Positions 1 through 64,000 of a stretch of 64,000 nucleotides of DNA are shown here, one piece after another. How positions within the stretch are numbered: the stretch's first letter is position 1; each line of letters starts with the position of its first letter. The notes beneath the pieces were generated by a model. The model did no database searches, had not been told where the DNA came from, and saw only the letters and a program-made list of their open reading frames with translations. Both the position numbers and the translations under genes were made by a program. Location of the stretch: positions 5,344,001 to 5,408,000 of the forward strand of contig OY771506.1 in assembly GCA_963674705.1 (NCBI GenBank). Reading direction: 5' to 3'. Source of the stretch: Phycisphaeraceae bacterium (GTDB lineage Bacteria > Planctomycetota > Phycisphaerae > Phycisphaerales > Phycisphaeraceae).

Positions 1-2
1 CG

Positions 3-584
3 ACACAGGTCGTGCCGGACATCCCGGTGATCTTCATCGATACGGGTTTTCACTTCCTGGATACATACAAATTCGCGGATGAATTAACCGATCGGCTGAA
101 GCTGAACCTGAAGGTGTACCAGGCAAAAACCAGCCCCGCGTGGACGATCGCCAGGCACGGCAAACTCTGGGAGCAAGGCGTCGACGGCCTGAACAAACTC
201 GACCAGATCCACAAGGTCGAGCCGATGGCAAGGGCGCTGGATGAACTTGGCGCGACCGCGACGCTGGCCGGCCTGCGTCGGGGACAGACCGAACACCGAA
301 AGAACCTGCCCACCATCGTCTTCCAGCGCGACCGCTACAAGGTGCATCCGATCCTGACGTGGTCGAACAAGGATATACACGACTACCTGAAAGAACACGA
401 CCTGCCCTACCACCCGCTGCGCGAGCAGGGTTACACATCGATCGGCGACTGGCACAGCACGCTGCCCATCACGGCCGGCATGGACGAACGCGACGGCCGC
501 TTCGGCGGACTCAAACAGGAGTGCGGCCTGCACCTGCCCGAGACCAAGGAAGAGGACGACAGCCGCTTCTCCTCCGGCCTCTAA
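3..584 (+). CDS. cysH: Phosphoadenosine phosphosulfate (PAPS/APS) reductase, 5'-truncated by the window edge
   Basis: [27 protein letters not shown] and C-terminal ECGLH motifs. Confidence 0.92.
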
Positions 585-825
585 AGCAACCTGCCCCCCC
601 CACACACACGTTTAGCCGCCGCGGCCAAGCGGCGGTCTTCTACCATGAGAAATATTTATCTGCTTGTCACGTCTTGAGTGAGAATCGTTCGAAGGCTTGA
701 GAACTGCCTGATTCTCGCGACTTCCGTGAATTAATGCGCGATCGCTGTAGCCATGTTCGCTAAAATCGCATCGGCTCATCCGCTGTAGCGCCGGATATCT
801 ATCTTCATCACTTGGTGGTCGCATC

Positions 826-2859
826 ATGTTCAAATTCACTCGGTTGTTTGCTTGTCTAGCCATGGCACTTTCTATGACTATCTCAAACCCGCTTGCCACA
901 GCACATTCACACGAACACGGATCGGATACAGCCCACGACTACCCCATCCAGCCCGTACCATTCACACAGGTGAAACTGACAGGCGGGATGTGGCTGGATC
1001 GGCTCAAGACCAACCACGATGTAACCGTCTGGTACGACCTGGACAAGTGCGAGCAAACCAAACGCATCGATAACTTCGCCATCGCCGGCGGATTGATGGA
1101 AGGCGGCTTCACGGGCATACGCTTTAATGACTCGGATGTTATGAAGGTCATCGAAGGCGCTTCATACATACTCTCACAAGAACCCGATCCCAAGCTCGAA
1201 GCAAAACTCGACGAGATCATCGCCAAGATCGCGGCAGCGCAGGAAGACGATGGATACCTCTATACCTGCCGCACGATCAACGACCCCAACTACAAATACC
1301 CGGGCATGGAAGCTCGCTGGTCGAACCTGGCCGTCGGACATGAACTCTACAACGTCGGACACATGTACGAAGCCGCGGTTGCGCACTATCAGGCGACAGG
1401 CAAGCGCACGTTTCTGGATGTGGCGATCAAGAACGCGGACCTCGTCTGTGAGACGTTCGGAGCAGATGAAGGACAGATCATCGACGTGCCCGGGCATCAG
1501 GAAATCGAGATCGGCCTGGCAAAACTGTACCGCGTCACCGGAGACGAGAAGTATCTCAAACAAGCAAAGTTCTTCACGGATATGCGCGGCCGAGCCGACC
1601 TGCGAGAAAAACTGTTCGGCGAGTACAGCCAGGATCACAAACCCGTAGTGAACCAGGATGAAGCGGTCGGCCACGCGGTGCGTGCAGCGTACCTGTACTC
1701 GGCCATGGCGGATATCGCCGCACTGACCGGCGACAAAGCCTACATCGACGCGACGCAGAAAATCTGGGAGAACATCGTATCCAAAAAGATGTACCTCACC
1801 GGCGGGATCGGCTCGCTGCATAAGGGTGAAGCGTTCGGCAAGAACTACGAATTGCCCAACGCGTCGGCCTACAACGAAACCTGTGCCGCGATCGCATACG
1901 GCATGTTCAACCACCGTATGTTCATGCTGCACGGCGACGCCAAATACATCGATGTGCTCGAACGCATCCTCTACAACGGCTTCATCTCCGGCGTGTCGCT
2001 GCAAGGCGATGAATTCTTCTACGCCAACCCCTTGGCATGGGATGGCAAGCGAGCATTCAACATCGACAACAACACCGGCCGCGCCCCCTGGTTCAATTGC
2101 TCCTGCTGCCCGACCAACGTCGTGCGATACATCCCCTCCGTTCCCGGACTGGTGTATGCGGTACAGGACGAGATGATGTTTGTGAACCTCTTCACGACGA
2201 ACGAGGCGCAGATGACCATTGATGGTTCAACGATCACGATCGAGCAAAAGACGGATTACCCATGGGATGGCAAGGTAAAAATCACGGTCAGCTCGGAGCA
2301 GGAAAAGGCGTTTGCTTTAATGGTGCGCATCCCCGGCTGGGCACGAAACGAACCCGTACCCAGCGACCTGTATCGTTTTGCGATTACAGACGATTCTCAA
2401 TGGAAGATCAAGGTCAATGGCAAGCGTGTAAAGGACGCGACGCTTGTGGATGGATACGTCAAGCTGGATCGCAAGTGGGAGTCGGGCGACAAGGTAGAGC
2501 TTGAACTGCCGATGCCGGTAAGATTTGTTAAAGCCAACGAATCGGTCGAGGCCGACCGTGGCCGCATCGCGGTCCAGCGTGGGCCGATCGTCTACTGCTT
2601 CGAGGCGGTGGATAACGATGGCGACGTGGCGGACCTGGTGCTGGACGATTCAGCGAAGCTGAAATCGAAGTACCGCAAAGACCTGCTGCACGGCCTCACC
2701 GTCATCACCGGCAAAGCAAAACGCGCTGTGCGTAAAGATGATGGAACGATCGAACTGGAATCCGTAAAAGTGACCGCCATCCCCTACTACGCCTGGCACC
2801 ACCGCGAGCCCGGCCCGATGCAGGTCTGGATCGCATCGGACATCGCAGTCGCACAATGA
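826..2859 (+). CDS. Secreted GH127-family glycoside hydrolase (beta-L-arabinofuranosidase-like)
   Basis: Signal peptide; HELYNVGH, GHQEIE, GHAVRA, YNETCA and WFNCSCCP motifs; C-terminal beta domains (RGPIVYC, IPYYAW). Confidence 0.9.
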   Translation: MFKFTRLFACLAMALSMTISNPLATAHSHEHGSDTAHDYPIQPVPFTQVKLTGGMWLDRLKTNHDVTVWYDLDKCEQTKRIDNFAIAGGLMEGGFTGIRFNDSDVMKVIEGASYILSQEPDPKLEAKLDEIIAKIAAAQEDDGYLYTCRTINDPNYKYPGMEARWSNLAVGHELYNVGHMYEAAVAHYQATGKRTFLDVAIKNADLVCETFGADEGQIIDVPGHQEIEIGLAKLYRVTGDEKYLKQAKFFTDMRGRADLREKLFGEYSQDHKPVVNQDEAVGHAVRAAYLYSAMADIAALTGDKAYIDATQKIWENIVSKKMYLTGGIGSLHKGEAFGKNYELPNASAYNETCAAIAYGMFNHRMFMLHGDAKYIDVLERILYNGFISGVSLQGDEFFYANPLAWDGKRAFNIDNNTGRAPWFNCSCCPTNVVRYIPSVPGLVYAVQDEMMFVNLFTTNEAQMTIDGSTITIEQKTDYPWDGKVKITVSSEQEKAFALMVRIPGWARNEPVPSDLYRFAITDDSQWKIKVNGKRVKDATLVDGYVKLDRKWESGDKVELELPMPVRFVKANESVEADRGRIAVQRGPIVYCFEAVDNDGDVADLVLDDSAKLKSKYRKDLLHGLTVITGKAKRAVRKDDGTIELESVKVTAIPYYAWHHREPGPMQVWIASDIAVAQ

Positions 2860-2903
2860 CAAGTCAACGCGCGTGCTGGAGTGGGTAGCGGAAAAATATC
2901 CAC

Positions 2904-2948
2904 CGCGGAGGGCGCAGAGAAAGACGATAGGGTCGGAATCGCGCGTTT
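2904..2948. repeat. REP-like repeat, family A (copies at 3579-3623 and, inverted, within 4102-4178)
   Basis: cgcggagggcgcagagaaagacgatagggtcggaatcgcgcgttt matches 3579-3623 at 38/45 positions by eye. Confidence 0.7.
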
Positions 2949-2956
2949 CGCAGCAA

Positions 2957-3331
2957 CTAGGTCTTTGCCCCCAGCAGCCCAACCTTGATGCCGTGTTCAC
3001 GGAGAGTGCTGGTCGCCTTGGCGTTAACGATTAATAACACGAGCAATCCGAGAAGCGGGATGAGAGTCAGGATACCAAGCACGATACCCAGCCCTGTCCC
3101 ATAGAGTTTCGTGGCCAGCAGGAAAACGAAAACAGTCGCAACAACGATAACCACAAGAACGCCAAGCCCAAGGAACAACCGAAGCTCAGGCGGCAATGCG
3201 AACTGCGCCACGACGGCAACCAGGTAGATCAATATGCATATAAGCACAGCTTTTTGACGCATAGCGATCTCTCGAATATTCAACTGTTCGACCGAAACAC
3301 GTGCGTCGTTACCTGCCGGATCTTGTGACAT
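2957..3331 (-). CDS. Small hypothetical membrane protein (about 3 TM helices)
   Basis: ATG at 3331 preceded by GGAG; long hydrophobic stretches. Confidence 0.7.
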   Translation of the reverse strand: MSQDPAGNDARVSVEQLNIREIAMRQKAVLICILIYLVAVVAQFALPPELRLFLGLGVLVVIVVATVFVFLLATKLYGTGLGIVLGILTLIPLLGLLVLLIVNAKATSTLREHGIKVGLLGAKT

Positions 3332-3497
3332 GTGGTGGCTCCCAAATCTGGACGGATTCACTGAACTTACCCATTTGATCGGGTTGGACCGCACAACATG
3401 CTTAAATATTAGTCTTCCCGCGCGTTTCTTCTCAGCAGATTCAACCCTGTCCTCAACTGGGTGTCACACTTTCACAAAAAGTGTAATGTACGTCACT

Positions 3498-3640
3498 CAC
3501 CCGTTTAGCGCACGAGCTTGCTCGCCCATCGCGGAGCAAGGCTAGAGTGGGCGATGGAATAATTTTCACAGCAGAGGACGCGGAGAGCGCAAAGAAAGAC
3601 GATTGGGTCGAAATCACACATTTAGCCGCGGAGCTTGCTC
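3498..3640. repeat. Composite REP-like repeats (family B 3498-3540; family A 3565-3640)
   Basis: 3498-3540 is a direct repeat of 4066-4108 (2 mismatches in 43 bp); 3603-3640 is a perfect 38-bp inverted repeat of 4102-4139. Confidence 0.85.
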
Positions 3641-3685
3641 TTCGCTGGTTATGCTCTGAGCAAAATGTGGCGCCCCGGCCATGAG

Positions 3686-3988
3686 TTACGAGATATCGCT
3701 ACTTCTTTTTTTCTTACACACGAATTGATCAACAAAGTTCAATACCGCATTGAGTACTATCAATAATGTGAGAACCAAAATCACCATTGAGTAGTTGGCA
3801 TACGCTTTGTCTTTTGCAGTATCAATAAGCGTGCCCATTAACTTTATCACTTCATCATGCGTGTACGTATCTTGAGTAACATAGCCCGGCCAATACCATT
3901 TGACTGTTTGAAATAGTTGCGTACTGCTCCAGAATAAAACAACCACGATCACGGAACATACATTCGCCGTCAGAATGATCCACTTCAT
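3686..3988 (-). CDS. Small AT-rich hypothetical membrane protein (2 TM helices)
   Basis: 100-aa ORF with two hydrophobic segments, bracketed by repeats. Confidence 0.6.
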   Translation of the reverse strand: MKWIILTANVCSVIVVVLFWSSTQLFQTVKWYWPGYVTQDTYTHDEVIKLMGTLIDTAKDKAYANYSMVILVLTLLIVLNAVLNFVDQFVCKKKRSSDIS

Positions 3989-4065
3989 ACGAATCTCACT
4001 TTACTACTTTTCGTTTCCCCGCAAACGCACACCACACCGTGTCTCAAGACACAAAATGTACCATC

Positions 4066-4178
4066 CACCCGTTTAGCGGGCGAGCTTGCTCGCCCATCGC
4101 GGAGCAAGCTCCGCGGCTAAATGTGTGATTTCGACCCAACCGTCTTTCTCCGAGTCCTCCGCGACCTCTGCGGTTGAA
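4066..4178. repeat. Composite REP-like repeat (family B plus inverted family A)
   Basis: Internal hairpins ggcgagcttgctcgcc and gcggagcaagctccgc; matches the 3498-3640 repeats. Confidence 0.85.
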
Positions 4179-7118
4179 TTACTGTTCGCTTCTCCGCAAC
4201 GGAATCATCCCCGTCCTCAACTTAAGCGCTTCGACCCGCCCCGTATCGCGATACCACTTGAACGCACTCGATCGGGCCGGAGTAGGTTCGCCCTTGGCCC
4301 GGTACTCGACGAAGCCCGGCTCGTCGGACCAGAGGATGATTTCGCCCTTCGTTTCCTGGTAGAGCATGTGATCGCAGGTCACGCTGATGTCGGCGGTGCG
4401 GATGACGATGCCGCCATCGGCCCAGACGCGGTCGAGTTCGGGTTGCGGTGCATCCTCTGACAGCCAACCGCCCTGCTTCTTCTTACTCGACACGCTGTCG
4501 TCGGCAGGCCGAAGTTCGGCGGCAAGGTCGTGGCAATAAAGTTCGACGCGATCCCCGCTCTCCGGTTGATGCACCATCGCGACGTTGCCTTTCATCAGCA
4601 TCTCGCCTTGCGTAAGATCAAGGAGCAGGCTGTCGGTCCACTGAAAAGCGGTCAGGCCGCTGCCGCTCATCGCAATCGCGTTGGCGTTTCCGGCCGAAGT
4701 ATCAGATTCATCTTTGGGACGCTTGTCTGTAATCAACATCCGTCCCGCGCCGAGGATGTCCACTTTCTTGGCTACCTGCCCGCTTGCCGAATCAGACACC
4801 TCACCCGGATCGGTGAAGATCATCTTGTCCGCATCCGTCATGTAAAGTTCGGTGAGCAGTTGTTCCTGCTTGAGCTGATTGGTCGCATAGCTGCGAGCGC
4901 GGTAGCGGACGTTGCCGTCCATCACCGCCTCGGCAAGTCGTCGGCCGGTTGTGGGATCGTTGGGATCGGCGTTGGTTGTATCCACGGACGTATCCTCGAC
5001 GAAGGTCAGAACCAGTTCGTTACCCATCAGCTCGTTCGTATCCGTGCCATCGATGGCCTTCGTTTTGACATCACCCACAAAACGCGCGACGCCGGCCATG
5101 TCGTCGTAGCGCATTTGCTTGGTCCACGTCACGTAGACCGTTTTGCCGGGATCATCCGGATCGGGCTGGAAAGTGAACGACCCGGGCCCCGGCACATCCA
5201 CCGTACCTGCCCGGTCATCCATGACCATGTGTTCAGCGGCGAGTGTGGCGTCGGGGTGGATAACCGTAGCGAGTTTGTCATCCGTGCCGAACAGTTCGAG
5301 TTGATCCTTCGCGGGGAACGCCAGCAGCTTCTCTGCCTTGATCCGGATATCTTCCTTCTTGACATAAGCATTGATGGAGCCGGTTGCGGTCAGCAATTCA
5401 ACCGCCAGCTTGTCGTCCCCCTCCGGCACATCTTCGCGCAGTGCAAGCGTAAGACGGTCGGTTGACATATCCAGTTCGTCATATTTAACCTGAACCTCGC
5501 CGATAAAGTCCGCAGACTTCACCCCCTTGATCGAGCTGTCTTTGACAGGTTCTTTGTTCCCGCTTGAGGAAGTGCCGTCTTGCTCAAGGTAGAACGCCAG
5601 ATCCAATTGATCCATAAAGGAGATGGATAGTGGCTTGGTCTTGGTTTTATCATCTTCATCACGGATAAGCCCCGTCAGCGTCCCGGGGCCGACGGCTTTA
5701 CCCGTGCCTTGCGCCTGATCGACATCGAGCTTAAGCACTGAAAGCGAACCGAGGTCGGTCGCTTCAAGGATGACGGGCGAATCGCTGGTCCCGACCGCCT
5801 GCATGATCGATCGCTTACTCAGGAAAGAGACCTTAGGCGCCTTAAAACTTTCCTGTTTATCGGTAAGGATTTTTACGGGGTTTCCCGTAACCGTGACCAG
5901 GACATCATCCGTACCCGCAACTTCTTCAGGTAAGTTGTCCTTCGTCAGCGGCAACACCGTCAGCCGGCCGGACCACCTGATAACAACGTCATCATCCGTG
6001 AAAGTCGCAAGCGATCGTGGATCGACATCGGGGAACTGCCCGATACTCACTGCCAGTGCGTAAGCCAGCGCCGCGTTCAATGTATCGCTCGACGCCGAGG
6101 CCAACGAAGTATCTGCCCGACGATTGTTGACCCGTCGAGATGCGGCCGGTTCACCCCCCTGCTGCTCGCTCTCGGCATCGATTTCCTCAGCGGTCTTGGT
6201 GCTGAAGATCGCGGAGAGGTTGTCGCCTTGCACGATGTATTGATCCAGCCCGACACGCACTTCATCGAGTTGTTCAAACGTAGCGTGGTAATACTGGATC
6301 GGCTGTTTCGGTTCGTCCCGATCGGCTGCGGCTTCCACAGACTCACTGTTATCAGCAGCCGAAGGTTTATCGTTTTGAGGTACTAATCGTTCTGGCCGTG
6401 ACTTATGCACCGGCTTGACGTTCCGGGTAGCGTCGTTGTCATTGTCTTCGGTGAAGGCGGGCGGCTCGGGGATGTATCGCAGTGACTCGCCCTGCTCGAT
6501 GACGAGCCGTTCGATGCGCTGGCGTAGCTGGTTGTAGTTCATACTCAATCCCCGGCCGTGGAACTGAACCTGCGGCCCCGTGAGGAAGATGGGGCCAATG
6601 CTGTCGATCTGCTGAAGCTCCAGGTCGAACTCGACCGGGTCGTCGAAGTACATCCGGATGGCGACGTCACGGTCGCTGCTGGTGTCGACCGGCGAGCCGT
6701 CGGGCGATTCGTAGAGCGTGACAATGACGTTGCCTCGCATCTCGCCCTCCTGGGGGTGCTGATCCGGCGCAACAATCGTGCCCTCGTCCGCCTCGATCGT
6801 CAGTTCCCGGCCGGCGGCGAGCTGGATCTGGATCGTCGTGTCGATCGCGTCGATTTCGCCCTCGTTGCGGGGGACGATCCGGTTGGCATAGAAAAGGATG
6901 CGTTTGCCGTCCTCGTTGACCTCGTAAATGATGTTCTCAGCTTCGCCGAGAAGCATCTGCTCGTTGACGTCCGGGCCGGGGACGTAGAGCTGTACATCCG
7001 CGGGATCGACCTGCGACTGTTCTTCCGTAAATCCCGGCCCACCGATCAGGACGGTCAGAATCAGGACCAGAGCTGCCACGGTGAACGCGGCCCCGAGCAT
7101 GAGTGCTTTGTTAGGCAT
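4179..7118 (-). CDS. Large membrane-anchored protein with LptC-like N-terminal region and several OstA/LptA-like beta-jellyroll segments
   Basis: One N-terminal TM helix; LptC-like segment (IEADEGTI..GEMRGNVIV..FHGRGLSMN); recurring A-x-G-x-V / L-x-A/C-D-x-L beta patterns; lptB occurs elsewhere in the window. Confidence 0.55.
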   Translation of the reverse strand: MPNKALMLGAAFTVAALVLILTVLIGGPGFTEEQSQVDPADVQLYVPGPDVNEQMLLGEAENIIYEVNEDGKRILFYANRIVPRNEGEIDAIDTTIQIQLAAGRELTIEADEGTIVAPDQHPQEGEMRGNVIVTLYESPDGSPVDTSSDRDVAIRMYFDDPVEFDLELQQIDSIGPIFLTGPQVQFHGRGLSMNYNQLRQRIERLVIEQGESLRYIPEPPAFTEDNDNDATRNVKPVHKSRPERLVPQNDKPSAADNSESVEAAADRDEPKQPIQYYHATFEQLDEVRVGLDQYIVQGDNLSAIFSTKTAEEIDAESEQQGGEPAASRRVNNRRADTSLASASSDTLNAALAYALAVSIGQFPDVDPRSLATFTDDDVVIRWSGRLTVLPLTKDNLPEEVAGTDDVLVTVTGNPVKILTDKQESFKAPKVSFLSKRSIMQAVGTSDSPVILEATDLGSLSVLKLDVDQAQGTGKAVGPGTLTGLIRDEDDKTKTKPLSISFMDQLDLAFYLEQDGTSSSGNKEPVKDSSIKGVKSADFIGEVQVKYDELDMSTDRLTLALREDVPEGDDKLAVELLTATGSINAYVKKEDIRIKAEKLLAFPAKDQLELFGTDDKLATVIHPDATLAAEHMVMDDRAGTVDVPGPGSFTFQPDPDDPGKTVYVTWTKQMRYDDMAGVARFVGDVKTKAIDGTDTNELMGNELVLTFVEDTSVDTTNADPNDPTTGRRLAEAVMDGNVRYRARSYATNQLKQEQLLTELYMTDADKMIFTDPGEVSDSASGQVAKKVDILGAGRMLITDKRPKDESDTSAGNANAIAMSGSGLTAFQWTDSLLLDLTQGEMLMKGNVAMVHQPESGDRVELYCHDLAAELRPADDSVSSKKKQGGWLSEDAPQPELDRVWADGGIVIRTADISVTCDHMLYQETKGEIILWSDEPGFVEYRAKGEPTPARSSAFKWYRDTGRVEALKLRTGMIPLRRSEQ

Positions 7119-7250
7119 ATGGGTAGTTTCAAGCCCAGCCGACCCTGATGCAAATACGGCTGCGATAGCCCCGAGGGGCTGTGTCCGTTATGATCGCATT
7201 GTAGTCACCCCCACCCCCTAAATCCTGAGCCCGAAGGAGCGGATTCGACC

Positions 7251-8633
7251 ATGATTGGCAAGATATTCAAAGCTTACGACGTCCGAGCGACCTACCCCGA
7301 GCCCCTCAACGAGGATGCCGGGTGGAAAGTTGGCTACGCGGTCGGTGAGTTTTTCAAGAAAGGTAACGCCGGCAAGCCCGGGACCGTCCTCGTCAGCCGG
7401 GACCACCGCCCCAGCGCCCCGTCCATGGCCAAGGCCCTGATCGCCGGCCTCCGCGCCGCCGAGATGGACGTCATCGACCTCGGGCAGGCGGATACCTCGT
7501 TCATGTACTTCGCCATCCCATATGTCAAGGGCGCTCTGGGCGGCGTGCAGACGACCGCCAGCCATAACCCGATCAACTACATCGGCTTCAAGATCTCCGG
7601 CCCCGGCGCCAAGCCGATCGGCGCAGATTCGGGTCTGAAGGATATTCAGGCTATCGCCGAATCGATCGATTCCACAGACAAGCCCGCCGTGGGCAAGCTG
7701 GAAGAGCAAAACCTCTGGGCGGAGTACCGCAAGCACGTGCTCGACTTCCTCTCCCCATTGAAAAAGCCCATCAAGGTCTACATCGACGCCTGCAACGGCA
7801 TGGCGACCAAACTCATCCCTGAGGTGTACGGCGAAGTCGATAACCTCGAGATCATCAAGGAGAACTTCGAGTTCACCGACAAATGGGTCCACGAACCCAA
7901 CCCGCTTGTCGCCGAGAACATGAAGCCGACGCAGCAAGGCGTGGTGCGTGAAGGCGCGGCCCTGGGCGCGTGCTTCGATGGCGATGCCGACCGCTGCATG
8001 ATTACGGACGAGAAAGGCCAGATCATCGGCTGCGACCACCTCACCGCCCTGCTCTGCGACCACTTCCTCAAGCAGCAGCCCGGTTCGAGTGTGGTCTACG
8101 ACCTGCGTTCAAGCAAGGTTGTCGAGCAGACCATCAAAGCCCTCGGCGGCAAGCCAGCACGCAGCAAGGTCGGGCACGTTAACATGAAAGCCCTGCTCCG
8201 CGAGACCGACGGCATCTTCGGCGGCGAACTGTCCGGCCACTTCTACTTCAAGCACAACAGCTTCGCCGACTCGGGCGCGATCGCGTTCGCCGCGGTGCTT
8301 AGCGTGCTCAATGAAAGCGACAAGCCGATCAGCGAATTGATCGCACCTTACAAGAAGTACCCGCAGTCGGGTGAGATCAACTTCGAGGCCGAGGATAAGG
8401 CCGGCATCATGGCATCGCTCAAAGAAACCTACAAAGCCGACGCACAATTGATCGACGACCTCGACGGCGTCACCATCGACTGCTTCGACAGCAAGGGCTT
8501 CTGGTTCAACGTCCGTGCAAGCAACACCGAACCGCTGCTGCGCCTCAACGCCGAAGCCAAGGACGATGCGACGCTTGGCGCCCTGCTCAAGGAACTCAAG
8601 CCCAAGTTAGGCAAGGTCGCTGAAGGACATTGA
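7251..8633 (+). CDS. Phosphomannomutase/phosphoglucomutase
   Basis: IFKAYDVR, TASHNP, FDGDADR, GGELSGH and VRASNTEP motifs. Confidence 0.95.
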   Translation: MIGKIFKAYDVRATYPEPLNEDAGWKVGYAVGEFFKKGNAGKPGTVLVSRDHRPSAPSMAKALIAGLRAAEMDVIDLGQADTSFMYFAIPYVKGALGGVQTTASHNPINYIGFKISGPGAKPIGADSGLKDIQAIAESIDSTDKPAVGKLEEQNLWAEYRKHVLDFLSPLKKPIKVYIDACNGMATKLIPEVYGEVDNLEIIKENFEFTDKWVHEPNPLVAENMKPTQQGVVREGAALGACFDGDADRCMITDEKGQIIGCDHLTALLCDHFLKQQPGSSVVYDLRSSKVVEQTIKALGGKPARSKVGHVNMKALLRETDGIFGGELSGHFYFKHNSFADSGAIAFAAVLSVLNESDKPISELIAPYKKYPQSGEINFEAEDKAGIMASLKETYKADAQLIDDLDGVTIDCFDSKGFWFNVRASNTEPLLRLNAEAKDDATLGALLKELKPKLGKVAEGH

Positions 8634-8704
8634 TCGAGGCGCGAAACCACAAACCGTCGATAACCTGACCGCTGAATACCATTAACTCCAACCCGGGAGG
8701 CAGT

Positions 8705-10072
8705 ATGGCCAACGATTCCGAACCTATCCGTGATCTATTGGAAGCGTTGCAGCAGTCGCCTGACAATATTGTCCTGCGCGCTCACGTCGGCGGCGTGTTG
8801 TTGAACCGAGGCCAACTCCAGGAAGCTGAACAGCTTTACCGTGAAGGATTGAAGCTGGCTCCCGCAAGCGAGAAGCTGTTACTCGGGCTCGGTAAGACGT
8901 TAAGCCAACAGGGCAAAGTCTCCGCGGCGATCGTGCTGATCGAAGACCTGCTGAGCCGGCCGGACGTATCCGCTCAAGCACACCTGCTGCATGCAAGATT
9001 ACTGCTGAAGTCGGGTGATCCACAACGTGGATCGGTGGCATATCAACGCGCCGTTAATGCCGACCCGAGCCTGGCGGATGAAGACCTGGCCGAAGCGCTG
9101 GGTGTGGTTGAAGCCGAAGCAGAATTTGATGACGACTTTGCCGAAGTCGACAGCGAGGGTCGTATCCGCATGCGTGCCGAGGCGCCGGGGGCCGCGATGG
9201 TGTCCATCGAGATGGAAAAGCCCGACATGAGCTTCGCCGACGTCGGCGGGATGGATGGCCTGAAAGACGAGGTGCGCATCAAGCTCATCGAGCCGATGCG
9301 TAACCCGGAGATCTACAAAGCCTACGGCAAGTCGATCGGCGGTGGTTTGCTGATGTACGGCCCGCCCGGCTGCGGCAAGACATACCTCGCGCGGGCGACG
9401 GCCGGCGAAGTCGATGCCGGTTTCATCGCGGTGGGCATTCACGACGTGCTGGATATGTACCTGGGCAATAGCGAGTCGAAGCTGCACGCGTTGTTCGAAT
9501 ACGCACGATCCAACACGCCCTGTGTTCTGTTTTTTGATGAAGTGGATGCGCTTGGCGCAAAACGCTCGGACCTGCAAGGCTCAGCCGGCCGACAGGTGAT
9601 CAACCAGTTCCTGTCTGAATTGGATGGCGTGAAAAGTTCCAACGACGGTGTGCTGGTTCTGGCAGCGACGAATGCACCGTGGCACCTGGATTCAGCATTC
9701 CGCAGACCCGGACGGTTCGATCGCGTATTGTTCGTACCGCCCCCGGATCAGCCGGCGCGGGCGGAGGTTTTACGGGCGCTACTGAAAGGCAAACCGCAAC
9801 AGGACATCGATGTCGATGCGGTCGCCAGGAAAACCCCTGGCCTGTCCGGTGCGGACCTCAAGGCTGTGATCGACCGGGCGGTGGAAGCGAAGCTGCGTGA
9901 AGCGGTCAAGACCGGCGTACCCGGCCCACTTACCACCAAGGACCTGGTCAAGAGCGCCAAGACAACCAAACCGACAACGAAAGAATGGTTCGCCACCGCG
10001 AAAAACTACGCGTTGTACTCGAACCAGGGCGGCGAGTACGACGACGTACTGGACTATTTGAAGCTGAAGTGA
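8705..10072 (+). CDS. AAA+ ATPase with N-terminal TPR repeats
   Basis: N-terminal TPR-like helices; Walker A GPPGCGKT, Walker B FFDE, SRH ATNAPWHLDSAFRRPGRFDR. Confidence 0.9.
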   Translation: MANDSEPIRDLLEALQQSPDNIVLRAHVGGVLLNRGQLQEAEQLYREGLKLAPASEKLLLGLGKTLSQQGKVSAAIVLIEDLLSRPDVSAQAHLLHARLLLKSGDPQRGSVAYQRAVNADPSLADEDLAEALGVVEAEAEFDDDFAEVDSEGRIRMRAEAPGAAMVSIEMEKPDMSFADVGGMDGLKDEVRIKLIEPMRNPEIYKAYGKSIGGGLLMYGPPGCGKTYLARATAGEVDAGFIAVGIHDVLDMYLGNSESKLHALFEYARSNTPCVLFFDEVDALGAKRSDLQGSAGRQVINQFLSELDGVKSSNDGVLVLAATNAPWHLDSAFRRPGRFDRVLFVPPPDQPARAEVLRALLKGKPQQDIDVDAVARKTPGLSGADLKAVIDRAVEAKLREAVKTGVPGPLTTKDLVKSAKTTKPTTKEWFATAKNYALYSNQGGEYDDVLDYLKLK

Positions 10073-10107
10073 GGCTGCGTGCCTGATTCACCGAGGGAGT
10101 TGATTCG

Positions 10108-11379
10108 TTGCAGAATCCACACATGACCCGGGCCCAGATGTTGTTGAGCCAATCCCGGCCGGAGATGGCCGAGGCGGAACTGCGCCGTGGTTTGGAAGCA
10201 GAGCCCGAAAACGCAAACATGCACGCACTGCTTGGTTTCAGCCTCATCAAACAGCATAAGACAGATGCATCGAAACAGGCGCTGCGCGAAGCGATCCGCC
10301 TGGACCCCATGTCGTTCTTTCCGCATTACCTGATGGGGATGATCCATCTGGAAGAGAACAAACTCATCGATGCACGTCGTGCGGTCGATGAGGCGCTACG
10401 GCTGGACCCTTATCAGCCCTGCAATTACGGGCTGGTGGCGATGCTTCATTACAAGCAAGGCGAGCGCGAGCAAGCGATTCAGGCGCTGGATCGTGGCTTG
10501 TCGATGGACCCTGAGGATGTGGACTGCCTGAACCTGCGGGCGCAGATCCTCACACAGATGGGCCGAAGCGCAGAAGCAGCGGGAACGATCAAACGCACGA
10601 TGCGCGCAGCACCGGAAAACGCCGATGCCCATGCAACCCAGGGCTGGGCCTATCTGCATACCAATAAACCCAAAGAAGCATTAAAACACTTCGATGAAGC
10701 ACTACGCATCGAGCCCGGCCACGATTACGCACGTGCTGGCCTCGTCGAAGCGCTCAAAGCTCGCTTCCTGATCTACCGGCTGGTCCTCGGCTTCTTCCTC
10801 TGGACAGCCAGGATGGACGGCCGCGCACGAATGACGCTGCTGGTCGGAGCGTATATCGGATATCAAGTCGTGCGTGCGGTCGCGCGGGCCAGCGAGGAAC
10901 TTCGGCCCGTGGCGTATGTGCTGATCGGGCTATACCTCGGCTTCGTACTTCTGACCTGGATCACCATCCCCCTGTTCAACCTCATGCTTCGGCTGAATAC
11001 CCACGGCTGGCACGCCTTGGATAAAGAAGACAAGATCGCAACCGACGGCTTCGGCATCCTGCTGCTGATCGGCTTGATCCTGGGCGGGCTGGGATACTGG
11101 CTGCATTCGACCCCGCTCTACTTCTGGGCGGCATATACGGGCATCATGGCGATCGTGTTGTACCGGATCATCTCCGAACTGGCCTGGAAGAAGATGCCGG
11201 TGATGTTCTACGCAGGCATCACCGCCGCCTTCACCGGCCTTATCACGGTGACCTGTATCTCGCTGGAAGGCGAAGAGGGCCTGCCGCTTATACTCGACCT
11301 GCTCTTCCTGCTCTCGATGCTGACTTTCTGGATCGCCCTGATTGTCTTTATGTTCAGCTCGCACTTCAGAAGGCAGTAA
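10108..11379 (+). CDS. TPR-repeat protein with C-terminal multi-pass membrane domain
   Basis: About 6 TPRs (ALRLDP, ALRIEP) followed by about 6-7 hydrophobic helices; 35 bp downstream of the AAA ATPase. Confidence 0.85.
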   Translation: MQNPHMTRAQMLLSQSRPEMAEAELRRGLEAEPENANMHALLGFSLIKQHKTDASKQALREAIRLDPMSFFPHYLMGMIHLEENKLIDARRAVDEALRLDPYQPCNYGLVAMLHYKQGEREQAIQALDRGLSMDPEDVDCLNLRAQILTQMGRSAEAAGTIKRTMRAAPENADAHATQGWAYLHTNKPKEALKHFDEALRIEPGHDYARAGLVEALKARFLIYRLVLGFFLWTARMDGRARMTLLVGAYIGYQVVRAVARASEELRPVAYVLIGLYLGFVLLTWITIPLFNLMLRLNTHGWHALDKEDKIATDGFGILLLIGLILGGLGYWLHSTPLYFWAAYTGIMAIVLYRIISELAWKKMPVMFYAGITAAFTGLITVTCISLEGEEGLPLILDLLFLLSMLTFWIALIVFMFSSHFRRQ

Positions 11380-11452
11380 GTTGATGATCCCTTGGTAACG
11401 CGTCCAAGACGGGCTATCCTACACACACGGACAACACCACCAGGAACGCACC

Positions 11453-12865
11453 ATGACGCCCAAACAAGTCTTACAGCTCATCAAATCCAAGAACATCGAG
11501 TTTGTCGATTGCAGATTCATGGACTTCCCGGGGCTCTGGCAGCACATCACGTTCCCGGCCGGGGAACTGAGCGAGAACACGTTCAAGGCCGGATTCGGGT
11601 TCGACGGCTCGTGCATCCGTGGCTGGGAGGCGATCAACGAACAGGACATGCTGATCGTGCCCGTCGCCGATACGGCCCACATCGACCCCTTCCCACAACA
11701 CACCACGCTGGCGCTGATCTGCGATGTCAAAAACCCGGTGACGAAGAAGATGTTCTCACGCGACCCACGATCGATCGGCCGCAAAGCCGCGGATTACATC
11801 AAGAAAGCGGGGATCGCCGACAGGGCAATGTTCGCACCGGAGATGGAGTTCTTCATCTTCGACCAGGTCCACTACGGCCAGGATGTGAACAGTGCCTCAT
11901 ACAAGGTGGATTCATCAGAGGGCTGCTGGAACAGCATCAAGGATGACCCGACAAATCTCGGTTACCAGGTCCGGCGTAATGAAGGCTACTTCCCGGGACC
12001 GCCGATGGATTCGCTGATGGACATGCGTTCACAGATGTGCAAGGTACTCACCGAGATGGGCATCGCGGTCGAAGGACATCACCACGAAGTTGCGACCGGC
12101 GGACAGTGTGAGATCGACCTGGAACACGCGGACCTGCTCCGCATGGCCGACATCTGCATGATGCTCAAGTACGTCGTCAAACGCGTCGCGGCACAGCACG
12201 GCAAAACAGCAACCTTCATGCCAAAACCGCTATTCATGGATAACGGCTCCGGGATGCACACACACTTCTCACTCTGGAAAGCCGGCAAACCATTATTCCC
12301 CGGCAACCACTACGGCGGACTTTCCAAGATCGGCCTCTACGCCATCGGCGGACTCCTCCGACACGCCAAGAGCCTCCTCGCATTCACCAACCCCACAACC
12401 AACAGCTACAAGCGGCTGGTCCCAGGCTACGAAGCGCCCGTCAAGCTGATCTACTCCACACGTAACCGCGCCGCCGCCGTGCGTATCCCCGGCTATTCAA
12501 CAGACCCGAAAGCAAGACGCATCGAGTTCCGCTCCCCGGATTCATCCTGTAACCCCTACCTCGCCTTCGCCGCGATGACCATGGCTGTCGCCGATGGCAT
12601 CAAGAACAAGATCGATCCGGGCAACCCGCTGGATAAACTCTTCGAAGAGTTGGAGCCGCACGAGCTGGAACCCATCGACTCCGCCCCGGGCGATCTCGAA
12701 GAAGCGCTCTATGCACTGGAAACCGACCACGACTACCTGCACGAGGACAACGTCTTCACCGATGAAGTGATCCACTACTGGATCAAGTACAAACGCGAAA
12801 ACGAAATCGACGAATTAAGACACCGCCCCCACCCCCACGAATTCAGCATGTACTTCGATATCTGA
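11453..12865 (+). CDS. glnA: Glutamine synthetase type I (GSI-beta-like)
   Basis: FDGS, PEMEFF, HHEVA, FMPKP, NGSGMH, SYKRLVPGYEAP and RIEFR motifs. Confidence 0.95.
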   Translation: MTPKQVLQLIKSKNIEFVDCRFMDFPGLWQHITFPAGELSENTFKAGFGFDGSCIRGWEAINEQDMLIVPVADTAHIDPFPQHTTLALICDVKNPVTKKMFSRDPRSIGRKAADYIKKAGIADRAMFAPEMEFFIFDQVHYGQDVNSASYKVDSSEGCWNSIKDDPTNLGYQVRRNEGYFPGPPMDSLMDMRSQMCKVLTEMGIAVEGHHHEVATGGQCEIDLEHADLLRMADICMMLKYVVKRVAAQHGKTATFMPKPLFMDNGSGMHTHFSLWKAGKPLFPGNHYGGLSKIGLYAIGGLLRHAKSLLAFTNPTTNSYKRLVPGYEAPVKLIYSTRNRAAAVRIPGYSTDPKARRIEFRSPDSSCNPYLAFAAMTMAVADGIKNKIDPGNPLDKLFEELEPHELEPIDSAPGDLEEALYALETDHDYLHEDNVFTDEVIHYWIKYKRENEIDELRHRPHPHEFSMYFDI

Positions 12866-12878
12866 GTATCACTGTCCC

Positions 12879-12969
12879 AGCCGCTTGCGGCTTAGCGCAC
12901 TTCCCCCCCGTAGCCGCTTGCGGCTTAGCGCGCTCCCCATCTCCCCTCGGGAGAGGGCCGGGGTGAGGG
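12879..12969. repeat. Two tandem REP-like hairpins (family C, agccgcttgcggcttagcgc) plus a ccctcaccccggccctctccc-type palindrome
   Basis: Copies at 12879-12898 and 12912-12931; other family C copies at 14701, 17544 and 57218. Confidence 0.8.
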
Positions 12970-13043
12970 CCCGTCCGAAACGATAATGGAGCCAGACACG
13001 TTTGCCCTTGTGTAATGCTTTTCTTCCACCAAGGTTGTTAGCA

Positions 13044-14594
13044 ATGTCGGTACTCGACCAAACCATCATTGACCGTCATAGGCAACAGATCGAACAAGCA
13101 ATCATCCCGATCATGCAGAGGATATATCTCTGCGACCGGGATGCAGGCGTTGCGGCCGTGCGCCCCGGCTACAAACCGATCGAGAACATCGTCGCCTATT
13201 ATGACTACTATGCCACCGGCATATCCGTGCTGGCTAAATTGGCGGCCAAAGGTGATGATCGCGCCTTCGAACTGATCAAGAAAATACAGAACAACACCGA
13301 ACACTATTGCACACACATCTACAACCACCCCGCTGGTGAACTGCCGTTGTGGAGTGTGCCCCTCAGGCGGCTGCTCCTGCATATCGCGCTGGCATATCAA
13401 AACCTCTTGCCGATCATGAACAACAAAGACCAGCTTTGGTATGAGCAGATCATTGAGCAGCAGGTCCCCGCAGCCATTGAACACTGCAAACACTTCCTGC
13501 CGGGCGTTAAAGACCTGCACCTGAACAAGGTCAACAACCACACCGCCGTTTTCATGCAAGGCGTGTACTATTGCGGCAAGGTCTTCGGCCGATCTGACTG
13601 GTCGGATATGGCACACGAATTTGCCGAACGCTACCTTGCAAACGGTCATCCTGACGGGTACTTCGAAGAATTCACCAACGCCGAGCGCGAGGGCGGCCCG
13701 TCGCTTATCTATACACCATTAACCGCAGGATGCTTATACGACGTGTTGGATGGCAAAACACATCGCCAGGACAAATTCATCAAGGCGGGCCATCTATTTC
13801 GATCCCTGATCAATCACGACTACGCAAAAATCCCCATCGCGGATGAACGCACCAATGCATCAGACAACAACGGCGCCGGCTACGGCCTGGCGCTCCACTC
13901 ACTGACCGCCGAGGGAAGATACTTCATCACACACAGCCTCGAATCACTGAATTGCGCGCAACAACACCCGGAAACACTGGCTGTGGTTGACCATGAATTG
14001 GACCTGATAGTCGAAGGCCCATGCGCGCAACCCGAAAACCTCAAAGACGCCCCCTTCCGCCTTACGCTTCCTCTCGGGATCATACGCAAGCAAAACTTCA
14101 CCGCAGGCATATCCGCATTACGTGCGTTGAATCATGAAGCCCGCCCCCGCGAAGATTACGCACTTGACCAGCAGAACATGCTCTACCTCTCACACAAAAC
14201 CGCCGGCGTCATCCTGACCGGCGTCAAATCCAAAAACAACCCCGCATTCTCCACATTCCGAATCGGCAACGATGCCTACACGATCCGCACCGGCGAACTC
14301 GAAGTAGGCGAAGACTGGGCACAGGCCCATCTCCACTACCAGACATTCAATCCGCGCATCCGCTGGGAACTCGGCGATAACGCCAGATTGATCCTGACCG
14401 CAGACACCGATCAAACCATCACCACCTGCCTGCCGATCACTGACACACGTTACCTGAACACCGACACTCGATATGAGATCGTCGAACTCAATGGCTTCTC
14501 CCCCTATACCCAAGGCAATAAAACCGACCGAATAAACGCGGCCGTCATACAGTGGACACGTAAATTGGTAATCGAATTCCCCGGGAATGCTTAA
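13044..14594 (+). CDS. Hypothetical protein, possibly an alpha-toroid plus beta-sandwich fold (heparinase II/III- or alginate lyase-like)
   Basis: Helical N-terminal half with NNH and PDGYFEE..GPSLIY motifs, beta-rich C-terminal half; no signal peptide. Confidence 0.5.
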   Translation: MSVLDQTIIDRHRQQIEQAIIPIMQRIYLCDRDAGVAAVRPGYKPIENIVAYYDYYATGISVLAKLAAKGDDRAFELIKKIQNNTEHYCTHIYNHPAGELPLWSVPLRRLLLHIALAYQNLLPIMNNKDQLWYEQIIEQQVPAAIEHCKHFLPGVKDLHLNKVNNHTAVFMQGVYYCGKVFGRSDWSDMAHEFAERYLANGHPDGYFEEFTNAEREGGPSLIYTPLTAGCLYDVLDGKTHRQDKFIKAGHLFRSLINHDYAKIPIADERTNASDNNGAGYGLALHSLTAEGRYFITHSLESLNCAQQHPETLAVVDHELDLIVEGPCAQPENLKDAPFRLTLPLGIIRKQNFTAGISALRALNHEARPREDYALDQQNMLYLSHKTAGVILTGVKSKNNPAFSTFRIGNDAYTIRTGELEVGEDWAQAHLHYQTFNPRIRWELGDNARLILTADTDQTITTCLPITDTRYLNTDTRYEIVELNGFSPYTQGNKTDRINAAVIQWTRKLVIEFPGNA

Positions 14595-14700
14595 ACGAAG
14601 CCCCACCCCTGCGAGCCGCGGCGTGTCGCCGCGGCCGACTATGCCACACCATTCAACCGCGAACAGCCTATACACACTACGGACACCAGCTCATCCCCCA

Positions 14701-14730
14701 AGCCGCTTGCGGCTTAGCGCTCTTGCCCCC
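14701..14730. repeat. REP-like hairpin, family C
   Basis: agccgcttgcggcttagcgctcttgcccc, near-identical to 17544-17572. Confidence 0.75.
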
Positions 14731-14857
14731 ATTTTCATCCTGTCCGACACCACTTCCCTCCGAAGCGTCACCGGCGAGCACACGTGGCCGTCATTTACAC
14801 GTACCGATACGCTGATGTATAAAAGCATCTCATAAACCGATTCCGACCAAAACCATC

Positions 14858-15886
14858 ATGACAACACATTCTTGTCTAGCTTATGTCCGAACACGTCCAC
14901 CCTCACCACAAGCCATCAAGGCGCACACCCGACGCCGGCAGCCGATAGGATTACGTTATGTCAGTTTGGTTCTGTTCATTATGTTCTGTCAACTCGCAGG
15001 CTGTCAGATGAAACAGACATTTAATACCACCCCTGTCTACTGGCAGGCCCACCGCGGCGGTGGAGCGCATGAACGGCCGGACAACACGATGATCGCGATG
15101 CGGTATACGTGGGATTTGGGCGGCATCCCGGAAGCGGACATCCGCTCCACCGCCGACGGCGTAATCATCTGCCTGCATGATAAAACGCTCGCACGAACGA
15201 CCGATGCGCCAAAAGATATCGCGAATCAACCTGTCAATCAGCTTTCGCTAAGCGAGATTCAAAAATGGGACGCGGGCAAGAAGTTTGCCCCAGCATACGC
15301 CGACGAGCGTGTGCCGACGCTGGAGGAAGTGTTCTCCGCAATGTCGCAGGCCCCAAGCCGCTGGGTGTACCTGGACCTGAAACAGTTGGACCTCAACCAA
15401 CTGGGCGATCTGATCGAGCAGTACAAGCTGGCTGAACAGATATTAATCGCGAGCCCGAAGCAGGAAGAATGTGCCATGCTGCGAAAGCGCTTGCCGGGCG
15501 TGCGAACAATGCTCTGGATCACCGGCAAGCCGAACGAGATTGAAGCAAAGTTTGATCGTGCTCTGGAAAGCGGATTCGACGGGATGGATCAGGTGCAGAT
15601 CCACCTGTTCGACCTGGAGGGTGGTGCGATAGAAGGTTGGCGCTACCAGGTCGATCAGAACTTCCTGAACCGGGCGATCAGCCAGACCGCCGAACACGGA
15701 ATAGACCTGGAAGTTTTCCCGTTTCACTTTGAACAATCAGATATCCTAAGTCTGCTGAACATGGGCATCACCTGGTACGCCACCGATGAGCCCGCCAGGT
15801 TTGCCCAAGTGGTTGAAGCATGGCGTATGAGTAAGTGTCAGGGGCATCGCCAGCAAGACCAGCAAAACATCTGTCACATTGACTGA
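14858..15886 (+). CDS. Glycerophosphodiester phosphodiesterase family protein, probable lipoprotein (start uncertain)
   Basis: AHRGG, PDNT, EADIR, HDKTLARTT, VPTLEEV and ATDEP motifs; LAGC lipobox-like sequence. Confidence 0.88.
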   Translation: MTTHSCLAYVRTRPPSPQAIKAHTRRRQPIGLRYVSLVLFIMFCQLAGCQMKQTFNTTPVYWQAHRGGGAHERPDNTMIAMRYTWDLGGIPEADIRSTADGVIICLHDKTLARTTDAPKDIANQPVNQLSLSEIQKWDAGKKFAPAYADERVPTLEEVFSAMSQAPSRWVYLDLKQLDLNQLGDLIEQYKLAEQILIASPKQEECAMLRKRLPGVRTMLWITGKPNEIEAKFDRALESGFDGMDQVQIHLFDLEGGAIEGWRYQVDQNFLNRAISQTAEHGIDLEVFPFHFEQSDILSLLNMGITWYATDEPARFAQVVEAWRMSKCQGHRQQDQQNICHID

Positions 15887-16043
15887 CCCCGTTTCTTCTC
15901 TCATCTAGCCCAACAGAGTCTGGCCCCGTTTACATCGCTATCAACTTTATCCCTCTCATTAGCGTTGAATATATTCCAATAATTTGGTACAGTTTCTCTC
16001 ACTGCAGGCAATATTTCTTATATTCGATAAGCGGGGAATAACA

Positions 16044-16748
16044 ATGCAATATCGTCGGACGGATTTATTGGGACTACAGCATGTTGTATGTTTGTTTGCT
16101 TCAATGACACTCATGCTGCTTATCGCTGGTTCAGCAGTCGCAAACCAGATTGTGGTCGATAGCGGGCAGCCTGATGGGTCAGATGCCTATCTTATCCATA
16201 CGTATAACACAGACCCTTATCACGTCAGCCGCCAGCATATTGCTCAAGGTTTTACCTTAAGTGAACCTACCACCCTGACCCGGCTGGAATTTTACATTGG
16301 TCGCTTAGGGGATGACCCAGATGTATATTTGACGGTCTCGAGTTATTCACCATTTACCGTAGGCGACTATGATATCGTCGCCGGCCGGATCGCCACATTC
16401 CAGTCTTCCATACCTGATATGACACATCTGAATAATGGCATCTGGGTATCGGTGGATATTGACCTATCGCTGCCGGCCGGAAACTATATTGTCGCCGTAA
16501 GTCCGGGCACGAAAAGCGTACGGTATGCCCCGACCTCCGCACCTTTCGATATTGGCCCTAGCTTTACTTCAAAGGCTGCTGGTCCCAGTCCCACCATGGC
16601 TTATACCCTTGTCAGCGAACAGTCTGCGTTTGGATTGCGGGTTTACACTGTCCCGGAACCAGCCACGGCTTTATCGTTCCTGATATGCTTTGTATCTGTT
16701 GGCCACAGGAACCTAGGAAAGAAATGGGGGCCGGGTGCCCGTCTTTGA
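16044..16748 (+). CDS. PEP-CTERM-sorted surface protein
   Basis: Signal peptide; beta-rich core (AQGFTL..); C-terminal VPEP plus hydrophobic helix and basic tail. Confidence 0.75.
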   Translation: MQYRRTDLLGLQHVVCLFASMTLMLLIAGSAVANQIVVDSGQPDGSDAYLIHTYNTDPYHVSRQHIAQGFTLSEPTTLTRLEFYIGRLGDDPDVYLTVSSYSPFTVGDYDIVAGRIATFQSSIPDMTHLNNGIWVSVDIDLSLPAGNYIVAVSPGTKSVRYAPTSAPFDIGPSFTSKAAGPSPTMAYTLVSEQSAFGLRVYTVPEPATALSFLICFVSVGHRNLGKKWGPGARL

Positions 16749-16840
16749 CCCGCAGGGCTAAGGCGGTTGCTTGAGTGAGTAGCAGGTGCCTTCACTTCGA
16801 TGCTGGTTCGGCAAAGCGTAGAGCAACCCACCACGGATGC
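16730..16840. repeat. Repeat element, family D
   Basis: The 23-bp gccgggtgcccgtctttgacccg is identical to 25643-25665; the end motif acccaccacggatgc is shared with 25050-25119 and 25667-25736. Confidence 0.75.
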
Positions 16841-17054
16841 ACATTTAATCACACAGGGCCATTAATCGCCGGCCAAGCGTTCCGATATCATTCACCGTCA
16901 TTGATCTTTCACAACAATTCAACTGCCTGCACCACTCGCCCCGTATCATCGTGATAAATCTGCATCCGGCCGACACAACTCTATCGTGGCAGATTGCACT
17001 TCGCTTAACGCCACCCGGCAACAAAACAAACCACGCCACCTGACGCCCCCGTTT

Positions 17055-17375
17055 CTACTCCAATTTATCCCAATAAAATCTCGGCCACTTTACCGTTTTC
17101 CCGATAACACGATTGGGATCAATTTCGCGCGTGGCAAGGATCTCGAGCCAATAGCCAGGATCCGTATTGAATGAATCAGCACGCCAAGTGACTTCAAGGT
17201 GTTGGTATAACAACATTGATGCCTGTTCTCGTACGAGGACGGGATATCGCAAGCATCCAATCAGATCATTCCAGGTAATGTCGGGGTGTTTGAGTAGACG
17301 ACAAAACGCTACAAATCGAGAAGCTTCGCTTTGATCCCGTTCTAGTTCGATTCGAAGTTTATGCAATTCATCCAT
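17055..17375 (-). CDS. Small AT-rich hypothetical protein
   Basis: 106-aa ATG-initiated ORF with protein-like composition and no recognisable motif. Confidence 0.55.
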   Translation of the reverse strand: MDELHKLRIELERDQSEASRFVAFCRLLKHPDITWNDLIGCLRYPVLVREQASMLLYQHLEVTWRADSFNTDPGYWLEILATREIDPNRVIGKTVKWPRFYWDKLE

Positions 17376-17665
17376 CTCAATTATTTATATTAGCATCTCA
17401 CGCAAAAATGCGATCCGCTTTCTCTAGGGCGGCTGTTATTGCCAACCAGAAATCCGGAAGGTGACCGACCCTATAGAAAGCCATTAAAAAAAGGGTTCAC
17501 CCCTTTCCCGAACACCTCCTCCCCACAACCCCTGATCAATCTAAGCCGCTTACGGCTTAGCGCTCTTGCCCCTCCGTATACACGCTGCCAGACACCATTC
17601 ATCCCCGATATCCAAAGCCCGAATCCCAATCGAAACCCCAAACACCTCGAAGAACAGCCCCGAAA

Positions 17666-17698
17666 AAGACATCTAATATAAGTTATATTAGATGTCTT
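17666..17698. other. Perfect 33-bp AT-rich palindrome, dif-like
   Basis: aagacatctaatataa-g-ttatattagatgtctt, with 16-bp perfect arms. Confidence 0.6.
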
Positions 17699-17911
17699 AC
17701 GGTAAGCCACGCCGCCCCGATTGACTCCTCGCGAGCCGCGGCGTGCCGCCGCGGGCTGTTGCGTTACCCTCCGCTTAACTGCACGTAACCAAGTCGGTGG
17801 TACCGCCACATGTGGCAACAGCATATGTTGGCGGCGATCGGGTCGGATATCATTTTGACACAACCCCGATCGGCATACGCTCCGAAACGTTATGATCCCC
17901 GGAGGATTCGC

Positions 17912-18370
17912 ATGTATCGCAAACGCACCCTGATCCTGTTGATGTTGCTTTCGTTTCTGCTTGGTTTAGCAGTGTTCCCGACCGTCTGGGTAGGCAAGCA
18001 GTTTGTGGCAGCATACAAGGCAACATCTATAAGCTTTGCCATGGCCATGGCATCGGAAAAAGTACAACTCTCAGACAAAGTATCTCTGATTGCCACCAGC
18101 GGTACGAATGTCATGCTTGTGGATGAAGTTGAATTCTCAATGCTGCCCGGGGATGTCGTGCTTGCAGATTATGTGGGGCGTGACAAACAGGTGCTCCTTG
18201 TCGTCTACATAGCGCCCGGCGGAATCAATTCAAGCTCCGATGATGTGCTGAACCGACTCGAGGCGGCCGAGGTCGATCTGGCAACCGCTCAGGTGACAAA
18301 ACGGTCTGCTGTTGGGCAGAAAGAGTTGGCTTATCTGCAGGGCGTTTTTGAGTTTATGCATCAACAGTAA
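17912..18370 (+). CDS. Hypothetical membrane-anchored protein
   Basis: ATG at 17912 after GGAGG; N-terminal TM helix. Confidence 0.6.
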   Translation: MYRKRTLILLMLLSFLLGLAVFPTVWVGKQFVAAYKATSISFAMAMASEKVQLSDKVSLIATSGTNVMLVDEVEFSMLPGDVVLADYVGRDKQVLLVVYIAPGGINSSSDDVLNRLEAAEVDLATAQVTKRSAVGQKELAYLQGVFEFMHQQ

Positions 18371-18400
18371 GCTTCATCAGAGTTGCTACAATCCCCAGCT

Positions 18401-19114
<714 letters not shown>

Positions 19115-19122
19115 CTATCAAT

Positions 19123-19833
19123 TCATTCCGGCACGGGCAACAAATCTTCCTGCTTGACTTCCTGCTCAAACCGCTCAATCGGATGAGCCTGTTCGAGCGT
19201 GTAGTCGCCTACCGCGGTTCTGCGCAGGGACGCTAAGTGGCCGCCGGTGTTGAGTTTATCACCGATATCTCGGCCGAGGCTTCGGATGTAAGTGCCCCGG
19301 CCGCAGACGATTCGCAGCGTCAGCATGGGCCATGTGTAGTCCAGCAGGTCGATCGCGTCGATGCGGACGGTCTTGGTCGGCATGTCGACGGCCTCACCTT
19401 TGCGGGCGAGTTTGTAGGCCCGTTGGCCGTTGATGTGGACAGCCGAATACACGGGCGGAGTCTGCTCGATCTCACCCATGAATTCGCCCAGCACCTGCCG
19501 GACCTGCTCTTGCGTAGGTGGTTGATCTACCTGCACTTCCAGCCGTTCGCCCTCGCGGTCGTCAGTCGTCGTGAAGGCCGAGAGATCGACCACGGTCTCG
19601 TAGACCTTAGGCCGACCCATAAGCGATTCCACGCTTTTGGTCGCCTTACCAAGGCAGCAGATAACCACGCCGGTCGCCAGCGGATCTAAAGTCCCAGCGT
19701 GCCCGGTCTTGCATCCGCCTGCGGCCCGACGAACATAACGAACGACATCCATTGAGCTTAAACCAAGCGGTTTATCCACCACGATCAGCCCGCAGTAGCT
19801 GGAATGACCTTTGCGACGTCCCAAACGATCCAC
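19123..19833 (-). CDS. truB: tRNA pseudouridine(55) synthase
   Basis: DKPLGLSS, GHAGTLDPLATG, QTPPVYSA, GTYIRSL and LRRTAVG motifs. Confidence 0.95.
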   Translation of the reverse strand: MDRLGRRKGHSSYCGLIVVDKPLGLSSMDVVRYVRRAAGGCKTGHAGTLDPLATGVVICCLGKATKSVESLMGRPKVYETVVDLSAFTTTDDREGERLEVQVDQPPTQEQVRQVLGEFMGEIEQTPPVYSAVHINGQRAYKLARKGEAVDMPTKTVRIDAIDLLDYTWPMLTLRIVCGRGTYIRSLGRDIGDKLNTGGHLASLRRTAVGDYTLEQAHPIERFEQEVKQEDLLPVPE

Positions 19834-19952
19834 CTTCCTTTACAAACCACGATAAAACAATACGATAGCGGACCAAACTCGAATTGTCGGCCCCCCCTGC
19901 CGGGCCTGGATCGCCCTTTTTCGCGTCCCGCACGGCGAAGCCGACAGCCTCT

Positions 19953-20040
19953 GGAGAGGTGACCGAGTGGCTGAAGGTGCACGACTGGAAATCGTGTGTA
20001 CGGCTCGTCCGTACCGAGGGTTCGAATCCCTCCCTCTCCG
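19953..20040 (+). tRNA. tRNA-Ser (anticodon GGA), long variable arm, CCA not encoded
   Basis: GGAGAGG acceptor stem pairing with cctctcc; anticodon arm cacga-ctGGAaa-tcgtg; T-loop GGTTCGAATCC. Confidence 0.95.
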
Positions 20041-20050
20041 CTTCACCACG

Positions 20051-20096
20051 AACGCTCTTGCGAAACCCTTGCCTATAAGGGTTTTATGAGAGCGTT
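20051..20096 (+). terminator. Hairpin directly downstream of tRNA-Ser (terminator or element-end signature)
   Basis: aacgctct..aaaccctt-gcctat-aagggttt..agagcgtt. Confidence 0.5.
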
Positions 20097-20936
20097 TGTC
20101 ATTGGCGCCGACGGCTTGCCGGCCCGAAACCGGCGTCGGCAAACGCGCGACCGAGCCCGGATCGGCTTACCCGACCGCACCCTGCTCGGTAGCGCTGATG
20201 AACACCATCGCCAACTCATGTCGTGCTGAAGCGCGATCCATTTGGGTCAACTCGCCCCCGGCCCCCCCCCGGCCCCCGGAAATCCGGACCTCCGGACCTT
20301 CATGTTCAGATGACATCGATCGGCCGGTTTCCGCCTAACCCCAAACGCACGCGGCCGCAAATCTTTCAATCACTAGATGCGACTTATCCACCACTCAACG
20401 GGCGCACGGCCCTGTCGTGATCGCGCCCCATGCGCACCAACACGGCCCAAACACCCCCCACTGCCCCCCTCATGCGCACGCCCCGACCCGCCCGACCCGT
20501 TCCAGCACGCCCCCCCAACAGACACAAGCAACCGCCCCGCGGTTGATGCCTACCAGATCACGCTGAACGTTTTGCTTGACGTGTACTATCGAAGTGAACA
20601 AACTCTGCCTTAAACCGTCCCGTCACAGACCGCTTTGTCAGATGGATTCAAAGATCGCTGATCTCTTATCCGCACGATTCAAGACCCGGCATTCCTGACC
20701 GCCAACATCGACACCCGAGGGCCTGAGCTTGGTTGTATGTTACTCACCTGCTCCGAACCCGCCATATCGGAGGTTAACACCGTTTCTTCTCCCGCACGCT
20801 GTACTCGCTATTTAGATAGTTTTATACCTCTCTGCTTGCATGCCCCCCGTACATCACGCTAACATGTGCACGATTGAAGCTATCTGGCAGCATATCTTTA
20901 ATTTGGAATATCTAGCACCTTTCAAGGGGGACGCAC

Positions 20937-23900
20937 ATGTCCACTGAGCGCCACCGTGTTGAAATGCCGTCAATCCTAGATCGGGAAATATCTAGCGATA
21001 ACTCAGATGCATTTGGACATCGTCATTTTGCTCTAGCTCTACGAAGCTTGATTGAATCTCCAACCCATATGCCACCTTATAGTATAGGCCTGCTTGGCAC
21101 TTGGGGTACTGGTAAAAGCACAATAAAGAGGCTCTATCTTGAAAATCTTCTTGACGATACAGAATGTGATACTTCTGGAAAGAAGCGATCAGATAAATGT
21201 CAAGTAGTAACATTTAATGCTTGGCGATACGGCGGGGATGATATGAAACGTGCCTTATTACGGCATGTATTTCTGGAACTGGGCGGAGATGACAGCACGT
21301 TAAGAGATGTTCTGTTTCGAAAGATTGAACGCACATTTACAGAGCGTCGTGAATGGCGTGATATTTGGGCCGATATTGCTGACCGATGGTTGTTTGGGCT
21401 TCTCCAAATCTTATTTCCATTCACTTTGGTTGCGATCTTTCTAATTTCACTCCCGATATTTTATCCTTCAATAAATGATGTCGTTTATGGCACCACAGTC
21501 GTGGCTGTAATGACAGCATTGGGGGTATCTCTTAAGCAGCTTCTCGCTACCGAGCGATTCTTGGTCAATCGCACAGCTCCAGTCAAGCGCATCGAATTGC
21601 CCCATACGTCTGCAGAACAATACGAAGACCTATTAATTGACCAGATAAATAAATACAAGACTAGTAAAGAAGGTAAATCGTGCGAACGATTGGTTGTCTT
21701 CGTAGATGATTTAGATCGTTTGTCTGCGGAGGAAATGGTAAGTGGCCTTGATGCTGTGCGCACATTTATGGAGATACCATCTGATCAGATAAAGACCGGT
21801 CTGGGTATTATCTTTATTATCTCCTGCGACGAAGATCGTGTGGCACAAGCAATATCTGGACGTCACCGACGACTTGGTGCAGATCTCCCCGCGACTGTTT
21901 TTAGCCATAGCGACGCGCGCAGATACTTGGATAGGATATTCCAGTTTCGATTGGAGATTCCTCCATTTCCAAAACGAGATATGCGAGAATATGCTACACA
22001 AAAGCTAAAGGAAGCTGCTCCCGAGATAATTTCATCGATCGATTCTAAGAATATATCCTTAGCCGATGTAATCGACCGAATGATACATCCTGGAGTAGAA
22101 AGTCCACGCAATGCATTGCAAATCGTCAATGCATTTATTCAAAGTTGGTGGATAGCTGAGCGTAGAGAACGAGAAGGAGCCGGCTCTGATAGAGCCGGCG
22201 CTCTGTCCGAAGGTGCAGTTACCGACCACCCAGCGTCTTTAGCCATCATGTCCGGCTTAAGAGTAAGTTTTCCTCAATTCTACGCTGACTTACAAGAAGA
22301 TGTGGAGCTATTAAACAGATTTGATCAAATTGTATTCCGCGGACAGCCATTGTCCGAGCAACCTATCACAATACAGCCGATTCTCAAACGATACTTAGAC
22401 AAAGAAGGTGTCGATTTTCAGGCGGAACACGCGTCACTACGCCAATTTTTATCGAGTATTCGTGGGCACCGCTGGCCACCTAGCTTGCAAGCGTTGCTGC
22501 TGCTTACACAAGACCCTTTGACACGCAGATATGGCGATCGTTCCATCAAACTTCACCAAGCATTTGTATCAGGTGATACGCGTGAGGTTCTTGCTCAACT
22601 AGGACGGGCTCATGACCCGAAACCACTTCAGGTAGCGGACGTGCAAAAACTCCGAGACCTGAATTCAGAGCTGTACCAAGACACAGATATTCACCGTAAT
22701 AATGCAGCGTTTGTTCTTGCAGAACTCGCTGATCGTTTGCCCGTGTCCGATGCTCATTTTTTAATGAGTCCACTTGCGCGCCGCCTTGCAGAATCCCCTG
22801 AATTACGATGGCGAGTGACAGTCTCCAAGATTCGAGCGATCTTAGAAACTGCATCAGAATCTGATCGACAGGATGTTGCTTCGGTATTGATAGATGATCT
22901 ACTTTTAATAGATGATCCAATCAAGTTTAATCTGGATACAGGTGAACCACCATCTCTAGGTGAAGCAGTAGAGATGGTTCGAGAAGCATGTGATCTCTTG
23001 TTATGGATTAGAAGTCAAGATGGGCTTGATGACATAGCAGATGCAAATCTCATGACGTGGCTACGTGATCGCCCGGTTAAGGTTGTAAGCAAACAATCGA
23101 GTCTGCCGTTCCACATTTTGGAGAATTGGATAATTGAATATGAGTCGGGTCTCTTGCCAGTATTTGGGCCTGTTTATGCAGAACTGGTAGTTGCGCAATT
23201 TGAAGCAGATGATCTCACCCAACTAAAGCACGGAGCAAATGACTCAATTGGGCGATTAAAGAAGGTGTTTGATGCGATGTACAACAAAGGCGAAGACACC
23301 CGACCGAGGCTTTGGGAACTCTTGCATCAGCTAGTGGGAGTACGTCATTTTCATGCAATGGAATTGGCGTACAGTGACTTTCTTACACGACTAAGAGACC
23401 CAAATGAACAGGCATTGTCTAATTTCGTGCTAGCATTTGCCAAACGACTAAATAACTATTCTGAGGGGTGGTCGTTTGAATCTGTGGAACCGGAGGAAAC
23501 TCTCCTCCGCATATTAGATGCGCGACGTAGCGACGTATTGGAAACTGTCCATAAGTCACTCATCGACCTATGTATAACATGGAGTAATACAGATGGGCTC
23601 TATGACCACGCTGTGCAATTGGCCGAACATTTGTCACATATCAGCAGTGATCTTGCGCATGCTGTTTTGGATGAGTGGTGTCCACGCATACTAGACGATC
23701 TCTCATCCTCTAGCATTAAATGGATTGCTAAGAACTTCAATGCAAAATTAAATGCAAAGAATCGGCAGGCTGTCACGACTGCATTACAACCCGTGCATAG
23801 CCCGGGGCAACCTTCTAAAATACAAGGAGATAGATACCGTATATTTGTTAATGCACTTGACGATACAGTACTACAGACACCCGAGTTACAGCAATTCTTT

Positions 23901-24983
23901 GGCGATGTACTCGCAGTAGTCGTACAGCGACAAGACAATCAGAATGACTACCTTAAGTACATATTCCCGGTTTTACCAAGTCGTTTGGCAAAACTACCAC
24001 AACCGGCTGTGGGAAGGATGTTACAGTCGCTATTTATTGGTTCTGCTAGCCATCCAAACATATATGGATGGCTCCATGGCCAGATGGCAGATTACTGGCC
24101 TCAGCAGTCAGCACAATTGGAAAAGTATCAGCCACAACAACTATTTAATCAAGCCCATCAGTTTCTTGTCAACCAACCCGCATATCCGGATGGTCCGAGT
24201 CTCTTAAAATCTCTATCTGGCATGATCCATCGTGGGGCTATTAACGAAACGGAAGAGAACCGGCTCATAGAACTTGCATTTAAACTCTGGCCATCCCATC
24301 AGACAGCCGCACACGATGTGCTCTCTAAGAGTAATGCTGACCTTCCTATTGAACATCTAGTTGCGATCATCGATTCGGTTGATATGAATGATACTGAGCA
24401 AATAGCACGATTGAAATCTTTATGGACCCATGCTTTCGAGGAACAAGATACTGATAGTAGGGTCGATATGACTCGTCAAATCCTTGCTCATAATGCAAAA
24501 GAATCCGATATATTAAAAGATGCTGCCTTGTCGATCTGGGTGGATTCTCTAAACGACGAAGCGTTTGTGGTGTTGAAGACCGTATTTCTAATCGCTGATA
24601 TGCCAGACCCACAACGCAGAAGAATATGGCTACAGATAGAGCGCATACGAGATAGTGTAGGACTGCGCGATATCGTGGAACTAATTCCAGAGATTACACA
24701 GAACAACGATGTTAGCGGAACTATAGAAGCGATAATCATTGCCAAGGATGAAATTACGGCGATGTGTAATAGCGCTGAAGAACGCCACATGCTTGGAGAG
24801 TCGCTAGCCAAAGCGATGATTTCTATATCATCAAGGGAAGTTAAAACGCAATTTATGAATTGGCTACGAACTCTTGGTGCATCTACTATTGCAAAGAATA
24901 TTCATGACTATGGAGACCCTAGTGAGGATGATATTGAGATCGTGATTAAAGCGTTTCCCGAACTGCGTAAGTCGTTCACATGA
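20937..24983 (+). CDS. KAP-family P-loop NTPase with two inserted TM helices and a long helical C-terminal region
   Basis: DAFGH, Walker A IGLLGTWGTGKST, FNAWRY, Walker B VVFVDDLDR, YLDRIFQ and SPRNA motifs; visibly AT-richer than the flanks. Confidence 0.88.
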   Translation: MSTERHRVEMPSILDREISSDNSDAFGHRHFALALRSLIESPTHMPPYSIGLLGTWGTGKSTIKRLYLENLLDDTECDTSGKKRSDKCQVVTFNAWRYGGDDMKRALLRHVFLELGGDDSTLRDVLFRKIERTFTERREWRDIWADIADRWLFGLLQILFPFTLVAIFLISLPIFYPSINDVVYGTTVVAVMTALGVSLKQLLATERFLVNRTAPVKRIELPHTSAEQYEDLLIDQINKYKTSKEGKSCERLVVFVDDLDRLSAEEMVSGLDAVRTFMEIPSDQIKTGLGIIFIISCDEDRVAQAISGRHRRLGADLPATVFSHSDARRYLDRIFQFRLEIPPFPKRDMREYATQKLKEAAPEIISSIDSKNISLADVIDRMIHPGVESPRNALQIVNAFIQSWWIAERREREGAGSDRAGALSEGAVTDHPASLAIMSGLRVSFPQFYADLQEDVELLNRFDQIVFRGQPLSEQPITIQPILKRYLDKEGVDFQAEHASLRQFLSSIRGHRWPPSLQALLLLTQDPLTRRYGDRSIKLHQAFVSGDTREVLAQLGRAHDPKPLQVADVQKLRDLNSELYQDTDIHRNNAAFVLAELADRLPVSDAHFLMSPLARRLAESPELRWRVTVSKIRAILETASESDRQDVASVLIDDLLLIDDPIKFNLDTGEPPSLGEAVEMVREACDLLLWIRSQDGLDDIADANLMTWLRDRPVKVVSKQSSLPFHILENWIIEYESGLLPVFGPVYAELVVAQFEADDLTQLKHGANDSIGRLKKVFDAMYNKGEDTRPRLWELLHQLVGVRHFHAMELAYSDFLTRLRDPNEQALSNFVLAFAKRLNNYSEGWSFESVEPEETLLRILDARRSDVLETVHKSLIDLCITWSNTDGLYDHAVQLAEHLSHISSDLAHAVLDEWCPRILDDLSSSSIKWIAKNFNAKLNAKNRQAVTTALQPVHSPGQPSKIQGDRYRIFVNALDDTVLQTPELQQFFGDVLAVVVQRQDNQNDYLKYIFPVLPSRLAKLPQPAVGRMLQSLFIGSASHPNIYGWLHGQMADYWPQQSAQLEKYQPQQLFNQAHQFLVNQPAYPDGPSLLKSLSGMIHRGAINETEENRLIELAFKLWPSHQTAAHDVLSKSNADLPIEHLVAIIDSVDMNDTEQIARLKSLWTHAFEEQDTDSRVDMTRQILAHNAKESDILKDAALSIWVDSLNDEAFVVLKTVFLIADMPDPQRRRIWLQIERIRDSVGLRDIVELIPEITQNNDVSGTIEAIIIAKDEITAMCNSAEERHMLGESLAKAMISISSREVKTQFMNWLRTLGASTIAKNIHDYGDPSEDDIEIVIKAFPELRKSFT

Positions 24984-25049
24984 TGTTGATCTCCTTCTGA
25001 CCAATTTCTCCGGTTTGACATCTGACGTAGACCGCGCGAGTCTGCGACC

Positions 25050-25119
25050 AGCAAGAAGCATGGGCTCCCACTCCGGCATAGGGTGTGGTTAAGCGGAGCG
25101 CAACCCACCACGGATGCGG
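25050..25119. repeat. 70-bp direct repeat (family D) of 25667-25736
   Basis: 63/70 identical by eye. Confidence 0.85.
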
Positions 25120-25595
25120 ATTGGCTTGCCGCACTCGGGGCATGTAGCCGATCCCTTGCTGCCGCGCAGGTCGTAGCCACAGGCGGGGCAGTGACCGGGA
25201 GGATAACGTCGGTTAAACCTTGAATAGAGTGCCAGCATGGGCCACGGAGCAAGCACTGACATGATAATCCAAAAGGGTATCGGAGGAATCGGTATCTGAC
25301 CTTTGGTAATCGGCGCTTGCATCCACCAATACTGTTTCTTTGATTTACTGCTTTTTGCGGATCCGATGTTGATCCGAAGGCGTGCTGTCATGACATGGTC
25401 ATACTCTACGTACACTTCACCCACATACACGGTAAGTCTCACGACAGATTTCTGCGAAACCGGACAGACAATGTATGCAGATCGATAGCATGAACCGATC
25501 CACACAAAGCCGGTACAAATAGCTAGCACCGTTACGAATGCAAGCAGCACGCGCTTGATCCATCCGCGTTTCTTGCGCACCTGATTCATAACCAT
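25089..25595 (-). CDS. Small membrane protein with C-terminal zinc ribbon
   Basis: Two TM segments; CPACGYDLRG..CPECG, a motif typical of Phycisphaerae proteins. Confidence 0.75.
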   Translation of the reverse strand: MVMNQVRKKRGWIKRVLLAFVTVLAICTGFVWIGSCYRSAYIVCPVSQKSVVRLTVYVGEVYVEYDHVMTARLRINIGSAKSSKSKKQYWWMQAPITKGQIPIPPIPFWIIMSVLAPWPMLALYSRFNRRYPPGHCPACGYDLRGSKGSATCPECGKPIRIRGGLRSA

Positions 25596-25642
25596 TAATC
25601 ATCGCGGTGGTCGCGCAGAGTGTCAATTAACCAGCCCTCCAA

Positions 25643-26230
25643 GCCGGGTGCCCGTCTTTGACCCGAAGCAAGCAGCGTGGGTTCCCGCTCCGGCGTAGGG
25701 GGTGGTTAAGCGGAGCGCTACCCACCACGGATGCGGTCTGGCTCGCACACTGCGATTGATCGCTGGCACGGATGTCCGGGCGGGGTCGGCCTCCGGACCT
25801 GCGGCGGGTTGATGGGATTGATTGAATGCGTGGATTCCCGCCTCCGCGGGAATGACGGAGGGGGGAACGGGGTCGGATATCTAAGTTGAGCGCGGAATGC
25901 TTCGCGTGTGGGCGTAAGGTATCCGGGGGCGGCCCTCACCCCGGCCCCCCCGGAAGTCTCCCAGGGGGAGAGGGAGAGTGTAGGTCCGGGCCTGCCCGGA
26001 CACGGATAACATCGGGATGCACTCATGGCCGGGCGGGCCCGGAGCTACGGTTGGTTGATGGGATTCATTGAGCGCGTGGATTCCCGTGTGCACGGGAATG
26101 ACGGTGAATACTGCGCGCGGGGGATCCGGGGGCAGCCCTCACCCCGGCCCTCTCCCAAGGGGAGAGGGGGAAAGTATGTATCGAGATTCGCGCAGAGCGT
26201 AAGGTATCCGGGGGGAGAGGGAGTAAGATC
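25643..26230. repeat. Mosaic cluster of several REP-like palindromes, partly a ~246-bp tandem duplication
   Basis: ggattcccg..cgggaatgacgg at 25832 and 26078; ccctcaccccggccc..ggggagaggg at ~25933 and ~26135; cgtaaggtatccggggg occurs twice. Confidence 0.8.
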
Positions 26231-26289
26231 GCTTAAACGGGGTCGGACTTGTCTAGAATAGAAACTTGGTTTTGTTCGGCATTCGGCTA

Positions 26290-29200
26290 TCAATCGCGGA
26301 TCATGTTTCGTGGGACGGATACGTCGATGCGTTTGATGTCGCCTGTCCGGTTAAAGACGTTCTGTGATAAAGCCACCGGTAACGTGTCGCCGGCGATCTG
26401 CTGGGTTTGGTTGTTGCTGGTTGTTACGCAGATCGTGGCTGGGCCTTCGGCCAGGTGATAGATCACGGGGACCTGGCATATAGTAAAACCGATTGAACCT
26501 TCGGGCAGTTCGATGGCTTCGTTGCGGTTGGCGATATCGTAATACCTGAAGACCGATTCGATCTTAAGAAACTCGTCGGATTTAATCAGTCTTGGTGCAA
26601 AACGTATCGTGCCTTGTTTGATGATCAGGCCGAGTTCAGCGTGTCGGGTGATAATTTCTTCTTTGACCTGGCCGGTCATGCCGGGCTGGCGTGCGCCGGA
26701 GTGGCCGGTCGTGTGCGAGTAGGGATCGGTGGGGAATGCACCGTATTCGACGGGGGTTTTGTTGAAACCGAGGCCGCCACGTACATGATCGTAAGCATCG
26801 GCGAGCTTGGATATCGTCTGATCGTCCGCCCCCTGCTCTACCGCACGGAGATAGCTTTCCTGCACGGCCAGTAACAGCTTGGCAACCATGTGCCAATAGA
26901 TGCAGCCTAATCCTTCATAGCCATACATCGTGCCCGAACGACCCGTGAAGTATTTGTGATGATACACATGTTCAAACAAGTCCTTGATAAGCTGGGTATC
27001 GCTTTGAACAAGGGGACGCAATGATTCAGAACGAGCAACATCATCAAGCACTTTTTTGAGTTGCTTGGCTGTATTGATGTTGGTGGCGAATCGGTATTTG
27101 CCTTCCGCATCTTTATAGATGATGCGTTCGTCCTGTTGAGATAGCATCTCACGTAACAACGAAGATGCCTGGACCTTATTCGCAGGTGCAACATTCTTTT
27201 CGAGGAAGTCGGGCAGGACGCGGTTGGGGTACAGCATGTAACTGGATTGATCATCCCGGTACATGGCGCTGCCAGCCAGCGCATCCAGCAGGTTGATCGC
27301 CTGCTCGGTGCTCAATACCCCGCTGCTGAGCGCCGCCACCTGGCCCTCGAGCATTTCATACATATGGCTTAATGAAACAGCGTCACCAGACTGAGACAAT
27401 TCCATCAGGTTGTACGCATGGTACATACCGTCTTCGCGTTGGTTCTGCTTGATGCTGTGGTCGATGTACTGGAGCGTCAGTTCAAATAGTTGGTTGATCT
27501 GCTCAAGCTTCACAGAAGTCTTACCCGACAGGCCGTTTTCGTATAACGCCCGGCGATATGCATCGAACGCTGTGCCCAATTCATCCAGGAGTTTCTTACG
27601 CTCGGTATCGTCGACGCGGTTGTTATCGAGCACGGCTTTGCTTGCATCCAGTGCTGTGAATATGCGCGAAAGCCAGTCCACCACCTCGCCGGTAATACCG
27701 ACCGTATCTATATCCAGTTCGGCGAAGAGGTTTCGGCAGAAAGCGATGTATCGTCTCAGGTAACAGAGCGTGACGACGGACAACCCGTTGCCGACAAGCG
27801 CGTTGTTGGCGTCGTTCCATTCCGGGCGTTGCGTGTTCAGCCAGAGGCCACCATCCAGCACCAGGTTGCTCAATTTTGCAAGCGCAGGCACCAGTAACTT
27901 CTCGATCAGGCTGACATGCATGACCTGGCCATTGGCGTCGACAAGCAATCTGCCATCCGCGCCGACTTTCTTCACACGGTCCGACACGCGCTTACTTTGA
28001 TCGAAGTCAAACACGATCGTATCGTTGGGGTCTTCGAGTATTTGATCGTATGGCTTGATGCGATACGGGACATCGGCGTAGCTGAAGACGTTCTGCGTAA
28101 GCATCTTGCCGAGTTGATCGGGATAGTAGCCGTGCAGTTGTTCGAGCAGGCGAAGCAGGTAGACGATCTGGTGGTCCCCCCAGTAACCGATGTTGCTCCA
28201 GGGGTTGTCCGGCTCAACAACTTCCCAATCGATGCCGTCGCTGGTAATGCGATACGGGTTGTAACCATCGGCGGTGGAGGCGTTGACAAACTTGGCGATG
28301 ATGCTGGGCAGGAAGCCGGGGAAGCTGAGGCAGAGTGCTTCCCAGTTCTGGAAGATATCGCGCCAGTTGCCCTGGTATGCAAGGACGCGGTTGCCTTGCT
28401 CATCTTTAAGACGGATATCAAATTGATTCCACGGCCGGCTCGGGTCGCCATGGCGTCGGCTGAAGTAAAGCGGCAGGTATTCGTAACACAAGCGATGCAG
28501 GTCCGCGTCATTTGCATCAGAAACCTTCTGAAGCAGATCGTGGACGGGCAAGGTCTTGGGCAAATCTGAGAGGAAAGCCTGGTGACGATCCGCAACAGGT
28601 TTGTTCCGCGCTTCGATAAATCTTGCCAGATCAATACTGGTTATGTTGTAGTTATTGTTGAAAACGCCACCTCGCATGTTGTTGAACAAAACATTTGCGA
28701 AGTGATGAGCGGGCATCGTCCGCACGCCTGTCACCTGTAATCCGTCGGCGCTGGCGACATTACGACGGAGATTCTGATCGCCCGCCAGGCAATCCAGTTC
28801 GACCGCCTCGATGATGTTCTTGTCCTCGCGTAAAGTACGGCGCAGGTGTACGGTTTTCTTCTGATTCTGTTTAACATCAGCAACGATATGCCAGTGATGC
28901 AACTGACCGGGCCCGACGCTCAGCGTGGATTTAAGCAGGAACGCCGCTTTGCGTCCCTTCAGAACCGGCTCAGATCGCAGCGTTTTCTTGTAGCGGAATG
29001 CATCGAGCTGCTCGGGGCGCAGGTAGAGGCTCGGGTCTATGAGTCCCCTGCTCCACACCGTCGTCGCATACATGGTTTCGCCCGGCTCGGGGCGGTCGGT
29101 GATCATGGAGCTGAGCATGTAGATGCCTAACCCGGTGTCTTCATCGATCACGGAATGCTTGTAGGCATCGGCAAGGCAGTGGCGGTGCTGATGCGTCGTG

Positions 29201-29775
29201 GCGGTGATCCCGTAAGCGAGGATGTTACGCAGCCCGTCCATGATGGTGACCTGGACTTCGGCGTCACCCGAATTAGCCAGCGTTGCGCGTCGGACAAAGC
29301 CAAACGCTTCGCTGAAACTCCAGCGGTACCTGAACGCCATATCCAGGTCCTGATTGATCTCTTCAAAGATGATCGAGTTTTCGAGTTCACTCTTGTAAAG
29401 ATGTCGACGGACACGGTAATGGTCCGTGGATGCCTGGGTGAATGGTTCCCAAAGCGTCTGCCCCACTTCCGGGTGGTCTACCCAAATGGCGGTGCAGGGG
29501 CCGGTGTGGGTATGAGATTGATAGAGCTTGTCTTCTGAATCGTATGGGAACAGGGCAATATCGGGGTTTGCTCTGCCGGCGGTTATACCACCGAGGCTCG
29601 AGATGTACATCCAGTGATCCGAATCGCTGACGATACTCATCAGGAACGGGTCGAGCTGGTCGTAATCCTGAATGGAGTTATACGATTCACCATCGATGCG
29701 TGTGAATCGGCCGACCGGGACGTGATCCTTTTCATCGTGCAGCACCGGGTATGTGATGTTCTTCTCGCTCAGCAT
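26290..29775 (-). CDS. GH149-like beta-1,3-glucan phosphorylase
   Basis: About 1160 aa, cytoplasmic; RRHGDPSRPWN, YQGNWRDIFQNWEAL, GYWGDHQ, NTQRPEWNDANNAL, YEGLGCIYWHM and FPTDPYSHT..QPGMTGQVKE motifs as recalled for GH149; GH16/GH17 context. Confidence 0.8.
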   Translation of the reverse strand: MLSEKNITYPVLHDEKDHVPVGRFTRIDGESYNSIQDYDQLDPFLMSIVSDSDHWMYISSLGGITAGRANPDIALFPYDSEDKLYQSHTHTGPCTAIWVDHPEVGQTLWEPFTQASTDHYRVRRHLYKSELENSIIFEEINQDLDMAFRYRWSFSEAFGFVRRATLANSGDAEVQVTIMDGLRNILAYGITATTHQHRHCLADAYKHSVIDEDTGLGIYMLSSMITDRPEPGETMYATTVWSRGLIDPSLYLRPEQLDAFRYKKTLRSEPVLKGRKAAFLLKSTLSVGPGQLHHWHIVADVKQNQKKTVHLRRTLREDKNIIEAVELDCLAGDQNLRRNVASADGLQVTGVRTMPAHHFANVLFNNMRGGVFNNNYNITSIDLARFIEARNKPVADRHQAFLSDLPKTLPVHDLLQKVSDANDADLHRLCYEYLPLYFSRRHGDPSRPWNQFDIRLKDEQGNRVLAYQGNWRDIFQNWEALCLSFPGFLPSIIAKFVNASTADGYNPYRITSDGIDWEVVEPDNPWSNIGYWGDHQIVYLLRLLEQLHGYYPDQLGKMLTQNVFSYADVPYRIKPYDQILEDPNDTIVFDFDQSKRVSDRVKKVGADGRLLVDANGQVMHVSLIEKLLVPALAKLSNLVLDGGLWLNTQRPEWNDANNALVGNGLSVVTLCYLRRYIAFCRNLFAELDIDTVGITGEVVDWLSRIFTALDASKAVLDNNRVDDTERKKLLDELGTAFDAYRRALYENGLSGKTSVKLEQINQLFELTLQYIDHSIKQNQREDGMYHAYNLMELSQSGDAVSLSHMYEMLEGQVAALSSGVLSTEQAINLLDALAGSAMYRDDQSSYMLYPNRVLPDFLEKNVAPANKVQASSLLREMLSQQDERIIYKDAEGKYRFATNINTAKQLKKVLDDVARSESLRPLVQSDTQLIKDLFEHVYHHKYFTGRSGTMYGYEGLGCIYWHMVAKLLLAVQESYLRAVEQGADDQTISKLADAYDHVRGGLGFNKTPVEYGAFPTDPYSHTTGHSGARQPGMTGQVKEEIITRHAELGLIIKQGTIRFAPRLIKSDEFLKIESVFRYYDIANRNEAIELPEGSIGFTICQVPVIYHLAEGPATICVTTSNNQTQQIAGDTLPVALSQNVFNRTGDIKRIDVSVPRNMIRD

Positions 29776-29835
29776 TGCTATATCCTTAACTAATTAAACT
29801 CGATGCAATCTATCGCCCTGATGTACTGTTGTTGA

Positions 29836-30711
29836 CTAACCCTTAACCGCTCCGGAGGTCAGGCCGGAGAGGAATTCCTTTTGCAGCAACAGGAACAGAA
29901 CCAGAACCGGCAGGATGGAAACAACCGTTCCTGCCATGATTAATCCATAATCGGTGCCGTACACGCCGCGCAATTGGTTGATGGCTACCGCCAGGGGCAT
30001 CTTCTCGGGGGATTGAAGCACTATCTGCGCCCCAATGAAGTTGTTCCATGCTCCCAGGAATGTCAACAGCAGGAAGGCGCCCATCATGGGGCGGATCAAC
30101 GGCAAGACGAACATGAAGAATATCTTGATCTCGCCACAGCCGTCGATACGTGCCGACTCGAGCATTTCATTGGGGACGGCGTTGACCGTCGCTTGCCTGA
30201 ACAGATACACCCCGAACGCGGGTGCGAGCCCGGGCAGGATCAGGCCTGAGTAACTATCCAGAAGGCCGAACCAGTACAGCAGCTGGTAATTCGGCGCCAA
30301 AAGCAACGCCCCGGGCACGACAAGTGCCGCCAGCACGAGCTTGGTGATACTTTCTCTTCCCTTGAAGTTGAACTTAGCCAGTGCATAACCACTCGTCGCT
30401 GCAAAGAGTGTCGCCAACACGCCGCTGACGGAAGCGAAAAACGTCGAGTTCAGGATCGGCCTGCCAAAACCCTCCTCGGCAAAGAGACGCTGGAAGTGGT
30501 CGAAGTTGAGTTTGTCCCAGGCGACGCCGAAGAGGCCGTCACCCGCGGGCAGGAACAGGTCGTCAAAGAAGATCTCGGATGGTTTAAGCGAAGCACACAG
30601 CAGGTAAGCGAACGGGATGAGTGTGATCAATGCGCAGAAAATCAACGCGGTATACAGCACGATGTATAGCAACACGGAATTGAACTTCTTGTTGTTGCCG
30701 GTTGACTCCAT
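29836..30711 (-). CDS. Carbohydrate ABC transporter permease (MalG-like)
   Basis: EAA loop ESARIDG; GYALAKFNFKGR; 6 TM helices. Confidence 0.92.
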   Translation of the reverse strand: MESTGNNKKFNSVLLYIVLYTALIFCALITLIPFAYLLCASLKPSEIFFDDLFLPAGDGLFGVAWDKLNFDHFQRLFAEEGFGRPILNSTFFASVSGVLATLFAATSGYALAKFNFKGRESITKLVLAALVVPGALLLAPNYQLLYWFGLLDSYSGLILPGLAPAFGVYLFRQATVNAVPNEMLESARIDGCGEIKIFFMFVLPLIRPMMGAFLLLTFLGAWNNFIGAQIVLQSPEKMPLAVAINQLRGVYGTDYGLIMAGTVVSILPVLVLFLLLQKEFLSGLTSGAVKG

Positions 30712-30718
30712 CACGCTC

Positions 30719-31594
30719 CTAGTTCTCACTCGCCTTTGCCACGCGGTGCTGGATCACAGCGAACACCATCAGCAGCACGGCCAGCATCCAGCCGATCGCA
30801 CTGGCCTTGCCCAGACGTCCGCTGATAAAACCGTTCTGATACAGATACATTACAACGGTCAGCCCCTGGTCGTCCGGGCCGCCGCTGTTATTCAGCAACA
30901 CGAAGGCGAGTTCAAAAAGCTGGAAACTGCCGATCAAAGAAAGCAACACGACAAACGACGCGACCGGCTTGATTGCGGGGATGGTTACATTCAAGAACCG
31001 GGGCCACGGTCCCGCACCATCGACCATCGCCGCCTCTGACAGGTCCTTGCTGACATTCTGCAGCGCGGCAAGGAAGTAGATCATGTTGAAGCCCGTGAAT
31101 TGCCACATCGCGGCGATAATCAGCGAGCCCATGACAAACCGCTCAAGCCAGGGGAATTCAGCCGGGTAGCCGGGGATAAGCTGATAGAAAGTGACGTTGA
31201 CCAAACCTTCCCGGTCGAACATCAGGCCGAACATGATCGCGATGAAGACCGTGCCGACTAATGAAGGCGAGAAGAAGATCATCCTGAAGAACACGCGGCC
31301 CCGCACCTTCTCATGGTTCAGCAGCATCGCCAATCCGAGCGATAACGGCAATTGAATGAAGACAGAACCCGCGGCGAAAACAAATGTGTTACGCACCGCT
31401 TTCCAGAACATGGGATCGGTCAGCAGGTATTTGAAGTTCTGCAGGCCTACGAAGGTGCTGGTCTTTGGGCCGAAGGTTTGCTGTACGGCAAGCACGACCG
31501 AATAAAGCATCGGGTACACCATGAACACCGCGAATATCACCACGAACGGTGATATCAGCACGTAAGGCGTCCATTTGGGATAACCCGAGTTCAT
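30719..31594 (-). CDS. Carbohydrate ABC transporter permease (MalF-like)
   Basis: FVGLQNF, EAAMVDGA and GKASAIG motifs. Confidence 0.92.
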   Translation of the reverse strand: MNSGYPKWTPYVLISPFVVIFAVFMVYPMLYSVVLAVQQTFGPKTSTFVGLQNFKYLLTDPMFWKAVRNTFVFAAGSVFIQLPLSLGLAMLLNHEKVRGRVFFRMIFFSPSLVGTVFIAIMFGLMFDREGLVNVTFYQLIPGYPAEFPWLERFVMGSLIIAAMWQFTGFNMIYFLAALQNVSKDLSEAAMVDGAGPWPRFLNVTIPAIKPVASFVVLLSLIGSFQLFELAFVLLNNSGGPDDQGLTVVMYLYQNGFISGRLGKASAIGWMLAVLLMVFAVIQHRVAKASEN

Positions 31595-32994
31595 TGCTGG
31601 CTCCTGAGGAACACGTTCTCCTCGACCTGTCGACGCACCAGTTTTTCGGCATCGGCGAGCAGTCGCCTGGCTTCGTCCATCAAATCTTCGCGGTCATAAA
31701 CCTGATTCTTCAAGGCGTATTCCTTGAGGAGGAACATGGCATTGGAAACCCGGTCCTTGGCGAAGGTATTGAACGGGGAGGATGTGCGGACCGGCACATC
31801 CGGCGCCAAGTTGATAAAGAGCCTGCCGGGCGCCTGCCCGCTGAAGTAATCAGACGGTTCATCGTAAAACGGCCTGTCCCAATAGGACTTGACCGGGGAG
31901 ATGATGTAATTGCTGCGGTACAGGCCCTCGGCCAACTCTTCGGACAGATACAAATGCTTGGCAAAGGTCCAGGCGTTTTCCTGATCTTCACTCATCTTCG
32001 CCATCCCAAGCATTGTCCCGCCCCAGACGCTCGTTCGTCGGCCGCCGGGCTCCCACGCGGGCAGCGGCATGAGCTTGATCTTGCCTTCTAATCCCGGCAT
32101 ATCCAATTGCCAGACGCCGCAAAGCCAGTCGGGCATCATCGCGACCAGCACCCGCCCGTCCAGGCGCATCTTGTTGCCTTGGGCGCTGAATTCGCCGGCA
32201 TCCACCGCGATACGGTTCGGGCCCACCATCCAACTGACCAGCGTTGCAATCACGTGCGCGTTGACTTCGGTATTGATGTGCATCTGCTCGTGTTCATCGA
32301 ACAGTGCACCGCCGGCCTGGAGGATGAGCGCTTCCAACTGATCGCGGAAGCTACCGGTCGCCCACATGCTGATGACGTAGTCGGGGATGGTGTCGCCGTT
32401 GCGATCACCGACTAATGGCAAGACGACTTGCGCGAACTCGTCCCAGGTCTGAACCGATTCGATGTCGATACCGGCTTCCTCGAAGACATCGGCGCGGTAG
32501 GCGAGCATGACCGGATGCACATCGTGCGGCAGGCCGAAGATCCGACCACGCGAAGTCCATGGGCCAAACGATGGCTCATTAATCTGCTCGTAAATACCTT
32601 CCTCGTGCAAGCGGTCGGTCAGGTCGACGAAACCGACATCTTCGATCGGGCCGGTGAAAACCTGTGGCACGAAGTTACGTTCGACTTCGATCAGGTCGGC
32701 TGCGGGTGTGTCAGTCAAGAACGAGGCGAGCATGCGCTGTTGCAGCGCTTCGTTACTGAGAAGCGACATGTTGACTTGCGGTTGCCTGTCGCGGTTCCAT
32801 TCTTCGACTTTGCCGACGTAGAGCGTCTCGTGGCTGTAGCTGAAGATCCAGAACTGGAGCCCCTCGCGATGCGGTATCGGCCAACACATCACCGCAATCG
32901 CGCTGCACACCGCCAGCGAGAGAATGATCCACCCCCCCGCCGAGAGGTATTCCAGGTAGTCCGGCAGCAATCTTTTAAGGAACTTGATAGACAC
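31591..32994 (-). CDS. Carbohydrate ABC transporter solute-binding protein
   Basis: N-terminal hydrophobic anchor; GRIFGLPHD, YRADVFEEAGI, TWDEF and WGGTMLG motifs; overlaps the permease gene. Confidence 0.88.
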   Translation of the reverse strand: MSIKFLKRLLPDYLEYLSAGGWIILSLAVCSAIAVMCWPIPHREGLQFWIFSYSHETLYVGKVEEWNRDRQPQVNMSLLSNEALQQRMLASFLTDTPAADLIEVERNFVPQVFTGPIEDVGFVDLTDRLHEEGIYEQINEPSFGPWTSRGRIFGLPHDVHPVMLAYRADVFEEAGIDIESVQTWDEFAQVVLPLVGDRNGDTIPDYVISMWATGSFRDQLEALILQAGGALFDEHEQMHINTEVNAHVIATLVSWMVGPNRIAVDAGEFSAQGNKMRLDGRVLVAMMPDWLCGVWQLDMPGLEGKIKLMPLPAWEPGGRRTSVWGGTMLGMAKMSEDQENAWTFAKHLYLSEELAEGLYRSNYIISPVKSYWDRPFYDEPSDYFSGQAPGRLFINLAPDVPVRTSSPFNTFAKDRVSNAMFLLKEYALKNQVYDREDLMDEARRLLADAEKLVRRQVEENVFLRSQQ

Positions 32995-33084
32995 GACTTA
33001 GTCCGCTCGCTAGAGATCCCGGCAAGCCGGGAACAACCTCCAAGTGCTGCAGGCAGGAGCCGAATCCCGCCACAGAATGACATT

Positions 33085-33355
33085 TTGATAAACAGTTACT
33101 TAATTCGATTCACATTGTGACGCCCGCCCCCCTATTTGTCAACATATTTCACATCAATATACCGGGGCCGAGCGGTCTGCCGGATTATTTTGTTAAATTA
33201 TTTATAATTAGTATTTTATATTATATTTTAAATTGCTCACATGCGACACAATTAGTGTGGTCAAGCCAGAATCACCGTAGAATGATCCTTCAAAGCACCC
33301 CAGACACTCTTACGCGAGATTGTTTATAACTATCTCTTGAAAACTGTTTCACAAA
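33085..33355. promoter_or_regulatory. AT-rich divergent promoter region with candidate LacI-type operators
   Basis: taaacagttac (33089-33099), tcacattgtga (33110-33120) and tgaaaactgtttca (33338-33351) between the ABC operon and LacI gene 1. Confidence 0.45.
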
Positions 33356-33370
33356 GTGTATCATTCGGAT

Positions 33371-34423
33371 ATGCCCAGTATCCGCACCGTCGCGAAGGAG
33401 GCCGGGGTCTCTATCGCCACCGTTTCACGTGTGTTGAATAACCACACATCGGTCGGCAGCGATATCCGTACGCGTGTACTGAGCACCGCCAACCGTCTGG
33501 GCTACGTCTCCTCGGTTGGCCGACGAAGCACGACCTACATCGGTTTTGTCTACACGGGCCCCGCCTCGTTTGATTGCCCGTACGACTCCATGGTCCTGGC
33601 CGGGATCAACCAGGCGATGGACGAGACCGATTTTGACCTGGTCATCCTGAATCCTCAACGGGACAAGAAGCCCACGGAAACCTATTCGCAGTACTTCATG
33701 CGTAAAGGCGTCCGCGGCGTGATCCTCCGCACGACCGCGGGCACCCGTGGGATTTGCCACACCATCGCCGAAGAAGGCTTTCCATCAATCGTGATAGGCA
33801 GTTGGACCGACCAGCCGGAGGTCAGCTTTGTATACGGCGACTCACACCAAACAAGCCGACAGGCAATCGAGCACCTGATATCACTCGGGCACAAACGTAT
33901 CGGCATCGCGATGGGGTTGGTCGAAGACACCGATCACATCGATCGACTAGCAGGCTACCGCGAGGCCTTGCAAGCGGCGGGTATCAAGCCGGACCCGGAG
34001 TTGTTGTATCGCGTCCCCCCCAAGAGGCCGGACGGCGCGCAACTGATCAAGCGGATATTGAGTAGCGCCGTTCCCCCGACCGCTTTATATGTCACCGATC
34101 CCTATATCGTCATCGGTGTGATCCACCAGTTGCAGCGTATGGGCATCAAGGTGCCGGAGGATATTTCGATCGTCGGGATGGATGACGGCGACAGTCCCAA
34201 GGACAGCTATCCGCAGATTACAGCCGTGTGCCAGGACGCGGTACAGATCGGCCACGAAGCATCGACCGCACTTAAACGCATCATCGACCGAGCCCCCGAG
34301 AAAGCAGCGCCGATACGCGTTGCGATTCCCACCTGGCTGGAAGTCCACGAAACTACGGGGCCGCCGCCTGCTAAACCGTTCCGGGTTTTGCCGAACGGCA
34401 CGCGTGTTGATCTAGCCGATTAG
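33371..34423 (+). CDS. LacI-family transcriptional regulator
   Basis: SIRTVAKEAGVSIATVSRVLN HTH; LGHKRI and VPEDISIVG motifs. Confidence 0.95.
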   Translation: MPSIRTVAKEAGVSIATVSRVLNNHTSVGSDIRTRVLSTANRLGYVSSVGRRSTTYIGFVYTGPASFDCPYDSMVLAGINQAMDETDFDLVILNPQRDKKPTETYSQYFMRKGVRGVILRTTAGTRGICHTIAEEGFPSIVIGSWTDQPEVSFVYGDSHQTSRQAIEHLISLGHKRIGIAMGLVEDTDHIDRLAGYREALQAAGIKPDPELLYRVPPKRPDGAQLIKRILSSAVPPTALYVTDPYIVIGVIHQLQRMGIKVPEDISIVGMDDGDSPKDSYPQITAVCQDAVQIGHEASTALKRIIDRAPEKAAPIRVAIPTWLEVHETTGPPPAKPFRVLPNGTRVDLAD

Positions 34424-34481
34424 GTATCATCAATCCGCTTCGCTATCGCACAGAGAGTTCCGCTAATAAATGGAGCCAGCC

Positions 34482-35813
34482 ATGCGCACGTTCAGGACCA
34501 AGCGATCAGTACAGAATCAAATGCATTACCGCACGCTGGCTTTGCTGGTATTGTCATTTTGCCTGCTTGCCTGCCACAATAATACGCTGGCTGAAAGCGA
34601 ACAGACTACAGGATCAGTCGTTCAAGTAATCAAGACCGATGAAGGCTGGCAGCTTACACGTAACGACGAACCCTACTTCGTCAAGGGAGCGGGGGGCACG
34701 GAACACTTTGAAGTGCTTGTGAAGGCGGGCGGTAATTCGGTCCGGACGTGGGGCGTCGAACAAGCCGAAGAGATCCTGGATAAAGCCCACGAGATGGGTT
34801 TAAACCGTCACGGTCGGGATCTGGTTTGGCCACGAACGGCACGGATTCGATTACTCGGATAAGCAAGCGGTCGCCAGGCAGAAGGAACTGGCCCTGCAGT
34901 TTATAAGGAAATACAAGGACCACCCCGCGATCCTTATGTGGAGTCTGGGCAATGAAGCGGAGGGAGAAGGCGACAATCCGCTTATCTGGCAGGCGATTAA
35001 TGATGCCGCCAAAGCAGCGAAACAAATCGATCCTGATCATCCCGTGATGACCGTGACCGCCGAGGCCGCTGCCAATAAGATCCAGAACCTGAAAAAGTAC
35101 TGCCCGGATGTCGATATCCTTGGCATCAACTGTTACGGCGGTTTTCCAACGCTAGCACAGCGCTTGGCCGATGCCGGCCTGGATCGACCCTACATCGTCG
35201 CCGAGTACGGCCCGCTTGGTCAATGGGAAGTCAGCCAAACGCCATGGGGCGCCCCCTACGAACAGACCAGCACAGCAAAAGCCAAGTTCTGCTCTGACGG
35301 CTACCGCAGCACCATATTAAATGATCGCCGCAACTGTCTTGGCGGTTATCTATTTCACTGGGGATCCAAACAGGAAGTCACGCCAACGTGGTACGGCGTA
35401 TTCATACGAGATACAAACGAAACGACCGAGATCGTTGATGCGGTAAGCAAGTACTGGACCGGCAACTGGCCGAAGAATCGAGCACCCTCCATCAAGCCAT
35501 CGAATTCAAATCGGTGGATGTAAACGCGATCAAACGGGACGCGATCTGTCACGCATCGGTTCGGGCCGATGATCCCGACAAGGATACACTCACATACGAG
35601 TGGGTCATCCAATCTGAAAGCACCGACCGCCGCACCGGTGGCGATGAAGAGGCCGTTCCCCCGGCCCATCCGGAACTGATTCAGGCAACCCGCGGCGCAA
35701 CCGTGACATTCCGGGCACCCGCAGAAGCAGGCGCATACCGCCTGTATGTTTATGTTCGAGACAATCAGGGCCACGCGGCTACCGCTAACAGCCCATTTCA
35801 AGTCACCGATTAA
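34482..35813 (+). pseudogene. Secreted clan GH-A TIM-barrel glycoside hydrolase (GH2-like, possibly GH157/158-type beta-1,3-glucanase) with C-terminal PKD/Ig domain, broken by two frameshifts
   Basis: Removing one A at ~34802-34804 gives ..GLTVTVGIWFGHERHGFDY..HPAILMWSLGNE; adding one A at ~35494 joins the PKD part; acid/base GNE and nucleophile VAEYG are present. Confidence 0.75.
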
Positions 35814-36139
35814 CCCACACCCCCATCTTCTCCAAATTAACGGCCAAGCTGTCGCAAACGGTATTGACCGAGACGTTGTTTCACAATTTCGCAGCTAAGC
35901 CGCTCGACCCGCCCGCTCATCGTCCTCTAATATTCAAGTCGCTATTTCGCCAAGATTTGCATGCGAAAAACGGCTGTTAACACGGTGTAACATATGTAAC
36001 AAATGGGGACAGTATTGTTTCATTGGCCCCCTCGATCTGAAACGCTTCCGGCCCTGCGCCTCGGCCCCCGCGATCAGCCCACAGTATGCCATACCGGCCC
36101 TGATTCGTCATAATTAACGTTTTTTTTGAGTAATAAGGC

Positions 36140-36205
36140 TTGACGTACCGGTTAGGTAGGGTTATCTTCTTGTATCGATGGAACGTGATGTAACTGATAC
36201 ATCAC
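36140..36205 (+). promoter_or_regulatory. Sigma70-like promoter followed by a palindromic operator
   Basis: TTGACG (36140) - 17 bp - TATCTT (36163); gtgatgta-actga-tacatcac at 36185-36205. Confidence 0.6.
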
Positions 36206-36227
36206 TTAACACACTTGGCAGGAACAC

Positions 36228-37232
36228 ATGTCCACCGTTCGTGACATCGCGAAACAGACCGGCGTGTCTATCGCCACCGTCTCACGCGTGCTTAACAACC
36301 ATCCATCCGTCAGCGATGAGTTACGGCACAGGGTGATGGAGGCCGCGAACAGCCAACGCTATGTTTCAAGCGTAGGCAAGCGTGGCACCTCCAATATCGC
36401 CTACGTCTATACCGGACATGTCTCCCTCGGCTCACCTTTTGACTCAGCAGTCCTTGAAGGACTCTATAAGGCGCTGGCCGACTCCAACCTGCACCTGATG
36501 ATCCTGGACCTGCGGCGCACACGTCGCAACGGCGAGGATTATTCACAGATGTTCCAACGGCTGGGCGTACGCGGGGTCGTGCTTCGGACCACACACGGCA
36601 CACGTTCATCCTGTGTGAATATCATCGATCAGAACTTCCCGGCGGTTGTTGTTGGGGACCGTTTACCGGGTGCCGAATCTTCGTGTGTTTGCTGCGAGTC
36701 GCGCACCGCAAGCCGAGAGGCTATCGAGCACCTTGTTTCGCTTGGTCACCGTCGTATCGCGATCAGCATGAACGTCGTCGAGGATTCTGATCACCTTGAA
36801 CGTCTGGCCGGGTACCGCGATGCGCATCATGACCACGGCATCGAGATCGATGACAAACTCATCATGCGTGCCCCGGGTAACCGTCAGGGTGGATCGCAAT
36901 TGATGCGCCGCATCGTGACCGCGGTAGACCGCCCCACCGCTATTTACATCACCGATCCGATGGCCGCCATCGGCGCGTTGTATGAAGCACAGAAGATGGG
37001 GCTGAAGATTCCTGATGATATGTCGATCATCGGCTTCGATGACGCGGAGCTGCGTCATACCGTGCTGCCCACGATGACATCCGTATGCCAGGACGCCACC
37101 GGATTAGGCCGTGAAGCGTACCGCGTGCTGGCAGAAGTCATGCGGGCCAAATGCCCATCAGAAAACAATGCCCCCGCGGCATGGTTAGAGGTTCACGAAA
37201 CCACCGGCCCCATCGGAGTCACAAGCACGTAA
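36228..37232 (+). CDS. LacI-family transcriptional regulator (paralog of 33371-34423)
   Basis: HTH VRDIAKQTGVSIATVSRVLNNH; shares YVSSVG, GVRGV.LRTT and WLEVHETTGP with the first LacI. Confidence 0.95.
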   Translation: MSTVRDIAKQTGVSIATVSRVLNNHPSVSDELRHRVMEAANSQRYVSSVGKRGTSNIAYVYTGHVSLGSPFDSAVLEGLYKALADSNLHLMILDLRRTRRNGEDYSQMFQRLGVRGVVLRTTHGTRSSCVNIIDQNFPAVVVGDRLPGAESSCVCCESRTASREAIEHLVSLGHRRIAISMNVVEDSDHLERLAGYRDAHHDHGIEIDDKLIMRAPGNRQGGSQLMRRIVTAVDRPTAIYITDPMAAIGALYEAQKMGLKIPDDMSIIGFDDAELRHTVLPTMTSVCQDATGLGREAYRVLAEVMRAKCPSENNAPAAWLEVHETTGPIGVTST

Positions 37233-37310
37233 TTCGGTCATCAAGACCGACGTTGTTTTGTCGTTTAGAAACCGCCCATGTGGGCCTATTTGGAGGAAAA
37301 AGGAGAAACT

Positions 37311-38012
37311 ATGATGGAACTTACAAAACAGTTAGTTAGAACAGTTGCCGGGGCAGGCTTGGCTGTCGCATTGATGGCTGGGACCTCGGCACAAGCAGTA
37401 ACCGTTGGTGTAGGTCAGTCCGCCGAACCCTGGCTTGGTTACATGAATGTGTTTGAACTGCCGGCGAACGGGGGCGGTTACCTCTGGGGCAGTGCCTGGG
37501 GTGTTGCTGACCTCGTAGCAACGTTTGATGACGGCGCCAGCACGCTGACGCTCTCACCGAACACCATCGGCGACCCCGATCCGTATTGGTACATCGGCGG
37601 TGGCGCTCCCGGCAATCCGGGGAATAAGATGATGGAAGCCAACCTGTATATCGAAGTCAGCGATGATTCACTGGCCGGCCAGACCGTGACCTTCGAAGGC
37701 ACGATCCTGTCGGACACGTTCACCGCGGCGCATGAATCCTTCGTCTTTATCAAGGACTTCGCGCCTGACTACTCATCGTTCATCGAAAGCAAAGTGGCAA
37801 TCGATGGTGCCGGTGCGTTCAGTATTGATCTGGCGACCGACCCGGGTCTTGGCCGACACGTGCAGTACGGTTTCCAAACCGTGGGTGAGAACGTGTGGAT
37901 CACTGATACCGCTCCGTTTGGTAGCGTCGTCATCGCGACCGTTCCCGAACCGGCATCCCTGGCGTTGATCGGCCTGGGTGGCTTAGCCATCGCCGGCCGT
38001 CGTAAACACTGA
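37311..38012 (+). CDS. PEP-CTERM surface protein with an aromatic-rich beta domain of unknown function
   Basis: AGGAG RBS; signal peptide ending AQA; C-terminal VPEPASLALIGLGGLAIAGRRKH. Confidence 0.88.
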   Translation: MMELTKQLVRTVAGAGLAVALMAGTSAQAVTVGVGQSAEPWLGYMNVFELPANGGGYLWGSAWGVADLVATFDDGASTLTLSPNTIGDPDPYWYIGGGAPGNPGNKMMEANLYIEVSDDSLAGQTVTFEGTILSDTFTAAHESFVFIKDFAPDYSSFIESKVAIDGAGAFSIDLATDPGLGRHVQYGFQTVGENVWITDTAPFGSVVIATVPEPASLALIGLGGLAIAGRRKH

Positions 38013-38023
38013 CCTCCTTTTTT

Positions 38024-38053
38024 CCCGTCCACCGACCTAATCGTGGGTGGACG
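38024..38053 (+). terminator. Stem-loop after the PEP-CTERM gene
   Basis: ccgtccacc..ggtggacgg; no strong U-tract on the + strand. Confidence 0.35.
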
Positions 38054-38148
38054 GATTGAATAAGAAGTCGCACACAACGTGTGTGCCAACAACCGAATGG
38101 ATTTAGATAACGTGGCAGATGCCCAAATAACAACATTGGAGGAATGAA

Positions 38149-39618
38149 ATGAGCGGAAAGAGTCTCGTAACGATGTTGGCAGCCAGCGGGTTATTAATGG
38201 CCGGCCAACAAGCAGGCGCCGTCATCGTCGCCCAAAGCGACGACATGACCCCGGGTGGTAACAATCTGGGTGCGATGGAATGGTTCGAAGGCGGCGGTTC
38301 CTACGTGGGATACGGCACCGCTGAATCAGACGGCAACGGCTTCGCGATCATGACCAAGAATGGAACACAAAACCATTACACCGGCTTCTCGTATCACCTT
38401 GATGTCGCCGACGTGACCGCGGTTCAATCGCTTCAGGATGGCATGGTGATCCGCACCAGCGCCTGGGTCTTGTCCGATCCGGAAAACCCGTGGACAACAC
38501 AAGCAACTCAGGGCTGGAAGGTCGAGTTCTACAACGTCGCCTTGGGTGCATTCAACACCTTTGACATGACCAATGAAACCGAGAACGGCATGGGCTACGG
38601 CCTGATCGATGCCACCAGCACCGCGACCACCACGGGGTGGACACAGATGAGCGCCTCCTACACCATCACCGACGCTGAAGTCGACTTCTTCTCGCTTCAG
38701 GAAATCCGTCCGGTGTTCTTCACCGGTGACTGGTCAGGTTCCGATCCGGATGGCCGCTTGTTTGTCGATGGCTTCGCTGTAGAGGTCTTCCCGAACGTCG
38801 CCACCGCCAACGCAACGGCGCTTCCCAGCAACACCCCGGGCGGGTTCGATCTGGCTCCCCCGGTTGATCTGTCCGGTGACATTGACGGCGACGGATTCGT
38901 CGGCCTCTCAGACCTTGACATCGTCCTCAACCACTGGAACCAAGGCACCCCGCCGGTCGCACCCGGGACGGATGTCCTCAGCGACTTCAGCAACTTCACC
39001 GTAGCCGGCAGCTACGAAGGCTGGGGCACCTACACCTCCGGTGCAACCGACTTCCGTATCCAAGCCACCAGTTGGGGCGGCTGCTGGTACATCCTGCCGG
39101 AAGTTGTCGATGCAACCGGTCAATCCGCACTGGAAGTGCAGTTTGATGTCGGCGCTGCCAACGAAGCCGACCAACTCGGTATCGTCCTGTTCGACGGCGA
39201 TGGCACGGAATATCTCTACCGCCTCGACCTGACTGAAGGCGATGACCAAACCGTCCTGCTCGACCTGGTCCTGCCCTTCGCGGTGAATAATGAAGGCACG
39301 GTCCCCGGTCTGGACCTGTCCACCATCTCCTCGTTCCACCTTCAGGGAACGTTCGGCGATGGCAATCCTGGTCTGCCTTTGGACGTGACGCTTGACAACC
39401 TCGCCCTGACAGGCGGCGGTCTCGTGCTGATCGATGGCGACATCGCCGGCGCCGATGGTCTTGGCCCGGACGGCTTCGTCGGCCTGGCTGACCTGGACGT
39501 CGTGCTGAACACCTGGAACAACGGCACCCCGCCGGCCGATGGCGCTGCCGTGCCGGAACCGGCCAGCCTCGCGCTGCTGGGTCTGGGTGGCCTGACGATG
39601 CTGCGTCGTCGTGCGTAA
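38149..39618 (+). CDS. PEP-CTERM surface protein: CBM-like domain, dockerin-like repeat, second CBM-like domain, dockerin-like repeat
   Basis: Signal peptide; GDIDGDGFVGLSDLDIVLNHWN and DGFVGLADLDVVLNTWN repeats; VPEPASLALLGLGGLTMLRRRA tail. Confidence 0.85.
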   Translation: MSGKSLVTMLAASGLLMAGQQAGAVIVAQSDDMTPGGNNLGAMEWFEGGGSYVGYGTAESDGNGFAIMTKNGTQNHYTGFSYHLDVADVTAVQSLQDGMVIRTSAWVLSDPENPWTTQATQGWKVEFYNVALGAFNTFDMTNETENGMGYGLIDATSTATTTGWTQMSASYTITDAEVDFFSLQEIRPVFFTGDWSGSDPDGRLFVDGFAVEVFPNVATANATALPSNTPGGFDLAPPVDLSGDIDGDGFVGLSDLDIVLNHWNQGTPPVAPGTDVLSDFSNFTVAGSYEGWGTYTSGATDFRIQATSWGGCWYILPEVVDATGQSALEVQFDVGAANEADQLGIVLFDGDGTEYLYRLDLTEGDDQTVLLDLVLPFAVNNEGTVPGLDLSTISSFHLQGTFGDGNPGLPLDVTLDNLALTGGGLVLIDGDIAGADGLGPDGFVGLADLDVVLNTWNNGTPPADGAAVPEPASLALLGLGGLTMLRRRA

Positions 39619-39814
39619 GTGAATGATTGAACGTTTAGCTGATGGGCCGTGGGGTAACGGCCGCGAACCATCGAGCTTGTACTGACTGTTTCGTAACAGA
39701 CACTGAAAAAACCGGGCGTCCGCTTGACGGCGGACCCCCGGATTAAACAAGAAACGGCCCTGGGCGAGAGCGGGCCAACAAGAATCAACACAGCCCCTTG
39801 AAGGAGCGTCGATA

Positions 39815-40669
39815 ATGTCAACGAAACGAAACGGATTCACACTCATCGAACTGCTGGTGGTGATCTCCATCATCGCCCTGCTCGTGGGTATCCTCCTGCC
39901 GGCGCTTGGCGCCGCAAGGCGTTCAGCACTCGATATCAAGTGCAAGAACCAACTGCGCCAGTTCGGCATCGCGTTCATGGCCTACGCCACGGACAACCGC
40001 GACACGTTGCCGGCAAGCCTTGATGACAGGAACAACCAGTTCTACAGGACGTGGCTCATGGACGGCAGCCCCCTGTTCCAACGATTCATGAGGTATTGCC
40101 CCGATGACGGCTCAATATTCTCGTATGTTGGTGATTCCAGAGAACTCTACCGTTGTCCTGCATTAGAAGAAGGCGCGACGCAATCAAACGGTCGGCCATC
40201 CAACGATGGTAAGGGCAGCAACGGAAAGTTTGACTATTCAGTCTTTACTTCATGGAACAATGCTAAGGTGGATCAGTTACCCGCCCAGACAGTGATCGCC
40301 CGTAGCGGTGCGGATCCTTCAAATTATATTGATACCATCACACCCTTGTTAATCGAAGAAGACCCGGAATTCTCCTCGAACAACAATACCAACTTCGACT
40401 CACAGCACGCCTGGGACGACCGCGTCGGCCAATGGCACAACGGTGATAAGGGCAACTTCACCGCCTACGACGGCAGCACCGCTTCATTCGAGGGTGATGG
40501 CGAACAGGATAATCCTCAAGCACAGGAGTGGTATGCCGAAGCACCTAACGGTTTACGCCGCTCACTCGGCAACGGGCAATTCGGTTTAAATAGCAGTGGT
40601 AGCAAAGTCAGTATCCCCGGCGGCACGATTGAGTACGACTTCGGTGCATGGGGAAGCACAAAGAAGTAA
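39815..40669 (+). CDS. Prepilin-type N-terminal cleavage/methylation protein, DUF1559/H-X9-DG-like
   Basis: [37 protein letters not shown]-terminal [13 protein letters not shown]. Confidence 0.9.
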
Positions 40670-40751
40670 CGCGTGAATATTAGCCGACCTGCGGGACAGA
40701 TAGCGCAACAGACCTATTTTTATACTTACTACTTGGAATCAGGAGTTTTCC

Positions 40752-42287
40752 ATGACCACGTTTAAATCAACAAAAGGGCTGATCGCGGCAATTGCCTGCA
40801 CGGCCAGCGCATGTATGGCTGGTTCAGCGTTTGGCCAAGCCACCGATCTGCCCGGTTGGGACCTGGTCTGGAACGACGAATTCGATGGCACCTCGCTGAA
40901 TACCAGCGACTGGGAAGCCCTCAACCGCCAGGACAGCTTCAACAACGAGAAGCAGTACTACCTGGACGACCAGGTTTCGGTCGCAAACGGTTACATGACC
41001 ATTACCGCGACGAATCAGCCGATCGCCAACAAGCAGTATCGCTCGGGTCTGATCCGCACGTGGGATGAGTACACCTACGGCCGGTGGGAGATCCGCGCCG
41101 ACTTGCCGACTACCCAAGGCATGTGGCCCGCGATCTGGCTGCTACCTCGATACGAGGACTGGCCCAGCGGTGGCGAGATCGACATCATGGAGAATAAAGG
41201 CAGCCAACCTTATGCCACCAGCAGTGCTTTCCACTACGGTGAAAACTGGGAAAACCATCAATACGTCTGGAACGAATACAGCGCGACCGAAAACGGCGTG
41301 CCGGTCAACTTTCATAACAGCTTCCATACGTATGCGGTCGAATGGGAAGAGAACGTGATGCGTTTCTTCGTTGATGACAATCTGCACTTCGTCGTCAACA
41401 GTTCACGTGTCCCGGTGCCCGATGGGCCGATGAGTCTGATCATTAACCTCGCCATCGGCGGGGACTTCGGCGGTGACCCGGACGGCACGACCGTGTGGCC
41501 TCAGACGATGGAAGTGGATTACGTCCGTTATTGGCAGAAAGCCACTGCAATTCAAGGCGATATCACCGGCGATGGTTTTGTCGGGCTTGACGATCTGGAC
41601 ATCGTGCTCAACGAGTGGAACCAGGGTACGCCCCCCGCCGCGACGACCAGCGTCGTGCTGAATGACTTCAACAACGTCGGTCTGACCGGCGTCTATGAAA
41701 ACTGGAGCAGCGGAACCATTACCTATGGCGCAAACGACATGCGCGTACAGGCCGGGGACTTCGGCGGGGGCTGGATGAACCTCGGCGCACCGATCGACGC
41801 GACGGGACAGACAACGCTCGAGGTCGCGCTCGATGTCAACCCGGGCAATGTCGCGGACGAATTCAATATCGTGCTGATCGATGCCGACGGCACGGAGCGC
41901 GTGTATCACTTCACCGATCTGGTGGTCGGTGACGATCAGATCCTGTCTCTGGACCTCGACGACTGGAGCCAGGACAACGCCACCGGCTCGATTGCAGGCC
42001 TGGATATCTCCAGCCTGGTTACGTTCCACCTGCAAGGCACGTTCAGCAACGGCAATCCGGGCCTGTGGATGGACCTGACGTTTGACAATATCGCTCTGAC
42101 AGGCGGGACAACCTTCATCCTCGAAGGCGATATCAATGAAGACGGCTATGTCGGCCTGGATGACTTGGACATCATCCTGAACAACTGGAACGCAGGCACA
42201 CCGCCATCCGGCAGCGCTATCCCGGAACCCGGCACACTTGCGATGATCGGGCTCGGGAGCCTGACGATGATGCGTCGTCGCGCGTAG
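40752..42287 (+). CDS. GH16 (laminarinase-type) fused to a split dockerin-like/CBM-like module and PEP-CTERM
   Basis: WDLVWNDEFDG, GMWPAIW, catalytic EIDIME, FHTYAVEW and VDYVR motifs; GDITGDGFVG and GDINEDGYVG repeats; IPEP tail. Confidence 0.92.
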   Translation: MTTFKSTKGLIAAIACTASACMAGSAFGQATDLPGWDLVWNDEFDGTSLNTSDWEALNRQDSFNNEKQYYLDDQVSVANGYMTITATNQPIANKQYRSGLIRTWDEYTYGRWEIRADLPTTQGMWPAIWLLPRYEDWPSGGEIDIMENKGSQPYATSSAFHYGENWENHQYVWNEYSATENGVPVNFHNSFHTYAVEWEENVMRFFVDDNLHFVVNSSRVPVPDGPMSLIINLAIGGDFGGDPDGTTVWPQTMEVDYVRYWQKATAIQGDITGDGFVGLDDLDIVLNEWNQGTPPAATTSVVLNDFNNVGLTGVYENWSSGTITYGANDMRVQAGDFGGGWMNLGAPIDATGQTTLEVALDVNPGNVADEFNIVLIDADGTERVYHFTDLVVGDDQILSLDLDDWSQDNATGSIAGLDISSLVTFHLQGTFSNGNPGLWMDLTFDNIALTGGTTFILEGDINEDGYVGLDDLDIILNNWNAGTPPSGSAIPEPGTLAMIGLGSLTMMRRRA

Positions 42288-42397
42288 TACATAGTGATGA
42301 GTGATGCCTGAAAATCAAACCGGGGTGAGTCGACAGAACCGGGCGACGGTGTGGTAGTGATATTGGGCGGTCAACCAATCCATATCGGGACGGAATC

Positions 42398-43198
42398 ATG
42401 TCTGACAAACGCAAAGGTTTCACACTGATCGAACTGCTGGTTGTTATTTCCATCATCGCGCTGTTGGTAGGCATCCTGCTGCCGGCACTAAGCGCCGCAA
42501 GACGCACCGCACGATCGATGATCTGCCAGAACAACCTCAGGCAGATCGGCATCGGTATCTGGGCGTACAGCTACGAGAACCAGGACCTGTTCCCACCGGC
42601 CTATATGGATGGGGCTCAGGGCTCTGACTGGGCGGTGATGATCAATGCGTATCTTGCTCAATCAGGTAAAGACACGTATCAGGATGCCGAGTATCAGCAT
42701 CAGACGAAGGTGCTTACCTGCCCGGAAGCATTGATCGACGGCGGCCGATTGCATTACGGTGCGAACCTGTTGTTTATGCCGGTCTTCCCGTGGTCGACCG
42801 CTGCGGGTTTGAAAGTCTATAACACGAATGACCTGGTGCGTACGACCGAGACAATGATGATCGGTGATGCATCACAGATGCTGACGGCCAGCAACTATGG
42901 CGACAGCTACTCGGGGTTGGACCGGCTTGACGCGTTCGGCGCCAACGAGAAGTCTGAATATTACTCAGCCGACTATCAATACAACGATCGCGTGATCAAA
43001 GACGGGCCACGTTTCAGCACCGACCCTCGCTACACGGGCCCGCGCGCCGGCCAGGGTGACCTGCGGTATCGCCACGCCGGCAGTGACGGATCGGTGAATC
43101 TGCTGTATACCGACGGTCACTCGGGCAATGCCAATCGTGGTGAAATACTTAAACGTAATGTCCGTGCAGATCCACCCTCCGATCTTGCCGACCGATAG
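42398..43198 (+). CDS. Prepilin-type N-terminal cleavage/methylation protein, DUF1559/H-X9-DG-like
   Basis: [49 protein letters not shown]. Confidence 0.9.
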
Positions 43199-43212
43199 AG
43201 GTGAAAGCAGAC

Positions 43213-44028
43213 ATGTCTAAAGTAAAGCGAAACACCACGGCCGCGCTTGTGACCTGTGCTGTGGCGGGTTGTATCAGCCCTTGCCATGCCGTTACGCCGG
43301 ATGAGTTGCAACGCCCGGGCTGGACGCTGACGTTCCATGATGAATTCGATGGATCGGCTGTCGATACTGAGAAGTGGGAAGTGCTGACGCGCAAGAACAG
43401 TCACAACGAAGAGAAGCAGTATTATCTTCCTGAACAGGCGGCGATAGTCGATGGCGTGTTACGCATCACTGCTACGAACGAGCCATACGAAGGCAAAGAC
43501 TATCGCTCGGCCCGGCTCGAAAGCTGGTTCACCCAGAAGTACGGCCGATTTGAAGTGCGTGCAAAGATACCCACAACCAAAGGCATCTGGCCGGCGATCT
43601 GGCTGTTGCCGCGTGAGGGCCATTGGCCTCACAACGGCGAGATCGACATCATGGAGCACGGCGGCAGCCGATCGCATGATGTCAGTTGCGCGATTCACTT
43701 TGCAGACGAAAACCGCCAGCACAAACACGTCTGGGCGGTGCATCAAGCTGAGGACAAGAACGGCAAACCCATCGAGTGGGCCAAAGACTTCCATATCTAC
43801 GCGGCGGAGTGGTCGCCGAAAGACGTCGCTTTCTTTGTAGATGACGTCGAATACTACCGCGTCGGTTACGACAAGATACCCGAACTAAAAACGCCGATGT
43901 GTGTCATACTCAATACCGCGGTTGGCGGCTGGTTCGACGGTGACCCGGATGACAACACCGTGTTCCCACAATTCTTCGACATTGACTATGTGCGTGTGTA
44001 TCAGAAGGATGAATGGGACGATGAATAG
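43213..44028 (+). CDS. Secreted/periplasmic GH16 beta-1,3-glucanase
   Basis: Signal peptide; WTLTFHDEFDG, GIWPAIW, EIDIME and IDYVRVY motifs. Confidence 0.92.
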   Translation: MSKVKRNTTAALVTCAVAGCISPCHAVTPDELQRPGWTLTFHDEFDGSAVDTEKWEVLTRKNSHNEEKQYYLPEQAAIVDGVLRITATNEPYEGKDYRSARLESWFTQKYGRFEVRAKIPTTKGIWPAIWLLPREGHWPHNGEIDIMEHGGSRSHDVSCAIHFADENRQHKHVWAVHQAEDKNGKPIEWAKDFHIYAAEWSPKDVAFFVDDVEYYRVGYDKIPELKTPMCVILNTAVGGWFDGDPDDNTVFPQFFDIDYVRVYQKDEWDDE

Positions 44029-44120
44029 GCAAACGCCATAGATTAATCACGTTCTCGTTTGGACCGGGGAACGATACCACTGAAGACAAGAGCCAATCAC
44101 AGTCTAAATTTATAATGGTT

Positions 44121-44192
44121 GCCACACTTTGACCCGAAGTGCAAAGTGTGTTCTGTCAACGCACACTTGCTGCTGCGCAGTCAAAGTGTGGC
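44121..44192. repeat. 13-bp inverted repeat between convergent genes (REP-like or bidirectional terminator)
   Basis: gccacactttgac (44121) ... gtcaaagtgtggc (44180). Confidence 0.6.
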
Positions 44193-44221
44193 GCCCGACT
44201 GATGCGGATAGTGGCTAAGCA

Positions 44222-45283
44222 CTACTCTTCGGCAGCGATGGCTTTCTTCGGTGTCCGGTCGGTGTTGTAAAGCCCCCAGTGTTTTTCTGCGCCGTCCGGG
44301 TGATCGCCCCCCTTCCACTTCTCATCGAACGCTTCAAAGTAGAAGTACGGGATCTTCATGTGTCGTGTCCACTCGACAAATTCTGAATAGAAAACTTCTT
44401 GGCTATCTTCGCCGGCGTTGCCTTTGATGTACTTGCCATCATCCCCGTCTTTGTGGATCTGAGTCGCCCAGCCGGCTTCACCGATGACAAACTTGTGATT
44501 GGGATGAGCAAGCACGTTGACTTCGTATTGCTCGCGCGTCCAGTCCATGGCCTGTTCAAGCTGTTGGCCGTTCCACATCGCGTAGATATGCGTCACGATA
44601 AAATCCACTTCATCGGCAAGCGCTTTGCTCTTAGGCTGCGCCCAATAGCTGAAGACATCGGCCGTGCTGACCGGTACTGTTGTAGCCGCTCGTACCCGAC
44701 GGATGTAATCCACCAGCACCGGCGTACGGACTTTGTGGAACGACCAGGACACATGCGTCTCATTGCCCACGGTCACCGCTGCCACCACATCCGGATATTC
44801 ATTTGCCAAAAGGATCGCGGCTGCGACCTCCGCACGATTCGCCGCCTTCGTCTCGGGGAAACTTTCAACAATCTCCCCGGCTTCGTTCACTCTCGCTTCG
44901 GTTGCGATCCATGCACCCACAACCACTTTCATATCGATGTCGTGCTCGCGGATCAGTTGCAGCACATCTTCGGTAACGCCCTGCGAGCCGTACATACGCA
45001 GCATCTGCCAATGCTTGCTGAGGATCAGCAGGTCTTCGAGCAGTTGTTCACGGGTCGGTGATGCACCGTCGGGAGATTGCCCGTCACGGTGCGGGCCGTA
45101 GCAGATGCCGTTACCGAGCCATCGCCCGTCTTCCATCACAATGAAAGGCCGTTTCACAAAAGGTGCTTCACGTTCGCACGCTGCATCCCAATCGGGCTCC
45201 ATACTCTTTGCATGCAGCGTAGCGCCACAACCAGCAAACGGTGCAACCAATACACAAGCCAGAATCATCAGGATTGTCTTCAT
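44222..45283 (-). CDS. GH17 beta-1,3-glucanase/glucanosyltransferase, probable lipoprotein
   Basis: Start at MKTIL with FAGC lipobox; ICYGPHRDGQSP, LRMYG, VGNE, IGEAGW and FEAFDEKWK..EKHWG motifs. Confidence 0.88.
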   Translation of the reverse strand: MKTILMILACVLVAPFAGCGATLHAKSMEPDWDAACEREAPFVKRPFIVMEDGRWLGNGICYGPHRDGQSPDGASPTREQLLEDLLILSKHWQMLRMYGSQGVTEDVLQLIREHDIDMKVVVGAWIATEARVNEAGEIVESFPETKAANRAEVAAAILLANEYPDVVAAVTVGNETHVSWSFHKVRTPVLVDYIRRVRAATTVPVSTADVFSYWAQPKSKALADEVDFIVTHIYAMWNGQQLEQAMDWTREQYEVNVLAHPNHKFVIGEAGWATQIHKDGDDGKYIKGNAGEDSQEVFYSEFVEWTRHMKIPYFYFEAFDEKWKGGDHPDGAEKHWGLYNTDRTPKKAIAAEE

Positions 45284-45369
45284 GAGTTGAAACCTCATTC
45301 GATCGGGTCGTTGATCATGCCATGTTAAAATAAACCACAATGCGTAACGCCTGAGTATACCGCGCCCGG

Positions 45370-45388
45370 AAAGTAACATTGTTACTTT
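45370..45388. promoter_or_regulatory. Perfect 19-bp palindrome upstream of GH17, candidate operator
   Basis: aaagtaaca-t-tgttacttt. Confidence 0.55.
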
Positions 45389-45468
45389 AGAAGATATCGT
45401 TGATACCACGTTACGCGATTGTGAGTTGCTTGCTCTGATCAACCGGGGAAAGACTGTTTGTAATCACA

Positions 45469-46461
45469 TCAATCTTTCAGGATCGATTCAATCTGATCGA
45501 GTTCTCCATCAGACAATGTCATGTTATCCAAGGCACCGACACAATCCTCGATCTGCCGGACCTTACTCGCGCCGATCAGCGCGGAGGTCACGGTCTCGTG
45601 GCGTAACACCCAGATGAGCGCGAACTGAGCCAGGCTCTGGCCGCGTTGCTGCGCCAATTCATTGAGCGCCTTGATCTTCGTGATCTTGTCGTCGGTGATG
45701 TGTTCTCTTTTCAGGAAGCCGTGCGACTTGGCTGCCCGCGAATCCTCCGGCACGCCGTTGATGTACTTATTCGTAAGCAGGCCTTGCGCTAACGGGCAGA
45801 AGACGATCGCACCGATGCCTTCATCATCAAGCGTTTCAAGCAGGCCATCCTCGACCCACCGGTTGAACATGCTGTAGGACGGCTGATGAATCAGGCATGG
45901 TGTACCCAACTCACGCAACACTTCCACCGCACGACGAGTATGGTCCGGCTGGTAAGAAGAGATCCCCGCATACAGCGCTTTGCCCGAACGCACGATCTGG
46001 TCCAGCGCGCCCATGGTTTCTTCGATCGGCGTATCCGGATCAGGCCGGTGGCTGTAGAAGATGTCGACGTAGTCGAGCCCCATACGTTTGAGGCTCTGAT
46101 CGCAACTGGCGATCATGTACTTGCGTGAACCCCATTCGCCGTAGGGCCCGGGCCACATGTAGTACCCGGCCTTGCTGGAGATAATCATCTCGTCGCGGTG
46201 TGCGCCGATCCCTTCCTTGAGGATCTTGCCGAAGTTGGTTTCCGCCGAACCCGCGGATGGGCCGTAATTGTTGGCAAGGTCGAAGTGGGTGATGCCCAGG
46301 TCAAAGGCCCGGTGGATCATCGCCTTGGCCTCGTCGTAGGGATCGACATCCCCGAAGTTGTGCCAGAGCCCCAGCGAGATGGCGGGCAGCTTCAGGCCGC
46401 TATGGCCGCAGCGGCGGTAAGTCATGGATTGGTAACGGTCGTCAGCGGGTGTGTAGGTCAT
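45469..46461 (-). CDS. Aldo/keto reductase, L-glyceraldehyde 3-phosphate reductase (YghZ/Gpr-like)
   Basis: SLGLWHNFG, HFDLANNYG, SSKAGYYMWPGPYG, FYSHRPD and PLAQGLLT motifs. Confidence 0.92.
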   Translation of the reverse strand: MTYTPADDRYQSMTYRRCGHSGLKLPAISLGLWHNFGDVDPYDEAKAMIHRAFDLGITHFDLANNYGPSAGSAETNFGKILKEGIGAHRDEMIISSKAGYYMWPGPYGEWGSRKYMIASCDQSLKRMGLDYVDIFYSHRPDPDTPIEETMGALDQIVRSGKALYAGISSYQPDHTRRAVEVLRELGTPCLIHQPSYSMFNRWVEDGLLETLDDEGIGAIVFCPLAQGLLTNKYINGVPEDSRAAKSHGFLKREHITDDKITKIKALNELAQQRGQSLAQFALIWVLRHETVTSALIGASKVRQIEDCVGALDNMTLSDGELDQIESILKD

Positions 46462-46859
46462 GGGTGAGGGTGTGGGGTCTGGGGTTTGGGGTCTGGGCAA
46501 TTATGGATAAGGTTGTTTATAACGAATGGTAGCCGATTCTGGTCGCGATCTCAGGGCGATCCGTCGCGAAGTTTCTCCGCCCTAACATATTAAGAGCACA
46601 TGGCTAATAATGATTGGCCCAAAACGCTTGATCGTGCCCATAGTGGGGGTAAAATTATACGCAGTGGGGTGTTACGGCGGATCTGCAGTGGATGCCGGCG
46701 GCGGGCCCTGGTAACTGACTGGGCCAATTGCACGTTACGCCGATGTCGGCATCACGACCGCCCTGGCATGGAACACACATGATTGTAAATCGATTCATCT
46801 GAACCGGTACGGTGATAGCCTATCCCGTCAGGATGGAGTGTTTCGGAGAAGTCAGCCAC

Positions 46860-47672
46860 ATGCCCACGCTTTGGCCAACCGTTAACGATCAGATCCGATC
46901 CGAGAGGATTCGACGCGGAGGTTTGGGTTGCGCCCGTGGCTACGCGTTCACGCTGATCGAGTTGCTGGTGGTTATTGCTATCATCGCGCTGTTAATCGGC
47001 ATCCTACTGCCTGCATTAGCCAGCGCACGCAATTCCGCCCGTATCGCGGTGTGTGGGTCCAATCAACGCCAGATCAGTTTGCTGTGGCATTACTATCTTG
47101 AAGATCACAAAGAGGCCTTCCCCTACTTCGCTCTGGGTGTCGACAACATTACGTGGAAGTACGGGGGCAATCCGGACTGGTGGAAAACCAATCCTCCATC
47201 CCGCCCGTTAACACCCTACACTGATAATCCCGAGATGTTCCGTTGCCCTTCCGACCGCCCTATCCGCAAACTTGCGGGCGGATATGTAACCGTTGGCAGC
47301 AGCGGCACGGTTTATAATACCTACGAGTACACCGGCAACAGTTACCTTGGGAACCATGTGCTGCTGCAAGCCGCGGTCAATCCATCGGACTGGATCCTAA
47401 GCGGTATCCATCTTGCGGATATCGAGGTCAGCCATTCAAGGCTGATCCTCGCCGGTGATCCTCAATGGTATTACGCCACAAATGAACCACAATACGAAGC
47501 CGACTTCCACGATCGTGATAACAAGATCAATATCACGTTCGTCGATGGACACGTTGATTTTGTACAAGTCGAAGAAGACACACGTGAAACCGACAGCTAC
47601 GGGTGGATCTTCTTTAAAACAATCCCCAAGGGTTGGGAACAATACTTCGAAGAGGAAGAAACGGAAGAATAA
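46860..47672 (+). CDS. Prepilin-type N-terminal cleavage/methylation protein, DUF1559/H-X9-DG-like (start uncertain)
   Basis: [43 protein letters not shown]. Confidence 0.88.
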
Positions 47673-47718
47673 TCTGCTACGCTGGCCGTGAAAGCGAGCG
47701 AAGTACGTTACCGCGGGA

Positions 47719-49371
47719 TTAATTCTTTTCTTTCGTGGTATCCCTGGTATTCACTTCATCTTCCGCCACCTGGTGGATCAATACCTGCATACGTAACCGT
47801 GAACCCGGCTGTTCCTGCAGCAATGGCGTATGAGGTTTCAACGGTTGTGTTGTGATATTGTGCAGCAGATTCGACCAGTCAAACGGCTGAACCGGTTCAG
47901 ATTGTGAACCCGTTGAAGTTTCTTCGCTGTCAGCTTCGTCATCGGTATCCGATTGTGCCGCACGTGGTGCTGGTGGTGTGTTGCTGGACGTCATGGCATG
48001 AGAAAGCCCCGTGGTGGTACCGGGCCAGTGGCTGCGCGTCACGCTCCGGTTTGCCAGCGCTTTGGGTTGATTGTCGGATTCTGCATCCTCGCCAGCAGCA
48101 ACACGTGTATTTGCGTTGTCACCCTGCGCCAGAGCCACGAGTTCAGCCTGCTGACTGGGATTACTGTTCAGGAAAGCAAGAAATTCGGGTAATTGTTCCT
48201 GTTTAATCTCGATGACCAATTGCGAATCGGTAACAGGTCCACCGGCGCCGCCACTGGCCCCCGCACGGCTCATCAATGATTCGGCCCCCGGCTCCTCTTC
48301 AATCCGCACACTGTTGGACATTGCCCAGTCACGGATCTGGCGGCTGGCCAGCGTCGGGCTCACCGTATTGACCAGGATCTGCGTGTTCTGGCTGATCCTG
48401 GCGGTATCGTCTTCATCGCTGTATCCCAGGAATGGATTGATAGCAGCCGTTTTGGTTTCGTCTGCCCGATCCGAGCCTGTCGCATCGGCAATCAGAACAG
48501 GTTCCGCTTTATCCGTGACGTCAGTTTCCGTCGCATCGACTAAAACCGTATCGATGGCTTCCGCGTCCTTGGATTGTTTCGCGGCGGCAAGGGTAGTTTC
48601 AGGTAAATCATCAGCAGCCAGTAAATCCGCCTCAGGTTGTTCTGGTTCAATCGCAGTCGTATCGCTCGGCTCAGCTGACACTAACTCGGTTTCAGCATGG
48701 CCGGGTTCTTCTGATTCAGAATCAGTAGTCTCAGCCTCATCACGTGCTTTGGCCATCGCCGGCGGTATCGATCCCATCAATGTTTCCGGCTTGGTCGACT
48801 CTGATTCGGTCACATCTGCTGCTGTAGCGACTGTCGTTTCTGTGGTCTTATCTTTTTCGGCAGCATTCACCGCTTCATCTTCAAGAGCGACTGATTCTTC
48901 TCCATCAGCCATCGCAAACGTTGAATCAGAGAGGTCAGTTGATTCTCCATCCGCATCAGTCGGAGTTAAACTTCTAGCAAGTGGCGGGCCGGGGTGATGC
49001 AGCAGGCCGGAGGGCATCAATGTCGGCACCACCACAGCGGCGCTCAATAACAACACCGCTGCGATACCGGAGTACATCAGTACCCGACGGAACCGGTGCG
49101 GGTTCACAGGCATCGTCAAAGGCTCGGGGGCCTCAGGATCGCCCAATAGCTCGGCCCGTTCCTGCGTTTGGATGACCTGGTCGATCAACCCGATCGGAGC
49201 CACGGACCGACCCAGGCTGCGCAGGCGCTCGCGGTCCAGCTTCATCTGGGTGACGAGGCTGCGCAGCTCATGATCTTCAGCGAGGGTGACTTCAAACGCT
49301 TCACGTTCAGCGTCGTCCAGTTCACCCTCGATGTAGCCGAGGATCAGGTCTTGGTTGTATCGATCAGTCAC
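47719..49371 (-). CDS. Putative anti-sigma factor with TM helix and long acidic periplasmic region
   Basis: LILGYIEGELD..ER..FE N-terminus; TM segment IAAVLLL; overlaps the ECF sigma stop codon. Confidence 0.75.
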   Translation of the reverse strand: MTDRYNQDLILGYIEGELDDAEREAFEVTLAEDHELRSLVTQMKLDRERLRSLGRSVAPIGLIDQVIQTQERAELLGDPEAPEPLTMPVNPHRFRRVLMYSGIAAVLLLSAAVVVPTLMPSGLLHHPGPPLARSLTPTDADGESTDLSDSTFAMADGEESVALEDEAVNAAEKDKTTETTVATAADVTESESTKPETLMGSIPPAMAKARDEAETTDSESEEPGHAETELVSAEPSDTTAIEPEQPEADLLAADDLPETTLAAAKQSKDAEAIDTVLVDATETDVTDKAEPVLIADATGSDRADETKTAAINPFLGYSDEDDTARISQNTQILVNTVSPTLASRQIRDWAMSNSVRIEEEPGAESLMSRAGASGGAGGPVTDSQLVIEIKQEQLPEFLAFLNSNPSQQAELVALAQGDNANTRVAAGEDAESDNQPKALANRSVTRSHWPGTTTGLSHAMTSSNTPPAPRAAQSDTDDEADSEETSTGSQSEPVQPFDWSNLLHNITTQPLKPHTPLLQEQPGSRLRMQVLIHQVAEDEVNTRDTTKEKN

Positions 49372-50099
49372 GGTACACCTCCCCCCCGGCCCCCGGTGTT
49401 ACCCCCGCCCCCCGAAGCCTCCCCAGAACCACCCCCTGAAACGATTGAATCTACTTGACGGTCCTTGCCACACAGTCGGTCGACTTCCTGTCTCAACGCC
49501 AGCCTCGCCCTGAACAGCCGACTCTTAACCGTGCCGACGGGTATATCCAGCGTCTGGCTGATCTGAGCATAATCCATCTGCTCGATATCCCGTAGTACCA
49601 GCACCGCCCTGAAGTCGTCATCGAGGTTCGCCAGCGCCTGTTGGAGCTTTTCCAGCATCTCCCCTTCTTGGACGCTTTGCTCGGGTCCGGGTTCACTGAA
49701 ATCGGCCAACTGATGGCGAAGTGCTGTGGCCTGATCGCCCTGGAAGTCGGTCTGTGTGGCCTGGTCAAGGCTGACAGCTCGGCGGAGCCTGCGTTTTCGC
49801 AGATGTGAGATCGACTGATTCATCGCGATACGCGTCATCCACGTCGCCAGACCCGATTCGCCACGGAATCGGCCGATGCCTTGCACGATCTTCAGCAGCA
49901 CGTCCTGACAGACCTCGGCCGCATCGTCCGGATGGCTGAGCATCCGCAGACAGACGCTGTACAGCCGGTCCTGGTGGGCCATAAGCAACTCACCGAGAGC
50001 CTGGCGGTCCCCTTTGCGGGCCTTGGCGATCAGAGCCTGTTCAGCCGTAGGGGTCATGTGGTCGGGGTCCGTGGGGTGAAATCGGGTGCGGTCGATCAA
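49368..50099 (-). CDS. ECF sigma-70 factor (start may be 50057)
   Basis: [23 protein letters not shown] and [16 protein letters not shown] motifs. Confidence 0.93.
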
Positions 50100-50263
50100 T
50101 CGTCAAGGTCCGATGGCCAAGGGTCTTACGTCCCGTATTGGACAGTAGTTCCGTTCGGGCGTGCCTCCCTGAATCCAAGCGTGTACTATGGCTACTCGAA
50201 GCCATAGGGTCAACCCCGCAGCGTCTTATAAAAAAGCCTCAATTTCAGCCCACGGACAAAAAC

Positions 50264-51712
50264 ATGGATGCCGACCTACGCTATGTCTCCCCGCTAGCCA
50301 GCCGTAACGCCTCGCCTCGGATGCAGGCCATCTGGTCCCCCCGCTTCCGTTTCAGCACCTGGCGTCGGCTGTGGCTCGCTCTGGCCGAGGCGGAACGAGA
50401 GTTGGGCCTGGAGATCAGCGAAGAGCAGGTGGCGGAACTGCGTGCTCATCTAGAAGACATCGACTACGCCAAGGCGGCTGAGTACGAGATGAAACTGCGT
50501 CACGACGTGATGGCCCATGTCCACACGCTCGGTGATGCCGCCCCCAAAGCCCGGCCGATCATCCACCTCGGCGCGACCAGCCAGTTCGTCAACTGCAACA
50601 CCGAACTGATCCAGACGCGCGACGCACTGACCATCATTGCCGAGAAGCTGGCGGTCGCTATCGATCGACTGAGCAAGTTTGCGCTTAAGTACAAAGACCT
50701 GCCCACGCTCGGTTTCACCCACTTCCAACCGGCCCAGCCGACAACCGTCGGCAAACGTGCGGCAGGTTGGGCGCAGGATCTAGCGCTTGCCTTAGAGGAA
50801 GTCGAACACCGGATTGCGTCGCTACGCTTCCGTGGCGTCAAAGGTACAACCGGCACACAGGCATCGTTCCTCGCACTGTTCGGTGGCAACACGCCCGTAG
50901 CACACGACAAGGTCGAGAAACTCGATCGCCTTGTTACTGAGAAGATGGGCTGGTCGATAGACAAACGCTTCGCGGTGACAGGCCAAACGTATCCACGTGT
51001 CGTTGATGGCATGGTGGTCGCCAGCCTGGCTGCGGTTGCAAGCGCTGCGCAAAAGTTCGCCACCGATGTCCGCCTGCTCGCCAACCGAAAAGAAATCGAA
51101 GAGCCCTTCGAGAAGAACCAGATCGGCTCATCCGCGATGGCATACAAGCGTAACCCGATGCGCTGCGAGCGGATCTGCGGGCTATCACGCTTTGTCATCG
51201 GTATGACTCAGACACCTTTCGTCACCGCTGCGGAGCAATGGCTCGAACGCACGCTTGACGATTCCAGCGCCCGCCGACTGACGCTGCCCGAGCCGTTCCT
51301 CGCGCTCGACGGCGTCCTTGAATTACTTGTTAACGTTACCTCCGGCCTGGTCGTCTACGAAAAGACGATCGCCGCGAACCTCGCTGCTGAACTACCTTTC
51401 ATGGCAACCGAAAACATCCTGATGGCTGCTGTGCAGGCCGGTGGCGATCGACAGGAGCTGCACGAAGTGATCCGCACGCACAGCCAGGCAGCGGCCCAGC
51501 GCGTCAAGGCCGAGGGAGCGTCGAACGATCTGCTGGATCGGCTGCGTGATGAGCCCGCATTCAAGGATGTCGACCTGAACGCAGCATTAGAACCGTCGCA
51601 ATTCGTCGGCCGGGCGCCGCAGCAGGTGGAAGCCTTCATCGCAGAGGTCGTCGAACCGATCCGCAAACGTTATGAGCAGGCGTTGAGTTATGAAGCGTCA
51701 CTGAGCGTGTAA
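50264..51712 (+). CDS. purB: Adenylosuccinate lyase
   Basis: [23 protein letters not shown] and [11 protein letters not shown] motifs. Confidence 0.95.
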
Positions 51713-51771
51713 TTGATGATAATCAGCCTGCTCCCGGGAACCTTTGTGTTGTACCGGCCGTAGTTACCTCG

Positions 51772-52743
51772 ATGTCAGAACTAAAGAAAACCAGGTGGCA
51801 ACGCATTACCCGGCTTCTTGTCGGTGTTCTGTGGTTTGCCAGCGTTATGACGGTACTGGGCCTGGCGGTACGCATGACCATCCGCGATCGCTTGCCTGTT
51901 TTTTCTATCCTGTACTATGCAACGCCGCTAATGGTGCTGACGTTTGGCGGTCTTTTTTCTACCGCAGGTTGGCTCATACGCCGGCGCTGGAAAATAACTG
52001 TCGGTTTCCTCATCATCACATTATTTTCGGGCTACCTGACGTTTGATCAGTGTTACGTCTATCGCAGTAGAGAAATCAAGGCAACGAACCTTCGGGTGTT
52101 GTTCTGGAATCCGGCCCGCGGCAGCGTGCAGGGCTTGAGAGCGGCCGCGGATGCTGCCAATAACTACCAGGCGGATCTGATCGGCATCGTCGAAGGCGGC
52201 GCTCGTGGTCGAGATGACAACAACGCTGCTTGGGACGGCGCACTGCCGGACTATAACTCAAGCCGTTTACATGCGGGGTTGGTTATCTTGACGAAAGGAA
52301 CGGTCAACAGCAGCGAAATGCATATATTGCCCGGCAGAGGCAAGGTGCTGATCGCTGAGGTTGTCATTCATGAACAGCCACTGACGGTCGCTGTCGTTGA
52401 CTTCGACGCGAATGTCTTTCTATCGCGCAGGGCGGCCATTGATGAGCTGATGAATCAACTTGACCAATCCGCCAAATTACCGGACATCATCATGGGGGAC
52501 TTCAATACGCCGGGTGATTCGGTTGCGATGGATGTGCTTCGCGATCGATACACCAACGCGTTCGACACCTGTGGCAATGGTTACAAACCGACCTGGCCTG
52601 TGCCAATGCCGGTACTGCAACTGGACCATATCTGGCTCGGGCCAAAGATCTGGGGCGCAAAGTGTGAGGCAGGCTGGACAACGCTATCCGACCACCGCCC
52701 GCTTATACTCGAAGCATATCTCGAACATGGGAATGATGACTGA
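51772..52743 (+). CDS. Membrane-anchored endonuclease/exonuclease/phosphatase family protein
   Basis: N-terminal TM helices; LRVLFWN, MGDFNTP, LDHIW and SDHRP motifs. Confidence 0.88.
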   Translation: MSELKKTRWQRITRLLVGVLWFASVMTVLGLAVRMTIRDRLPVFSILYYATPLMVLTFGGLFSTAGWLIRRRWKITVGFLIITLFSGYLTFDQCYVYRSREIKATNLRVLFWNPARGSVQGLRAAADAANNYQADLIGIVEGGARGRDDNNAAWDGALPDYNSSRLHAGLVILTKGTVNSSEMHILPGRGKVLIAEVVIHEQPLTVAVVDFDANVFLSRRAAIDELMNQLDQSAKLPDIIMGDFNTPGDSVAMDVLRDRYTNAFDTCGNGYKPTWPVPMPVLQLDHIWLGPKIWGAKCEAGWTTLSDHRPLILEAYLEHGNDD

Positions 52744-52759
52744 TTGGCACGAGTCACAA

Positions 52760-53161
52760 TCAACTCCAATACACACGTATCGTGACTTTTGTGCCGCTTT
52801 CATCCACCCTGACCTCTGCAAACTGCGCACCGCCGCCGGGTTGTATCTGATAGACGCGTGAACCATGCTCCACTTCAACAGTAGCATCCCTGGTCCCTTT
52901 AGATGAAGCGAGCCAGGTTTCGATATCCTGACGCGGCGCTTCGAACGATATGACAAACTCACGTGTGAACATACTCCCTCTTACATCAACGTTTATCGAT
53001 GTAACCGAGGCAGGCAACGGATCGACACGGGCCCATTCTTGCGTGATTTGTATAGCCTGAGCACGTGAAAAGACGCGATACCCAAAAGCTAAACCACCGA
53101 TAGCGATCAGCATCGCCAGCAATATGTAGAGCTTTTTTCGTCCGGAAGGTTTCATGCTCAA
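52760..53161 (-). CDS. Hypothetical membrane-anchored protein
   Basis: N-terminal TM helix; overlaps the nadA stop codon. Confidence 0.6.
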   Translation of the reverse strand: MSMKPSGRKKLYILLAMLIAIGGLAFGYRVFSRAQAIQITQEWARVDPLPASVTSINVDVRGSMFTREFVISFEAPRQDIETWLASSKGTRDATVEVEHGSRVYQIQPGGGAQFAEVRVDESGTKVTIRVYWS

Positions 53162-54348
53162 ACCCGCAGTGACTTGCTGCTGCTTTTGCCTGCCGCTGTG
53201 ATATCCAGCATCCGCTGAAGCGCGAGGACTGCTTGTTTACGCGCTTCAGGATGAACCGTAATCCGATTAATCACCTTGCCTTCGGCAAGATTATCCAGCA
53301 CAAACAGCAGGTGCGGCATATCGATGCGGTACATCGTCGTGCATAGACACTGACACTCCGAAAGCATCCGGACGTGCACGCCGCGTTTTTTCGCTTCATT
53401 TGCCACGCGGTTCACAAGGTGGACTTCCGTGCCGATGGCCCAGTACGTGCCCGCTTCCGCATTCTCAATCGCCTTGATGATGCCTTCGGTCGAGCCGGTC
53501 GAGTCTGCTTTCTGGCAAACCTCATACCGACACTCGGGGTGTGTGATCACATGAATGTTCGGCTGCTCGGCGCGTGCCTGATCGACGTGCTCCGGCCGGA
53601 AGAGCATGTGCACCGAGCAATGCCCCTTCCAGAGGATGTAGGTCGCGTTCAGCAACGTCTCTTCAACGTTGCCGCCGAGGATATCCGGATCGTGTGGGTC
53701 CCAGACGCAACAGGCGGTCGTAACATCCGCCCCCATCTGCGCGGCCGTGTTGCGCCCCAGATGCTGGTCGGGCAGGAACAGAATCTTAACTTCTTCGCTT
53801 TCAACTAAAGGCGTATCACCGCCGGCAAGCGCCCACTCAAAAATGCGGTCGCAGTTGCTGCTCGTGCAGACCGCCCCGCCGTGCTCGCCGCAGAACGCCT
53901 TGATTGCGGCCGTCGAATTCATGTAGCAGATCGGGATGATCCGCACTTTCTTGCCCGACTTGTCATAGAGCGAGACAAGTTGCTCCCACGCATCCACCGT
54001 CTGCTCGTAGTCGGCCATATCCGCCATCGAACAACCCGCACCGAGGTCCGGCAATATCACCTGCACGTTTTCATCGGTGAGGATGTCCGCCGTCTCCGCC
54101 ATGAAGTGCACGCCGGCGAAGATGACATACTTCGCGCCGGTCTCCTTCACGCGCTCGGCTGCAAGCTGGCTGAGCTTGAAGCTGTCGCCCGTAAAGTCGG
54201 CAAACTGGATCACCTCATCCTGCTGATAGTGATGACCCAGGATGACCAGGTCCTTGCCCAGTTCCGCCCGTCGCGCAGCGATCGCCCCGGCGAGCTGTTC
54301 GTCGGTCATTTCACTGTACTTATCAGGCAAAGGCGGCTGCCAGAGCAT
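53158..54348 (-). CDS. nadA: Quinolinate synthase
   Basis: ILGHHYQ, GDSFKL, GVHFMAET, AGCSMA, FLPDQHLG, GHCSVH, HPEC and GST motifs. Confidence 0.95.
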   Translation of the reverse strand: MLWQPPLPDKYSEMTDEQLAGAIAARRAELGKDLVILGHHYQQDEVIQFADFTGDSFKLSQLAAERVKETGAKYVIFAGVHFMAETADILTDENVQVILPDLGAGCSMADMADYEQTVDAWEQLVSLYDKSGKKVRIIPICYMNSTAAIKAFCGEHGGAVCTSSNCDRIFEWALAGGDTPLVESEEVKILFLPDQHLGRNTAAQMGADVTTACCVWDPHDPDILGGNVEETLLNATYILWKGHCSVHMLFRPEHVDQARAEQPNIHVITHPECRYEVCQKADSTGSTEGIIKAIENAEAGTYWAIGTEVHLVNRVANEAKKRGVHVRMLSECQCLCTTMYRIDMPHLLFVLDNLAEGKVINRITVHPEARKQAVLALQRMLDITAAGKSSSKSLRV

Positions 54349-54473
54349 GGTCGGCTCCTTGGGTCGGATGAAACACCATATTATAGGCGAGATTGGGATG
54401 TGGGGTGCAGGGAATCATACCGGGATGTGAGGCCCCCGATTGAACATCCCACATCGAACATTGAACATCTACA

Positions 54474-56369
54474 TCATCCCGTCCCGCTGAGCCGCCGCAC
54501 CGTGTGGTCGAATCCCTTGACCATCGACTGCAGCATGGCCCAGACAAAGCCGGCATAAATTGCAGTTGTAATCAGGGAAGCAAAGACGAGTGAGACACGT
54601 CCCGCGCCGGGATTATCGATGAAGTTAGCAACACTGTTCCAAGGGTCTACGATCATCAGTAGATTCGTCACCGGGCTCAGGCCGTTCATCACAGGCCCAA
54701 CAAGCGGGATGTTGCTGGCAGCACTGACGCCGCACAACCCCATTACCAGCGCCAAGCCGCCGATGATGCCGACCGATGGCACGACCGCACCGAGCACACC
54801 CTTGGCGCGGATCGAAAAGTACATCCCGATCATCACACACGCCGCCACGAAAGGCACGAGCATGAAGAGGTACAGCAGAAATGCCTCCGGCAGCATCAAT
54901 AACGGATAACGCACGGCGGTTGTTCCACCTTGGGTCACAGCAGCAACACGCACCGTCGCCTGGTCCCACTCAAACACATAATGGCCGAGTACCGCGTACA
55001 GGCTGGCTAAGAAAACGGTGATGATCGGAGCCGCCAGCAGCAGAGACAGGAAACTGACCAGCCCGCGCAGCTTACCCCAGATGTATTGCCTCGGTGAGGT
55101 CGGCGTCGTCAGCAATAGATCGAGCGTGCCATCCTCTCGCTCCCGACTCACACAACCGGCGCTCATATACAAAGCCACCAGTGTGATAACGGATACTTCC
55201 AGCAACAACAACGCAAACAGCGCTCGCTGAAACATCTCCGCCGACGAGGTATTCGGCAGCTTCGGAAGCATGTCGATGTGATGCAGGAAGATCAGCATCA
55301 CCCCCAGCAGCAGGCCGATGACGGTAAATCCCGTGCGAGCAAAGAAACCTGCGACACCCCGGCCGCGCGTCGCCGCTTCACGCCAGGCGATCGGGTTGGC
55401 CCAGACTTCACGCGCCGGCCGCCGCCGCTCTCCGCCGGACTCAACAGGCAGCCGCAATTGCTCCTTCAGCCACCGAATGAATACCCATTCGCCCTGCCCG
55501 ATCCGACGCAGCAGAACCGCACAGAACAGGATCTGGACAACACTCAGCAGCGTCGTGATCGTTGCAAAAGCAGCAAACGGTTTTGACAGGTAAAACCGGA
55601 TCACCGCCGGGTAATCCATCAACGTCTCCGGGGCCGGCGGCTGGTAGTTCGCACTGTTCAGCGATGCCTCGAGCACCAGTAACGGATGAAGCCCCGTCAG
55701 CCAGGTGGTGTTCTTGTTCGGATCGAACTTCCTCAACAATCCCACATCCAGCAGATACGCACCGATCAGGTACGCCGCGATGATGATCACAAAGCTGAAC
55801 ACCGCCTTGCGTCCGCCTACCCGCAATACAGACATCGTCACTGCCACGGTGCCCACGATCATGGCCGTGCATGCCGCGACCGAGAAACTGACCACGACCG
55901 ACCACACCGGCACACCACCGAAGATCAGCAACACCGCATACAACGGCAAGCCGCTCAGAAGCAGCGCCAGGATGAAGAACAACCTGCCGAATAGCGATCC
56001 CAGGACGATCTGAAGATTGGATAGCGGCGTCGTCAGCAGGATGTTGTACGTCTGCCCGGCTCGCTCCTGCCCGATCGCCGCAGCCATAAAAAGTGGCGAC
56101 AGCAGACAGACCAGCACGATCTGCCCGTAGCTGATGATCGCGAACACCCACGTCCCGCTCTTGGCGAGGTCCGTCAGGCTCATTTCCCCACCCATGCCGC
56201 TGCCGGGCCGAAGCAGACCGATAAGCATCAGCAGCACCAGCGCCCCGAGATAGCCCATGCGCACCCACAGATGCTGGGTCCGTTGCGACCCACCCTGCAC
56301 GATCCGGACCACCATCGGGTTCCCCGGGATCAGATGCCACAACCACATGTACACGGCACGCATACACAC
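54474..56369 (-). CDS. ABC-type transporter permease-like multi-pass membrane protein (planctomycete type, duplicated module)
   Basis: Two copies of the ER..T.+.LLTTP..I+.G motif; NPIAWRE; many TM helices. Confidence 0.75.
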   Translation of the reverse strand: MCMRAVYMWLWHLIPGNPMVVRIVQGGSQRTQHLWVRMGYLGALVLLMLIGLLRPGSGMGGEMSLTDLAKSGTWVFAIISYGQIVLVCLLSPLFMAAAIGQERAGQTYNILLTTPLSNLQIVLGSLFGRLFFILALLLSGLPLYAVLLIFGGVPVWSVVVSFSVAACTAMIVGTVAVTMSVLRVGGRKAVFSFVIIIAAYLIGAYLLDVGLLRKFDPNKNTTWLTGLHPLLVLEASLNSANYQPPAPETLMDYPAVIRFYLSKPFAAFATITTLLSVVQILFCAVLLRRIGQGEWVFIRWLKEQLRLPVESGGERRRPAREVWANPIAWREAATRGRGVAGFFARTGFTVIGLLLGVMLIFLHHIDMLPKLPNTSSAEMFQRALFALLLLEVSVITLVALYMSAGCVSREREDGTLDLLLTTPTSPRQYIWGKLRGLVSFLSLLLAAPIITVFLASLYAVLGHYVFEWDQATVRVAAVTQGGTTAVRYPLLMLPEAFLLYLFMLVPFVAACVMIGMYFSIRAKGVLGAVVPSVGIIGGLALVMGLCGVSAASNIPLVGPVMNGLSPVTNLLMIVDPWNSVANFIDNPGAGRVSLVFASLITTAIYAGFVWAMLQSMVKGFDHTVRRLSGTG

Positions 56370-56452
56370 ATGATACCAGCCCGGAGCCGATCCGGTATGC
56401 CCTCAAGCCTGCCCACGTGCCCCGGCAGACGGATCGCGGTATCCTACGGTCT

Positions 56453-57190
56453 GTGTTTATTCTCAAAGCGAACAATCTGGTCAAGACTTACAGCGGGCGG
56501 ACCGTCGTCAATGATGTGTCCTACCACGTTTCGGAAGGCGAAATCGTCGGCCTGCTCGGGCGAAACGGGGCCGGCAAAACCACCAGCTTCCGTATGACGA
56601 TCGGCATGATCACCCCCGACAAGGGCGAGGTGATCTTCAACGGCCAGGAAGTCACCAAGCTGCCCATGTACCAGCGGGCCCAGCGAGGCCTGGGTTACCT
56701 GTCACAAGAGCCCAGTATCTTCCAAAGGCTGACTATCGAGCAGAACCTCATGGCCATCCTCGAAACACGCCGGTTGACCCGCGCCCAGCGCAAGAAACGG
56801 GCTGAGGAACTCATGGCCCAGTTCGATCTGACCAAGATCCGCAAGCAACACGCCCGCCTCTGCTCCGGCGGCGAAAAACGCAAACTCGAAATCGCCCGCG
56901 CCCTGATCACCGAGCCGACGTTGATCCTCCTGGATGAGCCCTTCTCAGGCGTGGACCCCGTCGCCGTGGAGGAATTACAGGTCGAGATCCGTCGCCTGCG
57001 CGATGCCGGCATCTCCGTGCTAGTCACCGATCACAACGTGCAACGAACGCTCGAGATCGTCGATCGGGCTTATGTGATTTTTGAAGGCAGTGTGTTCGCC
57101 GAAGGCACGCCCAAACAGATCATCAACGATGAACAAGTCCGCAAACTCTACCTCGGCTCCACTTTCAAGGGTGACGAATTCGACAATTAG
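56453..57190 (+). CDS. lptB: LPS export ABC transporter ATP-binding protein (start uncertain)
   Basis: GEIVGLLGRNGAGKTTSF, LPMYQRA, YLSQEPSIF, LLDEPFSGVDP, TDHNV and LYLG motifs. Confidence 0.9.
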   Translation: MFILKANNLVKTYSGRTVVNDVSYHVSEGEIVGLLGRNGAGKTTSFRMTIGMITPDKGEVIFNGQEVTKLPMYQRAQRGLGYLSQEPSIFQRLTIEQNLMAILETRRLTRAQRKKRAEELMAQFDLTKIRKQHARLCSGGEKRKLEIARALITEPTLILLDEPFSGVDPVAVEELQVEIRRLRDAGISVLVTDHNVQRTLEIVDRAYVIFEGSVFAEGTPKQIINDEQVRKLYLGSTFKGDEFDN

Positions 57191-57217
57191 TACCAACAGG
57201 ATGGGTTTGCCTGAATA

Positions 57218-57237
57218 AGCCGCTTGCGGCTCAGCGC
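57218..57237. repeat. REP-like hairpin, family C
   Basis: agccgcttgcggctcagcgc, 1 mismatch to the 12879 copy. Confidence 0.7.
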
Positions 57238-57245
57238 ACGCACCT

Positions 57246-58127
57246 ATGATTCAACCGATGCCGAAACGTAAGCCACAACCTAAAACCAAATCCTCCCCGG
57301 CCACCGACCCGGATCGTGGCGTCCGTCTGCATAAAGCCATGGCAGATGCAGGTGTTGCATCGCGTCGTGATAGCGAAGAACTCATTTTGCAAGGTCGGGT
57401 CAAGGTCAACGGCCAGGTCGTCAAGAAACTGCCCGCATGGGTCGACCCATCCACCGACAAGATTACTGTCGACGGCGAACCCATCCGCAAACCTCGCAAG
57501 CAACGCCGAAGTGCCGCCAAGACCTACATCATGGTCAACAAACCCAAGCGGGTCATCAGCACAAACGATGATCCCGACGGCCGAAAGCGCGTGATCGACC
57601 TGATCGATATCCCGATCAACGACCGCCTGTATCCCGTGGGCCGACTGGACTCCGAATCCACGGGCCTGATCCTGCTGACCAATGACGGGGACCTGACCCA
57701 TCGTCTGACCCACCCCAGCTTTGAAGTCTCCAAGCGCTATCACGTTACGGTTCAGGGCAGGCTGACCGAGGATGATGTTGCCAAGCTGCGAAAAGGCATG
57801 CACCTTGCGCACAAAGGCAAACCCGGTGGCGCAGGTGCAAATGTCCGTCTGGCTGCGGCTGCAACCGTCAAAATCCTCGGCATCGAAACCGATCGGCAGC
57901 GCGGCGACCGCACGAAACTCAGCATCACGCTCAAAGAAGGCCAGAACCGCGAGGTCCGTCGTATCCTCGCCCGGCTAGGTCACAAAGTGCGCTCACTTCA
58001 CCGCGTCGCTATCGGTAAACTTAAACTTAAGGGCCTGGCGATCGGTGAGTGGCGTATGCTCACATCAACCGAAGTCAGTATGCTCTACAAAGAGGCGGGC
58101 ATAAAGCCCAACGGTAATAAACGGTAA
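57246..58127 (+). CDS. rRNA pseudouridine synthase, RsuA/RluB family
   Basis: S4 domain (GVASRR), NKPK, PVGRLD, LLTNDG and EGQNREVRR motifs. Confidence 0.92.
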   Translation: MIQPMPKRKPQPKTKSSPATDPDRGVRLHKAMADAGVASRRDSEELILQGRVKVNGQVVKKLPAWVDPSTDKITVDGEPIRKPRKQRRSAAKTYIMVNKPKRVISTNDDPDGRKRVIDLIDIPINDRLYPVGRLDSESTGLILLTNDGDLTHRLTHPSFEVSKRYHVTVQGRLTEDDVAKLRKGMHLAHKGKPGGAGANVRLAAAATVKILGIETDRQRGDRTKLSITLKEGQNREVRRILARLGHKVRSLHRVAIGKLKLKGLAIGEWRMLTSTEVSMLYKEAGIKPNGNKR

Positions 58128-58144
58128 CCCCCCGGTAACCACCC

Positions 58145-58786
58145 ATGTCTATCGACGCGATCAGAGAAAACTACGACTACCCCCCCTTCCTTGAAAACGA
58201 TGTCCACGACGATCCGATCGAGCAGTTCCGGCAGTGGTTTGAAGAAGCCTGGCGAAGCGATGCACGCCAGCCAAATGCCATGACATTGGCGACCTGCTCT
58301 AGGGATGGCACCCCTTCCGCTCGCGTTGTGCTGCTCAAAGGCTTCGATCACAAAGGCTTCGTCTTTTTCACCAACTACCAAAGCGCCAAAGCGGCAGACC
58401 TGGATGAAAACCCAAAGGCAACGCTTGTTTTCTATTGGCCACAGTTGTCACGCACTGTACGAATCAGCGGCTCGGTCGAAAAAGTCAGTCGGGAAGAGAC
58501 CGATGCCTACTTCATATCCCGGCCGCGCGACAGCCAACTCGGGGCATGGGCGTCAAACCAGAGCAGCGTGATCAAAAACCGGGAAGTGCTGCAAAAACAG
58601 TTCGAGCAAGCCAAGCAACGTTACGATAGCCAGGATGTCCCCACCCCGCCTCACTGGGGCGGTTATCGCGTTAAACCCAAATCGGTCGAATTCTGGCAGG
58701 GCCAGGCCAACCGCCTGCATGATCGGCTTCGCTACGTGCAGGACGGGGACCGTAAAATATGGCGTCTGCAGCGGCTGGCGCCCTGA
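58145..58786 (+). CDS. pdxH: Pyridoxamine 5'-phosphate oxidase
   Basis: NAMTLAT, RVVLLK, FFTNY.S.K, HWGGY, EFWQG..RLHDR and RLAP motifs. Confidence 0.95.
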   Translation: MSIDAIRENYDYPPFLENDVHDDPIEQFRQWFEEAWRSDARQPNAMTLATCSRDGTPSARVVLLKGFDHKGFVFFTNYQSAKAADLDENPKATLVFYWPQLSRTVRISGSVEKVSREETDAYFISRPRDSQLGAWASNQSSVIKNREVLQKQFEQAKQRYDSQDVPTPPHWGGYRVKPKSVEFWQGQANRLHDRLRYVQDGDRKIWRLQRLAP

Positions 58787-58870
58787 TTCTTGAAGTTTAG
58801 ACTTGCATCACAGCCCGTGAATGCACACAATCGCATGGCTGTGTAAGACAACATAGAAAGGTTGTGCGTT

Positions 58871-60262
58871 ATGTCATTACTCATCAAGAACGGCCGAATC
58901 ATCACCGCTATCAACGACTTCACCGGTGACATTCTTTGCGAGGGTGAGTCTATCAAGCAGATCGGCTCGAAACTGCAAGCCCCCGCCGACGCTCAAGTCA
59001 TCGACGCGACCGGTAAATACGTCTTCCCCGGCTTCATCGATCCACATGTCCACATCTACCTGCCCTTCATGGGGACCTACTCCAAGGACGACCACGCCTC
59101 GGGCAGCCGCGCAGCACTCGTCGGTGGCACGACTACTTTTATTGAAATGTGTTGCCCGGCACGCACCGAAGAACCCGCCGAAGCATTTGAACTCTGGAAC
59201 TCCAAAGCCGAAGCGGGCGCTGCCTGCGACTACTCGTTCCACATGGGCGTCACACGCTACGATGAATCCGTCGAAAAACAGATGCGACAACTCGTCGCTG
59301 ACGGCATGTCATCGTTTAAAATATTCCTGGCTTACAAAGGTGCGTTCGGCGTCAGCGATATCGAACTCTATAACACGCTCAAACTCGCCAAGGAACTGGG
59401 CGTCGTCGTAACCGCCCACTGTGAAAACGCAGACCTGGTCGCATCCAAACAAGCCGAACTCGTCGCCGAGGGTAAACTTGGACCGGAATGGCACGAGCCT
59501 TCGAGGCCGGTCAGCGTCGAAGCCGACGGCGTGCATCACTTCTGCACGTTCCTGGAAAGCACCGGCGCGAAGGGTTACATCGTCCACACAAGCAACCGCC
59601 TGGCCGTCGAAAACGCGGTGGCTGCGCAGAAACGTGGCGTGGATGTCAAGGTCGAAACCGTGATCCCCTACCTCATCATCGACGACACCTACGCACAGAA
59701 GCCGGACTTCGAGGGCGCGAAGTATGTGATGAGCCCGCCTGTCCGTTCCAAGGAACATCAGAATTTTCTCTGGAAAGCACTGGCCGACGGCCGAATCGAT
59801 ACCGTCGCGACCGATCACGCCCCGTTCGACTTCGTGGGCCAAAAAGATATGGGACACCCCGCCCGCGGCTCCGACTTCACCAAGATCCCCAACGGCATCC
59901 CCTCCATCGAAGAACGCGTCAAACTGCTGTATACCTACGGCGTCTGTGAAAACAAGATCAGCCTGAACCAGTTCGTCGCCCTGGCATCAACCAACACCGC
60001 AAAAATCTTCCACCTTCCTAACAAGGGTGACATCGCCGAAGGCGCCGACGCAGACCTCGTCATCTTCGACCCCGAATACCGCGGCAAGATCACCGCCGAA
60101 ACCCAGGAAATGAATGTCGACTACTCGGGCTTCGAAGGCATCCCCATCAAGGGCCGCCCCGAAACCGTCACCGTCCGCGGCAAAATCCAAGTGCGCGATG
60201 GGAAGTTCGTCGGTGATCAGACGTACGGCAAACTGCTGCGCCGCAAGACAGCAAACCAATAA
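58871..60262 (+). CDS. hydA: Dihydropyrimidinase (D-hydantoinase)
   Basis: PGFIDPHVH, GGTTT, SFKIF, AHCEN, MSPP, ATDHAPF and KIPNG motifs. Confidence 0.92.
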   Translation: MSLLIKNGRIITAINDFTGDILCEGESIKQIGSKLQAPADAQVIDATGKYVFPGFIDPHVHIYLPFMGTYSKDDHASGSRAALVGGTTTFIEMCCPARTEEPAEAFELWNSKAEAGAACDYSFHMGVTRYDESVEKQMRQLVADGMSSFKIFLAYKGAFGVSDIELYNTLKLAKELGVVVTAHCENADLVASKQAELVAEGKLGPEWHEPSRPVSVEADGVHHFCTFLESTGAKGYIVHTSNRLAVENAVAAQKRGVDVKVETVIPYLIIDDTYAQKPDFEGAKYVMSPPVRSKEHQNFLWKALADGRIDTVATDHAPFDFVGQKDMGHPARGSDFTKIPNGIPSIEERVKLLYTYGVCENKISLNQFVALASTNTAKIFHLPNKGDIAEGADADLVIFDPEYRGKITAETQEMNVDYSGFEGIPIKGRPETVTVRGKIQVRDGKFVGDQTYGKLLRRKTANQ

Positions 60263-60275
60263 ACATCACGACTAT

Positions 60276-60324
60276 CCGAGCCGCCGTGCCCTCACGGCGG
60301 TCCGCGTCGAGGGCGACGTGGCTC
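60276..60324. repeat. Left REP doublet flanking the RAYT gene
   Basis: 49-bp imperfect inverted repeat (4 mismatches) of 60834-60882; internal hairpin ccgccgtg-ccct-cacggcgg. Confidence 0.85.
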
Positions 60325-60344
60325 AAACATCCAGGGGATTAGCC

Positions 60345-60866
60345 GTGTCTGACAGACCACTGGCCTATCACATTACGTTCGGGACCTACGGAACCCGTCT
60401 CCACGGCGATCCTCGCGGTACTGTTGACAAGACTCACAATAAACCTGGCGATCCGATCGTCGGTCAGAATGACGACTGGTTTCAGATCGAGTCGTCCAGT
60501 TTGAATGACCAACCCGTCATGCTTGATCACGCAGATCGAATACGAATCGAATGCGCGATTGAAGACGTATGCGACAAAGGGAACTGGCATTTACATATCG
60601 CTGCATGTCAATCGAATCACGTGCATGTGCTGCTTACATCGATCGACGACGGCATACTCACACGCCGGCTTCTCAAACGCTGGCTCACTGAATTGCTAGA
60701 AGACACCGCCGAAATGAATCTTAAGAATCCGGTTCGCTGGTGGGCCAAGGAGGGAAGTGTCAAGTGGGTCTGGGATCAACGCTACCTGGAGAACGTGTAT
60801 TGGTATATCGCTGAGCAACGGACAACTCCAACAGAGCCGCGTCGCCCCCGACGCGGTCCGCCGTGA
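60345..60866 (+). mobile_element. HUH Y1 (IS200/RAYT-like) REP-associated tyrosine transposase
   Basis: AYHITFGTYG..LHGD.RG, NHVHVLL (HUH), WWAKEG and YI..Q (catalytic Tyr region) motifs; flanked by inverted palindromes. Confidence 0.8.
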
Positions 60867-60987
60867 GGGCACGGTGGCTCGGAACAGGTGCGTGATATAC
60901 TCGCATCAAATATCGGTTGTGCTTGAGCGTATTGAATGCATGCCGAAGTCGTTGACTTCGGTCCGCCGTGAGGGCACGGCGGCTCGG
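60834..60987. repeat. Right REP doublet (60834-60882) plus a third REP copy (60960-60987)
   Basis: ggtccgccgtgagggcacgg(t/c)ggctcgg occurs twice. Confidence 0.85.
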
Positions 60988-61020
60988 TTTTTATATTCGA
61001 CCTCCCGACATCGTAAAAAC

Positions 61021-62151
61021 TCAGTTACTCCCCAGCGCATCCGACTGTTTCACGAAGTCGTCGCCGGACCATTCTTCGTCGGCGGCGACCATCTTCTTTT
61101 TTGCGGCGGCGGCTTTGGCTTCGGCCTTGGCTTTGGCCTGCAACTCGACCAGGTGTGCATGCGTTGTGAAGTACTGAAGGCTGTGGCCCTTGAAGTCGTC
61201 GATGGTGTTGAAGCCGTGCTTATCCATGAACGCTGCAAGGTCGTCGCACATCTGCTTGACCATCGCGTAGCCGAACTTCATCACGCCGGTGCAGACCTGC
61301 ACGGTATCGCTGCCGAGCAGGATAAACTGTGCCGCGTCTTCGCCGGTCTCGATCCCGCCGATGCCTGACAGCGTTCTGCCCGGGTATTCTTTCTTAATCA
61401 CTTGGGCGATTTCCATGCACATGCGCAGCGCGATGGGCCGCACCGCTTTGCAGGAATACCCGCCCGGTGTCGTGTATCCCTCAACACTCGGCTCAGGGTG
61501 GAGCGTATCGAGATTCACACCGATCACACTGCGGATCGTATTGATCGCAGCAATCCCGTCACAACCCGCCTTCAGTGAAGCACGTGTCGGGTCTTCGATG
61601 TGCGTGATATTTGGCGTCATCTTCGCCCAGACCGGGATCTTCGTCGCTTCCATTACCCAGCCACAGACCTCTTCGAGAATTGCCGGATCTTCACCCATCG
61701 CCGCACCCATCTTGCGTTCGGGCAAACCATGCGGGCAGGAAAAGTTCAACTCGAACGCATCGACGCCGCAATCCTGACAACGTTCAACAATCTCAAACCA
61801 TGCATCCTTGTTGAATTCCTCCATGATCGAGGCGATCAGGATGCGATCTGGATACTTATCCTTAATCTGCTTGAACTCATCGATCCATACATCAAACGAG
61901 CGGTCGGATATAAGCTCGATATTCTCCCAGCCGAAGATATCCTTGCCATCATTACCGCGGAGCCTGCCGTAGCGAGGCGCGACGTTAATCACCTTGGAGG
62001 CATCGAGGCTGACGGTCTTGGCAACCACCGCGCCCCAGCCTTCATCGAACGCCTTACCGATCACGTTTGCATTCGTTCCGGGCGGGCCCGAAGCAATCAC
62101 AAACGGATTAGGCATCTCCAGGCCGTTAACAGTCACACTCAGGTCAGGCAT
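61021..62151 (-). CDS. preA: Dihydropyrimidine dehydrogenase FMN subunit (PreA family), lacking the C-terminal ferredoxin domain; plant PYD1-like
   Basis: NPFVIASGPP, GWENIELISDR, LNFSCPHG..ERKMGAA, KMTPNIT, AINT, SGIGG and VQVCT motifs; no CxxCxxC cluster. Confidence 0.88.
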   Translation of the reverse strand: MPDLSVTVNGLEMPNPFVIASGPPGTNANVIGKAFDEGWGAVVAKTVSLDASKVINVAPRYGRLRGNDGKDIFGWENIELISDRSFDVWIDEFKQIKDKYPDRILIASIMEEFNKDAWFEIVERCQDCGVDAFELNFSCPHGLPERKMGAAMGEDPAILEEVCGWVMEATKIPVWAKMTPNITHIEDPTRASLKAGCDGIAAINTIRSVIGVNLDTLHPEPSVEGYTTPGGYSCKAVRPIALRMCMEIAQVIKKEYPGRTLSGIGGIETGEDAAQFILLGSDTVQVCTGVMKFGYAMVKQMCDDLAAFMDKHGFNTIDDFKGHSLQYFTTHAHLVELQAKAKAEAKAAAAKKKMVAADEEWSGDDFVKQSDALGSN

Positions 62152-62183
62152 ATGCTATCTCCAATTCTGTTATATCTTGTTTG

Positions 62184-62348
62184 AACCACAGAGACACAGA
62201 GGCACAGAGAAGAAGTGGAACAGGGATGGACACGGATAAACACAGATAATTTTAAACCGCGATTGCTTACATCCAACTATCCAATCTTAATCCGTGTTCC
62301 TCCCTGTTCCCGTCCGGCTTTCTCTGTGAACTCTGTGTCACCGTGGTT
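62184..62348. repeat. Nested palindromic repeat (ccacagagacacagag / cacggataaacacagat types)
   Basis: Outer arms aaccacagagacacagaggcacagagaa / ttctctgtgaactctgtgtcaccgtggtt; inner arms gaacagggatggacacggat / atccgtgttcctccctgttc. Confidence 0.75.
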
Positions 62349-63738
62349 AATTCTTTTGCTCCACTTCCCCCAGCACCTGATCCAGCACGGCAAGCATAAA
62401 CTCGACATCATCCTTGGTAATGCACATCGGTGGTTTGATGCGCAGCGTGTTGCCGAACAATCCGCCCTTACCAATGATCAAACCAAGGTCACGGCAGCGC
62501 TCCATCACGTCCGCAGCTTGTGCGGTCGCCGGCGTCTTCGTCTTCCGGTCCGCTACTAACTCCACACCAAGCATCAGACCGAGCCCTCGCACTTCGCCGA
62601 TCAGAGCGTGTTTATCCTGTAGTGCGAGCAAGCCATCCTTGATAAACGAACCTAACTTGTCCGCGTTCTCCTGGATACCTTCTTCATCAATCACTTCCAG
62701 CGTCGCAAGCCCCTGGATCATGCTGACGGGATTGCCGCCGAAGGTGTTGAAGTGGATCTTGTTAGCCATGTTCTTCGAGATCGCTGCCGTCGTGGTCATC
62801 GCGCCAAGCGGTGCACCGTTGCCGATACCCTTGGCCATCGTGATCATGTCGGGCTTCACATCGAAGTTCTGGTGCGACCAGTAATATTTACCGGTTCGCC
62901 CAAACCCACCCTGCACCTCGTCTGCGATACACAAACCGCCGTGCTGGCGCACGATGTCGTACACGATCTGGAAGAATTCCTTTGGCGGCATCACCGTCCC
63001 GCCGACGCCCTGGATCGGCTCGCCGATGAAGCAAGCGATCTGGCCCGGTGTCTGGTACTGAATGACGTTCTTCACATCATGTGCACACTTCAAGTCACAC
63101 GACGGATAGGCCAGGCCGTACGGGCAGCGGTAGCAATACCCCGGATGTGAGTGATGGATATGCATGCTCGGGTTCTGCTTGAACTTCCACGATCCGTGAG
63201 CCGTCAAGCCCATCGGCGTCGTCGTCCCGCCGTGATAACCGTTACGAAGTGCGATCACATCCATATTCCCCGTGTGCTCCCGGCTGCAAAGGACCGCGAT
63301 CTCATTCGCCTCGCTACCGGAATTCGTAAAATACGATTGCTCCAGCGGGCTGCCGTCCGGTGCGTCAGGCATCTTGGATGCCAGTTTCTGTGCAAACAGC
63401 GCGATATTTGGATTCAGATAAATCGTTGTCGTGTGCTGCAGCGTTTCGTTCTGCTTGCGGACCTTCTCAATGACCTTCGGATGACAATGCCCCACGCTGA
63501 CCGTCACGATCCCCGCGAACACGTCGAGGTAGCGTGTGCCCTTCTCGTCCCAGAGATACTGCATATGCCCCTCGACGATCATCATCGGCTTCTTGTAATA
63601 CGTCAGCACGCCGGGTGAAACATACTGCGAGCGCAACGCGATCACTTCATCTTTCGATGGCCCGGCATATGGCGCCGGCTTGTGGTTGCAGACGGGAAGG
63701 CTGAGTTTGTGCTCTATATCAGTGTGTGTCGTAGTCAT
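62347..63738 (-). CDS. Class III PLP aminotransferase, AGXT2/PYD4-like (beta-alanine/alanine-glyoxylate)
   Basis: YLDVFAGI..GHCHP, FTNSGSEANE, EPIQGVGG, IADEVQ.GFGRTG, AKGIGNG and NTFGGNP motifs. Confidence 0.88.
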   Translation of the reverse strand: MTTTHTDIEHKLSLPVCNHKPAPYAGPSKDEVIALRSQYVSPGVLTYYKKPMMIVEGHMQYLWDEKGTRYLDVFAGIVTVSVGHCHPKVIEKVRKQNETLQHTTTIYLNPNIALFAQKLASKMPDAPDGSPLEQSYFTNSGSEANEIAVLCSREHTGNMDVIALRNGYHGGTTTPMGLTAHGSWKFKQNPSMHIHHSHPGYCYRCPYGLAYPSCDLKCAHDVKNVIQYQTPGQIACFIGEPIQGVGGTVMPPKEFFQIVYDIVRQHGGLCIADEVQGGFGRTGKYYWSHQNFDVKPDMITMAKGIGNGAPLGAMTTTAAISKNMANKIHFNTFGGNPVSMIQGLATLEVIDEEGIQENADKLGSFIKDGLLALQDKHALIGEVRGLGLMLGVELVADRKTKTPATAQAADVMERCRDLGLIIGKGGLFGNTLRIKPPMCITKDDVEFMLAVLDQVLGEVEQKN

Positions 63739-63814
63739 GGGATATCCTGTGCCCATTGGGTAGCGATGAGGCGTGTGAACACGCCAGTTTGATAAACTGC
63801 ATTGTCCTTATCTA

Positions 63815-64000
63815 TCACAACTGCACGATCTGCCCGTACGTCTCCGGCCGACGGTCACGGAAGAACTGCCACGTGTTACGCACCTCGCGGATCAGGTCAA
63901 AGTCCATGTCCGAGATGACGATGTCGTCTTCGGTACGCTTATCAGAGACGTTGATCATCTGCCCGCGAGGATCGCAGAAGTAACTCTGCCCGTAGAATTC
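63815..64000 (-). CDS. C-terminus of a nitrilase-family protein, probably beta-ureidopropionase (partial; not in the ORF track)
   Basis: Manual translation EFYGQSYFCDPRGQ..DMDFDLIREVRNTWQFFRDRRPETYGQIVQL*; pyrimidine catabolism context. Confidence 0.8.
   Translation of the reverse strand, partial: EFYGQSYFCDPRGQMINVSDKRTEDDIVISDMDFDLIREVRNTWQFFRDRRPETYGQIVQL

Follow-up and report, generated by a model that had tools for sequence, protein, structure and literature searches.

A SusC/SusD-free laminarin locus in a Phycisphaeraceae bacterium, with conserved DUF1559 pilin-like genes as candidate partners in glucan capture

How might a bacterium that encodes the enzymes for laminarin breakdown, and no SusC/SusD-type importer, bring the glucan across its outer membrane? 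The question is raised by a Phycisphaeraceae gene cluster at positions 26290 to 47672 of the window (the whole stretch of 64,000 nucleotides that was analysed), which holds a full laminarin breakdown set without such an importer. The planctomycete host is marine-type. The cluster comprises GH149, parts of an ABC importer, two LacI regulators, GH158, two GH16 enzymes, GH17, three PEP-CTERM proteins (one of which is also one of the two GH16 enzymes), and three DUF1559 proteins. It extends to about 47672, beyond the end given in a preliminary description of this DNA, whose gene classes were all found at or near the places that it had named:

26290..29775, minus strand, GH149 beta-1,3-glucan (oligosaccharide) phosphorylase (NF058639, PDB 6hq6)
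29836..30729, minus strand, ABC sugar-importer permease (BPD_transp_1)
30719..31594, minus strand, ABC sugar-importer permease (BPD_transp_1)
31591..32994, minus strand, ABC extracellular solute-binding protein (SBP_bac_1 at 3.7e-17)
33320..33330, plus strand, 11-mer TTGTTTATAAC in a 21-bp near-palindrome, divergent SBP/LacI1 promoter region
33356..34423, plus strand, LacI-family regulator 1 (LacI HTH 2.3e-13, Peripla_BP_3 4.8e-30)
34470..35813, plus strand, GH158 endo-beta-1,3-glucanase (PDB 9oro/6pal matches)
36228..37232, plus strand, LacI-family regulator 2 (LacI-type by domain scan)
37278..38012, plus strand, PEP1, small secreted PEP-CTERM protein (PEP-CTERM 30.8 bits, cut-off 20.7)
38149..39618, plus strand, PEP2, secreted non-catalytic PEP-CTERM protein (domain scan)
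39815..40669, plus strand, pilA, DUF1559 prepilin-like (N_methyl 7.5e-8, TIGR02532)
40752..42287, plus strand, GH16 laminarinase, PEP-CTERM-tailed (GH16 domain, EIDIME at residue 142)
42398..43198, plus strand, pilB, DUF1559 prepilin-like (PF07596 40.4 bits, cut-off 23.3)
43201..44028, plus strand, GH16b laminarinase (Pfam 1.6e-22, EIDIME at residue 147)
44222..45442, minus strand, GH17 beta-1,3-glucanase or transglycosylase (Pfam, PDB 6fcg)
45469..46500, minus strand, aldo/keto reductase (AKR; PF00248 at 4.9e-72)
46513..46523, plus strand, second copy of TTGTTTATAAC, divergent AKR/pilC promoter region
46812..47672, plus strand, pilC, DUF1559 prepilin-like (PF07596 28.6 bits)

Neither a TonB-dependent receptor nor SusD was found among the 44 open reading frames scanned in the window, which confirms the absence claimed for the block and, together with the enzyme families, bears out its description as a SusC/D-free beta-1,3-glucan (laminarin) cluster. 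SusD is likewise missing from the whole genome. The genome encodes two Plug-domain receptors, both adjoining signalling genes (YfiR-like, histidine-kinase, and GGDEF-EAL genes beside the first; CsgG-like, M48, and CHASE2-cyclase genes beside the second), and a search of the rest of it gave no TonB receptor of glycan type. Five genes for beta-1,3-glucan-specific CAZymes lie within 19 kb, more than expected by chance, and the catabolic pathway is well supported.

The phosphorylase is the only GH149 of the genome. It matches the NCBIfam equivalog NF058639 with 1593.5 bits (cut-off, 1150) and PDB 6hq6 over residues 26 to 1157 (E = 0, 1119 bits), in agreement with its first assignment as GH149-like, and is predicted to be cytoplasmic because it lacks a signal peptide. 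The protein described as a clan GH-A hydrolase is present and can now be placed in GH158 by its matches to PDB 9oro (E = 6.9e-64) and 6pal (E = 7.2e-35); its N terminus has a signal peptide and a lipobox-like LLAC. In the window the gene falls into three frames (34470 to 34805, 34804 to 35493, and 35499 to 35813, with shifts of +1 near 34802 and -1 near 35496), all of them collinear with the two structures. Because read-derived contigs carry the corrected bases (one base fewer at 34802 in runs X1 and X2, an extra C after 35496 in run X2) and the gene is a single frame in three relatives (L001, L003, and L025), the frameshifts are probably assembly or consensus errors, and the organism itself probably has an intact GH158.

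Two GH16 enzymes with EIDIME motifs and one GH17 had also been claimed, and the Pfam matches, PDB matches, and motifs agree. The GH16 at 40752 to 42287, a predicted surface-anchored endo-glucanase, is fused to a module with dockerin-like (scoring under the Pfam and NCBIfam cut-offs), CBM-fold, and PEP-CTERM parts, as in PEP2. GH16b, whose top PDB matches are laminarinases (3iln at 1.4e-38), has a signal peptide and a lipobox-like VAGC, and neither a dockerin-like nor a PEP-CTERM tail. GH17 has a signal peptide and probably starts at about 45283 to 45298; its Pfam score of 28.9 bits is barely over the cut-off of 28.2, and it matches PDB 6fcg with an E value of 7.5e-24. The aldo/keto reductase gene adjoins GH17 in L001, too.

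Domain matches also bear out the sugar ABC importer and the two LacI regulators. The permeases match BPD_transp_1 at 3.8e-14 and 1.8e-14, the solute-binding protein has a hydrophobic anchor at its N terminus, and no ABC ATPase is present in the locus; the linkage of GH149 to the importer was seen only here and in L001. LacI2 heads the PEP/pilin/GH16 genes in relatives (72 to 99% identity in L001, L003, L006, and L025). The 11-mer TTGTTTATAAC occurs five times in the 5.54-Mb genome, two of them in the laminarin locus, and is a candidate shared operator; within the window alone the pair is not significant, as at least two matches arose in 8 of 100 shuffles.

All three PEP-CTERM proteins of the preliminary description were confirmed. 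PEP1 has a signal peptide and orthologs in L001, L003, L020, and L023. PEP2 consists of an N-terminal beta-rich domain, a dockerin-like loop, a jelly roll of CBM fold (residues 270 to 425), a second dockerin-like loop, and PEP-CTERM, and its residues 241 to 489 are 56% identical to residues 267 to 511 of the PEP-CTERM-tailed GH16. The AF2 model of PEP2 (pLDDT 86 to 93, at about residues 275 to 420) resembles CBM11 1v0a (Z 15.5) and the laminarin-binding CBM 8qx6 (Z 11.6), and Foldseek matched it to tandem CBM22 and SGBP-B. PEP2 is predicted to be a surface glucan binder, and the carbohydrate-binding-module fold that it has in common with the tailed GH16 is newly recognised here.

Prepilin/H-X9-DG proteins had been counted as two; the class stands, but there are three of them, pilC lying outside the range first considered, and the spacing differs (H-X10-DG in pilA, H-X12-DG in pilB, H-X11-DG in pilC). 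pilA carries G|FTLIE and scores 182 bits with its own-family HMM; pilC, which probably starts at about 46930, has an ortholog in L001 only. The pilB stop is separated by 3 bp from the GH16b start. The AF2 model of pilB (pLDDT 87.5), which we take as a pilin fold, has type IV pilins and pseudopilins as its top structural matches, which are weak (Z up to 5.2), and gave no Foldseek match with an E value of 0.001 or less. Among 75 aligned members (own paralogs and pilins of relatives), the N-terminal helix is almost invariant and the heads are divergent. The genome further encodes two prepilin peptidases, five secretins, three exosortases, and 18 T2SSE-family ATPase frames over the cut-off, eight of them PilT-like by the sole criterion of size.

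The route that had been proposed for the glucan fits the compartments: a signal peptide is missing from GH149 and present in GH158, GH16b, and GH17 (two of these three with lipobox-like cysteines), and the tailed GH16, PEP1, and PEP2 have both a signal peptide and PEP-CTERM. As predicted from signal peptides and folds, laminarin would be bound and nicked at the cell surface by the PEP-CTERM-anchored, CBM-fold GH16 and the non-catalytic PEP2 and PEP1, chains would be trimmed in the periplasm or at the envelope by the signal-peptide- or lipoprotein-type GH16b, GH158, and GH17, oligomers would enter the cytoplasm via the ABC system, and GH149 would phosphorolyse them to glucose-1-phosphate. From the gene neighbourhood, pilA, pilB, and pilC may be substrates of a prepilin peptidase and join a common type IV pilus or type II secretion-like machine, to which they would link the binders and enzymes with dockerin-like tails; we favour an import of bound glucan by retraction, in the manner of a "fishing rod", which would replace the missing TonB-dependent transporter. 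We give roughly even chances to the reading that the cluster serves LacI-regulated laminarin utilisation without SusC/SusD and that its conserved DUF1559 genes team with the adjacent surface-anchored, CBM-bearing proteins for capture and uptake across the outer membrane.

Genome-wide, 31 of the 76 pilin genes sit directly next to a dockerin-like/PEP-CTERM gene, versus 317 of 4482 other genes (7%; Fisher 5e-16), and pilins account for 31 of the 291 neighbours of such genes, compared with 1.67% of all genes (6.4-fold enrichment). Of 48 adjacent pilin/PEP-CTERM pairs (by either definition), 43 share a strand, and the gaps in 32 same-strand pilin/dockerin-like pairs, 4 to 403 bp, are operon-like. 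Because the strongest genomic partner of the pilins is such a gene and not a transporter, export or display of these neighbours fits equally well and is as economical as glucan capture and import. With the catabolism unchanged, the DUF1559 proteins would act in a type II secretion-like system, as pseudopilins each specific to a cargo or as anchors, and would export adjacent dockerin-like/PEP-CTERM enzymes and binders through the outer membrane or keep them on the surface, with protein moving outward and not glucan inward. This is possible, at a probability well short of even. The N termini of pilA and pilB are nearest to the major pseudopilin GspG (TIGR01710, 29.6 to 29.7 bits, under the cut-off); in print, type II export of alginases is suggested by the authors for a pseudopilin-bearing cluster (PMC13274419), and type II secretion proteins are reported to rise on fucoidan in one planctomycete strain (PMC11685898). 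Such export would, however, leave glucan passage across the outer membrane unexplained with only two TonB-type receptors, pilB is translationally coupled to an enzyme without either tail, and the ATPase frames of PilT size hint at retraction. Moreover, known type II systems use a single pseudopilin set for many cargoes, and one pilin per cargo is, to our knowledge, without precedent.

A cobalamin-riboswitch operon of the genome contains one pilin paralog together with genes for a DUF4465 protein and a protein with a dockerin-like tail, without a TonB receptor. We count this operon as support for an uptake role; it is compatible with export as well, since a B12 binder must also reach the surface.

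Of 40 sampled pilin regions, 10 have a sugar-type regulator no more than two genes away, versus 2 of 40 controls (p 0.025), 9 of the 19 LacI genes are within 5 kb of a pilin (12% expected), and a pilin gene lies no more than four genes from each of the three GH158 paralogs of the host, in one case directly adjacent. The enrichment of glycoside hydrolases near pilins is weak (11 of 40 versus 5 of 40; p 0.16), as is that of a hydrolase or regulator (15 versus 7, of 40 each; p 0.078), and glycan genes are not apparent at many pilin loci. Clustering is also seen among the dockerin-like/PEP-CTERM genes themselves (57 of 184), so pilin adjacency may in part reflect island structure. DUF1559 could then be a large mobile family, of about 76 copies, that has piled up in CAZyme/PEP-CTERM islands so that the adjacency means nothing functionally, to which the non-significant hydrolase enrichment, the 14 of 76 pilins beside another pilin, and the transposases that adjoin some pilins would be congenial. 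We consider this unlikely, given the 6.4-fold enrichment, the 3-bp gap, and the behaviour of the linkage in other genomes.

The order LacI2, PEP1, PEP2, pilin, GH16, GH16, GH17 is retained, fully or partly depending on how far each contig extends, in L001, L002, L003, L006, L017, L025, L032, and L034, at about 58 to 63% GH16 identity (88% in L001). Of the 38 best GH16 loci (36 labelled planctomycete), 18 have a same-strand DUF1559 frame no more than 1.6 kb from GH16, in 12 of them within 300 bp, compared with none of 41 loci from other phyla; no pilin is nearby in 20 of the 38 and in 5 of 8 other GH149 loci, some being short contigs. GH149 was found in 9 of 201 Phycisphaerae genomes, and three of the eight GH149 loci fetched from other genomes (L170, L173, and L175) have DUF1559, PEP-CTERM, and GH158 genes in rearranged order. 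Pilins also stand next to GH16 in a second class, Pirellulales, and, in further families of Phycisphaerae, next to GH149 or GH158. In a quick tree search with SH-aLRT support only, GH16-linked pilins form clades of their own that follow the locus, with no other paralog of the host genome inside: the pilB type, kept beside GH16 across Phycisphaeraceae (98), and the pilA type, with L001, L021, L032, and L035 (100). Conservation elsewhere had been named beforehand as a test, and the pilin/PEP-CTERM linkage is indeed kept in other genomes, so a lack of conservation no longer tells against the capture reading. As a planctomycete analogue of a PUL, the locus holds up in its SusC/D-free laminarin genes, its compartments, and its conserved linkage.

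PEP-CTERM/exosortase systems are linked to flocculation, and PEP1 weakly matches floc_PepA (26.6 bits versus a cut-off of 80). The pilin-like and PEP-CTERM genes might accordingly help cells to adhere to algal particles or to aggregate (floc or matrix formation), co-regulated with glycan sensing but not involved in capturing, trimming, or importing glucan, which would suit the many pilin loci without CAZymes and the interpretation of MUL2 of Akkermansiaceae as an attachment device (PMC13174399). This seems improbable: CBM-fold modules and a GH16 domain occur in the local PEP-CTERM proteins, the pilin genes share operons with glucanases, the pilins linked to GH16 form specific orthologous clades, and a B12 riboswitch responds to a nutrient signal, not adhesion.

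There are published precedents for the uptake reading besides MUL2. The hypothesis of "fishing-rod pili" in planctomycetes is already in print in a review (PMC12078418), and a verrucomicrobium is reported to have a pulG-like pseudopilin in an alginate-induced cluster, with 67 paralogs (PMC13274419), so the novelty is smaller than first implied. What the present locus adds to these systems is the conserved gene order in Phycisphaeraceae, the GH16-linked pilin clades, the pairing of pilins with GH16 in Pirellulales and, in further Phycisphaerae families, with GH149 or GH158, the genome-wide adjacency of pilin and dockerin-like/PEP-CTERM genes, and a pilin paralog in a cobalamin-riboswitch operon.

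Gene identities in the window were assigned by Pfam, NCBIfam and PDB sequence searches. The source genome is a single contig of 5.54 Mb (96.6% complete), on which the window occupies G000:C1:5344001-5408000. In its closest public relative, the MAG chromosome of a Phycisphaeraceae (locus L001), the genes of the locus stand in the same order, with protein identities of 69-100%. CAZymes for one glycan and regulators are co-located, as a GH149, a GH158, two GH16s, a GH17 and two LacI genes are found in 19 kb. The searches recover the gene classes named in the preliminary description, whose inventory is correct; beyond it, we found a third prepilin-like gene (pilC), and the clan GH-A enzyme is a GH158.

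Genes of the laminarin locus (window positions, strand, assignment; by domain search where no match is given)
26290-29775, minus strand, GH149 (NF058639, 1593.5 bits, cut-off 1150, profile positions 7-1133 of 1134; PDB 6hq6, E=0, 1119 bits, residues 26-1157)
29836-31594, minus strand, two ABC permeases
31591-32994, minus strand, solute-binding protein
33356-34423, plus strand, LacI1, LacI regulator
34470-35813, plus strand, GH158 (PDB 9oro, 6.9e-64)
36228-37232, plus strand, LacI2, LacI regulator
37278-38012, plus strand, PEP1, PEP-CTERM protein (PF07589, 30.8 bits, cut-off 20.7)
38149-39618, plus strand, PEP2, PEP-CTERM protein (PF07589 above the cut-off of 20.7)
39815-40669, plus strand, pilA, DUF1559 prepilin-like protein
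40752-42287, plus strand, long GH16 with PEP-CTERM tail
42398-43198, plus strand, pilB, DUF1559 prepilin-like protein
43201-44028, plus strand, GH16b (best PDB matches are laminarinases)
44222-45442, minus strand, GH17 (PDB 6fcg, 7.5e-24)
45469-46500, minus strand, aldo/keto reductase
46812-47672, plus strand, pilC, DUF1559 prepilin-like protein

The match of the GH149 to the family model and to a solved enzyme is full length and identifies its predicted product as a beta-1,3-glucan phosphorylase. The two GH16 proteins score 74.5 and 80.3 bits with PF00722 and carry the catalytic ExDxxE motif as EIDIME (residues 142 and 147); the PDB list of GH16b is headed by 3iln, 3azx and 4bow. The Pfam match of the GH17 is marginal and covers the C-terminal part only (PF00332, 28.9 bits against a cut-off of 28.2); PDB 6fcg (a GH17) and 4wtp (2e-11) match over residues 127-405. 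The flanks of the locus are unrelated, with a KAP-family NTPase on the left and an anti-sigma-like protein, an ECF sigma factor and then housekeeping genes on the right. The KAP-family P-loop NTPase (1348 residues, 20937-24983) borders the locus immediately on the left, where GC content is low (0.455-0.51); it may be a defense or mobile gene and is outside the glucan locus. The anti-sigma-like protein (a weak NF052375 match) and the ECF sigma factor (47719-50099) are convergent with pilC, and an anti-sigma-like gene is also found beside pilC in L001. The closest paralog of the ABC importer (G000:C1:5485210-5491214 on the source contig; binding protein, 610 bits) has a further DUF1559 pilin gene about 1.6 kb away.

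In the window, frameshifts near 34802 (+1) and 35496 (-1) divide the GH158 gene over three frames. Its three pieces are collinear with solved GH158 enzymes (residues 26-85, 85-315 and 341-423 of 9oro), and the gene is unbroken, in one frame, in L001, L003 and L025. Contigs from two public sequencing runs, X1 and X2, which hold this stretch at 98-99% of sampled words, have one base fewer at 34802, and the X2 contig also has an extra C after 35496, so that X2 carries both corrections and X1 one; contig depth is about 5-7, and the runs may derive from the source sample. Because these contigs carry the corrected bases, indel errors seem to be present in the genome consensus. The GH158 frameshifts are thus probably consensus errors, a decayed pseudogene is less likely, and further apparent pseudogenes in this assembly may also be artifacts. 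Two further GH158 paralogs (G000:C1:4649038-4654059 and 4703000-4705163) each stand beside a DUF1559 pilin gene; one of the two loci also has PEP-CTERM and LacI genes, and the other has XylR/AraC-type regulators.

Compartments were read off the N and C termini and are therefore predictions. By this inspection, the GH149 has no signal peptide, the GH158 (LLAC) and GH16b (VAGC) have lipobox-like signal peptides, the GH17 has a signal peptide, and PEP1, PEP2 and the long GH16 combine a signal peptide with a PEP-CTERM tail (PF07589, 30.8, 23.1 and 23.8 bits; cut-off 20.7). Three Exosortase_EpsH genes exist in the genome, and both elements of PEP-CTERM/exosortase sorting, the C-terminal motif and a genomic exosortase, are present in the predicted gene products. 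PEP2 and the long GH16 share a module (residues 241-489 and 267-511, 56% identity) composed of a dockerin-like loop, a beta domain, a second dockerin-like loop and the PEP-CTERM motif. We call the repeats "dockerin-like" only, because their scores fall below the cut-offs of the dockerin type I models (PF00404, 21.6 and 17.7, cut-off 22.9; NF041540, 21.8, cut-off 29). The beta domain of PEP2 was modeled at a pLDDT of 86-93, and the remainder of the model is poor (mean pLDDT, 63.5). As modeled, this domain has a CBM jelly-roll fold: residues 270-429 match CBM11 (1v0a; Z 15.5, rmsd 3.2, 147 aligned), CBM30 (Z 13.0) and a laminarin-binding CBM (8qx6; Z 11.6), and Foldseek also lists tandem CBM22 and Bacteroides SGBP-B. 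In the ESM Atlas, PEP2 gave leads below 0.9 only, to planctomycete PEP-CTERM/dockerin clusters and to some CBM_4_9.

The family assignments and targeting signals make a four-step pathway very probable. Laminarin would be endo-cleaved and bound at the surface, the glucan would be trimmed in the envelope, ABC import would carry it across the inner membrane, and GH149 would phosphorolyse the imported oligomers in the cytoplasm. The locus was said to lack a TonB receptor and SusD, and this holds: none of the 44 window ORFs scanned matches TonB_dep_Rec, Plug or SusD. Adjacent susC-like and susD-like genes, by which a Bacteroidota PUL is strictly defined, are absent from the locus. SusD (PF07980) has no match in the whole genome, and the only two Plug-domain genes, both outside the window, stand in signaling contexts. 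One is followed by genes for a YfiR-like protein and a histidine kinase and adjoined by a gene for a GGDEF-EAL protein; the other is surrounded by CsgG-like, M48 peptidase and CHASE2-cyclase genes. Neither resembles a glycan importer, though either might be coregulated with the locus. A glycan-type TonB receptor elsewhere, which could have accounted for uptake in place of the locus, is thus not apparent in this genome.

All three prepilin-like proteins have a prepilin-type signal (G|F..xE) followed by a hydrophobic helix, with PF07963 and TIGR02532 above cut-off. PF07596 (cut-off 23.3) recognizes pilB (40.4) and pilC (28.6) and falls short for pilA (20.6), which scores 182 bits with an HMM of the paralogs in the source genome. 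The H-X(9-12)-DG motif, conserved across the DUF1559 family, is present in pilA, pilB and pilC with spacers of 10, 12 and 11 (family mode, 9-10). By sequence, all three are members of the DUF1559/H-X9-DG family. An N-terminal segment of 29 residues is near-invariant over 75 aligned members (own paralogs and pilins of relatives), and the heads share about 22-40% identity with that of pilB outside the pilB clade. The AF2 model of pilB (pLDDT 87.5, pTM 0.85) shows a helix of 50 residues together with a beta-sheet head. Its 24 best structural matches are all type IV pilins or type II pseudopilins, at weak scores (best Z, 5.2), and Foldseek gave no PDB match at E <= 0.001. The Pfam name SBP_bac_10 would suggest a solute-binding-protein fold; we rejected it for DUF1559, as the model resembles a pilin and none of the matches found is a periplasmic binding protein. 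For assembly, the genome has two Peptidase_A24 prepilin peptidases, five secretins and 18 T2SSE-family ATPase frames above cut-off, none of them in the window; eight of the 18 frames are, judged by size only, of the PilT retraction type.

The preliminary description had made its proposal depend on linkage that is shared by other genomes, and the linkage of pilin and PEP-CTERM genes to glucanases does recur in related genomes, including those of Pirellulales. With the PEP-CTERM GH16 as query, 79 loci were examined. The order LacI2, (PEP1), PEP2, pilin, GH16, GH16, GH17 recurs, whole or partial to the extent of each contig, in L001, L002, L003, L006, L017, L025, L032 and L034, in which GH16 identity is about 58-63% (88% in L001). 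Among the best 38 of the 79 GH16 loci (36 labeled planctomycete, one "uncultured bacterium" and one Nannocystaceae), a DUF1559 ORF is present anywhere in the locus in 21, on the same strand within 1.6 kb of the GH16 domain in 18, and on the same strand within 300 bp in 12; the corresponding count in the 41 loci of other phyla is 0 in each case. Of the 18 loci with DUF1559 within 1.6 kb, seven belong to Pirellulales or to planctomycetes that bear no class label, and the pilins of these seven group with further Pirellulales pilins in a separate clade.

A pilin tree was inferred from 107 sequences, 79 of them own-genome HMM hits (>=100 bits) and 28 from the loci, by a quick maximum-likelihood search with SH-aLRT support and no bootstrap. 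The pilB clade contains eight GH16-adjacent pilins of other Phycisphaerales (SH-aLRT 98), the pilA clade contains four further pilins (SH-aLRT 100), and neither includes any other paralog from the source genome. GH149 is present in 9 of 201 sampled Phycisphaerae genomes. Of eight GH149 loci from other genomes (one only 6.6 kb), L170, L173 and L175 have DUF1559, PEP-CTERM and GH158 genes beside GH149 in differing arrangements, one more has PEP-CTERM genes only, and the remaining four have neither. Each of the three GH158 paralogs of the source genome has a pilin gene no more than four genes away, and in one case the two are direct neighbors. The GH16-anchored order, the GH149-anchored loci and the GH158 paralogs together indicate that the linkage is kept both by descent and through rearrangement. 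Because of this rearrangement-proof linkage, the 3-bp gap between pilB and GH16b and the locus-specific clades, the pilins are likely a functional part of the laminarin locus.

To see the family genome-wide, a six-frame search with PF07596 proved unsuitable, as its 17 matches under-count the family; it was therefore replaced by the own-paralog HMM, which gave 97 hits at E <= 1e-5 and 79 at >=100 bits, 76 of these in our gene set (a crude longest-ORF call of 4558 genes). PEP2 as query identified 184 dockerin-like/PEP-CTERM genes; a loose regular expression gave 316 PEP-CTERM candidates in the same gene set. A dockerin-like/PEP-CTERM gene is the immediate neighbor of 31/76 pilins and of 317/4482 other genes (Fisher, 5e-16), and one is found within two genes of 44/76 pilins against a background of 13% (Fisher, 1e-19). 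Conversely, pilins account for 31/291 non-PEP neighbors of dockerin-like/PEP-CTERM genes and for 1.67% of all genes, a 6.4-fold difference. Adjacent PEP-CTERM pairs, under either definition, are on the same strand in 43/48 cases, and the same-strand dockerin-like pairs (n=32) have gaps of 4-403 bp. The dockerin-like/PEP-CTERM genes also cluster among themselves (57/184).

Forty pilin regions, drawn from 59 with the window's own excluded, were compared with 40 random, size-matched control anchors. A sugar-type regulator (LacI, ROK, GntR- or AraC-type with Peripla_BP_3) is located within two genes in 10/40 pilin regions and 2/40 controls (p 0.025), and both regulator-bearing controls also adjoin a pilin. 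Glycoside hydrolase or lyase domains were found within the same distance in 11/40 and 5/40 (p 0.16), and either kind of gene was found in 15/40 and 7/40 (p 0.078). From the side of the regulators, 9/19 LacI genes are within 5 kb of a pilin, where 12% is expected (binomial, 1.7e-4). The pairing of DUF1559 with dockerin-like/PEP-CTERM genes, beside sugar sensors, is thus a solid result, and DUF1559 is less strongly linked to hydrolases as a whole. In many pilin loci the neighbors are thioredoxin-like, phosphodiesterase-TPR or uncharacterized genes; type I phosphodiesterase-TPR fusions recur beside DUF1559 pilins in three source-genome loci (L091, L094 and L147).

An Rfam scan of the 40 sampled pilin regions identified one riboswitch, for cobalamin (RF00174, 59.9 bits against a gathering score of 31.5). 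It immediately precedes genes for three proteins: one with a dockerin-like tail, a DUF4465 protein and a DUF1559 pilin. The location, outside the window, is as follows.

Cobalamin-riboswitch operon (contig position, strand)
G000:C1:1884655-1887834 (L093:1664-4843), plus strand, riboswitch and three-gene operon

This operon encodes exported proteins only, with no TonB receptor within it or nearby, and fits a candidate role in B12 capture. It bears on the direction in which the pilins of the laminarin locus would work. We tentatively favor import, in which retractile pili would carry inward the glucan bound by the CBM-bearing partners, because there is no alternative outer-membrane glycan route, because PilT-sized ATPases are encoded and because a paralog is under a B12 switch. 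The next most plausible explanation, somewhat less probable, is that the pilins export or display their partner proteins, and the riboswitch operon would also fit the export of a surface binder. Of the interpretation offered in the preliminary description, a PUL-like CAZyme cluster without SusC/D and with conserved pilin and PEP-CTERM linkage stands; glucan capture by the pilins is retained in the form of import, as a tentative preference over export or display.

A search for shared control sites gave one lead only. The 11-mer TTGTTTATAAC has five copies in 5.54 Mb, two of which (33320-33330 and 46513-46523) are in the two divergent promoter regions of the locus, and one (G000:C1:4649383) falls within the pilin gene at a second locus with pilin, PEP, LacI and GH158 genes. 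Within the window alone its occurrence is nonsignificant (>=2 matches in 8/100 shuffles), and it is a putative common control site. No other motif searched is shared among the promoter regions. A LacI-type palindrome search gave one 16-mer (35986) and several unrelated hairpins, and the 9 promoter-like and 17 terminator-like sites in 29700-47800 are not above shuffles. A complex prediction for the pilB head (30-266) with the dockerin-like/CBM module of the GH16 (262-488) scored 0.00 in a run without controls, and neither supports nor opposes an interaction.

Laminarin is among the largest ocean carbon fluxes, planctomycetes are major particle-attached glycan degraders, and DUF1559 ranks with the phylum's largest protein families. 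The new element here is a PUL-like CAZyme cluster whose accessory module consists of pilins and PEP-CTERM binders; it ties particular DUF1559 genes to a defined substrate, CBM-fold partners and LacI control, in a link that recurs across families. A broader and rather doubtful extension is that DUF1559 pseudopilins and dockerin-like/PEP-CTERM binders work in pairs that capture nutrients in general and import them through the planctomycetal outer membrane independently of TonB, with an individual pilin-binder pair for each nutrient (laminarin here, B12 in the riboswitch operon) and shared retractile type IV pilus-like machines. If true, such pairs would take the functional place of SusC/D and BtuB, which are almost absent from the phylum; if general, the pairing would explain both the DUF1559 expansion and the near absence of TonB-dependent receptors.

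In the accessible text of papers that name DUF1559, we found no function assigned to it. In the main texts of the open literature, we found no work linking DUF1559 to a laminarin locus or to PEP-CTERM partners, and searches for H-X9-DG, or for planctomycete prepilin-type N-terminal cleavage with polysaccharide, gave nothing relevant. The main text of a study of laminarin-degrading PVC bacteria does not contain "pili," PEP-CTERM, GH149 or TonB (PMC13526803). For planctomycetes, fucoidan internalization and up-regulation of type II secretion are described, in a source whose available portion does not mention pili (PMC11685898).

Compared with known systems, the locus shares with Bacteroidota laminarin PULs, which combine SusC/SusD with GH16, GH17, GH158 or GH30 and surface glycan-binding proteins, the GH16 laminarinase, GH17 and GH158, as well as the scheme of surface endo-cleavage, noncatalytic binders, trimming in the periplasm and regulation in response to the substrate. 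The PEP2 model resembles Bacteroides thetaiotaomicron SGBP-B and CBM folds. Unlike these PULs, the locus has no SusC/SusD pair; anchoring would be by PEP-CTERM/exosortase and not by lipidation alone, inner-membrane uptake by an ABC system, phosphorolysis by a cytoplasmic GH149 and regulation by LacI, and three prepilin-type genes are interleaved.

With GspG/PulG pseudopilus proteins and type IV pilins, the pilins share a class III signal peptide (G|FTLIE, with E5 and P22), and, in the model, a long N-terminal helix with a beta-sheet head; pilins and pseudopilins also make up the top 24 structural matches of pilB. They differ from both in the DUF1559 head of about 200 residues with its conserved H-X(9-12)-DG, in scores below cut-off for all GspG/GspH models and in their occurrence as dozens of solo genes away from assembly operons.

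Among PVC bacteria, one parallel is Verruconatronum alginivorum (Verrucomicrobiota), in which, according to the available part of the report, a pulG-like pseudopilin with 67 homologs in the genome belongs to an alginate-induced cluster, a pseudopilin is overproduced on alginate in proteomics, and the authors suggest enzyme export (PMC13274419). Both organisms have a large pseudopilin family (67 there and about 76 here) with a member in a polysaccharide degradation cluster. They differ in phylum, substrate and enzymes; a PEP-CTERM partner is not mentioned in that part of the report, and its pseudopilin is likened to DUF1559 by description only. In Akkermansia, the accessible text describes pilin-like and pilus assembly proteins of MUL1/MUL2 as needed for glycan foraging and intracellular accumulation (PMC13174399). 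Akkermansia, too, is a PVC bacterium; MUL2 (Amuc_1099-1102), likened by description, is one conserved locus, interpreted as a device for attachment or as a secretion-like one, and not a paralog family spread among CAZyme clusters. Finally, in the "fishing-rod" hypothesis (Boedeker et al. 2017, as summarized in review PMC12078418), dedicated pilin-like proteins of bacteria without SusC/D are proposed to bind entire polysaccharides and draw them into the periplasm. In the available part of that summary, the hypothesis names no gene family or locus, whereas the present locus offers specific DUF1559 genes, a substrate locus and CBM-bearing partners, and so gives a vague idea definite genes that can be deleted, tagged and assayed.
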